IMG/VR virus record: IMGVR_UViG_3300045988_090415
Coordinates: 1 to 39,668 of that record
Direction: 5' to 3' (one strand)
DNA: 39,668 nucleotides
Source of the DNA: a virus
In this document: piece by piece, positions 1 through 39,668 of the stretch
Layout of the letters: each line of letters opens with the position of its first letter
How positions within the stretch are numbered: the first letter of the stretch is position 1
Notes under the pieces: generated by a model
The model's input: the letters and a program-made list of their open reading frames with translations, nothing else
What the model was told of the DNA's origin: nothing
The model's database searches: none
Made by a program: the position numbers and the translations under genes

Positions 1-98
1 CGATGGGCATCACCGTCGTCTTTGGTACGTCCATTGCGACTATCTTCGGCGTCTTCCTTATCCCCATGATGTTCATCATCGTAGAAACATTCGGACAC
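1..98. repeat. Left copy of the 98-bp direct repeat (candidate attL core)
   Basis: Bases 1-98 are identical to 39571-39668 on direct reading. It lies within the coding 3' end of an RND-type permease fragment, next to the integrase gene. Confidence 0.8.
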
Positions 99-155
99 AG
101 TAAGAAATCCTTTAGTGTGATGAAGAAAACTGTGGAGGATAAGCGCCTACATTAG
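3..155 (+). CDS. 3'-terminal fragment of an RND (AcrB/HAE1-type) efflux permease; last transmembrane helix plus a short tail
   Basis: The frame starting at base 3 reads MGITVVFGTSIATIFGVFLIPMMFIIVETFGHSKKSFSVMKKTVEDKRLH, with stop TAG at 153-155. The hydrophobic stretch resembles the final TM helix of AcrB as I recall it ([21 protein letters not shown]). The ORF is open to the window edge. Confidence 0.55.
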   Translation: MGITVVFGTSIATIFGVFLIPMMFIIVETFGHSKKSFSVMKKTVEDKRLH

Positions 156-165
156 CACCTTTTGT

Positions 166-1236
166 CTACACGGGTAACGTCATGTGACACGTGGGTAACG
201 AGTGTGTATAATACTTTAGGGTAGTCTCGATATTCGAGTGTCCCATAAGCACACTCACAGTCTTTACGTCCACATGGAATACCGTGATGAGCAAGGTAGC
301 ATAGGTGTGTCTTGTGTCGTACAGATGGTGTCCCTTGGAACTTCCCAGTACAGCTTCTACATACTTCTTAAAACGAACATTTACATTATCATGACTCAGA
401 TAACCGTAGGTACTCTTCTCAGACCTGAAGATACCTGCGGTTTTTTCTTCAGTGATTTTGTCTAGTAACCACAGACCCCACTTTGTCTCTATGGGAACCT
501 CCCGTATACTTGTGGAAGTCTTCATGGTTTCCTGTAGCTTGCCTTGGAATCCCAGTGATTTGTTGAAAGACACTTTGTCTTCCTTAATGTCTTCTCTGGT
601 CAGGGCAAGTATTTCCTGTGGTCTTGCTCCTGTAATAAAGGAAAGCACAATGTACACTTGGTATACCACAGGTAGGGTAGACAAATTCTCAATGGATAAC
701 AACTTTTGAACTTCCTCTAGGGAGAACACTTTCTTTTGTCTCTCTTGTCTTCCTTTTAACCTCCTTATGGCTTGTCGGGATTCCATAGGGTTGTTCTCAA
801 GATACCCTTCTAATACCGCTGTTTCTAGGATAGCTTTAAAGTTTTTCCTCCAGCGATCTAATGTAGAAGAAGCGTACCCCTTTGAGGACAGCCCTAGGAA
901 AAACCGATTTATGTCTTGAGGTGTTAAGTCAGAGAACTTTACATGTGCTACTTTACTGTTTTCTACATGTTTCCTATAGAAGTTCTTCAGACCGTTTAAG
1001 GTAGACGCTCGGTATACTCCCGATTTGAGTTCCATGAAGTGTTCAAAGTATTCAGCTACGGTAATAGGGGAGAAGTACTTGATGTCTTTCCCTTTGATGC
1101 CCATAAAGAACTTCTGGCACTCTTCGCGTGTATCAAAGGTTTTGCTAACTCTCTTACCTCCTGATACAGTAATAGTAGCCTTGAATCTTCCATTGGGCCT
1201 TCTCACGATTGACCCTGTACCTTTGTTTCTTCTCAT
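166..1236 (-). CDS. int: Tyrosine recombinase / phage integrase
   Basis: ORF 166-1278. Tyrosine-recombinase catalytic signatures are visible (GARPQEILAL, HHLYDTRHTYATLL, LMGHSNIETTLKYYTH). I prefer Met15 (MRRNKGTGSIV) because AAAGGAGGT lies just upstream. The start is ambiguous between 1236, 1260 and 1278. Confidence 0.9.
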   Translation of the reverse strand: MRRNKGTGSIVRRPNGRFKATITVSGGKRVSKTFDTREECQKFFMGIKGKDIKYFSPITVAEYFEHFMELKSGVYRASTLNGLKNFYRKHVENSKVAHVKFSDLTPQDINRFFLGLSSKGYASSTLDRWRKNFKAILETAVLEGYLENNPMESRQAIRRLKGRQERQKKVFSLEEVQKLLSIENLSTLPVVYQVYIVLSFITGARPQEILALTREDIKEDKVSFNKSLGFQGKLQETMKTSTSIREVPIETKWGLWLLDKITEEKTAGIFRSEKSTYGYLSHDNVNVRFKKYVEAVLGSSKGHHLYDTRHTYATLLITVFHVDVKTVSVLMGHSNIETTLKYYTHSLPTCHMTLPV

Positions 1237-1480
1237 GTAACCTCCTTTCCTTTTCCTCATGTACCTTATGTATATCATAGATTTTAAAAAATTACAGAAA
1301 ATTTATGAGGACATACATGAATGAACAGCACACAGCAGTTCCCCCGTATACCCCTCAGTCATACCACAGTTACAATAATTGAACACATGAGTATATTTTC
1401 ATATATCATTGAGTTTTACCTAACGTCTCGTAGTCCCTTATGGAACACAAGAGACCGCATAACAAAGCCATTTATAATAA

Positions 1481-1514
1481 CCCTGTTGCCTTAACGGTAG
1501 CGGGGTATTTTTTA
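1481..1514 (+). terminator. Possible intrinsic terminator facing incoming host read-through
   Basis: CCCTGTTGCC (1481-1490) pairs with GGTAGCGGGG (1496-1505) using several G-U pairs, with loop TTAAC, followed by TATTTTTTA. No plus-strand gene lies upstream, so its role is speculative. Confidence 0.3.
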
Positions 1515-1515
1515 G

Positions 1516-1598
1516 TTATTTCGTATTACGAACTATTTGTATTCCTAAAGTATAATATTTGTATCCTTATTTTTATTTCGTATTACGAACTATTTGTA
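1516..1598. repeat. Two 26-bp direct repeats, each containing the palindrome TTCGTA-T-TACGAA
   Basis: TTATTTCGTATTACGAACTATTTGTA occurs at 1516-1541 and again at 1573-1598. Non-coding region between int and the moron; candidate protein-binding sites. Confidence 0.7.
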
Positions 1599-1878
1599 CT
1601 GCATAATATTCATAAGGTGTACTGTTTGGTGTACTAAGGGCTCTTATTGATAACTATTTGTTATGTGAAGTGTTCCTAAAGTGAATGATATATCTGTATG
1701 ATATACTTTGGGAATACAACATAATACTATGTAGCATAAGGAATACTATATATTACTTTATATCATTGGCAATACGAATAATTTCATACAAGCAAGATAT
1801 TATTTATTCTAAAGAGTCTTTATAAAATAATATATTATAATTTTTGAAAAAGAAAAAGTTTGCCGCTATTCCTAAAGT
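1542..1878. promoter_or_regulatory. Three copies of TTCCTAAAGT (candidate integrase arm-type sites)
   Basis: TTCCTAAAGT at 1542-1551, 1673-1682 and 1869-1878. A related TCCTAAAG occurs near 39446 on the other side of the att repeat. The function is inferred only from position. Confidence 0.3.
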
Positions 1879-2256
1879 TGAATATTCAGGTAAATTTTTT
1901 GGTGTACTATCTTGTATTTCTTTAGAATATGTTTCCGTTCCGTTCTCGTTATATTTGACTACTTTTTTATATGTATACTTTACATTTTGGGAATCATAGT
2001 CATAGAAAAAAGTGCATGTCAAAGAAGATATATCCCCACTACTATAATTTTCCCTAAATACAGTACCCTTTATAATATAAAAAGGTGGATCATATCGCAC
2101 AACCTCTGTACTATTTACATCCATGTATGTGGTGGATTCAATATCACTATTTATTTTAATGTATTGACTGGATTCTGATAAAAAATTTGCGGCGAATGTA
2201 CTAAATGAAAACCCAAAAAATAATAGGATACTACATAATATTTTTACTATATACAT
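1804..2256 (-). CDS. Secreted protein of unknown function (AT-rich moron)
   Basis: ORF 1804-2271. The second Met is preceded by GGGAGGAG. The N-terminus MYIVKILCSILLFFGFSFSTFA/ANF looks like a signal peptide. The region is visibly far more AT-rich than the rest of the phage and lacks the TTTGTCT motif. Confidence 0.6.
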   Translation of the reverse strand: MYIVKILCSILLFFGFSFSTFAANFLSESSQYIKINSDIESTTYMDVNSTEVVRYDPPFYIIKGTVFRENYSSGDISSLTCTFFYDYDSQNVKYTYKKVVKYNENGTETYSKEIQDSTPKNLPEYSTLGIAANFFFFKNYNILFYKDSLE

Positions 2257-2297
2257 TTGCACTCCTCCCATGGTTAATATAAGAATATTATATCAAA

Positions 2298-2343
2298 ATA
2301 AAGGTCACTTTAGAATACTTTTATTATCTAAAGTGACCTTTAT
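2298..2343. terminator. Perfect 17-bp hairpin terminator between the RHH gene and the moron
   Basis: ATAAAGGTCACTTTAGA (2298-2314) is the exact reverse complement of TCTAAAGTGACCTTTAT (2327-2343), with a 12-nt loop and T-rich flanks on both strands. Confidence 0.75.
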
Positions 2344-2347
2344 TTGT

Positions 2348-2500
2348 TTAGTCTGAATGTTCCTTTATATACTCCTCAATCCATTGTCTTATTAATTCAC
2401 TACTATTAACTGCCTTGCTTTTACATATCTGCTGAAATTTGTCTCTTGTCTCTTTTTCTAAGCGGACATTTATCCTAACTTCCTTTGTCTTTTCTATCAT
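2348..2500 (-). CDS. Ribbon-helix-helix (CopG/Arc/MetJ-like) DNA-binding protein, candidate prophage repressor
   Basis: Not in the ORF track (50 aa). My translation: MIEKTKEVRINVRLEKETRDKFQQICKSKAVNSSELIRQWIEEYIKEHSD. It shows the beta-strand, helix, helix pattern typical of RHH proteins, has a GAGGTGAG RBS upstream, and is divergent from the early promoter. Confidence 0.65.
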   Translation of the reverse strand: MIEKTKEVRINVRLEKETRDKFQQICKSKAVNSSELIRQWIEEYIKEHSD

Positions 2501-2524
2501 GTGCTCACCTCACTTTCTAGATAT

Positions 2525-2553
2525 ATTATAACATGCTTCACATGTGAATACAA
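2525..2553 (-). promoter_or_regulatory. Sigma70-type promoter for the RHH gene
   Basis: The minus strand reads TTGTAT, then 17 nt, then TATAAT (plus-strand coordinates 2548-2553 and 2525-2530), about 25 nt upstream of the RHH start. The -35 overlaps the operator-like box TGTGAATACA. Confidence 0.5.
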
Positions 2554-2664
2554 TTTTTTTTTAAAAATGGGTTGACATGTGAGTACAAGAATGATATGAT
2601 ATAGCCATCAAGAGAAGTGAGTACATGGAATCACACAACTTAAAATGTGAGTACATGGAATCAC
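2543..2664. promoter_or_regulatory. Four operator-like boxes (A)TGTGA(G/A)TACA
   Basis: Boxes at 2543-2552, 2578-2587, about 2616-2625 and about 2646-2655. The last two sit inside an exact 18-bp direct repeat, GTGAGTACATGGAATCAC (2617-2634 and 2647-2664), 30 bp apart. Confidence 0.6.
2572..2600 (+). promoter_or_regulatory. Sigma70-type early promoter of the phage
   Basis: TTGACA (2572-2577), then a 17-nt spacer, then TATGAT (2595-2600), directed into the early operon. The spacer begins with the box TGTGAGTACA. Confidence 0.6.
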
Positions 2665-2693
2665 TCGGAAAAGAAAGAGGAGGCAATCATATT

Positions 2694-2969
2694 ATGACAA
2701 ACTTAGAAACCACACAAAAAATCAATGCTAACAAAATCTTTACCTGCACACGGAGGGTATTTACACCCGAGTTTAAAGCAATGGTAGTTAAAGAATATGA
2801 AGCCGGAATCACTAGAAAAGAATTAGCTAAAAAATATGACATCTTGCCTAACTATATTAATCGCTGGAAACAACGAGTACAAAAAGTAACACAAAGTATA
2901 AATGAAGAAACTAAAAGATACAAAGCACAAATTATAGAAAAGCACCAGAAAGAAATAGACAAAAAGTAG
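2694..2969 (+). CDS. Helix-turn-helix protein resembling IS3-family OrfA (transposase_8 HTH); likely a regulator
   Basis: GAGGAGG lies 10 nt upstream of ATG 2694. The sequence FTPEFKAMVVKEYEAGITRKELAKKYDILPNYINRWKQ matches the OrfA HTH pattern. The upstream Met codons of the tracked ORF (2625) fall inside the operator repeats. Confidence 0.6.
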   Translation: MTNLETTQKINANKIFTCTRRVFTPEFKAMVVKEYEAGITRKELAKKYDILPNYINRWKQRVQKVTQSINEETKRYKAQIIEKHQKEIDKK

Positions 2970-3152
2970 AAGAACAGCATATTCAACAGGAATTACAAGC
3001 ACTACGTGCTGAAAACAAGGCACTTAAAACATTGTTAAAAGTGTATATGAAATAAGTGTCGAAACACGGGGTTTAACCTCGTGTCTAGGTAAGACTGGCA
3101 ACCTGCCTACTGATGAGACAAGCCACCTAGCTAAAAGAAGGGAGATTTTACT

Positions 3153-3587
3153 ATGACTATGACAAGAGAAGAAGCTATTCGCAATTACGTTGAACACTTA
3201 ATCGGGGACGACCTTGCTAACTTGCTCCAGCACATGAACTCGTATGACGGGTGCTTTGAAGAATCCGTCTATTATGACATGGGAGAATTTGATGAATTTC
3301 TGTCGAACCACACCCCCATGGAAATTGCTCAAATGATTTTCTATGGCGGCGACTTTAATCCTAACAGTGAATATTTTCACTTCAATGCCTATGGGAACCT
3401 AGAGTCTGCTAATTGGGGCGATGTAGTAGCAGAGGCAGAAGACTTAGAAGAAGACATTATTTACCACCTTGTAACTTGTTACAGTGGTGACACTCCGTGG
3501 GCAGAATTAGACTACCTTGTCGACGCGGACGACGACGCCTTATTCAACGAAGACTACGAAGAAGTTGACGAAGAAGAAGACCAGTAG
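3153..3587 (+). CDS. Highly acidic early protein (candidate DNA mimic / anti-restriction protein, positional analogue of T7 Ocr)
   Basis: 144 aa, very rich in D and E with a poly-acidic tail (DYEEVDEEEDQ). It is the second gene of the host-RNAP early operon. No confident family match from memory. Confidence 0.35.
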   Translation: MTMTREEAIRNYVEHLIGDDLANLLQHMNSYDGCFEESVYYDMGEFDEFLSNHTPMEIAQMIFYGGDFNPNSEYFHFNAYGNLESANWGDVVAEAEDLEEDIIYHLVTCYSGDTPWAELDYLVDADDDALFNEDYEEVDEEEDQ

Positions 3588-3674
3588 TGGGTTTAACAGA
3601 GTACCCTAGGATTCTCTCTAGGGTATTCGATTAAGTCCACTAGTGACTTTACTACACATAAGGGAGGAATTACC

Positions 3675-4223
3675 ATGATAAAGACCATGACGGAAAAGCA
3701 AGTAGATTTTTGTTTCCATGTTTATTCACAAGTGCAGGAAGTGTTGTTCTTGCGTACTCAGTTCGCTGAAGACAGAGCAGTTATCTTTCAGCTTAATCAG
3801 CGAACACGTAGCCTAGGCCGGTGTCACGTGTATGGTTCTGATCTGGCTCGCATTGAAATTAGTGAATACGCCTTAGATGACACGGGTATGCCCTTTATGG
3901 AAACCCTAGTACACGAATGTATTCACGCCTGCCTTCCTATGTATGAACACCACGGCAGTAAATTCAAACAAGCTTGTGTCGTGTGTGGGGAACACTTTGG
4001 ACTTACTTTGTCTCGCTTAGCTTCCCCTAGTGTGACTAAGGCGTTTGTCTCTAATCAGCCTAGGGGCAAGTATAAAGTCGTGTGGGAAGATGGCACTTCT
4101 ACTTGCTACAAGACAAAGAAGGCATGGGTTGTCAAGGACTTGCTAGAGCACGGCGGTTCTCGTGTCTACAAGCTCACGACAGGGGAAACCATGAGAGCCG
4201 AGTTGATTGTAAGGGAAGACTAG
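3675..4223 (+). CDS. SprT-like zinc metallopeptidase-domain protein
   Basis: HExxH motif in LVHECIHACLP, followed by a His/Cys-rich segment (YEHHGSKFKQACVVCGEHF). Strong RBS GGGAGGA. Confidence 0.5.
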   Translation: MIKTMTEKQVDFCFHVYSQVQEVLFLRTQFAEDRAVIFQLNQRTRSLGRCHVYGSDLARIEISEYALDDTGMPFMETLVHECIHACLPMYEHHGSKFKQACVVCGEHFGLTLSRLASPSVTKAFVSNQPRGKYKVVWEDGTSTCYKTKKAWVVKDLLEHGGSRVYKLTTGETMRAELIVRED

Positions 4224-4282
4224 CATACCGAACAAGTGTTTGATATACTAGAGAAATAGAACAAGCGTTCGGAGGTGACAAC

Positions 4283-4513
4283 ATGAGTTACTACGCATAT
4301 GTGGGAAGACCTTGCCAATTAGAGGCGGAAATAGAAAACCTACAGAATCAAGGCTATTGTCTGTTCAGCCGCTTCACAGGCTCAGAAGGGGGACGCAAGG
4401 TGAAGCAGGAACTAGCTAGGGTACAGCAAGCCTTTCCTGACAGGCACTATGTCGTCCTCAAGGGAGGCAAGACCCATAAGGATACATATAAGCAAGCCAT
4501 ATTGTTCAAGTAA
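4283..4513 (+). CDS. Hypothetical early protein (76 aa)
   Basis: ORF with a GGAGGTG RBS. It is the last gene before the early terminator. Confidence 0.5.
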   Translation: MSYYAYVGRPCQLEAEIENLQNQGYCLFSRFTGSEGGRKVKQELARVQQAFPDRHYVVLKGGKTHKDTYKQAILFK

Positions 4514-4520
4514 TAGTAGT

Positions 4521-4572
4521 AGCAGGTAACTGAATATGAAAAAAAGTGTCGTTCAGTTACCTGCTATTTTTA
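4521..4572 (+). terminator. Strong intrinsic terminator between the early operon and the RNAP gene
   Basis: AGCAGGTAACTGAA (4521-4534) is the exact reverse complement of TTCAGTTACCTGCT (4552-4565). A perfect 14-bp stem, followed by ATTTTTA. Confidence 0.8.
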
Positions 4573-4599
4573 TACCTAGTGAGCCAAACAAACGTTCTA

Positions 4600-4623
4600 T
4601 TAATTGTCCCACATGCTAGAGGA
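4600..4623 (+). promoter_or_regulatory. Variant phage-RNAP promoter (P1) directly upstream of the RNAP gene
   Basis: TTAATTGTCCCACATGCTAGAGGA matches the 24-nt consensus except around -3 to -1. Its downstream part doubles as the RBS (GAGGAGG) for ATG 4635. Confidence 0.6.
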
Positions 4624-4634
4624 GGTAATTAAAA

Positions 4635-7193
4635 ATGATGACATTAGAACAACAGTTAGAACTTGAAAAGATGTACAAAGGTTTAGCAGAAAACCGTGCT
4701 TTGCAGGTATTGAACAAGGCGAAAGCAGACGGGGCCTATGAACGGACTCGTGTAGGTCAAGGCATTATGAATCACCTAGCAGAAACGTACTCAGCAAATG
4801 TACAAGCTTTCGTAGAAGATTGCATACAGCCTAAACGGGGTGTACAACCTGCCTACGCTAAAATCGTCAAAGATTACGCACTAGCCCTACAAGGTGACAC
4901 GAAAAAATTGGCTAGGCTTTGCGCTACGTTGTCTTTGAAAATTACTATTAGTGCTATGATGAGGCGTTCCCTCACTGCCAATAATATTGGTGGTGCAATC
5001 GGACTTGAATTAGAGCCAGAAGTAGAAGCAATGTCGTTTTTCGAAGACAAAGAAAACAAACGCTTTGACAAGAGCCTTAAAGAGCGTGTCAATTTCTCGT
5101 ACCGCCGTAATTTCATGGAGCATGTATACAAGGGTGTAGGCTTTACGTTCGCCAAGCACACTCCAAAAGAAAGAACCACACTAGGTATGCAGTTACTTGC
5201 TGTACTCGTGGAAACAACAGACTTCTTTGTTTTTCAAGAAGTATCGGAGGAAGGAAAGACACAGCCCTTACAAGTTCTCCCTACGGACATCTTTTTACAG
5301 GCTATAGCTAATGCAGAGGACAAGAGCGTGGGACAAGCCATTACGTATGTTCCAACTATTATTCCCCCGAAACCATGGACTAATTTTTGGGACGGGGGAT
5401 ACTACGGAGCTTTGTCTCAAAACAAAACCTTAATGCGCTACATTCCTTATGCAAGGTCTTCACAGACACGCAAGCTCTACACAGCCAGACTAAACGAACT
5501 TGATCTGTCTAGCCTTTACTCAGCGGTCAACGCTATTCAAGCGACAGCCTATAGAATTAACAAGTCTGTCTTAGAAGTCATCAAGCACTACTTAAATGTG
5601 GGTGGTGGAGCAGCAGGATTAGCAGAGACAAAACCTCTCGAACAGCTCCCACGCTTCCCTCATGCCTATGAGGACATTAAGGAAAACGAAGAGCTACTCA
5701 AGCAGTTCAAAGCACACAAAAAGAAGATGGTGGAAGTCATTCACAAGGAAAACCAGCGCAAAGGAAAGGCCCTGAGAGCTGTAATGATTATCAAAGTAGC
5801 TGAGGACTTTGCAAAGTATGACAAAATCTGGTTCCCGATGAACATAGACTTTCGGGGCCGTGTCTACCCAATCCCCACGGGCCTAAATCCACAGGGGGAT
5901 GACATGACAAAGGCCCTCTTGCAATACGCAGAGCCTACCCCCGTATCTGCTGAAGACGCTCCCGACGCCCTCAAGTGGCTGTCAATTCATGGTGCAGGAC
6001 TAGCAGGTCATGACAAAATTCCTCTGGAAAACCGTGTAGCATGGGTAGAGGAAAATAGGCAGAATATTTTGTCTAGTGCTGAAAATCCATTGGACTTTCC
6101 TTGGTGGCAAGAACAAGATAAGCCGTGGCAGTTTTTGGCGTGGACGATGGAATACAAGAGGGCTTTAGAATACTTAGACACACACAAGACCCTAGCAGGT
6201 TTTGACTGTCGTTGTACAATCGCATATGACGGTACATGCTCAGGTCTTCAGCACTACAGTTGTCTTCTCCGTGACCCTGTTGGCGGCTCCTCTGTCAACT
6301 TGATTGACCACGACAAACCAGCAGATATTTATAGAGAAGTTTCAGATAAGGTCTTGACAATGGTTAAGAAAGATGTTATAGAAGGAACCTTAAAAGGCAA
6401 GGAGCGGAAAGATGGTACATTTGGGCCAGGAACGAAGCAGCTGGCAGAAGCGTGGCTCGCTCATGGTATTAATCGCAAAGTATGCAAGCGTCCTGTCATG
6501 ACTCTAGCTTACGGAAGTGGGCAGTATGGTTTTGCTGACCAAGTTTATGAAGACACTGTAGCGGATAACCCTTGCTTTGCTGGTGTCGGTGAAAGACAAG
6601 CGGCTCAGTACCTAGCAAAGCTCATTTGGAAGGCAGTACAGACGACAGTCGTTGCCGCCATTGAAGGTATGGAGTGCTTAAAGAAGATTGCCACAGCCCT
6701 TGCAAAAGCGGATATGCCTGTCGAATGGGTGACACCAATGGGCCTGCCAATTCAGCAGATGTACCTAGCACGGAAAACGGAGTCGTTCAGATTGCGCCTT
6801 GGTAACTCCTCCACACGCTATCGTATCTATGTAACAACCGTAAGTGAGAACGAAGACGTAGACAGACACAAGCAAGCTACAGGGGTAGCTCCGAACTTCA
6901 TCCACTCCCTCGACGCTACACATCTCATGATGAGCATTAACGAAGCAAGTAGACAAGGGTGTGTGAACTTCAGTACCGTTCATGATTCGTTCGGGACTTC
7001 CCTCGGTGAAGCGGCTCGATTGCGTCGTATCATTAGACAAGAGTTAGTCAAGCTGTACACCGAGCATGATCCCTTAGCTGAGTTCTTGAGACATGCTGAA
7101 GAGCTGTTAGGGGAACCATTAGACATTGAACTGCCCGAAAAAGGTTCATTAGACATCAACTGTATCTTAGATAGTAAGTTCGTTTTCCACTAG
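4635..7193 (+). CDS. T7-like single-subunit DNA-dependent RNA polymerase
   Basis: 852 aa. Motifs align with T7 RNAP as I recall it: DFRGRVYP, YDGTCSGLQHYS, KRPVMTLAYGS, APNFIHSLDATHL and VHDSFGT. Confidence 0.95.
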   Translation: MMTLEQQLELEKMYKGLAENRALQVLNKAKADGAYERTRVGQGIMNHLAETYSANVQAFVEDCIQPKRGVQPAYAKIVKDYALALQGDTKKLARLCATLSLKITISAMMRRSLTANNIGGAIGLELEPEVEAMSFFEDKENKRFDKSLKERVNFSYRRNFMEHVYKGVGFTFAKHTPKERTTLGMQLLAVLVETTDFFVFQEVSEEGKTQPLQVLPTDIFLQAIANAEDKSVGQAITYVPTIIPPKPWTNFWDGGYYGALSQNKTLMRYIPYARSSQTRKLYTARLNELDLSSLYSAVNAIQATAYRINKSVLEVIKHYLNVGGGAAGLAETKPLEQLPRFPHAYEDIKENEELLKQFKAHKKKMVEVIHKENQRKGKALRAVMIIKVAEDFAKYDKIWFPMNIDFRGRVYPIPTGLNPQGDDMTKALLQYAEPTPVSAEDAPDALKWLSIHGAGLAGHDKIPLENRVAWVEENRQNILSSAENPLDFPWWQEQDKPWQFLAWTMEYKRALEYLDTHKTLAGFDCRCTIAYDGTCSGLQHYSCLLRDPVGGSSVNLIDHDKPADIYREVSDKVLTMVKKDVIEGTLKGKERKDGTFGPGTKQLAEAWLAHGINRKVCKRPVMTLAYGSGQYGFADQVYEDTVADNPCFAGVGERQAAQYLAKLIWKAVQTTVVAAIEGMECLKKIATALAKADMPVEWVTPMGLPIQQMYLARKTESFRLRLGNSSTRYRIYVTTVSENEDVDRHKQATGVAPNFIHSLDATHLMMSINEASRQGCVNFSTVHDSFGTSLGEAARLRRIIRQELVKLYTEHDPLAEFLRHAEELLGEPLDIELPEKGSLDINCILDSKFVFH

Positions 7194-7202
7194 TGCGACT
7201 AG

Positions 7203-7255
7203 AGAAGGAAGTAAGTAGAGACAAAGGTCTTTCCTTACTTCCTTCTTCTTCTGTC
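7203..7255 (+). terminator. Hairpin terminator after the RNAP gene
   Basis: AGAAGGAAGTAAG (7203-7215) is the exact reverse complement of CTTACTTCCTTCT (7234-7246), followed by TCTTCTGTCT. Confidence 0.65.
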
Positions 7256-7278
7256 TACTATAAAGAACACTTGTTTGG

Positions 7279-7302
7279 TTAATTGTCCCACATACAGAGG
7301 AA
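7279..7302 (+). promoter_or_regulatory. Phage-RNAP promoter P2 (consensus)
   Basis: Exact TTAATTGTCCCACATACAGAGGAA. By alignment to the T7 promoter (TAAT at -17 to -14, initiating G), the predicted +1 is G7297. Confidence 0.75.
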
Positions 7303-7394
7303 CCCTAAGTATTCCTAAGTAACTAAAGGAAGATTATTTAGGAGTAAGTAAGAGTAAGTATAGTTAAGTATTCCTAAGTATTTCTAGGGCAAAA
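7303..7394. repeat. AT-rich TAAGTA repeat block between promoters (candidate replication origin)
   Basis: TAAGTATTCCTAAGTA occurs at 7306-7321 and 7365-7380, with GTAAGTA iterations between. The position (after the RNAP gene, between tandem phage promoters) mirrors the T7 primary origin. Confidence 0.4.
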
Positions 7395-7418
7395 TTAATT
7401 GTCCCACATACAAGGGAA
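7395..7418 (+). promoter_or_regulatory. Phage-RNAP promoter P3
   Basis: TTAATTGTCCCACATACAAGGGAA, two mismatches to the consensus around +1. Confidence 0.65.
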
Positions 7419-7466
7419 GAAAACACACTATCCCTACCTCTGTGTCTACCACAAACTACTGTTTGG

Positions 7467-7490
7467 TTAATTGTCCCGCATACAGAGGAA
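7467..7490 (+). promoter_or_regulatory. Phage-RNAP promoter P4
   Basis: TTAATTGTCCCGCATACAGAGGAA, one mismatch. It shares the upstream TGTTTGG context with P2. Confidence 0.7.
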
Positions 7491-7519
7491 AGAACACAAA
7501 ATTTCAAGGAGGTAATGAG

Positions 7520-7954
7520 ATGAGCAATTCAAAGAAAGTCCTGCGTGATTATGAAACAGTCCGTGTGGATGTGCGTAATTTTGACGCTATTGATGGTGAC
7601 TATGTATACGGAGAAATCCAGAGAAATATGGATCTCGCAGGTGTCTTGTGCTATGAAGTTCGCTTGCGTGGTACTGACACGTACATTGTTGTCAATGAGG
7701 ACAGAGTGCAGAAAGTCGGAGAATATGACAAGCACGACAAGCACTACTTAGAAGCTGTTGTCGAACCCATTAAGGTGATGGAAAAGCTGTTCACGAAAGA
7801 AGAACTCAAAGGATTCATCAAAGGCAACATTTTGAAGTACCGTTTACGCATGGGACATAAGGACGACATTCAGAAAGAAATGGACAAGATTCGTGTCTAT
7901 GAGCAGTGGTTAGCAAAACTTGAAAGAGGTGAAGCACTGACAGATGCGGACTAG
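7520..7954 (+). CDS. Two-domain protein: N-terminal VRVDVRNF domain plus a C-terminal DUF3310 (SaV-like) domain
   Basis: AAGGAGG RBS before ATG 7520; the tracked ORF start at 7442 runs through promoter P4. The C-terminus HYLEAVVEPIKVMEKLF...GNILKYRLRMGHKDD...KIRVYEQWL fits the DUF3310 pattern. The N-terminus is paralogous to the ORF at 36662-36883. Confidence 0.6.
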   Translation: MSNSKKVLRDYETVRVDVRNFDAIDGDYVYGEIQRNMDLAGVLCYEVRLRGTDTYIVVNEDRVQKVGEYDKHDKHYLEAVVEPIKVMEKLFTKEELKGFIKGNILKYRLRMGHKDDIQKEMDKIRVYEQWLAKLERGEALTDAD

Positions 7955-8456
7955 AAAACCTTTGTCTATCATATTCAAGCCCTTACGGGATGACATTGAC
8001 GTACCTCAAATCAAGACACAGGGTTCAGCAGGAGCAGATATTGTTGTCCCTGATGATGTCGTTATCGAGCCATTCAGTATTCGTGGTAAAGGAACCCTAG
8101 TTCCCTTGGGGTTCTCTTTAGATATTCCCGAAGGGGTGCAAGTACATATCATGTTGCGATCAAGTGTCGGATTGAAGACCCCTATCCGTTTGTCTAATGG
8201 CGTCGGTCTGATTGATTCAGATTACAAGGGAGAACTCTGTTTACTACTTGACAATTTATCTAAAAATTCAATTCATATCAAAAGTGGTACTCGGATAGCA
8301 CAATTAGTGCCTTTTTCTACCCTAAAGTGGGGGTTTGAATTAATTGTCCCACATACAGAGGAAAGAAAACACATTAACCCTATCCAAAATAAAAAACGCA
8401 GTGGTGGATTTGGGTCTACCACAGGAACAAAGGAGACAAAAGCAAATGAAAATTAA
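7944..8456 (+). CDS. dut: dUTP diphosphatase (dUTPase)
   Basis: Motifs GSAGADI, GLIDSDYKGEL, RIAQLV and RSGGFGSTTG. Confidence 0.9.
   Translation: MRTRKPLSIIFKPLRDDIDVPQIKTQGSAGADIVVPDDVVIEPFSIRGKGTLVPLGFSLDIPEGVQVHIMLRSSVGLKTPIRLSNGVGLIDSDYKGELCLLLDNLSKNSIHIKSGTRIAQLVPFSTLKWGFELIVPHTEERKHINPIQNKKRSGGFGSTTGTKETKANEN
8340..8363 (+). promoter_or_regulatory. Phage-RNAP promoter P5, embedded in the dut coding sequence
   Basis: Exact 24-nt consensus. It is translated as part of ELIVPHTEERKH, between dUTPase motifs 4 and 5. Confidence 0.7.
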
Positions 8457-8985
8457 AGGCAAAGCATATTGGGCAAAAATTAGAACACCTGAAACATACA
8501 ATGGCCAGCCTGTAGGCTTCTCGATGCAGGTTTTGATGCCTGATGAAAATTTAGCAAAAATGAAAGCATACTTTGAAGCTAAATGTAAAGAAGAATTTGC
8601 GGGCAAGAAGATGTTAGGCGACATCACGATGCCGATTAAAACTACAGACGCAGGTCTGGAAATGGTCAAGGTTAAAACTAAGCATGTGTATAAAGACAAG
8701 GCAACAGGGGTAGAAAAACCGAAGGTTATCCCTGTATACAACGAATACGGCGAGCTGATTCCTGAAGATGTTCTTATTGGTAACGGTTCGGATGTAGAAG
8801 TTGTCGTCAATCCAAAACTGTACTATGAAAGCACAAAGAAGTGGGGCGTCCGCCTGTACCTTCAGTGCTTGATGGTAACGAATCTCGTTAAGTATTCTAA
8901 AGACGGTTCCGACGAACTGACATTTAAGAAACGAGATGCTAATGATGAGGCAGAAACCACGCTGGACGACGAGGTAGATTTCTAA
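8446..8985 (+). CDS. T7 gp2.5-like single-stranded DNA-binding protein
   Basis: AAGGAGA RBS before ATG 8446. IGNGSDVEVVVNPKLYY...WGVRLYLQCLMV resembles T7 gp2.5 (IGGGSKLKVKYSLVPYKW...SVKLQLESVMLV). Acidic C-terminus ending in DF, as in gp2.5. Confidence 0.75.
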   Translation: MKIKGKAYWAKIRTPETYNGQPVGFSMQVLMPDENLAKMKAYFEAKCKEEFAGKKMLGDITMPIKTTDAGLEMVKVKTKHVYKDKATGVEKPKVIPVYNEYGELIPEDVLIGNGSDVEVVVNPKLYYESTKKWGVRLYLQCLMVTNLVKYSKDGSDELTFKKRDANDEAETTLDDEVDF

Positions 8986-8986
8986 G

Positions 8987-9457
8987 TTGTTTACAGGCGG
9001 TTTTCACACACCTGCTAAGACAAAACGAAGTAAGTATGAAGACACACTTACTGCTAACCTTGACAAAAAGAATAAAGAATATCATTACGAAGAATTTTCC
9101 CTTGAGTACACGGTAAAGCACAAGTACACTCCTGATTTTGTCTTGCCAAACGGCATTATTGTTGAGGCGAAGAATGGGGAAGGCGGCTTTGTCCGTGTGG
9201 GTAAAAAGGGAGGATTCTACAGAGGCTCATTGGATAGTGAAGCACGGGGAAAGATGCTGAAGGTAAAACGACAGTACCCCGAACTTGACATACGCTTTGT
9301 CTTTCCTAAAGACTTTAAATTTCAAAGTTTGAAGACAACGGCGAGTAAGTGGTGCGAGAAGAATGGCTTTAAGTACCACATTGGCAACACAATCCCTGAG
9401 TCTTGGTTTAAAGAAGAGGGCCAAATTAGCCCCAAACTAAAAAAGAAAGGAAAGTGA
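8987..9457 (+). CDS. T7 endonuclease I-like Holliday-junction resolvase
   Basis: YTPDFVLPNGIIVEAK, YPELDIRFVF and WCEKNGFKYH...IPESWFKE closely parallel T7 gp3. The start is apparently TTG, so the start is uncertain. Confidence 0.85.
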   Translation: MFTGGFHTPAKTKRSKYEDTLTANLDKKNKEYHYEEFSLEYTVKHKYTPDFVLPNGIIVEAKNGEGGFVRVGKKGGFYRGSLDSEARGKMLKVKRQYPELDIRFVFPKDFKFQSLKTTASKWCEKNGFKYHIGNTIPESWFKEEGQISPKLKKKGK

Positions 9458-9458
9458 C

Positions 9459-9821
9459 ATGTTTAAATTCAGAGACAGAGAAGAAACTCTCTTCTACTCC
9501 TTTGTCTATAAAGACCTAGAAGGAAAAACTGTCTCCGAACTGTTGAAGGAAGCACGAAGAAAAGGAGCGTTTTCGTTACCGTATCACGCTGTAGTTCTCA
9601 AAAATGGCGAACTCGACCTCATGCGGCCCTTTGAAGCAGTCGGGGGTAGCGAACTTCCTTATAGTGCTTGTGGTGTTTATATCCTCGTGGACGCTGGATC
9701 TAAAGACACACTGTCGCACTTACAGAAAAAGCGGCTGGACGATTTAGTGAAGATGCTTCACGAGGACTATGCAGACATAGTAGAGGAAGAGTTCAAAGAT
9801 GAATTACAGCGAACCGATTAA
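9459..9821 (+). CDS. T7 gp3.5 (lysozyme/amidase)-like protein lacking the zinc ligands; probable RNAP regulator
   Basis: FKFRDREETLFYSF...PYHAVVLKNGELDLMRPFEAVGGSE aligns with T7 FKQRESTDAIFVHCS...GYHFIIKRDGTVEAGRDEMAVGSHA. The H17 equivalent is absent, and the protein ends before the H122/C130 region. Confidence 0.55.
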   Translation: MFKFRDREETLFYSFVYKDLEGKTVSELLKEARRKGAFSLPYHAVVLKNGELDLMRPFEAVGGSELPYSACGVYILVDAGSKDTLSHLQKKRLDDLVKMLHEDYADIVEEEFKDELQRTD

Positions 9822-11391
9822 GACACACCTACCTTGCCCTGATTGTGGTTCCTCTGATGCCTTGACAGAGTATAGCGATGGTCACACATACTGCTTCTCT
9901 TGCCAAACAGTACGAGGAACTACAGCACAGGGCGGACATACAGTCAACCTCATACCCCTTACCTCTTTGTCTCTCACTCCCTTAAAGCGTCGTGGAATCA
10001 TGTCGACTACGTGCGAAAAATACCACTATTATACAGGGTATCACAATGGAAAGCCCGTACAGGTTGCATGTTACTTTGACGATGCGGGGGAACTAATAGG
10101 ACAGAAAGTGCGGTACCAAGACAAAACCTTTGAAACGCTAGGTAAGATATCTAAGCGTTTCTTTGGTCAAGAGCTTTTTGAGAGTAGAGGCAAGCTAGTT
10201 ATTACAGAGGGCGAGATTGATTGCCTCACGGTATCACAATTACAGAATAATAAATATCCCGTTGTGTCTATCCCATGTGGGGTGGCTTCAGCAAAGAAAG
10301 TCCTGACACACAACATGGAATGGCTCTCACAGTTTGATGAGGTCATCTTGATGTTTGACATGGACGAAGCGGGGAGAAAAGCTGTTAAAGATTGTGCTGG
10401 ACTTCTGAAGGGTCTGAAGGTGGCTAATTTACCCCTAAAAGACCCTAACGAGTGTCTACTGGCTAATAAGGGGCAATCAGTTATCAATGCTATTTGGAAC
10501 GCTAAGGCATACAAACCAGACGGCATTGTCAATGGTGCTGACTTATGGGAGATGGTAGACAGCGAAGAAGACGAAATGAGCTATACATACCCTTGGGATA
10601 TTCCGCTAAATGACATGACAAGGGGACTCCGTAAGGGGGAACTTGTTGTTGTCACAGCAGGTACAGGGGTAGGCAAGACAACGTTTGTAAGACAAATCAT
10701 GTATGACTTGGGCGTTAAGAAAAACCTCAAAGTAGGATGCATGATGCTTGAAGAAAATGTAAAGCGTACTTCTGTAGGGCTTATGTCTATACACACAGGA
10801 GTTCGATTGCACTTATCAAGACACGCCATAAGTGAAGAAGAGTATCGGAAGGCATTTGATGAGACACTGGGGACAGGAAACTACGTACTCTACAATCACT
10901 TTGGTAGTCTTGAAGGTGACAACTTATTAAACAAGATTAGATATTTAGCTATTTCTGAGGAGTGTGACTTCATCGTCCTTGACCATGTGTCTATTGCTAT
11001 CTCTGGTCTTGAAGGAGACAATGAGCGAAAACTGATTGACTACCTCATGACACAGATGCGAAGCATTGTAGAAGAGACAGGTGTAGGCATGATTGTCATA
11101 TCGCACTTGCGAAGACCTGACAACTCTCAGAAGTCACATGAAGAAGGTGGTATCACCTCACTGGCCCAACTTAGAGGTTCACACGCAATTTCACAGTTAT
11201 CCGATATTGTCCTTGGCTTAGAGAGGAATCAACAGGAATCTAATGAAGAGCTGAGAAACACAACTCGTGTGCGTGTCTTAAAGAACCGCTTTACGGGCGA
11301 AACTGGTATAGGTGGCTACCTGACATATAACAGAAAAACAGACCGCTTGGAAGTAGCAGAGAAGGAAGATGATGATGAAGCAGAATTTTAA
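9799..11391 (+). CDS. T7 gp4-like bifunctional primase-helicase
   Basis: Cys4 zinc finger CPDCGSSDALTEYSDGHTYCFSC (T7: CDNCGSSDGNSLFSDGHTFCYVC). TOPRIM motifs (ITEGEIDCLT, MFDMDEAG). Walker A GTGVGKTT. DnaB-like C-terminal half. Confidence 0.92.
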   Translation: MNYSEPIKTHLPCPDCGSSDALTEYSDGHTYCFSCQTVRGTTAQGGHTVNLIPLTSLSLTPLKRRGIMSTTCEKYHYYTGYHNGKPVQVACYFDDAGELIGQKVRYQDKTFETLGKISKRFFGQELFESRGKLVITEGEIDCLTVSQLQNNKYPVVSIPCGVASAKKVLTHNMEWLSQFDEVILMFDMDEAGRKAVKDCAGLLKGLKVANLPLKDPNECLLANKGQSVINAIWNAKAYKPDGIVNGADLWEMVDSEEDEMSYTYPWDIPLNDMTRGLRKGELVVVTAGTGVGKTTFVRQIMYDLGVKKNLKVGCMMLEENVKRTSVGLMSIHTGVRLHLSRHAISEEEYRKAFDETLGTGNYVLYNHFGSLEGDNLLNKIRYLAISEECDFIVLDHVSIAISGLEGDNERKLIDYLMTQMRSIVEETGVGMIVISHLRRPDNSQKSHEEGGITSLAQLRGSHAISQLSDIVLGLERNQQESNEELRNTTRVRVLKNRFTGETGIGGYLTYNRKTDRLEVAEKEDDDEAEF

Positions 11392-11860
11392 GATTCCCGT
11401 GTATGCTCATGGGGTCACGATGAATGAAATCCCCGACAAAATTTCTCTGGTGATTACATTAGGGAACTGCGAATGTCATTGCAAGGGGTGTCATAGTGAT
11501 TACTTGTGGGATACACATACTTGTGAAGAACAGACACCTGAAGAGCTTTTGTCTCTCATCAAGAGTTATAAGAGTGTCACCAACACGGTACTCTTTATGG
11601 GAGGAAACCGAAATCATATGGACTTTGAGGAGTTTGCTGAGAATGTCCTGAAGCCTATCCATGACTTAGGTATTCATATTGGTATCTATTTGGGGGCATG
11701 GGATGCTATGGACTTATATACAGCTTGTAAGTATTGCCGCTGGGTAAAAGTAGGGGCGTACAGAGAAGAGCTGGGAGGTCTGGACAATCCCAACACGAAC
11801 CAGATTTTCCTCGAAGTACAGAACTATAAATTTCACAAGGGAGACACAGGATGGAAGTAA
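11369..11860 (+). CDS. nrdG: Anaerobic ribonucleotide reductase activating protein (radical SAM)
   Basis: CxxxCxxC cluster within CECHCKGC. Size and its position next to nrdD. Confidence 0.7.
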   Translation: MMMKQNFKIPVYAHGVTMNEIPDKISLVITLGNCECHCKGCHSDYLWDTHTCEEQTPEELLSLIKSYKSVTNTVLFMGGNRNHMDFEEFAENVLKPIHDLGIHIGIYLGAWDAMDLYTACKYCRWVKVGAYREELGGLDNPNTNQIFLEVQNYKFHKGDTGWK

Positions 11861-12078
11861 GTATTTACGTCATTAAAGATTGTATGTATTGTGACACACT
11901 GCTTAAAGGGCTTCCAAAGGTAGTCAAGAAATTTCCGAACGTAGCCTTTAAGGTAACGTGTGTGACTGAATCAAAAGAATTTGAACTGTTCCCTACAGTA
12001 GTTATAGGGGATAAAACTTTGTCTCCGTGCATTTATGCGGAGGACATGGAGAAAGAGGTGAGACATGCCGTTACTTAA
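11851..12078 (+). CDS. Glutaredoxin/NrdH-like small redoxin
   Basis: 75 aa with an N-terminal CxxC (IKDCMYCDTL) after a beta-strand. Located between nrdG and nrdD. Confidence 0.55.
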   Translation: MEVSIYVIKDCMYCDTLLKGLPKVVKKFPNVAFKVTCVTESKEFELFPTVVIGDKTLSPCIYAEDMEKEVRHAVT

Positions 12079-13852
12079 TTTAACGCAAGAACAGATTGAA
12101 GAAAAAATTAAATACATTGACCACTACATTCATAGTCAGAACAGTGCAAGTGGCTCCTTGGTGGATGCTAATGCCAATGTAGACACAAAGAATATTGGTA
12201 TCTTGGAAGCTGAGATGTATAAGCCTGATACCATTCAGGTAAATCGTGCTTTGGTACAGCGGAAACTCACGGAGAAGTATGGTAAGAAGATTGCAGAGAA
12301 GTACATTGAGGACATCGAAAAGCATAGAATTTATATTCATGATGAAACTTCATTACGACCTTACTGCGCTTCTATCACGCTGTTCCCCTTCCTGCTCAAT
12401 GGCACAAAGCCCTTGGGAGGTACAAGCGAAGCTCCGAAGAACATTCATAGTTTCTGCGGCTCCTTTGTCAACCTTGTATATCAGGTGGCTTCTGGGTTTG
12501 CAGGTGCGATCGCTACGGTAGAGTTCCTTCTGTACTTTGATTATTTTGCAAAGAAGACATGGGGTACAGACTACATCGACTTACACACAGCTGACGTTAG
12601 ACAGGCTTTGCAAGGCGTCGTATATGCTTTGAATCAGCCCGCTTCTGCCCGTGGCAATCAGAGCGTCTTCTGGAATATCTCGGTGCTGGACAGATTTTAC
12701 TTTGAACAGCTTTTTGGGGGCTTTAAGTTCCCCGACGGCACACAGCCTGTATATGAAGGTTCGTTCCGTAAATTGCAGATGTTCTTTATGGAATGGTTCA
12801 GACAAGAGAGAGAAAGAGCATTACTCACGTATCCCGTACTGACCGCTTCCATCTTGGTGGATGCTGAAGGAAAACCTAGAGACAAACATTTTGCATGGAC
12901 TTGTGCTGAAGAAATGTCTAAGGGCTTGAGCTTCTTTGTCTATGAGAGTGATAGCGTAGACTCCTTATCTTCGTGCTGTCGTTTGAGGAATGAGTTCACG
13001 GACAACACGTTCTCCTATACATTAGGTGCAGGTGGGGTGTCTACAGGTTCCGTTCAGGTAATCACGATTAATATGAATCGCTACGTGCAGACAAGGGAAG
13101 AGCCTTTTAGTACGCTGATTGATCGCGTACACATGTATCTCTTGGCACACAGAGCGGTCATTGAGGATTACATTGAAGGCGGCTTACTTCCTGCTTACTC
13201 TACAGGATTCATCAGCTTAGACAAACAGTTCTGTACCATTGGTATCAATGGTATGCTGGAGGCTTCTGAGTATGTAAAGGGAAAAGCAGACACAGACTTT
13301 TTCTCGAACTATTTAAAAGACATCTATAAAAGCAACAAGGAGTGGAAAGAAGACACAGGGGTTAAGTTCAATACAGAGTTTGTCCCTGCTGAAAACTTAG
13401 GCGTTAAAAATGCTAAGTGGGACAAAGAAGATGGCTTGAAAGTCCCCCGTGCTTGCTATAACAGCTACTTCTTCCCTGTTGAAGATGATTCCTACAATAT
13501 CATTGATAAACTTAGACTGCATGGCAAGGAAAATACACAGTGGCTTGACGGCGGTTCTGCTTGCCACCTCAACATGGAACAGCTTATGTCTAAAGAACAG
13601 GCGTATGACCTGATTTGTATTGCTGGCAAGCTTGGTGTCAACTATTGGACATTTAATGTCCTTATGACAGTTTGTAATGACTGTGGTTTTATCAATGTCA
13701 ATACGGAAAATCACTGTACAAAGTGTGGCTCTAAAGACATTGACTATGCGACACGGGTCATTGGGTATCTCAAGCGTATTTCTAGTTTCTCTACAGAAAG
13801 ACAAAAGGAAGCTGGTTTGCGTATCTACAATAAGGCAGGTGATAGTTATTGA
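12065..13852 (+). CDS. nrdD: Anaerobic (class III) ribonucleoside-triphosphate reductase
   Basis: C-terminal Cys4 cluster CNDCGF...CTKCGS, followed by the glycyl-radical motif TRVIGYL. 595 aa. Confidence 0.88.
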   Translation: MPLLNLTQEQIEEKIKYIDHYIHSQNSASGSLVDANANVDTKNIGILEAEMYKPDTIQVNRALVQRKLTEKYGKKIAEKYIEDIEKHRIYIHDETSLRPYCASITLFPFLLNGTKPLGGTSEAPKNIHSFCGSFVNLVYQVASGFAGAIATVEFLLYFDYFAKKTWGTDYIDLHTADVRQALQGVVYALNQPASARGNQSVFWNISVLDRFYFEQLFGGFKFPDGTQPVYEGSFRKLQMFFMEWFRQERERALLTYPVLTASILVDAEGKPRDKHFAWTCAEEMSKGLSFFVYESDSVDSLSSCCRLRNEFTDNTFSYTLGAGGVSTGSVQVITINMNRYVQTREEPFSTLIDRVHMYLLAHRAVIEDYIEGGLLPAYSTGFISLDKQFCTIGINGMLEASEYVKGKADTDFFSNYLKDIYKSNKEWKEDTGVKFNTEFVPAENLGVKNAKWDKEDGLKVPRACYNSYFFPVEDDSYNIIDKLRLHGKENTQWLDGGSACHLNMEQLMSKEQAYDLICIAGKLGVNYWTFNVLMTVCNDCGFINVNTENHCTKCGSKDIDYATRVIGYLKRISSFSTERQKEAGLRIYNKAGDSY

Positions 13853-13907
13853 ACTTTTGAAAATCTTGAAGCGAGTGGAGACGTATTGCCACAACAAGCG
13901 TGTCGTT

Positions 13908-14006
13908 ATGGCACATAAAATGCTTATGAAGGCTACGGAAACCTTTACCAAACTCGAACAGGAGTATGCTAAAAAGATTGCAGAGTTAAAACAGTACACA
14001 GAATAG
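13908..14006 (+). CDS. Possible 32-aa ORF in the nrdD-pol gap
   Basis: MAHKMLMKATETFTKLEQEYAKKIAELKQYTE. Only the part of tracked ORF 13677-14006 that does not overlap nrdD. No clear RBS. Confidence 0.2.
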   Translation: MAHKMLMKATETFTKLEQEYAKKIAELKQYTE

Positions 14007-14016
14007 GAGTGATTTT

Positions 14017-15870
14017 GTGTTAATATTCGACATTGAAACAGACGGTTTACTGGAGGATATGACAAAAATTCACTGTATGTGTATCAAGGACACCAAAGAG
14101 AATAAAATGTACAGGTTTAGACCTGACGAAGTAGAAGCAGGAGTGCGGATGCTGATGAGTGGTGACACAATTTGTGGGCATAACATTATAGCGTTCGACA
14201 TTCCTGCTATCTCTAAGGTGTTTCCGTGGTTCCATATAGGAAGAGACAAAGTAGTAGACACTCTTGTCTATGCTCGATTGGTATTCTCTGAGATTAACTA
14301 CATTGACAATAAGCTAACTAGAACAGGCGTTCTTCCTTCAAAACTCTATGGCTCTCACTCTTTAAAGGCGTATGGATATCGCTTGGGTGTTCTCAAGGGA
14401 ACTTATGCGAACGACTATGAAGCAGAGGATGTATGGGCTATATTCAACGAAGAGATGCTTGATTACAATGAGCAAGACGTTGTAGTAACGGAAGCTTTGT
14501 ATAACAAGTGTCGTAAAAAGAAGACAACAGTACAGGCGCTTGATCTGGAGCATAAGGCACAGTGGTTGATGCAGAAGATGGAACACAATGGCTTTACATT
14601 TGATATGGCTAAGGCTGAAAAGCTTTTGTCTACCCTTCTTGCAGAGCGGGAGAAAGTGTTGTCTAAGCTGAAAGATAAATGTCCTGCGATTCCCGACAAA
14701 GTGTTTGTCCCTAAGAGAGACAATGTGAAGATGGGATATAAGAAGGGCGTTCCCATTCAGAGATACAAGGAGTTCAACCCCAACAGTCGCCAGCAAATCC
14801 TGTGGATTCTGAAAGACCACTATGGGTATCCATTCGACAATGACGACATGTGGAATGACAACGGAAACATACAGCTGAACGAAGAGACATTCAAGCTCAT
14901 TCAGAAAGACCCGAAAGCTTCTGAAGAAGTCAAGGAGTTGGCAGAGCTGTTCTCTACTAACTTACTCCTGACTAAACGGTTAGGACAGCTCAGGGATGGT
15001 AAAAATGGTTGGATGAAACTTGTGTCTTCTGACGGTCGCTTACATGGGCGAGTAAATCCCAATGGTGCTATTACAGGTAGAGCGACACACTCACATCCCA
15101 ACATTGCACAGGTTCCTCACGTAGGTTCCCCCTATGGCGCAGAGTGTCGTGAGTTATTCACGGTTCCCGATGGTTGGTTTCAGGCTGGCGTGGATGCCTG
15201 TGGGCTGGAACTTAGATGTCTCTCCCACTACTTATATCCTTTTGACAACGGGGAGTATGCACATGAATGTGTTGAAGGGGATATTCACACGAAGAATCAG
15301 CTGGCCGCAGGATTGCCAGAGAGAAACATGGCAAAGACGTTTATCTATGGGTTCCTTTATGGTGCTGGGGACGCAAAGATTGGAGAAATTGTTGGAGGTA
15401 CAGCGGAGCATGGTGCAGAACTACGGAAGAAGTTCTTAAAGGCAACACCTGCTATCAAGAAACTCCAGCAAAGTGTCAAAAACCTTTTGTCTACTTACAA
15501 CGTGGAAATGAGACAAAGGGAGTGGAAGACACGGTATTTGAAGGGTTTGGATGGCCGATTGCTTTATACTCGGTCAATCCACAGTGCGCTGAATCTCTTG
15601 TTACAGTCGGCAGGTGCTATTGTCTGTAAATACTGGATTGTACGTACAGAGGAACGCTTGCTGAACCTTGGGTTAGACCATGGTAAAGATTTTCAGCTTA
15701 TGGCGTGGATACACGATGAGCAACAGATTGCCTGTCGTACTGAAGGCATTGCTGAAATTGTCATTAGAGAAGCCCAACAGGCTATGAGAGACACACAGCA
15801 CTATTTCAACTTCAGGTGTCAATTAGATACTGAAGGTAAGATTGGTAAGAACTGGGCAGATTGCCATTAG
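14017..15870 (+). CDS. T7 gp5-like family A DNA polymerase with 3'-5' exonuclease domain
   Basis: Exo motifs FDIETDGL, HNIIAFDIP and YNEQDV. Pol motifs DACGLELRCL, KTFIYGFLYGAG and WIHDEQQ. GTG start after AGGAGTGA. Confidence 0.93.
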   Translation: MLIFDIETDGLLEDMTKIHCMCIKDTKENKMYRFRPDEVEAGVRMLMSGDTICGHNIIAFDIPAISKVFPWFHIGRDKVVDTLVYARLVFSEINYIDNKLTRTGVLPSKLYGSHSLKAYGYRLGVLKGTYANDYEAEDVWAIFNEEMLDYNEQDVVVTEALYNKCRKKKTTVQALDLEHKAQWLMQKMEHNGFTFDMAKAEKLLSTLLAEREKVLSKLKDKCPAIPDKVFVPKRDNVKMGYKKGVPIQRYKEFNPNSRQQILWILKDHYGYPFDNDDMWNDNGNIQLNEETFKLIQKDPKASEEVKELAELFSTNLLLTKRLGQLRDGKNGWMKLVSSDGRLHGRVNPNGAITGRATHSHPNIAQVPHVGSPYGAECRELFTVPDGWFQAGVDACGLELRCLSHYLYPFDNGEYAHECVEGDIHTKNQLAAGLPERNMAKTFIYGFLYGAGDAKIGEIVGGTAEHGAELRKKFLKATPAIKKLQQSVKNLLSTYNVEMRQREWKTRYLKGLDGRLLYTRSIHSALNLLLQSAGAIVCKYWIVRTEERLLNLGLDHGKDFQLMAWIHDEQQIACRTEGIAEIVIREAQQAMRDTQHYFNFRCQLDTEGKIGKNWADCH

Positions 15871-15887
15871 GAACAGGAGGAAACAAT

Positions 15888-16547
15888 ATGAAATTTGAAG
15901 ATGCAAAAGTAGGTATGGAAGTTGTGGTTACAGGAGAACAGGCTGACCATTTCCCTGAAGGTGCAGTAATTGTTGATATAGACAAAAACGACTTCTCGGT
16001 TAAATTGGAAGGTGCATACGGGGTACATTTGTGGTTCTGGGATATTAACTCCCGTGAACCTAAATCGCACCGAAATGCTTATGATATGTCTGACATTCAT
16101 TTAAAAGATTGTGGCTTCAGAAAACTTCCCCCCACGACACACCTCCTTGCAGAATACTTAGGACTTGACCCTGAAAAAGTGAAGTGCTATGTAGACAAAG
16201 AAAACTCCATTATCAAGGTGAAACAGGGTGATGTAGAAGCAAAAGCTAAGAAGGCTCCTCAAGACAAATGGGATTTCCGTTTAGGCATGGGATTGGCTCT
16301 TTGTCGCCTGAAGGAAAAGCTGGCTGAACCTCGGAAACCTGCTTTTATGGAGCCGTGCCACTATATATTAAGAGATGGGGTAGTTAATTTCACGACTATG
16401 GGGCTTAGTGAATATTTCATTCAGGACTCTGTTATGTATGCCATGGGTAACGTCTTCAAAACACAGAAGGAAGCAGAAGACAATACTGAAGAAATGCTGA
16501 AACGGGCCAATATGGTTATTGAATTTTGCAAGAAGCAAGGGTGGTAA
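15888..16547 (+). CDS. Hypothetical protein (219 aa)
   Basis: AGGAGG RBS before ATG 15888. No recognisable motifs. Confidence 0.6.
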   Translation: MKFEDAKVGMEVVVTGEQADHFPEGAVIVDIDKNDFSVKLEGAYGVHLWFWDINSREPKSHRNAYDMSDIHLKDCGFRKLPPTTHLLAEYLGLDPEKVKCYVDKENSIIKVKQGDVEAKAKKAPQDKWDFRLGMGLALCRLKEKLAEPRKPAFMEPCHYILRDGVVNFTTMGLSEYFIQDSVMYAMGNVFKTQKEAEDNTEEMLKRANMVIEFCKKQGW

Positions 16548-16551
16548 CTAG

Positions 16552-16725
16552 ATGAATAAATATCGTGTTTGCATTAAATACAATCGGAACTCTACAGTCA
16601 TTGTGGAAGCTGACTCTATCGAAGAAGCTGAGACGATGGTAGACAAAGACCCCTTTGGATTCCCGTATGAAATGGATGAAGAGACACAAGAAGTTTATGT
16701 AGAGGAGGAATTAGGAAATGTCTAA
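16552..16725 (+). CDS. Hypothetical small acidic protein (57 aa)
   Basis: Below the ORF-track cutoff. My translation: MNKYRVCIKYNRNSTVIVEADSIEEAETMVDKDPFGFPYEMDEETQEVYVEEELGNV. It fills the gap exactly and overlaps the thyX start by 8 nt. Confidence 0.45.
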   Translation: MNKYRVCIKYNRNSTVIVEADSIEEAETMVDKDPFGFPYEMDEETQEVYVEEELGNV

Positions 16726-17296
16726 CGTACAACTGCTATCTATGACAGTTGACCCTTTAACTTTAATTCGTCGTGCCATGGGTGAATGTTATCAGCGTCC
16801 CCTTGGTGTAAAGACTGTGCAGAAAGCGATTGAGGCAGGACATTTGTCTGTCCTCGAACATTGCTATGCATCTTTTGAAATCACTGTATCTACGTCGGTA
16901 TTACTCCAACTTACTCGACATAGACACCTGTCCTTTACGGTGCAGAGTTCGAGAGGTTGTGAGCTGAAGACACATCACAAGACAGGTATCGAATATATCG
17001 ACAAACTGCTGGAGGAACACATGGCAGACTACGCTTATGTCTATCAGGAAGCAGTAAAGAAAGAAGATGCCGCTTACCTGTTGCCGAAGGGTGCTGAGTA
17101 TACCTTAGTAATCACTGGCAATTTCCGTGTGTGGTACGAATATCTACCCAAGCGTATGTGCAAGAGAGCGCAACAGGAACACAGACAGTTGGCTATGGAG
17201 ATTCAGAAGCAGTTGGCAAAGGCATGCCCTGAAATCTTTGATAGGGACTTCATGAAGTGTGATATGTGTACAGAAAGGAGCTGTTCGTTTAGCTAA
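16718..17296 (+). CDS. thyX: Flavin-dependent thymidylate synthase
   Basis: ThyX signature RHRHLSFTVQSSR (RHRxxSxxxxSxR), preceded by LSVLEH. Confidence 0.88.
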   Translation: MSNVQLLSMTVDPLTLIRRAMGECYQRPLGVKTVQKAIEAGHLSVLEHCYASFEITVSTSVLLQLTRHRHLSFTVQSSRGCELKTHHKTGIEYIDKLLEEHMADYAYVYQEAVKKEDAAYLLPKGAEYTLVITGNFRVWYEYLPKRMCKRAQQEHRQLAMEIQKQLAKACPEIFDRDFMKCDMCTERSCSFS

Positions 17297-18051
17297 TGAT
17301 GAATTTGATTTTTGATGCTGACATGCTCCTCTTTGTCTCCTTACTAGAATGTGAGAAGCCTGTACATTGGGGTAATGATATCTGGACACTACACTGTGAT
17401 ATGAGGGAAGCCACTACATACTTCTCGAACTTTGCAAAGGAGCTGTCGGATAAAATCCTTGACCACTATAAGTACAAAGGTGAGTACCGATGGTTCATGT
17501 GTCTCACAGACAAAGATCATGTCAACTTCAGGAATGAAGAAGTATTCAGAGACTACAAGGGGAATCGAACGGGTAAGCGAAGACCTATCTGCTTTAATCC
17601 CATGCGTGAATGGATACGTGAAAACTTTGTCTGCTACATGGAACCTCATTTAGAGGCAGATGATTGTTGTGGCCTTCTGACAAAAGAGCTTGAAGGTGAC
17701 TATGTTCTCGTTAGTGGGGACAAAGACTTTCGGTCTATTGAAGGAAAGTTCTATGATTTTATGCGAAATGAATACTTTGAAACAACAAAGGAAGATGCCC
17801 GTCGCTGGCATTTGAAGCAGACAATCATGGGTGACACCACAGATAACTATAAAGGTGCTTCTGGATTTGGTGAGGTAAAGACAACACGCCTTCTGGAGGA
17901 GCTTGGTTATACGTGGGATACAGTTTTAAGAGCCTACAAAGGAGATGCCGAGGAAGCTCTGAAGAACGCCCGTCTTGCTTACATCTTGCATGAAAAGGGG
18001 GACTACGATTGGAAAACAGGGTCTATCAGGCTTTGGGAACCCGATTCATAG
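17296..18051 (+). CDS. T7 gp6-like 5'-3' exonuclease (FEN/PIN fold)
   Basis: Acidic clusters IFDADMLLF, HLEADDCCG and VSGDKDFRSI. Syntenic position. Confidence 0.8.
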   Translation: MMNLIFDADMLLFVSLLECEKPVHWGNDIWTLHCDMREATTYFSNFAKELSDKILDHYKYKGEYRWFMCLTDKDHVNFRNEEVFRDYKGNRTGKRRPICFNPMREWIRENFVCYMEPHLEADDCCGLLTKELEGDYVLVSGDKDFRSIEGKFYDFMRNEYFETTKEDARRWHLKQTIMGDTTDNYKGASGFGEVKTTRLLEELGYTWDTVLRAYKGDAEEALKNARLAYILHEKGDYDWKTGSIRLWEPDS

Positions 18052-18098
18052 TACAATATGGGGAAACCGTAGAAAGAGCTTATGAAGTCGCTGAGCGA

Positions 18099-18500
18099 AT
18101 GTGGGAACTTAGACACAATAATTCACTATGCGAAAAGTTTGCTGATAAAGATTGTATATGGATGACCATTAGTGAGCTGAATAAGACAAAGAACATTGCC
18201 TACTTCTACACTGAAGACGGTGATTTTGTAGGTGCAGTCGCTTTTGTCTTGAATACAAATTTTGCATGGTGGGCCGATAACTTGAGGGTACTTGAGGAGG
18301 TCTTTGTTGTGTCTATGAATCCTAAGTATGCTGGGTTTGGCAGGATTGCGGCGCAGTTCCTCAAGGACATGAGTGATGCCAATGATTGCGCCTTTGTCTA
18401 CGCAGGAGCATTTCTTGGTAAAAATAATAGCTACACGAAGGTGGGGTACTCTAAGTCGTACCCTACTTTTGTCTATATGGGAGGTGCTGGAGATGCATAA
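18099..18500 (+). CDS. Hypothetical protein, possibly GNAT-like acetyltransferase
   Basis: The segment VVSMNPKYAGFGRIAAQFL resembles GNAT motif A. The start is uncertain; the tracked ORF starts at TTG 18009, overlapping the exonuclease gene. Confidence 0.3.
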   Translation: MWELRHNNSLCEKFADKDCIWMTISELNKTKNIAYFYTEDGDFVGAVAFVLNTNFAWWADNLRVLEEVFVVSMNPKYAGFGRIAAQFLKDMSDANDCAFVYAGAFLGKNNSYTKVGYSKSYPTFVYMGGAGDA

Positions 18501-18675
18501 AGACGACATATTAGCAGATTTGGAACTTATGACTTCCCCTGAACTCGTGGGGTGTCTTAGAGAATATTTTGATGTAGACTACTTCTTAACTACTTCTATT
18601 ACGGAAGACAAACTACCTTCATATATGAGAGGTGTCTACGCAGTAATTAATTTATTAGAAAGGGTTGGTGATTAA
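18493..18675 (+). CDS. Hypothetical protein (60 aa)
   Basis: GGGAGGTG RBS before ATG 18493. The upstream part of the tracked ORF overlaps the previous gene. Confidence 0.45.
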   Translation: MHKDDILADLELMTSPELVGCLREYFDVDYFLTTSITEDKLPSYMRGVYAVINLLERVGD

Positions 18676-18970
18676 TTTGAGTGGTGGTATTGGTAGAGCC
18701 TTTAAGAAAGTCGTATCTGCCCCCTTTAAGGCTGTAGGTAAAGTCCTTGGTGTAGGGGGTTCTCAGAATGTCACTGTGTCTGCTCCCGATGTATCAGGCG
18801 CACAGGTAGTTCCTAGTACGGCTTCTCCTGTTCCCGAAGCTCCCGTATTAGGTACAGAGAACACGACACAGGATAAGGTTAAGAAAAAGAAGGGTAAATC
18901 CCGTCTGCTTATCAACAGTGACAGTTCCCCCTCTTCTGGAAGCTCTAGCTATAGTGGGTTAAATATCTAA
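18665..18970 (+). CDS. Small virion/tail-associated protein resembling T7 gp7.3
   Basis: Gly/Lys-rich N-terminus, basic KKKKGK patch and a C-terminus ...SSSYSGLNI similar to the gp7.3 ending (...SSGGGINI, from memory). Non-ATG start, uncertain. Confidence 0.4.
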   Translation: MVINLSGGIGRAFKKVVSAPFKAVGKVLGVGGSQNVTVSAPDVSGAQVVPSTASPVPEAPVLGTENTTQDKVKKKKGKSRLLINSDSSPSSGSSSYSGLNI

Positions 18971-20488
18971 ATGGATATTACAATTCAAGAGCTACAGGAA
19001 CAGGGAGCAAAGAAGACATATAATAGGTTGAAGAATGACAGACAGCCATATATCCAGCGTGCTGTGGATTGTGCAAAGGTTACGATTCCGTCATTATTCC
19101 CTGAGGAGAATGATGATAAAAGTAAGAATTATGACACACCATATCAGTCTGTAGGCGCACGAGGTATTAACAATCTGGCTTCTAAGCTCATACTTGCCTT
19201 GATGCCTCCAAACAGTCCATTTTTCCGCTTGGGAATGTCGGATGAAGTTTTGTCTGAATACATGGCACAGGGACAAGAAGACACAAAAGCTCAGGTAGAA
19301 CAGGCCCTTATGCAGATTGAGAATAGAATCATGAAGTATATTGAGTCTAATCAGATTAGAGTTACTGTGTTAGAAGCTTTAAAGCAGTGTATTGTTGCTG
19401 GCAATGCCTTGTTATTCCTTCCACCTGCCGAGGGTGGTATTAAGATGTACCGTCTGAGCAATTATGTCATTCAGAGGGATGGCCTTGGTAACGTCATTCA
19501 GATTGTTACATTAGACAAAGTGGCCTACTCGACACTGGACGTTACGGTTCAGAATTTGATTAAGACCGAAAAGAAGCCTGAAGACCTCATCGAAGTATAC
19601 ACACATGTATGTCGGAGTGGCGACCAGTTCTTGGCGTATCAGGAAGTAGAAGACACACCGATTCAGGGTAGCCAGCAGAGTTACCCCATACTAAAAACTC
19701 CTTACTTACCTATTCGCATGGTAAAAATGGATGGTGAGTCTTACGGGCGTTCCTTTGTTGAAGAATATCTCGGTGACTTAAAGTCCCTTGAGAACTTGTC
19801 TAAAGCAATCTTCAAGCTGTCTACGATTGCGGCTAATATCTACTTCCTTGTCAATCCTAATGGAGTAACACGGGCGAAGAAGCTGGAGAACGCTACTAGT
19901 GGTGACTTCATCTCAGGGCGTATCGAAGATATTGGCGTATTACAGCTTGAGAAATACTATGACTTCAACACAACAAAACAGACGGCAGATGCAATCGAAG
20001 CCCGTTTGTCTTATGCGTTTCTTTTGTCTTCTGTGGTACAGCGTAATGCTGAACGAGTCACCGCAGAGGAAGTACGCACGGTAGCTGGAGAACTGGAAGA
20101 CACATTAGGTGGTGTCTACTCCATTTTGTCTCAGGAATTACAGTTACCTCTTGTACGTAGAATCATGAATCAGCTCCAGAGCACAGGTGAGGTTCCGAAC
20201 TTACCTGAAGGCACAGTGGAACCGACAATTACAACTGGTTTGGATGCCTTAGGACGAGGACACGATTTAGAGAAGTATGCTACGGTATTGAACTTGGTGT
20301 CTCAGATTCCCAATGCTCAGGCTATGATTAATTGGAATGTTATGCTCCTGAATATGTTCACGGGGGCAGGTGTCGAAACAGAAGGACTCGTAAAGACACA
20401 GGAACAGATTGAAGAAGAGCAACAAATGGCTATGGGGCAGGAAATGGCGATGCAAGCTATGTCTCAGCCAGAACAACAAGGAGGTTAA
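18971..20488 (+). CDS. Portal (head-tail connector) protein, T7 gp8-like
   Basis: 505 aa, immediately upstream of scaffold and capsid. Size and synteny. Confidence 0.8.
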   Translation: MDITIQELQEQGAKKTYNRLKNDRQPYIQRAVDCAKVTIPSLFPEENDDKSKNYDTPYQSVGARGINNLASKLILALMPPNSPFFRLGMSDEVLSEYMAQGQEDTKAQVEQALMQIENRIMKYIESNQIRVTVLEALKQCIVAGNALLFLPPAEGGIKMYRLSNYVIQRDGLGNVIQIVTLDKVAYSTLDVTVQNLIKTEKKPEDLIEVYTHVCRSGDQFLAYQEVEDTPIQGSQQSYPILKTPYLPIRMVKMDGESYGRSFVEEYLGDLKSLENLSKAIFKLSTIAANIYFLVNPNGVTRAKKLENATSGDFISGRIEDIGVLQLEKYYDFNTTKQTADAIEARLSYAFLLSSVVQRNAERVTAEEVRTVAGELEDTLGGVYSILSQELQLPLVRRIMNQLQSTGEVPNLPEGTVEPTITTGLDALGRGHDLEKYATVLNLVSQIPNAQAMINWNVMLLNMFTGAGVETEGLVKTQEQIEEEQQMAMGQEMAMQAMSQPEQQGG

Positions 20489-20491
20489 TGA

Positions 20492-21211
20492 ATGGAACAG
20501 GAAAATGTTCAGGAACAAGTACAGCGGGAGAATGTACAGGTGACTGAAAACACAGGGATGGAAGTTGAAGTTGTCCCTGAAGACACAACAACAACTACAG
20601 AAGCTCCTGAAGAGCAGGCCCCTGAGCCTAATGGACAGGATGTAGACGATAATGTACAGAAACGAGTAGATGCACAGACACAGGCGAATGAAGACCTGAA
20701 GAATGACTTGGAATCTAAGGGCGTTAATTGGGCTGACCTTGAGAAAACCTATACAGAGAAAGGTGAACTCACGGCAGAACAGTTACAGAGCCTTGAAAAA
20801 GCAGGCTATCCGAAGTCTGTTGTCGATGCATATATCCGTGGTATGGAAGCTGAATATGATCGTCTTGCTCGACACGTAGTAGAAAGTGCAGGTGGTCAGG
20901 AAGAGTTTATTAAATTACAGACCTTTGCTTCTCAGCAGAACGCCGACTATAAAAAGATGTGGAATGACACTATGAACAGTGGTAACGTAATGGCGATTCA
21001 AACGATGCTCAGAGGTATTAAGGCAGACATGGTACAGACCATGGGTTCTAGTAATCCCACAATTATGGGTGGTAGTGGCGCTGTGTCTACTAATGTTGGT
21101 TTTAATTCTAAGCAAGAAATGGTAACGGCTATGGCTGACCCTCGATATGGGAAAGACAAGTCGTATACCCGTGAAATTGAACAGAAAGTTATTAATTCTA
21201 AATTATTTTAA
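20492..21211 (+). CDS. Capsid scaffolding protein, gp9-like
   Basis: Acidic, low-complexity 239-aa protein between portal and capsid. Confidence 0.7.
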   Translation: MEQENVQEQVQRENVQVTENTGMEVEVVPEDTTTTTEAPEEQAPEPNGQDVDDNVQKRVDAQTQANEDLKNDLESKGVNWADLEKTYTEKGELTAEQLQSLEKAGYPKSVVDAYIRGMEAEYDRLARHVVESAGGQEEFIKLQTFASQQNADYKKMWNDTMNSGNVMAIQTMLRGIKADMVQTMGSSNPTIMGGSGAVSTNVGFNSKQEMVTAMADPRYGKDKSYTREIEQKVINSKLF

Positions 21212-21227
21212 AGGAGATTGATAAATT

Positions 21228-22217
21228 ATGGCATTAGCAAACATTTCCCAGCCGGGTCTTAATCAGGGTCAGGCAGATGCATTAGCAGGTTTTCTTAAAG
21301 TATTTTCTGGTGAAGTTATTTCCGCATTTGAACGTTCTGCCTTGGCAGTCAACAATCATTTGATGCGTACTATTTCCTCTGGTAAGTCCGCTTCCTTCCC
21401 TGTAATGGGTCGTGCAAAAGCCGCTTACTTGGGTGCTGGTCAGTCCTTGGATGAAATTCGTGAAGCTATTCCGCATAACGAAAAGATTATTGGCATTGAC
21501 GGTTTGCTGACCTCCGATCAGATGGTAACAGACATTTACGAAGCTATGTCGCACTTTGACGTCCGTAACGAATACTCTAAGCAGATGGGTGAAGCCTTGG
21601 CTGTGTCTGCTGATGGTGCTATCCTTGCTGAAATCGCTAAACTGGCTGTTGAACAGAAGGAAAATATTACGGGACTTGGCAAAGGTGTCATCTTAGACAA
21701 AAAGCTTACCTCTACGGATATTGGTATCACCGAAGCAGAAGGCAAGATGATTGTTCAGATGCTTCTGGAGCTGAAGGCTAAATTCTCTAACCAGTATGTA
21801 CCTGCTACGGAACGCTATGTCTACATGAAGCCTGACGGTGTGGCCGCTCTGGTAGCTTCTTGGAGTGCTATCAACCGCGACTTTGGTGCTGTTGGTACTT
21901 TGACTGATGGTAACATTACTAAGATTGCTGGCTTCAATATCATCGAAGTTCCTCACCTTACGGATGGTGGTGCAGATGGCACTCATGTCTTGCGTTCTGG
22001 CACAGCTCATGACTTCCCGTCGGCCTATAAAGACAAATGTGTCTTTGTTGCCGCTCATCATACGGCCGTGGGTACAGTTAAGTTGAAAGACCTTGCAGTA
22101 GAAACTGGCCGTCGTATCGAATATCAGGCAACTCAGCTTGTCGCTAAATACTCCATGGGCCATGGTGGTCTTCGTCCTGAAGCTACGGCAATTGGTTGTA
22201 TTTCTGCTAGTGAATGA
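21228..22217 (+). CDS. Major capsid protein, T7 gp10-like
   Basis: FLKVFSGEVISAFERS...MRTISSGKSASFPVMGRAKAAYLGAGQSLDE parallels T7 FLKVFGGEVLTAFARTS...VRSISSGKSAQFPVLGRTQAAYLAPGENLDD. Confidence 0.93.
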   Translation: MALANISQPGLNQGQADALAGFLKVFSGEVISAFERSALAVNNHLMRTISSGKSASFPVMGRAKAAYLGAGQSLDEIREAIPHNEKIIGIDGLLTSDQMVTDIYEAMSHFDVRNEYSKQMGEALAVSADGAILAEIAKLAVEQKENITGLGKGVILDKKLTSTDIGITEAEGKMIVQMLLELKAKFSNQYVPATERYVYMKPDGVAALVASWSAINRDFGAVGTLTDGNITKIAGFNIIEVPHLTDGGADGTHVLRSGTAHDFPSAYKDKCVFVAAHHTAVGTVKLKDLAVETGRRIEYQATQLVAKYSMGHGGLRPEATAIGCISASE

Positions 22218-22230
22218 TAGATGATTTGTT

Positions 22231-22266
22231 GAGGGGGTTCTTATGGACTCCCTCTTATTTTTATTA
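22231..22266 (+). terminator. Hairpin terminator after the capsid gene (T-phi analogue)
   Basis: GAGGGGGTTC (22231-22240) pairs with GGACTCCCTC (22245-22254) including two G-U pairs, with loop TTAT, followed by TTATTTTTATTA. Confidence 0.6.
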
Positions 22267-22278
22267 TGGAGGCTTACA

Positions 22279-22842
22279 ATGATTATTACACCTTTGACTG
22301 AACTAGATGCCGTCAACGAAATTCTGACCTCTATTGGTTCCGACGGTGTTGTCACCTTGGAGGAGATTGAGCAAAACATTGACGCTTCTGTAGCAGACAA
22401 AATGTTGAAAGCTGTAAGTCAGGAAATACAGCAAGAAGGCTGGGATTTCAATACAATTCCTACACTTACATTGAGTCCTGACGTAAATACAGGGCGTATA
22501 AAATGGGACGCCTCACTGTTGAGAGTACCGAATACTTATAGGAACCGTGGGGGTTTCTTTTTCAATGTGTCTGATTATACGGATAAGTTCACGGAAAATC
22601 TTGTGCTTACTAATGTAGTACAAGAGCTACCCTTTGAAGAACTGCCAGCCGTCTTTCGTAAATATGTAATCGTGAAGGCTTCTTTGTCTTTCGCTACTCG
22701 GTTTCTGGGAGACACAGAGTTAGAGCAGTCCCTCAATACAGAGCTTGCTAAAGCATATGCGGATGTAATGACCTATGAGTTAGACACACAGAAACCGAAT
22801 GTCTTTAATAATACGTCTGTAACTGAGGTGGGCACACGATGA
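22279..22842 (+). CDS. Tail tubular protein A, gp11-like
   Basis: GGAGG RBS before ATG 22279. TELDAVNEILTSIG...QQEGWDFNT parallels T7 gp11 AELSAVNDILASIG...QSRGWTFNI. Confidence 0.85.
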   Translation: MIITPLTELDAVNEILTSIGSDGVVTLEEIEQNIDASVADKMLKAVSQEIQQEGWDFNTIPTLTLSPDVNTGRIKWDASLLRVPNTYRNRGGFFFNVSDYTDKFTENLVLTNVVQELPFEELPAVFRKYVIVKASLSFATRFLGDTELEQSLNTELAKAYADVMTYELDTQKPNVFNNTSVTEVGTR

Positions 22843-25157
22843 GTAATATAACACAGCGTATTGATAGCTTTATCGAGGGGGTATCCCAACAGTCACCTCG
22901 CTTACGACACGCCGAACAGCTAGAGGAGCAGATTAACGGCTACAGTACAGAAGCAGGAGGACTTCAGAAAAGACCCCCGACTATAAATCATGGGAAATTA
23001 TTTACGGCTGAAGGGGTTCCGTACTATGCACATTTAATTAATCGTGATGAGACAGAAAGATACATCGTGCTTATCTCTTCAGGAAAAATTCGTGTCTTTA
23101 CTCTGGATGGCATAGAGAAAAAAGTGGAGATGCAGGATGCAAATTATATCGGAAATATCACAAAGCCCTACACTCAACTGAGAGTTGTCACTGTTGCTGA
23201 CTATACCTTTGTCTTAAATAAAACGGTCAAAGTTAGGATGTCTGGAAATAGAACAGAAGACACAATGGCCTCACAGGGGTGTCTCCTTAATGTCAAACAG
23301 GGGCAGTATGGGAGAACGTACAAAGTGTGGATTAATGGACAGGAAGTAGCCTCATACGAAACTCCGAATGGCTCCAATGTAGATCATGTGAAGAATATCG
23401 CAACAGACTATATTCGTGACCAACTCGCCTCTCAGATTCGCAGTAAGGGGTGGACAGTAGACACAGGTAGTTCATGGTTGAGAGTCCGTGGAAACATTAC
23501 GAGTGTAGACACAGCAGACTCTTTTAACAATCTTGCCTTAGTGGGTATTACTTCCTACACCAACAAATTCACTAACTTGCCTGCTTCAGCTCCAGACGGC
23601 TATACCGTATTGGTTCGTGGGGAAGCTAATGCGGATGACAACTACTATGTCAAATACTCTGCTTCTGAGCGTATCTGGAAGGAAACCGTAAAGACTGGGA
23701 TTGACAACACCATAAATAACACCACAATGCCACATGCCTTGATACGTAAGGAAGATGGCACATTTGTCTTCAAACCCCTCGAATGGGAACCACGTAAGAC
23801 AGGGGATGAGGATTCCAATGAAGAACCTTCTTTTGTCAATAACAGTATTAACGACCTGTTCTTCTATAGAAATAGGCTTGGCTTTTTGTCTGGGGAGAAT
23901 ATCATTTTGTCTTCTTCCTCTGACTTATTCAATTTCTGGATGCAGAGTGTAGTGGATGTGCAGGATGATGATACAATAGACACAAATGCACCAAACAATA
24001 AAGTATCCATTTTGTATAACGCTATTCCCTTCTCAGGTTCACTGTACATATTCTCAGGGCAGACACAGTTTGCTCTCACTTCAGATGGTACTTTGTCTCC
24101 TAAGAACGCTCGATTAGACAGCATTACTGAGTTCACTTCAGACACAGATGTAATTCCTGTTGGTGCAGGTAACTCTGTGTACTTTGTCTCTAAGAGGGCA
24201 GATTTTGCGTCTATCAATGAGTATCGAGTAGCACAGTATTATACCGACACCAAAGATGCCGAAGATGTCACAGCACATGTCCCTTATTATATCCCCAATG
24301 ATGTATACAAAATGACAGGGAGTTCAAATGATGACCTGTTATTCGTAATGACTACAGCGGAACCCAATGCCCTATATGTCTATAAGTATCTTTACTTGAA
24401 TGGGAATCGGGTGCAAAGTGCGTGGTCTAAATGGATATTCTCAGGGGAAATCTTAGGAGCTGACTTCATAGGCTCTACCTTGTATATGGCAGTAAAGTAT
24501 GCGAATAATGAAGTATACTTGGAATCTATCACAATGAGCTATAATACAGAGGACTACAGAGAAACTGAGCAGTTCAGAGTAATGCTGGATAGAAAGACAG
24601 AAGTAACACTGACGACAGATAACTGTGAAGACAAACAGGATGGTTATTTGTACCTGAATGTTGATAAGGTCTTCAAGGGGTTGTCTGGTATTGTTCAGTG
24701 TGTTACAGAAGACGGTCTTCTATTTGAATCAGACACAACGACACTAAAGTTGTTGAAAGGCGCTAGTGTAGATTTTGGACACAAGGTTATCGTGGGTATC
24801 CTGTATACTTTTGAAATCACACTGTCTACTATTTATTTGAAACAGAAAGACCAACAAGGCTCCACAGTGTCTTCACCTGATTATCGCTTAATGCTCCGTA
24901 CAGTATTCTTTGACTATGCAGAGTCGGGATACATGAAAGTAATAGTGAATGGTAAATACCAGTATATTTTGACAAACAAACGGGCTTCTTTGTATAAACT
25001 GAGTACATCTGGATTTGGAACAGGGACATTTAAGGTTCCTGTGCGAAAACGCAACGTAGACACAGTTATTAAGGTAATCAATGACACTCCGCTTCCTTTG
25101 TCTATCATTGGAGGTGGGTATGAAGCTAATTATACCGCTCGATTCAAGAATGTTTAA
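22839..25157 (+). CDS. Tail tubular protein B, gp12-like
   Basis: 772 aa, syntenic with T7 gp12. Start overlaps the gp11-like stop (ATGA). Confidence 0.75.
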   Translation: MSNITQRIDSFIEGVSQQSPRLRHAEQLEEQINGYSTEAGGLQKRPPTINHGKLFTAEGVPYYAHLINRDETERYIVLISSGKIRVFTLDGIEKKVEMQDANYIGNITKPYTQLRVVTVADYTFVLNKTVKVRMSGNRTEDTMASQGCLLNVKQGQYGRTYKVWINGQEVASYETPNGSNVDHVKNIATDYIRDQLASQIRSKGWTVDTGSSWLRVRGNITSVDTADSFNNLALVGITSYTNKFTNLPASAPDGYTVLVRGEANADDNYYVKYSASERIWKETVKTGIDNTINNTTMPHALIRKEDGTFVFKPLEWEPRKTGDEDSNEEPSFVNNSINDLFFYRNRLGFLSGENIILSSSSDLFNFWMQSVVDVQDDDTIDTNAPNNKVSILYNAIPFSGSLYIFSGQTQFALTSDGTLSPKNARLDSITEFTSDTDVIPVGAGNSVYFVSKRADFASINEYRVAQYYTDTKDAEDVTAHVPYYIPNDVYKMTGSSNDDLLFVMTTAEPNALYVYKYLYLNGNRVQSAWSKWIFSGEILGADFIGSTLYMAVKYANNEVYLESITMSYNTEDYRETEQFRVMLDRKTEVTLTTDNCEDKQDGYLYLNVDKVFKGLSGIVQCVTEDGLLFESDTTTLKLLKGASVDFGHKVIVGILYTFEITLSTIYLKQKDQQGSTVSSPDYRLMLRTVFFDYAESGYMKVIVNGKYQYILTNKRASLYKLSTSGFGTGTFKVPVRKRNVDTVIKVINDTPLPLSIIGGGYEANYTARFKNV

Positions 25158-25171
25158 TAGGAGGTGATTCT

Positions 25172-25876
25172 ATGGGTTTTGCTTCAACTGCTATGGGAGC
25201 GACACAGCTAGGGTTGAATCTAGTTGGGGACTATATGTCTTGGAAAGACCAAAAAGAAAATGCAAAAGCACAAGCGAGGGCCTTGTCTCAGCAAGCAAAC
25301 GCAGTAGGCAAGAACTTAGCGTATACTTTCCAAAATTATGAATTACAGCGTGTGGATGCTTTTGATTCTGCTGTGAATAGTCTTATGAAGGTACAGACAA
25401 ATGCTCTCGGTCTTGAGTCTTCTGTACGTGCGGCTATCAATGAAGAAACGGGCGGGGACTCTCGTACTGGTAGGGCTTTGCAAAGAGCGGCTCATGCGGA
25501 TGCATTGCGAACTGTGTCTGGCATTAAGGATGTCTATGAAAGACAGTCAGATGAAATTAGTCTCAATAAAGAAGCCGCTAAAAGGTCTGCTATGGATGGA
25601 ATCGCAAATATCAAGGCGCAAGCTCCGCAGATGCCTAGTTATTGGTCTTTGCTGGGTAATATTGCTGGAGACACACTAAACGTCTACAATTCCTATCAGA
25701 ACGCCTTGAACTCTGCTCAGTCTCAGGGGATGGAATTAGATACGTGGTGGAGAGCGCAGAATAGGTATGACACAAACCCCTATGCATATCGTAACAACTA
25801 CCAGTATCACTTTAATCTTCCTACATACGTAAATACATTGCCCACAACATGGACATATCCGAAAGGAGGACGATAA
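25172..25876 (+). CDS. Internal virion protein (gp13/gp14 analogue)
   Basis: 234 aa, first of three genes in the T7 internal-core position. AGGAGGTG RBS. Confidence 0.55.
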   Translation: MGFASTAMGATQLGLNLVGDYMSWKDQKENAKAQARALSQQANAVGKNLAYTFQNYELQRVDAFDSAVNSLMKVQTNALGLESSVRAAINEETGGDSRTGRALQRAAHADALRTVSGIKDVYERQSDEISLNKEAAKRSAMDGIANIKAQAPQMPSYWSLLGNIAGDTLNVYNSYQNALNSAQSQGMELDTWWRAQNRYDTNPYAYRNNYQYHFNLPTYVNTLPTTWTYPKGGR

Positions 25877-28132
25877 ATGCCCACAACACAAACCAGTAAT
25901 GCGATAGGTACTGCTAGGCAGTTCACACAACAGCCTCCGCAGACTTATCAACGTCAGCTTATCCTCCCTCGCTTTGGGGAGAACGTCAGGGCTTCTGAAA
26001 CAACACAGGGTGCGGCTTTAGCCCGTTCCCTTGGTGTTCTCAGTGCGGCTGTGGAGCAGTATCGAGTAGATTATGATAAGCGACAAAGAGAGATTGCAGA
26101 CAAAGTTGTCCCTATTCTTTACGGTCAGAACGATCATAATACTCGGCTTACGATGAATAGTATTGCCATGCTTCAACAGGCAGGTATTGGTGATTTGCAA
26201 GATAACCCTTATGCCCTTGCCATGGTAGACCAGTTGAGAGGGCAAGAAATCTCGTCAGAAGTCCACAAGAAGTATGAGGCCTATGTGTCTCAGATGAAAC
26301 TTCCCGAAAATTTAGGGAAGGAAATTCAGAACTACGATGACTTCTTCAATGAGAACGTTCAGAAATATCTGGACAATATCACGGTAAACAATAAGTATGC
26401 TCTGAACAACGGCTTGTATGAATCCCGTGTTGTGAATACAGGTAAAGTAGCCAGTAAGTTCATTGCAGAGAAGACAGAAGAAATGTCTATCAACCGTTCA
26501 GAATCTATTGCCTCTTTTGTCTCAGAGAACACACGAAACCGCTGGAACTGGACAGATGAGGATAGAGAGAACTTTGCAAATCAGCTAGGAAACATGCTCA
26601 CCACGACACAGGAGCGTGACCCGACAAAGAACTATCAGATTCTTCAGAATATGCTGAAGACGGTAGCCCTGAACACAGGGGACTACTCTCTGATTCAGAA
26701 AATTGGGGAGACACCACTGTATGGTGGAGCAACGAAGGTTAGTGACTACATCAACGTAGAGCAGTTTAAGGATGTTGCCAATGAATCCAATAGAACTCAC
26801 TGGATGCAGAGAACACGAGATGTCTATGATAAGATGTCAAAGGCGAAAGACAAAAAGTCTCTATTCGCTATTGTAGATGGCCTTGAGAATCCTGAAGACA
26901 AACAGATTGCCGCTGAATTTGTGTCTGGCCGTTTGTCTGCTATTGAGGCTGAACAAAGAGCGCAGAGGAATATTGCAAGAGCCGCCGCCGCAAGTGCGAC
27001 AAAAGCTCAGGTTGGTAATATGAATATGAAGGCACAGCTTGAAGCTGTCATGAATGGGCAGACACAGGATGCCATGGGCAACGGGATTGCCACTTCTTCT
27101 GAACAGTATAAGGCTTTGGGCTTTACTGAAGCACAGCTTGTGTTAGCTGTTAATGACGCTTACAATGGGCTTGATTTGTCTAAACCTGAAGACTTATCTA
27201 AGATGATGCGTCTGGCCTATCACCCTGCTTTTCATAACTTTCTTGCTCGTTCGTATACGCTCAATGCTACAGCAGGGGTAAATAGCCTGACCGTCAATGG
27301 TGAGATGTCTCCCATGCTCCAGCGTGTAGTAGATCTTTATCAGCAATCTCCTGAAATGTGTAATTCCCTTTTGTCTGAAGATACCTTAAAGGCTTCTATT
27401 GCTTGTATTGCCAATGAGGGTGTAGACAAATTCATGGGGGTTCGCAATATCTTAGGTAATTCTGAACAGCTGAAGCAGGTAGATGCTGATTTGGCTCCTT
27501 ACATAGAAGACACTTTGTCTGGTTCTTCCTTACCTCCTCTGGCTGGTGGGGATACTTACGAAGGCTTTTCCTATGCAAGCCCTAACTCAGGTGACTTACG
27601 GGAGCTTTTCAAGAGTCACGCCCGTGTCTTTCGGGCTATGGGTATGTCTGCTAATGATGCTTGTAATAATGCGAAGTATAAGATTGCTAGTGAATACTAC
27701 GTCTTCAATGGTGCACCGATTCCTAAGAGTGCCGTTAACTTGGTAAACATTGGGGGTACGGATGAAGACACATCTCGTTCTGCCTTCTATTGGGTTCTGG
27801 CTACTCGGCTTAAAGATTACTGTGGTGGTACAGTGAACCCCGATGATGTACAAGTCAGTTTTGTAGTAGGTAATGCCAGTGGTAATTCCATGATTACATT
27901 TTTGTCTTCTCGTGGCTATCAACAGGTAGCTCTCAGTGATATTGTGTCTGAAGCAAAGGCGAACTTAGAGCAGTCTGGCAATCAGACATATGCCGCACCT
28001 GAGGAAGAAACTAGCAGTCAAGAAGATGACACACCAACATACCAGTACACAGAAACGTCACAGTACGTAGACCCAGGGGATTCCTCTTGGCAAAGTGATG
28101 TCGGTAATTTTATTTCCAATTTATTTGGATAG
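25877..28132 (+). CDS. Internal virion protein, gp15-like
   Basis: 751 aa (T7 gp15 is about 747 aa). Synteny. Confidence 0.65.
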   Translation: MPTTQTSNAIGTARQFTQQPPQTYQRQLILPRFGENVRASETTQGAALARSLGVLSAAVEQYRVDYDKRQREIADKVVPILYGQNDHNTRLTMNSIAMLQQAGIGDLQDNPYALAMVDQLRGQEISSEVHKKYEAYVSQMKLPENLGKEIQNYDDFFNENVQKYLDNITVNNKYALNNGLYESRVVNTGKVASKFIAEKTEEMSINRSESIASFVSENTRNRWNWTDEDRENFANQLGNMLTTTQERDPTKNYQILQNMLKTVALNTGDYSLIQKIGETPLYGGATKVSDYINVEQFKDVANESNRTHWMQRTRDVYDKMSKAKDKKSLFAIVDGLENPEDKQIAAEFVSGRLSAIEAEQRAQRNIARAAAASATKAQVGNMNMKAQLEAVMNGQTQDAMGNGIATSSEQYKALGFTEAQLVLAVNDAYNGLDLSKPEDLSKMMRLAYHPAFHNFLARSYTLNATAGVNSLTVNGEMSPMLQRVVDLYQQSPEMCNSLLSEDTLKASIACIANEGVDKFMGVRNILGNSEQLKQVDADLAPYIEDTLSGSSLPPLAGGDTYEGFSYASPNSGDLRELFKSHARVFRAMGMSANDACNNAKYKIASEYYVFNGAPIPKSAVNLVNIGGTDEDTSRSAFYWVLATRLKDYCGGTVNPDDVQVSFVVGNASGNSMITFLSSRGYQQVALSDIVSEAKANLEQSGNQTYAAPEEETSSQEDDTPTYQYTETSQYVDPGDSSWQSDVGNFISNLFG

Positions 28133-28178
28133 AAAGGAGGTGTCTTAAATAGGCAAAAAAGAGACAATAGCACAGTTT

Positions 28179-31100
28179 ATGTATAACATAGGCAACAAAG
28201 AGTCTGGCATGGACTACACTCTACCTAACTCAAGTGGTTCAGGTGCTTCAGGTGCATACCAGTTCATGCAGGGTACTTGGGATTCCTATGCTGAAAAGGT
28301 AGCCCCTGAGTATGTTGGGGTAGCTCCGATGAACGCTCCTGCTGAAGTTCAGGATGCCGTCATGTATGAAAAGACCTCCGAAATGTACGACCGCTATGGT
28401 GGCAACATTCAACTGATGGCCTTAGAACACTATGGAGGCATGGGAGCCGCTGATGAAGCCATGAGAACGGGACACATCCCCGAAAATGCTGAATGGTGCA
28501 ATGGGGACGAGTATCCTTCTCGGGCTTCCTATGCAAGAGAAATTGCTGAGAGCATGGGTCAGGCAGTTCCTAATTTAAATGCTTTTGCAGGAGCTTTTGC
28601 TAAAGGAGGTAAAATTACCGCAGGTAATCCCTCCTTTTCCTTAGTCCTTGACGAAAGTCCGCTGGAAATAGCTAGGATGAATGACAGGCCCTTCTGGGAC
28701 AAATTGGAAGACTCATTCAAGAACATGTGGTATGAAAATGGTACGATTGCGGCTATGCGTGTGGGGTTAGCCAAAATGAACGCCAATCCCTACTACAGCA
28801 CATGGAAGGCTACAGACGAAGACATAAAGCTCCTAGACGAAGTATTGGGGGATAACAAGGTAGCAAAAGACTCCGTACTGTTAAATGCTGAAAATCCTGA
28901 GCAGTTCAAGGCTCTTCTGAAGATGAAGAAAGAAGACATAGAGCGAGAGAAGAGAGCAGAACAAACTAACTTTGGTCTTCACTCGGTTATTGGTGGAGCC
29001 TTGGGGATGCTATTAGACCCTCTGAATCTCATCCCGTTTGTTGGTGAGGAAGCCTTTTTAGCAAAGGTTGGCGCAAGGTTAGGGGCTAAAGCTCTCGTGT
29101 CTTTAGGTTCTAAGCGTGTCATGAAAATTGCGGAGACCGCCGCTGTACAAGGGGCCTTAAATATGGCTGACAGAGGTCTTGCGGAACGCTATGGGATTCA
29201 CGAAGCCAACTATGCAGTGGCAGGTGTCTTAGGTGTTGCAGGTGGTGCTGGTATCCGCTTCCTCCGTACTATGAGGGAACTGAATGTTCCTATGAATGGG
29301 GAGCATATGCAACGGTTCCTTTATCAATCCGAAAGGATGCAGGATCAGGCTGTGCAAGGAGCCTTAGATATTGCAGACAAAAGAGCGGTACAAACACACT
29401 CTCTCTTGAACACGGGAGCTCCCATAGAGAAACAACTTGACGACTTCTTAGGTGGTACTCCTACTTTGTCTAAAAAAGAAAGCAAGGCTTTAGGTAAATC
29501 CCTTGGAAAATTGTTACCTGAAGAAGATGTAGAGAAAGTAGTGGGTAAGAGAGCCTCGAAGCTCCTGAGAGATGCAAAGTTATCTGGAGATGCTACCGTC
29601 ACTGATTTATTGCAGAAAGCAGGTAGTAGTCCCTCTTTAGGTGCTAAGGTACGCAAGGCTATTGAAAAGTATCGCAAGACACCTATGTCTGATAGAACAT
29701 GGAATGATTACCTTACTAGCAAGGGGGTAAACCCTGAAGCTGGAGTAAATCGTGTGAAGCTGGCAGAGGAAGCCTTGCAGGATGATAAGAAAGCCCGTGT
29801 TTTGCAGGATTGGGTTAAGAAGACAAAAGGTGAGGACATTTCTGTTGATGACTTACGAGTTGGCTTAAAACAAATCTTGTATCGTGAATCTGGCGTAGGG
29901 TACACAAAAAACGAGGATGCCCTTATCATTAATGGTACAGTTGTCAGGGAGAATAGTCCTGTATACGACGCTATTGTACACCCTGAAATATATAACCCTG
30001 TAAGCGTTCCTATGTCTATACCGAGAAGTGAAGAGCGTGTTGTCTCGGAACACTACGTACCGCCTAAGAAAGACAAACAGCCTACAGTGTCTAAGGCCGA
30101 ACAGGAAGCCTTCACTAACGATGTCGAGATGGGTTCAAAGACACTGAGAGAAGTGGAAGACGAAAATCAACGAGGATTCAAGAGTCGTGTCATGAAATAT
30201 ATTGGCCGTAAAATGGAAGACTCTAAGTACCTTGGTGATACCTACGGCCACTTTACCAACTCTGTGTCTAACCACCTTAGGGACTTTGGACGTAAGATGC
30301 TTGGCGACCCTAGACAAAATGCTGAACGTCATGCTCAAGGTCTTTCTTTGGACTTCTCTACTCGCAAGAGTGTTATGCAGAGACAGCTCAGAGAGTATAT
30401 TGGTGGAATGAGACAATGCTACAGAGACTACTTCGCTCAACATGTAGGAGCGCCCTCGAAAGTGCGTAGACAGTTTGGCAAGGAGTTCATTCAGGCTTAT
30501 GACCAGAAAGTAAAGTATGGTAGAAGTATTGAGGGATTCTCGAAGGAGATTCAGGAAGCTGTCAAACAGGCTGAAAATTTCCGTAAGATGGAACAGGAGT
30601 TCTTGCGTAGAACAGGGGCTTTGACACGGGATATTCCTGACACTGGTTTTTATCGTAGAGCAGATGTAGACAAAGTAGCTGAGTTCCTTACGAACTTTGA
30701 TTCTGAACAGGACGCTATTGATTGGCTTGCTAATTATGCCAGTAAGAACGCTGATAGAGACGCTCTGGAACGGATGCGTGTTATTGAAGAACCTGACATG
30801 GAGCTGAGTGAGTATGTAGACAGAGAAGCTCGTAATTGGGCCTATGGTATTATTGACCGCAATTTGTCTAATGCAAAGGTTACTATGCGTGACCTGAATC
30901 ATATGGACAAATTAGAGCAGTACCAGAGACGGTTCCCTATGGACACTTCTGCCCTGTCTGACAAAACAATGCCAAACGGTGAATACTTTACCTTTGATGA
31001 TTGCTTGAGAGACTACGATGTATTCTCAACGATGGAACAGGTAGCAAATCGTAGTTCTGCTAAGGCTACCATGTCTTCCCTTGGTGTCAAGGATATGGGA

Positions 31101-32732
31101 GCGTTCTTTGATGGCTACAGAGACAAAATAGAACGAGAACTACGGAAGGCAAATGAGACACGTAGGCTGATTAAACACAGTGATGTATCAGATGCCTTGG
31201 AAGAGTTCGACTACGTTGTCTCTCAGCTTACTGGGTATCGCTACGGCACTAAGCGTTCTCAAGACCCTATGAACGGTGTCGTTCGCTTATTGACTAAGAT
31301 GTCCTATGCAATGAATGGTTACAACATGGGGCTGAATCAGATTGGGGAAAACTTCGGGATGATGTCGGTTACTGGTATGAGAGCTATTGGCAACATGATT
31401 CCTGGGTTAGACAAAATTCTCCATGGGATGCGTACTACTACGTTGTCTCATGATGAGCTGAAGAAACTCAGGATTGCCGCTGATTACTCACAGTATAACT
31501 TCTTGAATCCTATGGATTTGTCAACACCTAAGTATGACCGTATTGGCCTCCGTGCAAAGGTCATGGGTAAGCTGAATACGGCTGTAGATTACGCCTCTGA
31601 CATTACTTCTATGCTAAACCAGTTGAGCGCATGGACAGAAAGAGCTGTTAGCATGGGGGAAGCAGATGTTATGTCTGACCTTATCGACTGGGCTGTATTG
31701 GGACGAAAAGGACACCTGTTCAATGACAATGCTTTTAAGAATGTAGGAGTACGAGACACAGGTAAGTTCAAGGATACCATTAACAAATACTTTGGGAATC
31801 TTGACCATAACGACCCTGACGCTGTGTTCAAAGCTATTCAGAAGATGCAGGAAGAAGATTATACCTCCTATGTCTCTATGAGGGCCTTTACAGCACAGGC
31901 GGTACAGCGAGGTATCATCCAGCCTAATTTGTCTAATGCTAATTACTTTACGAAGACTGGGCTGTTCCCGATGCTCTTACAGTTTAAGAACTTCTCTCGT
32001 ATGGCTATTAACAGTCACCTTGCAAGAGCCTTGGAACGACCAGACAAAGAAGCAATGACACAGCTGTTAAGTTCTGCTGTTGCCGGCGCTGGCATTTGGG
32101 CCTTGCGTACTCAGGTGTATGCAGATTGGAAATATAAGGACGAAGCAGAGCGCAAGAAGTTCCTTGACGACACACTGACTCCTGACAACTTTGCTCGTGC
32201 TGGTATTACTCGGTCTTCTCTGTTGGCTGGTCTATCCTTTGGGAATGACCTGTACGAAGCTGTGTCGGGTGCGCCTACGGTACGTACTACGGTAAATCGA
32301 CAGGGTGGTTCTTCACAAGGACTTGGTAGTTACATAGATCAGCTTCCTGCCGTAGCCTCTCTGAATACTGTGAAAGATGGTATTGGGAGTGCATGGAGTG
32401 CATTGAATGACCTTGTAGTAGACAATCGGGTATATCAGGATGATAGTAAGACGATTGCAAATATGTTCCCTCTGGATAAATTTATAGGTACGCAAGCAGT
32501 TTTGTCTGGACTCCTTGATATGCATAAGGGACAAATCAGTCAGGATAGTTTTTCTAAACGCCCTGAAACAAAACCTTCTAGGAATCCAATTCAGATGTTT
32601 CAGAAAGTCGTGACAGGAACAAACGATGTAGAGGAAGCTAAGGAGAAGCAGAAGGAGACACAGAAGGCGCACAACAAGAAGAAAAAGCAGGAACAACGTA
32701 AATATTTAAATATGAGTGGAGGTAAATGGTGA
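28179..32732 (+). CDS. Internal virion protein gp16-like with N-terminal lytic transglycosylase domain
   Basis: SLT-like NKESG...GAYQFMQGTW...EHYGG. DPLNLIPFVGEE and QFKNFSRMAINSHL resemble T7 gp16 (DPLSYVPMVG, QFKSFTIKSLNSKF). The true start is probably upstream, in-frame from 28149 (see finding). Confidence 0.85.
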   Translation: MYNIGNKESGMDYTLPNSSGSGASGAYQFMQGTWDSYAEKVAPEYVGVAPMNAPAEVQDAVMYEKTSEMYDRYGGNIQLMALEHYGGMGAADEAMRTGHIPENAEWCNGDEYPSRASYAREIAESMGQAVPNLNAFAGAFAKGGKITAGNPSFSLVLDESPLEIARMNDRPFWDKLEDSFKNMWYENGTIAAMRVGLAKMNANPYYSTWKATDEDIKLLDEVLGDNKVAKDSVLLNAENPEQFKALLKMKKEDIEREKRAEQTNFGLHSVIGGALGMLLDPLNLIPFVGEEAFLAKVGARLGAKALVSLGSKRVMKIAETAAVQGALNMADRGLAERYGIHEANYAVAGVLGVAGGAGIRFLRTMRELNVPMNGEHMQRFLYQSERMQDQAVQGALDIADKRAVQTHSLLNTGAPIEKQLDDFLGGTPTLSKKESKALGKSLGKLLPEEDVEKVVGKRASKLLRDAKLSGDATVTDLLQKAGSSPSLGAKVRKAIEKYRKTPMSDRTWNDYLTSKGVNPEAGVNRVKLAEEALQDDKKARVLQDWVKKTKGEDISVDDLRVGLKQILYRESGVGYTKNEDALIINGTVVRENSPVYDAIVHPEIYNPVSVPMSIPRSEERVVSEHYVPPKKDKQPTVSKAEQEAFTNDVEMGSKTLREVEDENQRGFKSRVMKYIGRKMEDSKYLGDTYGHFTNSVSNHLRDFGRKMLGDPRQNAERHAQGLSLDFSTRKSVMQRQLREYIGGMRQCYRDYFAQHVGAPSKVRRQFGKEFIQAYDQKVKYGRSIEGFSKEIQEAVKQAENFRKMEQEFLRRTGALTRDIPDTGFYRRADVDKVAEFLTNFDSEQDAIDWLANYASKNADRDALERMRVIEEPDMELSEYVDREARNWAYGIIDRNLSNAKVTMRDLNHMDKLEQYQRRFPMDTSALSDKTMPNGEYFTFDDCLRDYDVFSTMEQVANRSSAKATMSSLGVKDMGAFFDGYRDKIERELRKANETRRLIKHSDVSDALEEFDYVVSQLTGYRYGTKRSQDPMNGVVRLLTKMSYAMNGYNMGLNQIGENFGMMSVTGMRAIGNMIPGLDKILHGMRTTTLSHDELKKLRIAADYSQYNFLNPMDLSTPKYDRIGLRAKVMGKLNTAVDYASDITSMLNQLSAWTERAVSMGEADVMSDLIDWAVLGRKGHLFNDNAFKNVGVRDTGKFKDTINKYFGNLDHNDPDAVFKAIQKMQEEDYTSYVSMRAFTAQAVQRGIIQPNLSNANYFTKTGLFPMLLQFKNFSRMAINSHLARALERPDKEAMTQLLSSAVAGAGIWALRTQVYADWKYKDEAERKKFLDDTLTPDNFARAGITRSSLLAGLSFGNDLYEAVSGAPTVRTTVNRQGGSSQGLGSYIDQLPAVASLNTVKDGIGSAWSALNDLVVDNRVYQDDSKTIANMFPLDKFIGTQAVLSGLLDMHKGQISQDSFSKRPETKPSRNPIQMFQKVVTGTNDVEEAKEKQKETQKAHNKKKKQEQRKYLNMSGGKW

Positions 32733-34417
32733 ATAGTGTGAATTTAAAAGCGAGCGTTTCCTTTGTGGGAGATGGCTCTACGAATAAATTTTACTTTGGG
32801 TTCGACTATATCAATAAGCAGTTCGTGAAGGTGCAAGTGGGGGCTGAGAGTTCTCCCCTCACTTACCTGTCTGACTATACTGTGGATGATCGTAGTGTTA
32901 CCCTAACGGATACTCCTGCTGTAGGGGTAGCTATCAGGGTATACCGTGAGACTCCTTCAGACAGGATTATTGAGTGGGCAGATGGGGCTTTTATTAAGGC
33001 ATCCCAGATGACACTGGAAAATTTACAGCAGTTACATTTGATTGAAGAAGCGCAGGATTACCCTATTCTTAATTCTTTGTCTAAATATCCTGATGGTTTT
33101 AATTTTAATGCTTTGGGTTCCCGTATTATTGGTGTAAGTGACCCTAGAGACCCCCAAGATGTCGTAACGAAACACTACATGGAGAGTGTGCAGGACGGCT
33201 TTGTAGCTCGTAACACTTCCTTATTGGAACAGACAACTACACAAGCGACCAATGCCAAAAATAGTGCGTCCAGTTCAGCTACATCAGCTTCCCAGAGTGC
33301 TTCTAGTGCCAGTGCTTCTGAAACATCTAATCAGTCTGCTAAGAAGTGGGCTGAGTCTACAGATTCCCCAGACAATCAGGCAGATACGGACAGCACGACA
33401 GGAAAGACACAGAGTAGTCGTAGTTGGGCATTGTATAGTAAGGCAAAAGCACAGGAAGCGGAAACGTCTGCAACGAACGCTAAGACCTCGGAGACAAACG
33501 CAAAGGCTTCTGAAACCAATGCGAAAACCTCGGAAACGAAAGCGGCTACGTCGGAAGCTAATGCAAAGACTTCGGAAACTAATGCTAAGTCCTCGGAAAC
33601 TAAATCTAAGGATTCTGAAAATGCCGCTCGTGTGTCTGAACAGAACGCCGCTGAGAGCGCAAGGGTGGCAACGGAGAACGCTATGGACTTCAATATGTTG
33701 AAGCGAAATAAAGCGTACTCCATTGGTGACATTGCATATTCTTCTTACCTTCCTTCATGGGCAAGGCTGGAATGTGTCACAGCAGGTACAACGGCAGACA
33801 CAGTACCTTTCTCTATTACTACGGTGTCTAGTGGTGGGGTACTAATTAGTGATGGTACAGTAACTTGGATTGTTGATGATGTACGGGATATGACGCCTGT
33901 TGGGTGTATACGAGGGAGTTTGTTCTTACCTAAAGGGTACATTAAGGCCAATGGGGCTCCGGTATATAGGGCAGATTATCCAAGACTCGTACAGTTTATA
34001 GACAGTAATAATTTATGGACGGATGACACAGCGAATAATGCAGGGTTGTTCGGTAAGGGAGATGGGAACAGTACCTTTGTGCTTCCTGATTATCGGGAGC
34101 GTATGCTTCAATATACAGATGGGTATATAGGTAGGCAGAGATACGCAGGTCTCCCTAATCTTTGGGGTGGGTTTAGTGCTACGAGTAATGTAGCAAGAAA
34201 TGTTCCTTCTTCTGTGCTTATAAAGGCTGGTGGCTGTATGAGAAATAACAGCGTGACACAGGATATTGTTACTCTTCATACAGGAACGCATGATGTAACA
34301 CTTTTTGATACTTATGACCAGGTAATTTTTGACGCCAGCACTTTTAATAGTATTTATGGTTCATCAACCACAGTTCAGCCCCCTTCAATCAACGTCATCC
34401 CTGTAATTAGATACTAG
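32726..34417 (+). CDS. Tail fiber: T7 gp17-like N-terminal adaptor, heptad-repeat shaft, C-terminal phage tail-collar domain
   Basis: The N-terminal roughly 110 aa parallel T7 gp17 (ends LHLIEEAQD versus MHVAEEARD). C-terminal KANGAPVYRADYPRLVQFI...GDGNSTFVLPDYRERML fits the tail-collar motif. Confidence 0.85.
   Translation: MVNSVNLKASVSFVGDGSTNKFYFGFDYINKQFVKVQVGAESSPLTYLSDYTVDDRSVTLTDTPAVGVAIRVYRETPSDRIIEWADGAFIKASQMTLENLQQLHLIEEAQDYPILNSLSKYPDGFNFNALGSRIIGVSDPRDPQDVVTKHYMESVQDGFVARNTSLLEQTTTQATNAKNSASSSATSASQSASSASASETSNQSAKKWAESTDSPDNQADTDSTTGKTQSSRSWALYSKAKAQEAETSATNAKTSETNAKASETNAKTSETKAATSEANAKTSETNAKSSETKSKDSENAARVSEQNAAESARVATENAMDFNMLKRNKAYSIGDIAYSSYLPSWARLECVTAGTTADTVPFSITTVSSGGVLISDGTVTWIVDDVRDMTPVGCIRGSLFLPKGYIKANGAPVYRADYPRLVQFIDSNNLWTDDTANNAGLFGKGDGNSTFVLPDYRERMLQYTDGYIGRQRYAGLPNLWGGFSATSNVARNVPSSVLIKAGGCMRNNSVTQDIVTLHTGTHDVTLFDTYDQVIFDASTFNSIYGSSTTVQPPSINVIPVIRY
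33464..33652 (+). repeat. Nine tandem 21-bp (heptad TSETNAK-type) repeats inside the tail fiber gene
   Basis: TSATNAK, TSETNAK, ASETNAK, TSETKAA, TSEANAK, TSETNAK, SSETKSK, DSENAAR, VSEQNAA, read in frame. These repeats also generate the spurious overlapping ORFs at 33252-33701 (+) and 33376-33732 (-). Confidence 0.8.
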
Positions 34418-34435
34418 AAAGGAGTTGTTAAAATA

Positions 34436-34780
34436 ATGGAAGATAAAGTAAAAATAGTCTATGCTTTTAATCTTTTAACTAAGGAATATGAAGGGTCTAA
34501 AGTGCTTGATAAAACTGACCAGAGTCCGATAAGTGGTGCTTGGCAAATTCCTTGTAATATGGTAGAAGTAACTCCCCCTGAAATTCCAGAAGATCACAAA
34601 TGTATCTGGGATGGTACGCAGTGGATTCTTAAAGAAGTTGAAAAACCAAAAGAACCTGAAATTCCAGAAATATCGCAGGTTCCAGAAAGCACAACACAGA
34701 CACCTTCTTTGTCTGGACGCATTGCAGCTATTGAGGATGCTGTCAACACCTTAATGGAAGGAGTGGGTACAAATGGCTAA
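34436..34780 (+). CDS. Hypothetical protein, possibly a tail-fiber assembly/chaperone-like protein
   Basis: 114 aa directly after the fiber gene, with an AAGGAG RBS. Assigned by position only. Confidence 0.35.
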   Translation: MEDKVKIVYAFNLLTKEYEGSKVLDKTDQSPISGAWQIPCNMVEVTPPEIPEDHKCIWDGTQWILKEVEKPKEPEIPEISQVPESTTQTPSLSGRIAAIEDAVNTLMEGVGTNG

Positions 34781-34937
34781 ATACTTAGCATATCAGATTA
34801 TCTTACATAAATTGATGTATAACAACGTTATTGCAAGGTTCCCTAAGTACAAAGAAGATATTGACAAGGTACTTGACGATATGGGATGGATGATTGACAC
34901 AGAAGGTAACTGCGTAGGTAAGGAAGATGAAAAATGA
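34773..34937 (+). CDS. Hypothetical small protein (54 aa) upstream of the holin
   Basis: Below the ORF-track cutoff. MAKYLAYQIILHKLMYNNVIARFPKYKEDIDKVLDDMGWMIDTEGNCVGKEDEK. Overlaps its neighbours by 8 nt and by ATGA. Confidence 0.4.
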   Translation: MAKYLAYQIILHKLMYNNVIARFPKYKEDIDKVLDDMGWMIDTEGNCVGKEDEK

Positions 34938-35401
34938 AACGAGGTACACTACACAAAATGATTAACACAGTCTGGAATTTATGGACAGCCACAGAGGTAA
35001 AGATTGGCTGTCTTTTTTCTATTGCTTGGTTGTGTTTCAATCAGCTTGTGGGTGGCGTGGATGAGCAGATTAATGCCTTGGTCGCCCTTGTGGCCTGCGA
35101 TATTATCACGGGCCTTTGGGCTTCCTTTAAACTCCATGCTTTCGCAAGTTCGATTGCCACACACGGCCTGTACAAAAAAGCCACGATGTTCCTTATCATT
35201 GGGCTGGGTGTCTTATTAGATTCTGCCATGCATACTCATATGGTACGGACGCTTTTTATTGGGGCTTTCGCAATTGTGGAAGCTTTAAGTATTGTGGAAA
35301 ATATTGATCGTGCTGGTTATGGTCAGTATATTCCTAGTTTTATTCGGGGTGCTTTAGCACAGATTGCACATGAGAAGAAGGTGGACAAATTAGATGATTA
35401 G
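34934..35401 (+). CDS. Holin (phage_holin_4_1 / phi-LC3-type family)
   Basis: Multiple TM segments and the family pattern ...DIITGLWASF...GLYKKATMFLIIGLGVLLD...IVEALSIVENIDRAGY..IP. Immediately upstream of the endolysin. Confidence 0.75.
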   Translation: MKRGTLHKMINTVWNLWTATEVKIGCLFSIAWLCFNQLVGGVDEQINALVALVACDIITGLWASFKLHAFASSIATHGLYKKATMFLIIGLGVLLDSAMHTHMVRTLFIGAFAIVEALSIVENIDRAGYGQYIPSFIRGALAQIAHEKKVDKLDD

Positions 35402-35987
35402 TAAAGTAATTGACGTTTCCTATTATCAGAAAGATATTGATTATGACGCAGTGGAAGCCGCTGGCGTACAAGGTGTTATCATTAAAATCTCCGAAGGATG
35501 TACAGAAGAAGACACATGGATTAGACACGTAAATGAATGTGATGCACGGGGTATCCCTTGGGGTGTCTACTGCTTCTCGCACGCTCAGACACCAGAAAGA
35601 GCAAAGGAAGAAGCACAGACGGTTTTGGACTTGCTCGGTGTTGATGTACCACCTATGGGGATTTGGTTTGATTGTGAAGCTGATGAATGTTTTGAAGACG
35701 GCGTAGACACAACGGCTATCTGCTCCGCTTTTATTGTCACTTGTAATGAAGCAGGATACAGCGCAGGTATTTACACTTCCTCGTTGAAATGCACAGATTA
35801 TATGACAAACTCTATTCGGCCTCACTTGCTGGCCGACTATGTTCCTTATTGGATTGCGGATTACCGTGGGTACAATGAGTTTGCTCAGAACTACCCCGAT
35901 AAGCATGTAGCAGGTTGGCAGTGGAGCGCCCATGAATATATTGGAGACACAGAGGTAGATATGAATGAATGGTATGAGGAGCTGTAA
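35394..35987 (+). CDS. Endolysin, glycoside hydrolase family 25 muramidase (catalytic domain only)
   Basis: N-terminus VIDVSYYQKDIDYDAVEAAGVQGVIIKISEG...GIPWGVYCFSHA is the GH25 signature. No cell-wall-binding domain follows. Confidence 0.85.
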   Translation: MISKVIDVSYYQKDIDYDAVEAAGVQGVIIKISEGCTEEDTWIRHVNECDARGIPWGVYCFSHAQTPERAKEEAQTVLDLLGVDVPPMGIWFDCEADECFEDGVDTTAICSAFIVTCNEAGYSAGIYTSSLKCTDYMTNSIRPHLLADYVPYWIADYRGYNEFAQNYPDKHVAGWQWSAHEYIGDTEVDMNEWYEEL

Positions 35988-36308
35988 ATGAATGAAGATG
36001 ACAACAAAACATATCCTGCAAAAGTGGTTCTTGTGTCTTTCGCTCTTGGTGTGCTTTTGTGCCTTTTCGGGTGTGTCTGCTTCTACAGTTCACGCACAGA
36101 AAGTAGAAATGTCAATCGAACAATTCAACAGCTTACGGCAGATGGTGACAGAGCTACAGAAGCAGTCAACAGCGCAGAAACAGGACTCTCAGAAGCTCAA
36201 GACACAGCTAACAGAATCTCAGAAAGAGTTGACGAAAGCACAAGTATACTTGACCGATTACAAGCAGAACTTGACAGAATTGCAGAAGCAAACGGACTCA
36301 CTGAATAA
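35988..36308 (+). CDS. Alternative-frame ORF: N-terminal TM or lipoprotein-like signal (LLCLFG-C) plus an acidic coiled coil
   Basis: Starts 4 nt before the previous feature, in a different frame, with GAGGAG 6 nt upstream. VVLVSFALGVLLCLFGCVCF, then a helical A/E/D-rich region. Codon choice looks as native as in the other frame. Confidence 0.4.
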   Translation: MNEDDNKTYPAKVVLVSFALGVLLCLFGCVCFYSSRTESRNVNRTIQQLTADGDRATEAVNSAETGLSEAQDTANRISERVDESTSILDRLQAELDRIAEANGLTE

Positions 36309-36390
36309 GACGACAAAGCGGATGAAAAGACAACGTGATTTAGCTTGGGTTGTCGCAGGTGGCTTATTAGTTTGGGGGTGTACACGATAA
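35992..36390 (+). CDS. Spanin-like protein: N-terminal signal/TM, Q/K-rich coiled coil, C-terminal hydrophobic segment
   Basis: MKMTTKHILQKWFLCLSLLVCFCAFSGVSAS..., a long coiled-coil-like middle, and C-terminal LAWVVAGGLLVWGC. It ends 1 nt before the next gene's ATG. Confidence 0.5.
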   Translation: MKMTTKHILQKWFLCLSLLVCFCAFSGVSASTVHAQKVEMSIEQFNSLRQMVTELQKQSTAQKQDSQKLKTQLTESQKELTKAQVYLTDYKQNLTELQKQTDSLNKTTKRMKRQRDLAWVVAGGLLVWGCTR

Positions 36391-36391
36391 T

Positions 36392-36574
36392 ATGGAAGAT
36401 ATAAATAGAAAGGATAATTTATGGAAAGCTATACGTGAAAAATGCCTTGATTGCTGTGTTGGTTCAATAAAAGAAGTAGATAAATGTACAATTAAAAGAT
36501 GTGCTTTATACCCTTATAGATATGGTCTGTCGGAGAAAAGATACTTAAAGAATCGTGAAAAATTGAAAAAGTAG
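36392..36574 (+). CDS. Small cysteine-rich (putative zinc-binding) protein
   Basis: 60 aa with KCLDCCVGS...VDKCTIKRCALYPYRYG. AT-rich, and followed by a terminator. Confidence 0.5.
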   Translation: MEDINRKDNLWKAIREKCLDCCVGSIKEVDKCTIKRCALYPYRYGLSEKRYLKNREKLKK

Positions 36575-36604
36575 CAGACCGTTCCCCATAATTTTTGTGT
36601 ATGA

Positions 36605-36647
36605 CTCCCTGTAGGTGTATTTACCTATGGGGAGCTTTATTATTTTT
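36605..36647 (+). terminator. Intrinsic terminator after the Cys-rich ORF
   Basis: CTCCCTGTAGGT (36605-36616) pairs with ACCTATGGGGAG (36623-36634) including two G-U pairs, followed by CTTTATTATTTTTA. Confidence 0.6.
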
Positions 36648-36661
36648 AAAAGGTGATTGTA

Positions 36662-36883
36662 ATGGCAAAAAATAAGGTTTTACATAAGTGCGACATTGTT
36701 CGTGTAGATGTACGCAATTTTCAGCAGATTGGTAGTGACTATGTATATGGTGAAGTTCAAAAACATATAGAAGGCATTGAAGGTAAATTATGTTATGACA
36801 TACGCCTATTAGGTACTGAAATGTTTATAGTTGTCTCTTGTGACAAGGTTAAGAAAGAGTGGAGTATGCATGACAATAAATAA
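36662..36883 (+). CDS. Stand-alone VRVDVRNF-domain protein (paralogue of the N-terminus of 7520-7954)
   Basis: MAKNKVLHKCDIVRVDVRNFQQIGSDYVYGEVQKHIEGIEGKLCYDIRLLGTEMFIVVSCDKVKK aligns along its length with KKVLRDYETVRVDVRNFDAIDGDYVYGEIQRNMDLAGVLCYEVRLRGTDTYIVVNEDRVQK. Confidence 0.55.
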   Translation: MAKNKVLHKCDIVRVDVRNFQQIGSDYVYGEVQKHIEGIEGKLCYDIRLLGTEMFIVVSCDKVKKEWSMHDNK

Positions 36884-37289
36884 GGTTTTATATAGCAGTG
36901 AAAATGAAGTGTGGGAGACACCGAAAGACCTATTTGATAAGCTGGATACTGAGTTCCATTTTGACATAGATGTGTGTGCCTTACCTTCCAATGCTAAATG
37001 TACTACTTTCTTTACTCCAGATCAGGATGGCTTGAAGCAGAAGTGGAAAGGTGTCTGCTGGATGAATCCTCCTTACGGCAGGAAGATTGGGGCATGGATG
37101 AGTAAAGCTTTGGAGTCAAAGACCACTGTGGTATGTCTCGTACCTGCCAGAACAGACACAAAGTGGTGGCATGACTATGCAATGAAAGCCTCTGAGATTC
37201 GCTTTGTAAAGGGCAGACTAAAGTTTGGAGACAGCAAGAATAGCGCTCCTTTTCCCAGTGCTATAATCGTATTCAGAAAAAAAAAATAA
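36870..37289 (+). CDS. Phage Dam-family DNA N6-adenine methyltransferase
   Basis: EVWETPKDLFDKLDTEFHFDIDVCA...WMNPPYG...CLVPARTDTKWWH...FVKGRLKF matches the PF05869-type pattern, including NPPY. ATG 36870 is preceded by GAGTGGAG. Confidence 0.8.
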   Translation: MTINKVLYSSENEVWETPKDLFDKLDTEFHFDIDVCALPSNAKCTTFFTPDQDGLKQKWKGVCWMNPPYGRKIGAWMSKALESKTTVVCLVPARTDTKWWHDYAMKASEIRFVKGRLKFGDSKNSAPFPSAIIVFRKKK

Positions 37290-37333
37290 TGAAAATATAA
37301 AGGTAACTAGCTTCGAGAAAGGGTGATAGTAGT

Positions 37334-37609
37334 ATGAGTAAAATCAATCCAAAACTGCTAGATATTCTGGCAGAAGAAGAGGTAAATGCCTTGATTGAGG
37401 GTATTCAGGACGAAGACTTGAGACACAGCCCCCAGTTTTTGGCAAAAGTCAGACAGTTCTTGAAAGATAATGAGTTAAAGACAACACCTGAAACAACAAC
37501 TCCTTTAGTGTCTATGGTTACGAAAGAACTTCCTGACTTCTTGGATGATGCTGAAGATGAAGGAGGTGATGTGAAGGGTGCAAGTTCAATGGACACCAGA
37601 GCAAATTGA
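37334..37609 (+). CDS. Terminase small subunit, gp18-like
   Basis: 91 aa (T7 gp18 is 89 aa), directly upstream of and overlapping the large terminase. Assigned by position. Confidence 0.55.
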   Translation: MSKINPKLLDILAEEEVNALIEGIQDEDLRHSPQFLAKVRQFLKDNELKTTPETTTPLVSMVTKELPDFLDDAEDEGGDVKGASSMDTRAN

Positions 37610-39296
37610 AGCGGCTAAGAAAGACTTCAGGAAGTTCTTGTTTATTCTCTGGTATGAAATCGCTCTTCCTGAACCAACAGACATACAGTATGCAATCGCA
37701 ACTCTCCTTATGAAATGCCCTGAGAAGAGGTACATTATTGAAGGGTTCCGTGGTGTTGCAAAGTCCTTCATCACTTGTGCTTATGTTGTGTGGTCACTTT
37801 GGAATGACCCTCAACTGAAATGTCTAATCATATCTGCAAGTAAAGATAGAGCGGATGCAAACGCTGTGTTCATCAGGAAGATAATCTACTTACTGGACTT
37901 TTTGTCGCATCTAAAACCACGGGACGGCCAGCGTAATACCCAAAACCTTTTTGATGTTGGGGAGGCTGTAGCGGATATTTCCCCGTCCGTAAAGTCTGTA
38001 GGTATCACTGGTCAGATAACAGGGAGTCGTGCAGACATATTGATTGCTGATGACGTTGAAATTCCAAACAATTCTAGTACACAGACACGAAGAGACAAGC
38101 TGTTTGAGGATGTAAAGGAATTTGACGCCATTATCAAGCCAGGGGACAGAAGCAAGGTCATATACCTTGGTACTCCACAGAACGAAATGTCCCTGTATAA
38201 TGAGCTTCAGAACCGTGGGTATTCCTGCTATATTTTCCCCTTAGTATACCCTGAAACACCAGAAGAACGTGAATACTATGGGGACAAATTAGCTCCCTTT
38301 ATTGCTACTCCTTACGACAAAAACCCCACTCTGTACGCAGGTAAACCTACAGATCCTCGCAGATTCCCTGAAGAAGAAATCGAGGAACGTAGGCTGTCCT
38401 ACGGTAAGGCGGGGTTTTCTTTGCAATTCAAACTGAATACGAACTTGTCTGACTACGAAAAATATCCTCTGAAGACACAGGACTTGATAGTGTCTAATGT
38501 GGACATGGATGAAACTTCTTTAAAGTGGTCTTGGTCAAGTGGTTATGAGTATCGCCTGAATGACCTTCCCTGTGTCGCCATTAAGGGTGACTTTTTCTAT
38601 CGTGAGCATAGCAGAAGTCAAGAGACAGCTAAGTATACAGGTTGTGTTATGGCTGTTGACCCTTCTGGTAGGGGTACTGACGAAACTGCCTACGCTATAG
38701 TGAAGTACCTGAATGGGTATCTTTTTGTAGTAGAAGTTGGTGGTTTTCAGGACGGTTACTCAGATGCCGTGTTGACACAGCTGGCTAACAAGGCTAAAAT
38801 CCATGGAGTTAATGAGATTATCGTAGAAGCAAACTTTGGGGACGGTATGTTCACCCAGCTGTTCAAGCCTATCCTAACTAGTATTTACCCATGTGCTATT
38901 CAGGAAGTGAAGAACACAGTACAGAAGGAAGCCCGTATTATAGACACCTTAGAGCCTGTTATGATGAGACACAAGATTATCATGGCTGAAACAGTTATTC
39001 GAGATGACTACAGCGTGTATGAGGAAAAGGGACAGAAATACTCACTGATTTATCAGATGACCCGACTAAGTAGAGATAGGGGTTCATTGGCACACGATGA
39101 CCGTTTAGATGCCCTGACTATGGCTGTGTCTTACTGGTTAGATGTCATGGATAGAGATTACCAGACTGGACTGGATGAGCAGTTAGAAGAATTTCTGGAG
39201 ACAGCTCTGGATGAAGATAGAGGGTTGTTCTCTATGATGTACGGAGTAGAAGAAGATGTAGGTAGTAATAGGAACATTATGAAGAAGAAATGGTAA
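37578..39296 (+). CDS. Terminase large subunit, gp19-like
   Basis: 572 aa. Walker-A-like FRGVAKSF, Walker B ILIADDVE, and a C-terminal nuclease-like region with acidic residues. GTG start 9 nt after AGGAGGTG. Confidence 0.85.
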   Translation: MQVQWTPEQIEAAKKDFRKFLFILWYEIALPEPTDIQYAIATLLMKCPEKRYIIEGFRGVAKSFITCAYVVWSLWNDPQLKCLIISASKDRADANAVFIRKIIYLLDFLSHLKPRDGQRNTQNLFDVGEAVADISPSVKSVGITGQITGSRADILIADDVEIPNNSSTQTRRDKLFEDVKEFDAIIKPGDRSKVIYLGTPQNEMSLYNELQNRGYSCYIFPLVYPETPEEREYYGDKLAPFIATPYDKNPTLYAGKPTDPRRFPEEEIEERRLSYGKAGFSLQFKLNTNLSDYEKYPLKTQDLIVSNVDMDETSLKWSWSSGYEYRLNDLPCVAIKGDFFYREHSRSQETAKYTGCVMAVDPSGRGTDETAYAIVKYLNGYLFVVEVGGFQDGYSDAVLTQLANKAKIHGVNEIIVEANFGDGMFTQLFKPILTSIYPCAIQEVKNTVQKEARIIDTLEPVMMRHKIIMAETVIRDDYSVYEEKGQKYSLIYQMTRLSRDRGSLAHDDRLDALTMAVSYWLDVMDRDYQTGLDEQLEEFLETALDEDRGLFSMMYGVEEDVGSNRNIMKKKW

Positions 39297-39316
39297 TTGT
39301 CCCACATATATACAAA
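39293..39316 (+). promoter_or_regulatory. Degenerate phage-RNAP promoter P6, overlapping the terminase stop codon
   Basis: GTAATTGTCCCACATATATACAAA. The upstream 16 nt match the consensus, but the initiation region diverges. Confidence 0.4.
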
Positions 39317-39320
39317 GTAG

Positions 39321-39344
39321 TTAATTGTCCCACATACAGAGGAA
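39321..39344 (+). promoter_or_regulatory. Phage-RNAP promoter P7 (consensus), facing the right att site
   Basis: Exact TTAATTGTCCCACATACAGAGGAA. Positional analogue of the T7 right-end promoter. Confidence 0.75.
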
Positions 39345-39570
39345 GGGGGAGGAAAACTAAAGTATATCTAAGTATTTCCTCTGTTCCTCTAGTATACCTA
39401 AGTATTCCTTAGTATTACAGTTAGGAGTCCTTTAGTATCCTAAAGAACACCGAACCTTAGGAACTCAAAGGGGACACAACTGGAACCCTAAGGGAACTCA
39501 CTAAGGAAAAACACCAACAACTACACCTAACTGCCTTCCATAAAGCATTACTAAGAGGGACACAGAGTTA
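39345..39570. repeat. Non-coding right arm with TAAGTA/CCTAAG repeats (second origin candidate and/or integrase arm sites)
   Basis: TAAGTATTCCTTAGTA at 39399-39414 is one mismatch from the 7306 and 7365 repeat. Multiple CTAAGTAT, CCTTAGG, CCCTAAGGG and TCCTAAAG elements. Confidence 0.45.
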
Positions 39571-39668
39571 CGATGGGCATCACCGTCGTCTTTGGTACGT
39601 CCATTGCGACTATCTTCGGCGTCTTCCTTATCCCCATGATGTTCATCATCGTAGAAACATTCGGACAC
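39571..39668. repeat. Right copy of the 98-bp direct repeat (candidate attR core)
   Basis: Identical to 1-98. The window ends exactly at the end of the repeat. Confidence 0.8.

Follow-up and report, generated by a model that had tools for sequence, protein, structure and literature searches.

Temperate relatives of phage T7 are already documented. Pasto (MT708545, deposited as Rhizobium phage Pasto), HTVC019P (NC_020483, Pelagibacter), and the prophage of P. putida KT2440 have been described as temperate phages or prophages (PMC10134795), and the same paper cites Boeckman et al. (2022, Virology 568:86) for temperate T7-like phages. These phages, together with Pseudomonas phage LUZ100, are found as prophages and combine a T7 chassis with their own single-subunit RNA polymerase (RNAP) and a tyrosine integrase, as does the genome studied here. 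Stable lysogeny is hard to demonstrate for the integrase-bearing members; stable lysogens of LUZ100 were not obtained, and evidence for maintenance is ambiguous across the group (PMC10134795). Published models of silencing involve MarR repression and a phage promoter before the RNAP gene (PMC10134795). Lysogeny in T7-like phages is therefore not new, since Pasto, HTVC019P, LUZ100, and, as cited in that paper, the work of Boeckman et al. came earlier. An earlier sequence-only reading of the present DNA, which set it against T7-type phages as textbook obligately lytic viruses, overstated this contrast. Its remark that the silencing of a phage with an autonomous RNAP is largely unexplored also has to be softened; because MarR-repression and phage-promoter models have been published, the question is not wholly unexplored.

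The whole stretch of 39,668 nucleotides that was analyzed is referred to as the window. Our interpretation, to which we assign a probability of about 0.85, is that it represents the complete, att-delimited genome of a temperate T7-like podophage that infects Megasphaera (Negativicutes), silenced by a repressor through a mechanism that we infer. Gene families were assigned with Pfam, PHROG, and NCBIfam. The genes from the RNAP to the terminase lie on the + strand in the order known from T7 (Table 1), no long ORF or expected gene of the window is truncated, and no IS is present. Comparison of the RNAP, the capsid, and the large terminase (TerL), which had been proposed as a check, matched isolated Autographiviridae at approximately 35%, 50%, and 52–56% identity, respectively. 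Features shared with T7 and the Studiervirinae (Autographiviridae) include homologues of gp2.5, gp3, gp3.5, gp4, gp5, and gp6, a virion module with internal core proteins, a conserved phage promoter of 17–23 nt, a hairpin after the RNAP gene, and right-end promoters. In contrast to T7, the RNAP identity is only about 35%, the late region is almost devoid of consensus promoters, and the window carries a lysogeny cassette, a class III ribonucleotide reductase, ThyX, and Dam. The lysin is a GH25 enzyme instead of the gp3.5 amidase of T7. The gp3.5 homologue itself is truncated and predicted to be catalytically dead; an Amidase_2 match was found in 21 of the 48 members of its family.

Table 1. Features of the window, in order of position
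Position	Strand	Feature	Basis
1..98	+	Left att core copy (attL side)	Exact repeat; aligned with attP, attR, attB, and attL of other records
3..155	+	3' end of RND pump reading frame with phage-supplied replacement tail SKKSFSVMKKTVEDKRLH*	Translation
166..1236	-	Tyrosine integrase, 356 aa, from ATG with AAGGAGGT ribosome-binding site	Pfam Phage_integrase; PHROG 1, E 2e-53
1516..1598	.	Two exact 26-bp repeats, each with palindrome TTCGTAtTACGAA; no assigned function	Repeat search of window
1804..2256	-	Moron-like gene, 150-aa secreted protein with signal peptide	Translation; GC profile (31-33% GC island)
2285..2345	-	Intrinsic terminator after repressor gene	19-bp stem, -24.1 kcal/mol, z -8.1
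2348..2500	-	Ribbon-helix-helix (Arc-like) repressor candidate, 50 aa	PHROG 3180/582 'Arc-like repressor', PHROG 876 'transcriptional repressor'; Pfam RHH_1 weak
2526..2655	.	Switch region: two promoters and four direct repeats	
2694..2969	+	First early gene, 91-aa HTH_Tnp_1 protein	Pfam HTH_Tnp_1
3153..4513	+	Early genes: 144-aa protein, SprT-like 182-aa protein, 76-aa protein	Family matches
4516..4573	+	18-bp hairpin, then AUUUUUAU	-28.1 kcal/mol, z -6.6; conserved in L087
4600..4616	+	Variant phage-type promoter, 19 nt upstream of RNAP start codon	One mismatch to 17-mer consensus; conserved in L087
4635..7193	+	Single-subunit T7-type RNA polymerase, 852 aa	E 1e-125 to T7 RNAP structures, residues 96-851
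7203..7246	+	Hairpin after RNAP gene, at position of T7 early terminator	-29.6 kcal/mol, z -4.9
7279..8356	+	Four consensus phage promoters TTAATTGTCCC(A/G)CATAC at 7279, 7395, 7467, 8340	
7520..9457	+	DUF3310 protein, dUTPase, gp2.5-like SSB, endonuclease I	Family matches
9459..9821	+	Truncated T7-lysozyme (gp3.5) homologue without zinc ligands	Family profile vs 1ARO_L, E 1.6e-18
9799..11391	+	T7 gp4-type primase/helicase	Pfam Helic-prim_T7_N, Toprim_2, DnaB_C
11369..13852	+	Class III ribonucleotide reductase module: NrdG activase, thioredoxin-like 75-aa protein, NrdD	TIGR02827, TIGR02826
14017..18051	+	DNA polymerase A, 219-aa and 57-aa proteins without assigned function, ThyX, gp6-like exonuclease	Family matches
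18971..34780	+	Virion module: portal, scaffold, major capsid, tail tubular A and B, three internal virion proteins, T7-type tail fibre, fibre-assembly-like protein	PHROGs 449, 1052, 267, 446, 457, 805, 342; tail-fibre families; Pfam Phage_T7_tail
34934..35987	+	Holin (holin_tox_secr / Phage_holin_4_1) and single-domain GH25 endolysin	Holin family TIGR01593
35988..36390	+	Two membrane-protein ORFs, 106 aa and 132 aa, overlapping almost fully	Directly after lysin
36870..39296	+	Dam methylase, small terminase (TerS), large terminase (TerL)	Family matches
39293..39337	+	Two phage-type promoters facing att site, at position of T7 phiOR	Promoter scan
39345..39570	+	Non-coding arm rich in short CCTAAGTA/CCTAAAG-type repeats	
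39571..39668	+	Right att core copy (attR side)	Exact repeat; in L004 followed by native RND tail, terminator, and Megasphaera genes

In temperate Firmicute siphophages of the Sfi21 type, a leftward integrase gene lies beside attP, followed by a lysogenic-conversion gene and, after it, by a leftward repressor gene that faces a rightward early operon. The window has the same layout, here on a T7-type podovirus genome. In a search of 2.3 Gb, the best phage matches of its integrase were those of the Streptococcus phages Sfi21, TP-J34, and O1205 (29.7% identity, E 6e-20 to 9e-20), whereas identity to the integrases of Pasto and HTVC019P is only 22% (pairwise E 1e-6; compared with one another, the latter two reach E 8e-30). 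The candidate repressor is a minimal ribbon-helix-helix protein, in contrast to the CI-like HTH or metalloprotease pair of the siphophage modules. The conversion-like gene matched no family in Pfam, PHROG, or NCBIfam, and an extended -10 element precedes it directly after the upstream terminator. The lysogeny module thus differs from the known T7-like cases, which have a co-directional MarR–integrase pair, in its leftward Firmicute-phage-like integrase, its 50-aa Arc-like repressor with four predicted operator repeats, and its divergent promoter. In Pasto and HTVC019P the genes for a winged-helix or MarR-like regulator and for the integrase point the same way as the remaining genes, and in HTVC019P both lie immediately upstream of the RNAP gene; the integrase of the window is encoded far to the left on the opposite strand, adjoining attP, and its repressor gene diverges from the early operon.

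The switch region contains a rightward promoter (TTGACA-17-TATGAT, 2572–2600), a leftward promoter (TTGTAT-17-TGTTATAAT), and four direct repeats TGTGA(G/A)TACA at 2543, 2578, 2616, and 2646. These repeats fall within 113 bp, where about 0.01 would be expected (from 3.79 per window in shuffles); they are kept in L101, which has a 98% identical repressor, and are absent from relatives with a different repressor. Judged from the arrangement of these motifs, the leftward Arc-like protein may bind the four repeats, which overlap both the strong host-type rightward promoter and the -35 element of the repressor's own promoter. Binding would then switch off the early operon and allow the repressor to regulate itself. 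The repressor and the secreted-protein moron have their own predicted host-type promoters and terminators and would be expected to be expressed in the lysogen. The first early protein could be a Cro-like or excision factor; its gene is present in L087 and absent in L101.

The RNAP gene is placed at the end of the early operon, behind the 18-bp hairpin, so that little host transcription would reach it. In T7, an RNase III processing site lies ahead of gene 1, and the hairpin of the window, a predicted intrinsic terminator that insulates the RNAP gene, is possibly such a site instead. Once some polymerase is made, the weakened phage-type promoter just ahead of its gene may allow self-amplification. 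Phage promoter matches number 7–8 in the window against 0.13 expected, and the replication, virion, and lysis genes would all depend on the promoters at 7279–8356; because of this dependence, the whole genome is proposed to be off while the repressor is present. An RNAP gene boxed in by a hairpin and a variant promoter upstream and by a hairpin downstream suggests a repressed positive-feedback switch. As in the window, LUZ100 has a phage-specific promoter directly before its RNAP gene and a terminator that the host polymerase must read through, and the same positive-feedback logic has been proposed for it (PMC10134795). The upstream hairpin and promoter also occur in L092, a sibling that lacks the integrase, and are therefore a lineage trait, not specific to lysogeny.

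Self-comparison of the window revealed an exact 98-nt direct repeat (1–98 and 39571–39668) that brackets a single T7-order phage genome of 39,570 bp. Such a repeat would also arise if a lytic phage genome had been assembled as a free circle, the repeat being a mere k-mer overlap of the closed assembly graph; in the k99 MEGAHIT assemblies where this sequence also occurs, k-1 is 98, the window itself has no host flanks, and their terminal repeats make T7-like genomes assemble as circles. This explanation is highly improbable. The repeat exactly adjoins the integrase gene, codes for the final transmembrane segment of an RND pump (MGITVVFGTSIATIFGVFLIPMMFIIVETFGH), and is 97–98% identical to the 3' end of the RND gene at the empty attB of phage-free M. 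elsdenii and M. intestinihominis; two linear MEGAHIT k99 contigs from another sample break exactly at window positions 1 and 39668. Contigs that join attL and attR to host DNA already contradict a mere overlap; the 98-bp repeat marks a genuine attachment site. Its position is biological; its length is probably a product of the assembler, which broke at the att core, since 98 is k-1, contigs break there at k99, and the phage and host copies remain identical for one more base, to position 99. All four att forms were found in independent records, which bears out the proposal of a lysogenic T7-like phage made from the integrase, the repressor module, and the att repeats. Two NCBI assemblies of Megasphaera and a pair of large metagenome scaffolds contain the attL form, with the gene order TetR, MFP, RND (1053 aa), and integrase. 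At attR (L004), the native RND tail and a terminator are followed by NadE-PhoH-YbeY-Era-RecO in a flank of 57% GC. Scaffold_303 has the attP form, as do IMG/VR contigs of 40.9 and 41.6 kb, although the scaffold_303 junction could stem from a tandem double lysogen instead of excision. The non-coding arm beside the right att copy is a candidate for integrase arm sites and/or a virion-end region.

As had been suggested, integration takes place in an RND efflux gene; the junction records place it in the last ~100 bp of an AcrB-type (ACR_tran) pump gene. The last 15 native codons are exchanged for 18 phage codons, and the protein is 1053 aa long in lysogens, ending at the phage-supplied tail, versus 1050 aa in its native form. 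Because the phage carries this substitute tail, the pump gene stays intact after integration. Phage 21 and e14 insert at the 3' end of E. coli icd with a replacement end, their attP holding the 3' end of the gene, so that the host gene remains functional. The attP of the window likewise holds the 3' end of its target, here an RND efflux transporter with ~100 bp duplicated. HTVC019P and LUZ100, in contrast to this protein-coding target, keep a tRNA-Leu sequence beside the integrase (PMC10134795).

A cryptic prophage that has lost excision or virion production is an improbable reading of the window. Part of the family is decaying, as indicated by two IS (DDE_5) insertions in the relatives from Megasphaera assemblies (L087 and L088; one within the lysogeny region and the other behind the RNAP gene) and by truncated gene calls in L088; the expected genes of the window, however, are all full length and free of IS, and genome-length contigs of the attP form exist in IMG/VR. 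Clusters of the RNAP (at least 85% identity) are very numerous, several of them on ~40-kb contigs and some with 80–341 member sequences. L092, which lacks both integrase and repressor and looks virulent, is 96% identical in the polymerase and 85–95% in DNA, and a sibling this close suggests that the lineage still replicates. It is quite improbable that the phage leads an essentially lytic life, with integration only an occasional and unstable event, despite the precedent of LUZ100 and the ambiguous maintenance in its group (PMC10134795), and despite the ease with which attP forms are found. No RecA-cleavable repressor or antirepressor was recognized among the phage genes and no induction route is visible, which would suit such a phage. 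Integrated copies nevertheless occur in assembled isolate genomes and in scaffolds of 0.35–2.7 Mb from several samples, and the IS insertions in some of them imply long residence. A dedicated repressor-operator module, as predicted, and a moron equipped with a promoter and a terminator of its own also argue for a stable prophage state.

Several host clues of the sequence-only reading held up. The class III, oxygen-sensitive NrdD is a TIGR02827 equivalog (801.9 bits against a cut-off of 568, NCBIfam), and NrdG matches the cognate activase family TIGR02826 (E 1e-28, under the cut-off, NCBIfam). The Firmicute-type holin (TIGR01593) and the single-domain GH25 lysin were recovered, and Shine-Dalgarno matches of at least 5 nt, in line with the strong sites described, precede 24 of 41 genes (4-nt core, 32 of 41). 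The supposed spanin-like ORFs fared worse: the two overlapping ORFs after the lysin gave only weak Rz-like matches (E ~5e-4 to 8e-4), and neither fits the definition of an o-spanin. Both frames are open in L030, L093, and L099, with 30–32% identity to L030, and the pair appears to be two overprinted lysis genes other than canonical spanins. The conclusion that the host has an outer membrane was right, but it is carried by the host flanks and not by these ORFs. With M. elsdenii and M. intestinihominis the flank shares 99% identity, in accord with the Negativicute-like anaerobic host that had been tentatively named. The host belongs to Megasphaera, strictly anaerobic diderm Firmicutes (Negativicutes) of the gut, whereas those of Pasto, HTVC019P, LUZ100, and the KT2440 prophage are Proteobacteria. 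Cultured lysogens are available for study, among them the strains behind GCA_041327815.1 and GCA_027494185.1 and the isolate Megasphaera sp. AM44-1BH, which carries a 70–75% identical prophage at the same site.

The T7 gene order is colinear on the + strand of the window, and only a 2.5-kb lysogeny cassette at the left end lies on the opposite strand. Of the 39,668 bases, 39,570 bp form one unit, to which the second copy of an exact 98-nt direct repeat is added. GC content is 42-46% across most of the window, with an island of 31-33% at 1-3 kb. A tRNA scan of the window found no tRNA genes, so the phage target is not a tRNA, and an Rfam scan gave no matches. The features are collected in the following table.

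Features of the window and the basis of their assignment
Feature	Position	Strand	Remarks
Direct repeat (att core)	1-98, 39571-39668		exact, 98 nt
Tyrosine integrase	166-1236	-	Pfam Phage_integrase, PHROG 1; motifs RHTYAT, LKYYTH
Two exact 26-bp repeats	1516-1541, 1573-1598		upstream of integrase gene; each with palindrome TTCGTAtTACGAA
150-aa secreted protein (moron)	1804-2256	-	extended -10 element upstream; 31-33% GC island
Terminator			19-bp stem; 3' of repressor gene
50-aa Arc-like ribbon-helix-helix (RHH) protein	2348-2500	-	putative repressor
Four direct repeats TGTGA(G/A)TACA	2543, 2578, 2616, 2646		overlap divergent promoters
HTH_Tnp_1 protein	2694-2969		downstream of divergent control region
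Hairpin before RNAP gene	4516-4573		18-bp hairpin and AUUUUUAU; -28 kcal/mol, z -6.6
Single-subunit RNA polymerase (RNAP)	4635-7193	+	Pfam RNA_pol, RPOL_N
Phage promoters, full consensus	7279, 7395, 7467, 8340, 39321	+	only these sites
Phage promoters, variants	4600, 39293	+	
Phage promoter, weak	25812		three mismatches
DUF3310 protein, dUTPase, gp2.5-like SSB, endonuclease I, gp3.5-like protein		+	early/replication genes after RNAP; gp3.5-like protein (120 aa) at 9459-9821
gp4-type primase/helicase, NrdG, thioredoxin-like protein, NrdD		+	replication, continued
Family-A DNA polymerase, ThyX, gp6-like exonuclease		+	end of replication genes
Portal, scaffold, capsid, tail tube A and B, three internal virion proteins		+	virion genes
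Tail fibre		+	virion module; T7 N-terminal domain
Holin, GH25 lysin, Dam, small and large terminase		+	lysis/packaging
106-aa and 132-aa ORFs	35988-36390		3' of lysin; different frames, near-complete overlap

In a phmmer search, residues 96-851 of the polymerase aligned with T7 RNAP structures (E 1e-125), and T7 motifs A, B, and C align with its segments DGTCSGLQH, RPVMTLAYGS, and HDSFGT. The sequence-only reading had described a lysogenic T7-like phage with its own RNAP, and this polymerase, the gene order, the integrase, and the attachment-site forms described below bear it out. The comparison of RNAP, capsid, and terminase that it proposed gives identities to isolated Autographiviridae of ~35% for RNAP, ~50% for the capsid, and 52-56% for the large terminase. 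A megablast of the first 25 kb against GenBank phages returned only two short DNA-polymerase matches, which indicates that there is no close isolate. These sequence identities make the window a deep branch within the T7-like phages, one that is uncultivated. The oxygen-sensitive reductase that had been read from the sequence was recovered in family searches. NrdD scores 801.9 bits, above the TIGR02827 equivalog cut-off of 568 (NCBIfam), and the radical-SAM activase NrdG, which carries the CX3CX2C cluster motif, matches TIGR02826 at E 1e-28, below the cut-off; by these family matches, the two form a class III (anaerobic) ribonucleotide reductase pair. PHROGs, Pfam, and NCBIfam gave no informative family for the secreted moron, for the 144-, 76-, 60-, and 228-aa proteins, or for the 751-aa internal protein. 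A 73-aa ORF before Dam (36662-36883) and the first 70 residues of the DUF3310 protein (7520-7954) are paralogous, with 52% identity (E 2e-22).

Integration into an RND efflux gene and a Negativicute-like host had both been proposed, and both are now supported by junctions in other records. The repeat codes for the final transmembrane helix of an RND transporter, and its left copy runs in frame into 18 phage codons and a stop. Three other public assemblies contain exact copies of the window RNAP and terminase. The right junction (attR) is found in ENA scaffold_303 (60,956 bp, human-gut sample), where the core comes after the terminase end and leads into the native pump tail KRVRPKQTVGRLKDM with its stop, and then a terminator. 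Past this terminator lie bacterial genes with 57% GC, namely NadE, two radical-SAM genes, PhoH, YbeY, Era, and RecO, so that the search of a flanking contig for host markers succeeded: the flank NadE shares 99% identity with Megasphaera elsdenii and M. intestinihominis. The empty site (attB) of these two species is 97-98% identical to the core and lies at the 3' end of a 1050-aa RND gene. The left junction (attL), with the order TetR, MFP, RND (1053 aa), and integrase, occurs in relatives with 89-91% RNAP identity, namely in two Megasphaera NCBI assemblies and on scaffolds of 552 kb and 381 kb. At the same RND site, a 70-75% identical prophage is present in the isolate Megasphaera sp. AM44-1BH. 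The joined form (attP), a terminase-core-integrase junction, is also present on scaffold_303 and in IMG/VR contigs of 40.9 kb and 41.6 kb that were reached via RNAP-anchored loci. A search of IMG/VR with an exact attP-junction pattern, which demanded exact flanks and a fixed spacing that was possibly off, gave no match. The GC content of the phage is 43-44% versus 52-59% in the Megasphaera flank of a locus with attR (L004, 12100-21719), an unusually large gap for a resident prophage.

Two other explanations of the 98-bp repeat were considered. It might be a virion terminal repeat, or it might be the overlap of a circular assembly, that is, of a free circle without host flanks, which the sequence-only reading had named as one result that would overturn it. 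Two k99 MEGAHIT contigs from another sample end exactly at window positions 1 and 39668. The window thus resembles a segment of an assembly graph with the att core at both of its limits, which explains the repeat length of 98 (k-1) without making the repeat an artefact. Phage-host identity spans positions 1 to 99, with partial similarity a few bases farther left. Host junctions were found in place of a flankless circle, and with attL, attR, attB, and attP all recovered, the overlap was rejected, as was the virion terminal repeat; the repeat is the att core.

The lysogeny cassette extends from ~99 to ~3045. The stop codon of the integrase lies 67 bp from the end of the core at 98. Beside the 26-bp repeats, a + strand hairpin with a U-run at 1480-1506 could terminate a short antisense transcript of the integrase leader. 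The 150-aa secreted protein is a candidate lysogenic-conversion or exclusion factor, and relatives have other small membrane proteins at this position. The divergent control region contains a rightward promoter near consensus (TTGACA-17-TATGAT, with TG upstream) and a leftward promoter, read by eye as TTGTAT-17-TGTTATAAT. The four direct repeats are putative operators of the RHH protein. Shuffled sequences gave 3.79 matches per whole window, which corresponds to ~0.01 expected within the 113-bp stretch. In L101, a relative with a 98% identical repressor, the three corresponding repeats are retained with their relative positions unchanged. Judged by RNAP, the closest relative is L099 (98%); it has a different 49-aa RHH protein and zero of these repeats, and other relatives have an XRE-type HTH protein in place of RHH. 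Such co-variation of repeat and repressor is the pattern expected of exchangeable immunity modules.

Short repeats of the CCTAAGTA/CCTTAGTA/CCTAAAG type cluster at 39397-39487 (beside attP), 7304-7373 (between the post-RNAP promoters), and 1544-1871 (lysogeny region); they are candidates for integrase arm sites, origin elements, or packaging elements. The related prophages L087 and L088, from two Megasphaera assemblies, carry two copies of a DDE_5 insertion sequence, at 6870-8219 and 12824-14173, of which one lies in the lysogeny region and one directly after the RNAP gene.

Control of the polymerase gene is the second part of the candidate switch. The early operon ends at 4513 and is followed by the hairpin, a phage promoter copy with one mismatch (4600-4616), a strong ribosome-binding site, and the RNAP gene, 3' of which is a second strong hairpin. 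This layout of hairpin and promoter before the RNAP gene is conserved in a 91% relative. Seven + strand copies within two mismatches of TTAATTGTCCCACATAC were counted where 0.13 were expected, and by this motif a predicted family of conserved phage-specific promoters, a T7-like trait, is present. The 31-kb replication and late region (8357-39292) contains no consensus phage promoter, the three-mismatch site at 25812 being the sole exception. Transcription of the late genes may start at the four promoters in 7279-8356 or at promoters of an unrecognised class.

We infer from this arrangement how the phage would be kept silent. The RHH protein would repress the rightward promoter, and the hairpin would stop residual read-through into the RNAP gene. 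Once repression is lifted, the promoter before the RNAP gene would give all-or-none amplification, and all genes downstream would depend on the phage polymerase. The same silencing logic, with a MarR-like repressor, was proposed from transcriptomics for Pseudomonas phage LUZ100, a temperate T7-like (PMC10134795). The earlier statement that silencing of a phage with an autonomous RNAP is largely unexplored therefore holds only in part: a model has been published, and firm evidence that temperate T7-likes enter and maintain lysogeny is still ambiguous, given the difficulty of obtaining stable lysogens (PMC10134795).

The hairpin admits a further explanation. T7 has an RNase III site before gene 1, and the hairpin before the RNAP gene could be such a site. 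An integrase-less sibling retains both the hairpin and the promoter before the RNAP gene, and the hairpin as a purely lysogeny device was rejected for this reason.

A second restraint on the polymerase may come from the 120-aa protein, which occupies the gp3.5 (T7 lysozyme) slot between endonuclease I and primase/helicase. Its AlphaFold model (pLDDT 47) was too poor for a fold search, and a sequence profile was used instead; the profile of its family matches T7 lysozyme 1ARO_L at E 1.6e-18. In T7 lysozyme, the zinc ligands for amidase activity are His17, His122, and Cys130. The alignment has Y/S at the place of His17, and the protein stops at residue 120, short of the His122/Cys130 segment. 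By this alignment, it is a truncated T7-lysozyme/Amidase_2 homologue lacking the three zinc ligands, and in their absence it is probably a non-catalytic RNAP-binding regulator. It may keep the polymerase-binding role alone.

Integrase-bearing T7-likes, a KT2440 prophage, and demonstrated integration of Pasto and HTVC019P, which like LUZ100 are temperate T7-likes of Proteobacteria, are already on record (PMC10134795, which also cites a T7-like prophage survey by Boeckman et al. 2022). Both Pasto and HTVC019P carry their regulator and integrase as co-directional early genes, in HTVC019P directly before the RNAP gene, whereas the window integrase is leftward, on the opposite strand, at the left genome end. 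Its identity to the integrases of these two phages is only 22% (pairwise E 1e-6), and those two integrases match one another at E 8e-30. PHROGs, Pfam, and NCBIfam revealed neither a MarR nor a winged-helix gene in the window. The element would work like the known temperate T7-likes and, on these comparisons, does not belong to their MarR-integrase group. In the whole collection, the best phage matches of the integrase are the Firmicute siphophages Sfi21 and TP-J34 (29.7%, E about 6e-20 to 7e-20), and the lysogeny module appears to be drawn from the Firmicute phage pool.

The IMG/VR contig 3300045988_085990 (39,493 bp, RNAP 96% identical) and a second contig (L093) are without the core, integrase, moron, RHH gene, and HTH gene. 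The cassette is replaced, at 6254-7665 in the former, by ~1.4 kb of repeat-rich non-coding DNA with two strong host-type promoters and an 85-aa ORF. The sibling retains pieces homologous to window 1288-1355 and 1540-1756, and it looks like a virulent deletion derivative of a temperate ancestor. Its large terminase gene is split by an 813-bp insert (4612-5425) with a 192-aa ORF, which may be a homing-endonuclease or intron-like element.

The two overlapping ORFs after the lysin are putative lysis genes. Both frames are open in three relatives, one of them at only 30-32% protein identity (L030, 14858-15308). Spanin-like ORFs had been suggested, and one frame may fit: the 106-aa product resembles an i-spanin layout, with an N-terminal membrane anchor and a periplasmic coiled coil by eye and a weak match to PHROG 214 (E 8e-4). 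The o-spanin part fell away. In the 132-aa frame, a signal peptide is combined with a conserved membrane anchor at the C-terminus (LAWvVAGGLL); the frame lacks a lipobox, and cysteine is absent throughout its homologue in L030. LolA and LolB are absent from Negativicutes (PMC5007114), and a non-lipoprotein fits a host without them. Together, the overlapping pair may disrupt the outer membrane of a Lol-less host in a non-canonical way.

A more far-reaching reading, less likely than not, is that this lineage gained lysogeny independently of the proteobacterial temperate T7-likes. A Firmicute-phage cassette (leftward integrase, moron, and RHH immunity repressor) would have been grafted onto a T7 chassis and would be in the course of being lost in virulent siblings. 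A bistable RNAP switch would be built from the RHH operator, the pre-polymerase terminator, the self-activating RNAP promoter, and the dead-lysozyme polymerase inhibitor, and the overprinted pair would breach the outer membrane independently of Lol. We consider this combination tentative, with a probability of roughly 0.3. If true, the switch would explain the silence of a phage with an autonomous polymerase, and the overprinted membrane proteins would provide a Lol-independent route through the outer membrane of diderm Firmicutes.

Temperate T7-like phages are already accepted, and the Megasphaera element is not a new kind of system. In the literature covered, which does not include the listing of Boeckman et al. 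2022, no report of a T7-like prophage from Megasphaera or another Negativicute was found. Two incidental traces exist: one tail-fibre tree uses a Megasphaera hexanoica homologue as its root, and a 'T7-like prophage' is mentioned, unassigned, for oral plaque. Database records are already public, with RNAPs titled 'DNA-directed RNA polymerase [Megasphaera sp.]' and 'MAG TPA ... Caudoviricetes sp.'. The original observation and its interpretation, including the host guess, are upheld by the att forms and the Megasphaera flank, and T7-type phages are thereby extended to diderm Firmicutes of the human gut. The lineage offers naturally occurring, stable prophage copies in Megasphaera genomes from culture or assembly, several immunity types, and a near-identical sibling without integrase and repressor. 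Its main value is as a tractable lysogen/virulent-sibling system for studying the silencing of a phage that encodes its own polymerase. Since the diderm Firmicute envelope is without Lol and Lpp, how such phages lyse the cell is a separate question. A lytic lifestyle should not be assumed for T7-type gut contigs.

A more distant element was seen in two human-gut contigs (L090 and L091), whose RNAP, named 'uncultured Veillonella sp.', is 43% identical. The T7-like element lies beside a YadA-like adhesin gene, and no integrase was seen in the 10 kb inspected. An RHH-like 57-aa gene is located upstream, and ATCGAACAT/ATGTTCGAT repeats flank a TATAAT before the RNAP gene.

Follow-up and report, generated by a model that had tools for sequence, protein, structure and literature searches.

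The window, the whole 39,668-nt stretch of DNA analysed here, is a T7-like prophage delimited by 98-nt att repeats, which lie in a Megasphaera RND-permease gene at its 3' end; Megasphaera, the host genus, is a gut bacterium. The prophage encodes a gp4-type primase-helicase, a gp2.5-like single-stranded DNA-binding protein and a family-A DNA polymerase (Table 1). The primase-helicase matches the Pfam families Zn_Ribbon_Prim, Helic-prim_T7_N, Toprim_2 and DnaB_C, and aligns over its full length to T7 gp4 structures (6n7i, E=3e-123). Its zinc-binding domain aligns to T7 gp4 residues 13-44 and keeps four cysteines and the S-D-G-H-T segment containing the equivalent of T7 His33, a residue to which a role in recognising the template has been ascribed (PMC5737085). 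Scans of 20 ORFs against Pfam or PHROG revealed no methyltransferase or modification gene.

Seven phage promoters, all intergenic and on the plus strand, share a 23-nt consensus, TTAATTGTCCCACATACAGAGGAA. Three of them, together with AT-rich TAAGTAT repeats, lie in what may be the primary replication origin, at a place equivalent to that of the primary origin in T7 and T3 genome annotations, and two more lie with the same repeats in a candidate secondary origin.

Table 1 Features of the prophage and positions of the word T(T/G)TGTCT in the window
Feature	Position	Strand	Details
gp2.5-like single-stranded DNA-binding protein	8458..8985	+	replisome partner; PHROG 112, E=6e-14
gp4-type primase-helicase	9799..11391	+	530 aa; proposed reader of the word
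Zinc-binding domain segment	9823..9918	+	residues 9-40: THLPCPDCGSSDALTEYSDGHTYCFSCQTVRG
Family-A DNA polymerase	14017..15870	+	Pfam DNA_pol_A, E=9e-37
Candidate primary origin	7272..7490	+	three phage-RNAP promoters (7272, 7388, 7460) and AT-rich TAAGTAT repeats (7298-7382); just downstream of RNAP gene
Candidate secondary origin	39286..39416	+	two phage promoters (39286, 39314) and the same AT-rich TAAGTAT repeats (39351-39416); right end
T(T/G)TGTCT sites, extent	161..39131	+	
T(T/G)TGTCT sites, extent	679..38973	-	
TTTGTCT (n=52), starts	161 457 482 574 735 2438 2484 4007 4044 5411 6068 7961 8189 9137 9296 9501 9966 11548 12018 12935 14625 15486 16843 17332 17626 18243 18393 18468 19249 20005 20023 20125 22683 23208 23763 23885 23906 24092 24183 25097 26516 26932 27175 27370 27514 27901 29465 30863 31928 32501 33076 34708	+	
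TGTGTCT (n=21), starts	306 7441 10263 10986 15021 17498 18308 18775 21082 21602 22038 22566 25513 26284 26920 27943 30263 33631 36032 36072 39125	+	
TTTGTCT (n=41), plus-strand starts of AGACAAA	679 2957 4111 5045 5626 7219 8434 9018 10119 10690 12880 13219 13799 14244 15511 15980 16193 16262 16641 17508 18184 18606 19513 21695 22031 22395 24629 25395 26098 26848 26896 27424 29375 29821 30071 30312 30668 31121 31409 32042 33492	-	
TGTGTCT (n=46), plus-strand starts of AGACACA	5257 6176 6864 8014 9040 9704 9821 11842 12181 13288 13351 15789 16682 16968 18111 19279 19651 20098 20394 20581 20676 22710 22782 23258 23459 23507 23978 24061 24140 24731 25058 25669 27060 27766 31754 32656 33405 33796 35510 35705 35945 36200 37154 37421 38473 38967	-	

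A seven-base word under selection

Throughout the prophage we find a seven-base word, T(T/G)TGTCT, at 160 sites, 73 on the plus and 87 on the minus strand, equivalent to 4.0 sites per kb or about one per 250 bases over both strands. An exact count over the window returned 52 plus-strand copies of TTTGTCT (first 161-167, last 34708-34714), identical to the count of an earlier, sequence-only reading, and 41 copies of AGACAAA, its minus-strand form, for which that reading had reported 36 while placing the first and last copies (679-685 and 33492-33498) correctly. Two of its example positions were off by 10 (7971 and 30873 for 7961 and 30863), the rest being right, and its end point of 34714 holds for the TTTGTCT variant (which ends at 34.7 kb) but not for T(T/G)TGTCT, which runs on to 39131. 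The over-representation that it reported is real and stronger than stated; the sister word TGTGTCT (67 copies including AGACACA, 21 on the plus and 46 on the minus strand), with an enrichment near that of TTTGTCT, had been missed.

The word is sharply defined. Its TGTCT core was observed 327 times versus 85 expected (zero order), and GTC by itself was not enriched in the window (z=2.6). Except for the exchange of T and G at position 2, single substitutions lowered the enrichment from about 4.6x to 0.4-2.2x; this includes each base of GTC (positions 4-6), all of which are indispensable, and at positions 1-3 (T, T/G, T) neither C nor A was tolerated apart from a partial acceptance of A at position 2 (2.5x). 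All seven positions are thus essential. Near-variants occur at expectation or below, and there is no information content past 8 positions. A strand-asymmetric 7-mer this sharp and this intolerant of substitution implies a sequence-specific reader.

Coding sequence is overlapped by 156 of the 160 sites, most often in the frames xxA-GAC-AMA (57 sites), xxT-KTG-TCT (48) and TTT-GTC-Txx (15), with the remaining frames used too; non-coding DNA holds 4 sites versus 0.84 expected. The Asp-Lys, Leu-Ser and Phe-Val frames are as the sequence-only reading described them, and the upstream base is, as it also noted, usually a pyrimidine (117/160). Spacing is Poisson-like (CV ~1); neither strand is favoured with respect to the candidate origins, and no switch occurs along the genome. 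Scatter of this kind, over both strands and all frames and extending into non-coding DNA, is what characterises a density-type signal.

Three null models failed to reproduce the counts. Dinucleotide-preserving shuffles gave 9.0±3.2 copies of TTTGTCT over both strands (largest 21) against 93 observed. Under a within-gene synonymous-codon shuffle, the 160 sites compared with 33.9±4.5 expected (z=28, about 5-fold), and the plus strand (73 versus 12.4±2.6, z=23) and the minus strand (87 versus 21.4±3.8, z=17) were enriched independently, as they were under a stricter null. The latter, which fixes the protein sequence, per-gene codon usage and every codon-junction dinucleotide, yielded 66.0±5.5 sites (z=17) and no more than 80 in 200 shuffles. 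There is practically no chance that codon usage, dipeptide content or dinucleotide bias produced the word incidentally: the frame preferences are present, and the apparent words AAGGCT and CTGAAG in relatives did vanish under codon-aware nulls, but the synonymous-codon and junction-preserving shuffles, the separate enrichment of each strand and the enrichment in non-coding DNA refute this explanation.

Conservation at synonymous positions, 16 of 26 sites versus 4.2 expected (p=3e-7, about 4-fold above controls), indicates that existing word sites are under purifying selection, and about 60% of sites turn over while density stays constant. The earlier contention that the signal acts at the level of DNA and does not reflect a peptide motif is therefore fully supported by codon nulls, which that reading had itself proposed as a check, and by synonymous-site conservation.

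Phage specificity and related lineages

The word belongs to the phage and not to its host. Over 690 kb of Megasphaera-type chromosomal DNA, T(T/G)TGTCT occurs 130 times versus 169.6 expected (0.77x; 0.19 per kb) and TGTCT stands at 0.72x. At two prophage-host junctions the density of the word steps abruptly, with 34 sites observed against 3.7 expected in one prophage (L080) and 3 against 2.7 in the adjoining host DNA, and with 23 against 3.4 and 4 against 3.0, respectively, at the other (L114). An unrelated prophage at the same type of site carries the word at only 1.7x. The sequence-only reading had offered a host-genome-wide word, whether uptake-sequence-like, Chi-like or compositional, that the phage gained by amelioration or selection. 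As a prior this was reasonable, the word being asymmetric and over-represented, but we found no evidence supporting it, and the phage shows no replication-linked skew switch. Given host DNA devoid of enrichment and the steps at the junctions, the idea is refuted for the host DNA sampled (690 kb of Megasphaera and the two junctions) and is scarcely credible overall.

RecBCD/AddAB or the competence machinery reads Chi sites and DNA uptake sequences, which are asymmetric 5-10-mers present in excess. The phage word resembles them in being short, sharp, non-palindromic and far above chance, in its placement by synonymous choice and in its turnover at constant density; they are, however, features of cellular chromosomes, usually with replication-linked skew, whereas the phage word is unskewed and specific to a phage lineage.

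Among related phages, the enriched word shifts from clade to clade. A sister clade with ~65% primase identity has GGGTCT, TGGTCT/GGTCTT and GTGTCT enriched on both strands, which are the canonical T7 pentamers GGGTC, TGGTC and GTGTC followed by T. Under the strictest null, the GTCT core was enriched (z=3-10) in all relatives of clades A, B and YTD-H that keep the zinc-finger His. Two close relatives in which this His is replaced, L043 (SDGS, z=-0.1) and L030 (DSGQ, z=-1.7), had neither a GTCT-core word nor any other enriched word, a correlation that comprises only these two independent lineages. Many distant phages showed no GTCT enrichment even though their zinc fingers are of the His type, so zinc-finger type is not sufficient. 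Enrichment is specific to lineages and follows the replication module. The word co-occurs with no accessory gene, the shared set consisting only of core replication and transcription genes.

A candidate primase site

T7 gp4 primase sites are 5'-(G/T)(G/T)GTC-3', and the primers made there are pppACCC, pppACCA and pppACAC. The phage word fits this grammar in having a GTC core, the 3' C of which would be cryptic, and only G or T at the positions 5' of it, so that a primer would be composed of A and C alone; like T7, the phage encodes a full-length gp4 homologue with a Cys4 zinc finger and His33. We propose that the phage's own primase-helicase initiates preferentially at T(T/G)TGTCT on the template, a reading to which we give about an even chance.

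The 3' C of GTC and the T that follows would be recognised by the zinc-binding domain and left uncopied, as a two-base 'cryptic' element. Synthesis would begin opposite the T of GTC and proceed through G, T, (T/G) and T to produce pppA-C-A-(A/C)-A, needing only ATP and CTP as in T7, and the family-A DNA polymerase would extend the primer. The enzyme appears to require about seven specific bases, in contrast to the loose pentamers of T7; chance sites would hence be sparse (about one per 2-5 kb per strand), and selection, mainly via synonymous codon choice, would have lifted their density to about one per 450-540 nt on each strand.

Work on related enzymes is consistent with parts of this scheme. 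On G/T templates, T7 primase extends pppAC solely with A or C (PMC2910064; PMC12839067), and its binding and primer length vary with the bases 3' of the pentamer and with G/T-rich flanks (PMC12839067; PMC6136900). AtTwinkle, a plant organellar primase of the gp4 family, uses the template 5'-(G/C)GGA-3' and requires two cryptic 3' bases (PMC5737085), which matches the apparent 'CT' pair in GTCT in that more than one uncopied 3' base is recognised, although this eukaryotic enzyme reads another sequence with a CXRXKC zinc-finger motif, and genome-wide enrichment is not reported for it. The phage site, with its obligatory T at positions 1, 3 and 7, differs from that of T7, where we found no direct precedent for a strict T at positions 1 and 7. 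In the window, GTGTC and TTGTC are enriched, whereas GGGTC and TGGTC, the favourites of T7, at which priming is predicted not to occur here, are mildly depleted; this pattern argues for a variant specificity rather than T7 identity.

The magnitude of the enrichment is harder to reconcile with a primase site. Under the strict null, the known sites of model phages exceed expectation by at most ~8% (T7, 320 versus 296.5, z=2.9; T3, z=0.2; SP6 GCA, z=0.7), unlike the word studied here, and a comparable site density is absent from T7, T3 and SP6 and was not found in the literature searched. Primase specificity thus does not as a rule imprint a genome, and the magnitude seen here needs a special explanation. 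The lagging-strand-template bias expected of primase sites is also absent, although this is a weak criterion since T7 TGGTC itself lacks polarity, being enriched alike on both strands under a looser null (79/55 and 62/46). The sequence-only reading had likewise suggested a primase site, the best supported of its hypotheses; motif grammar, the preserved Cys4/SDGHT elements, the sister clade and the relatives that lost His speak for it, and the barely enriched T7, T3 and SP6 sites and the lack of polarity against it.

More tentatively, we suggest that the word could serve as a replicative 'self' code, in which an unusually long (~7-nt, two-cryptic-base) primase specificity evolved in step with a site-saturated genome. 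The phage replisome would then prime ~20-fold more densely on phage than on host DNA, in parallel with T7-type RNA polymerases that dedicate transcription to phage promoters. With T7-group promoters (~23 nt) the word would share lineage specificity, a polymerase-type phage enzyme as its proposed reader and an activity dedicated to phage DNA; the promoters here, however, are few, long, intergenic and co-oriented, and the word is short, mostly intragenic and on both strands. Sister clades would carry differing codes, TKTGTCT versus KKGTCTT. The k-mer statistics of a genome could then reveal the specificity of its primase directly, and co-evolution of primase and genome could either hinder the exchange of modules or mark it.

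Other readers and origins of the word

The strongest competitor to the primase, although in our view an unlikely one, is another conserved phage DNA factor for which the word would be a genome-wide 'self' tag for condensation, packaging or protection from host or phage nucleases, or a Chi-like recombination signal for a phage enzyme. A sharp, phage-specific 7-mer that is indifferent to orientation and under purifying selection would suit such a factor, as would a magnitude unlike that of known primase sites in T7, T3 or SP6, and word-positive lineages share core proteins of unknown specificity (DUF3310 and ORFs 9459-9821 and 18009-18500). The DNA-binding or condensing protein put forward by the sequence-only reading therefore stays a rival, though one with no candidate: the word is not tracked by any accessory DNA-binding gene, the sole HTH protein (2625-2969) occurs only in the window, and the scans of 20 ORFs yielded neither a methyltransferase nor a nuclease candidate. 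Coincidence would also have to account for the GTC core, for a 5' flank of G and T only and for the T7 pentamers of the sister clade. As to a restriction-modification target, none of the 20 ORFs scanned encodes a cognate enzyme, and such targets are usually avoided rather than enriched.

It is improbable that the word arose by a mutational or conversion drive tied to priming or repair, for example through mis-templated fixed-sequence primers or sequence-biased repair that turn near-matches around GTC into perfect ones. Lineage-specific enrichment that follows the replication module, near-variants that look as if drained into the perfect word, and site turnover at constant density would all be expected of such a drive. 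Conservation at synonymous positions points instead to maintenance, though drive could mimic it, and one essential base, the T just 3' of the cryptic C, falls outside any primer-templated stretch. We know of no mechanism for conversion drive of this sort in T7-type replication.

A relation to the phage RNA polymerase, with the word as a partial promoter, landing pad or pause signal, is more improbable still. The promoter consensus and the word both contain TTGTC, a link already drawn by the sequence-only reading. None of the seven promoters coincides with a word site, however; the word has no ~20-nt consensus and is as frequent in the non-transcribed orientation, so that a promoter-like identity is largely refuted. 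The shared TTGTC is a coincidence, as promoter cores differ among lineages (TCCCACA, GCACACA, AGACACC) while the GTCT-core word persists, and L018 and L024 have the word in common but not the promoter.

Word counts, null models and conservation

The window has 52 plus-strand and 41 minus-strand copies of the heptamer TTTGTCT, compared with 9.0±3.2 in dinucleotide shuffles; the plus-strand figure is the one that the sequence-only reading had given. That reading had listed only 36 copies of AGACAAA; its claim of enrichment in both orientations holds, and it had overlooked a second variant, TGTGTCT, with 21 plus-strand and 46 minus-strand copies. The TGTCT core was observed 327 times versus 85 at zero order. 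A sequence logo confined the information to (Y)T(T/G)TGTCT, with no dyad symmetry.

The combined word T(T/G)TGTCT was seen 160 times, whereas a loose null that shuffles synonymous codons while fixing protein sequences and per-gene codon usage gave 33.9±4.5 (z=28); GTC alone was not enriched under this null. A strict null that also preserves every codon-junction dinucleotide, leaving only 12.5% of bases free to move, gave 66.0±5.5 (z=17), and the highest of its 200 shuffles reached 80. Each strand was enriched independently of the other. Together, the two models rule out a codon, dipeptide or dinucleotide artefact and bear out the earlier proposal of a signal at the DNA level.

The 160 sites cover the whole genome at ~4 per kb, or one every ~250 bp, with near-exponential spacing (CV ~1), a mean spacing per strand of 445-541 nt and a largest gap of 3.05 kb. 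They lie in all three frames and both orientations, with a preference for the frames that coding permits, and are also enriched in non-coding DNA (4 sites versus 0.84 expected). Every single substitution at position 1 or at positions 3-7 lowered the enrichment from ~4.6x to 0.4-2.2x, position 2 accepted T and G equally and A partly, and the T that lies 3' of GTC was as essential as the G, T and C themselves. This tolerance profile shows that the word is a discrete site.

The two variants are unevenly distributed. The right-end module of lysis genes and terminase contains no TTTGTCT and 11 copies of TGTGTCT, compared with 93 and 56 in the remaining genome, such that the last ~5 kb carries the TGTGTCT variant only, at 2.3 per kb. 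The window's 98-99% relatives have the same TGTGTCT-only right end; 84% relatives have both variants there. This last observation, and a terminase that follows the primase phylogeny, led us to reject recent import of the right end from a TGTGTCT-using phage resembling the sister clade.

In relatives at ~71% DNA identity, sites were retained at 3.5-4x the frequency of phase-matched 7-mers (22 of 59 versus 5.9). Around 60% of sites were not common to these relatives and density was unchanged; replacement of individual sites at a steady density is the mark of a density-type signal, not of a fixed operator set. When the comparison was limited to 7-mers that overlap only amino acids shared by the two genomes, 16 of 26 sites were kept in one relative (L010) versus 4.2 (p=3e-7), and five further relatives gave similar results. 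This excess indicates that the word is maintained at synonymous positions.

Prophage, attachment site and host DNA

The window represents the genome of a T7-like podovirus (39.7 kb; 42.9% G+C) in which almost every gene lies on the plus strand.

Positions of the main genes, repeats and promoters in the window
Feature	Position	Strand	Remark
Direct terminal repeat	1-98 and 39571-39668		98 nt, perfect
Tyrosine integrase	166-1278	-	
Direct repeat TTATTTCGTATTACGAACTATTTGTA	1516-1541 and 1573-1598		26 nt, perfect
Phage promoters	4593, 7272, 7388, 7460, 8333, 39286, 39314	+	each ~23-31 nt
Single-subunit RNA polymerase	4635-7193		
AT-rich short repeats	7298-7382 and 39351-39416		TAAGTAT-like units
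dUTPase	7944-8456		
gp2.5-like SSB	8458-8985		
Endonuclease I	8987-9457		
gp4-type primase-helicase	9799-11391		
NrdG and NrdD	11369-13852		
Family-A DNA polymerase	14017-15870		
ThyX	16718-17296		
5'-3' exonuclease	17296-18051		
Right-end module	34781-39570		lysis genes and terminase
T7-type large terminase	37578-39296		structural genes lie upstream

The terminal repeat codes for the membrane segment at the C-terminus of an RND efflux permease (MGITVVFGTSIATIFGVFLIPMMFIIVETFGH), and it matches the 3' end of this gene at 98% in Megasphaera intestinihominis and at 97% in M. elsdenii. This identifies the window as an excised prophage, flanked by attL and attR, whose host belongs to the Megasphaera elsdenii group. 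The repeat is probably the att core, with integration at the 3' terminus of an acrB-like gene, for which the phage supplies a new C-terminus. The phage has a G+C content of 43%, versus 56-57% in L091 and L109, the host loci with the best match to the att core. Many relatives were present in IMG/VR; no close relative was found in the GenBank phage collection, and neither an RNA polymerase search of species-representative genomes nor an exact-match look-up of the integrase gave any match. The genome also carries nucleotide-metabolism genes (dUTPase, the anaerobic ribonucleotide reductase NrdD with its activase NrdG, and ThyX) that form an unusual set for a T7-like phage and fit a strictly anaerobic host.

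It had been suggested that the word might be common throughout the host genome. A 366-kb metagenomic contig (L080), reached through an integrase homologue, contains a related T7-like prophage that abuts the host chromosome; 34 sites were counted in the prophage half (3.7 expected) and 3 in the host half (2.7 expected). In the cultured isolate Megasphaera sp. AM44-1BH (L114), another prophage at the same site has 23 sites versus 3.4 expected, and its host DNA 4 versus 3.0. Across 35 Megasphaera-type loci (690 kb in total) retrieved with the host gene adjoining the L080 prophage, the word reached 0.77x of the expected count and TGTCT 0.72x. Site density is ~4.0 per kb in phage versus 0.19 per kb in host DNA, and the host sample and the two junctions rule out a host-wide word. 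An unrelated prophage of the DnaE type, located at a site of the same kind, had the word at 1.7x.

In another Megasphaera-type genome (loci L084 / L085 (1-11086)), the same position adjoining the RND permease gene is occupied by an unrelated prophage that encodes a DnaE-type polymerase and Rha/ANT and Sequestin domains. Its integrase has 53% identity to that of the window. The att site is thus common to different phage types.

Zinc fingers, related words and the primase reading

Among related phages, the word changes with the primase. TTTGTCT is the top word in the window's own clade (primase identity 78-98%). In its sister clade (~65%), the both-strand words are GTGTCT, GGGTCT and GGTCTT/TGGTCT, that is, GTGTC, GGGTC and TGGTC plus T. 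At ~50% identity, primases with YTD-H and DGH(G/A)Y zinc fingers accompany TGTCT(T) among the top both-strand words. Two relatives lack the zinc-finger His, L043 (SDGS; primase identity 65%; z=-0.1) and L030 (DSGQ; 61%; z=-1.7); both lack the GTC word and all others, and a search of them for a replacement word found none. GTCT enrichment is also absent from many distant phages with His-type primases at lower identity, including T7 and T3. This pattern suggests that a His-type finger is necessary within the group, a link based on two lineages, and is clearly not sufficient.

The zinc-binding domain of the T7 primase recognises 5'-GTC-3'; the enzyme leaves the 3' C uncopied and extends pppAC only by A or C on 'predominately G and T' templates, with GGGTC, TGGTC and GTGTC as its sites (PMC2910064; PMC12839067). 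The word in the window resembles such a site, with GTC preceded by T, T/G and T, and the sister-clade words contain T7's three canonical sites. The window primase can be aligned with T7 gp4 over its whole length (E=3e-123) and has retained all four cysteines as well as the SDGHT segment, which contains His33, a residue implicated in template recognition (PMC5737085). On this model, T(T/G)TGTCT would template the primer pppACA(A/C)A. The need for a T behind the uncopied C would have precedents, by analogy, in AtTwinkle, a gp4-family primase that needs two cryptic bases (PMC5737085), and in T7, in which binding and primer length change with G/T-rich flanks and with the bases 3' of the pentamer (PMC12839067; PMC6136900). 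Unlike the loose pentamers of T7, which are plentiful by chance, a seven-base requirement would find a random match no more than about once in 2-5 kb of each strand, and selection for sufficient priming would then be expected to enrich such sites.

T7, T3 and SP6, whose primase sites are known, were intended as positive controls. Under the loose null, TGGTC ranked 4th of 512 pentamers in T7, equally on both strands, and GGTCT was the first pentamer in T3, with GGTCT/AGACC the top both-strand pentamer. Under the strict null, the known T7 pentamers were only ~8% above expectation (z=2.9), the canonical sites were flat in T3, where GGTCT kept z=4.5, and GCA was flat in SP6. These controls do not strongly validate the method: primase sites leave almost no imprint on the three model genomes, in contrast to the discrete, lineage-private and selected heptamer of the window. 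The unrelated words GATTG, TGATT, AAGGT and CCTTG were repeatedly enriched on both strands in T7, T3 and SP6.

We judge the chances about even that the word is a primase initiation site with extended specificity, for which the genome has been selected to high density. The GTC core, the gp4 conservation and the sister-clade words favour this reading, which had been proposed from the sequence; the weak model-phage controls weigh against it, as does the lack of strand polarity in the window around the candidate origins at 7.3 kb and 39.3 kb.

Sequence-specific priming is textbook knowledge for T7, and we found no description of a comparable genome-wide enriched signal in the literature searched. 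If the primase reading is true, the gp4-family enzyme of a bacterial virus would have extended specificity and a cryptic element of two bases, the words of the two clades would be ready-made test substrates, and the primase specificity of uncultured phages could be inferred from sequence alone. Replication, like transcription, might then be phage-selective through a sequence code.

Other both-strand words first seen in relatives fared less well: AAGGCT (L029 and L056-L064), CTGCTG and CTTCGA were lost under codon-aware nulls, and TCAGG and CTGAAG in L039 fell from min-z 6.8 and 4.3 to 3.4 and 2.6, still near that locus's top. In L056, which has an SDGS zinc finger, the best both-strand word was GTTGCA(C), weakly enriched under the looser codon null (min-z ~3.5-4.2); in L063, also SDGS, GTTGCAC was second among 7-mers (min-z 3.4) and absent from the strict-null top list. 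GTTGCA(C) includes GCA, the trinucleotide reported for the SP6 primase, and its signal in these two loci may be due to chance.

Other possible readers, promoters and candidate origins

The strongest alternative is that another core phage protein reads the word. The earlier suggestion of a phage DNA-binding or condensing protein survives in this form but not as an accessory factor, as we found no accessory DNA-binding gene that tracks the word, and the sole HTH protein is unique to the window. Pfam and PHROG scans of 20 of the window's ORFs likewise yielded no methyltransferase or nuclease candidate. A second, less likely alternative is that a mutational drive linked to priming produces the word. 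Should the primase reading fail, the word would instead belong to a so far unknown system of genome-wide recognition in a T7-like phage, a still more novel finding.

A link to the promoters, proposed because both contain TTGTC, was rejected. The seven T7-type promoters (consensus TTAATTGTCCCACATACAGAGGAA) are all intergenic and separate from the word, and related lineages have the same promoter frame with other specificity cores (GCACACA in L018, AGACACC in L024/L048), such that promoter cores vary among lineages that share the word. The AT-rich short repeats, one set after the RNA polymerase gene and one at the right end, lie directly downstream of promoter clusters; by analogy with T7 and T3, in which origins are similarly positioned, these are candidate primary and secondary replication origins. 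The AT-rich region that separates the integrase gene from the divergent early genes contains the 26-nt direct repeats, each copy of which includes a 13-nt palindrome (TTCGTATTACGAA), and this pair looks like the repressor operators of a lysogeny switch.
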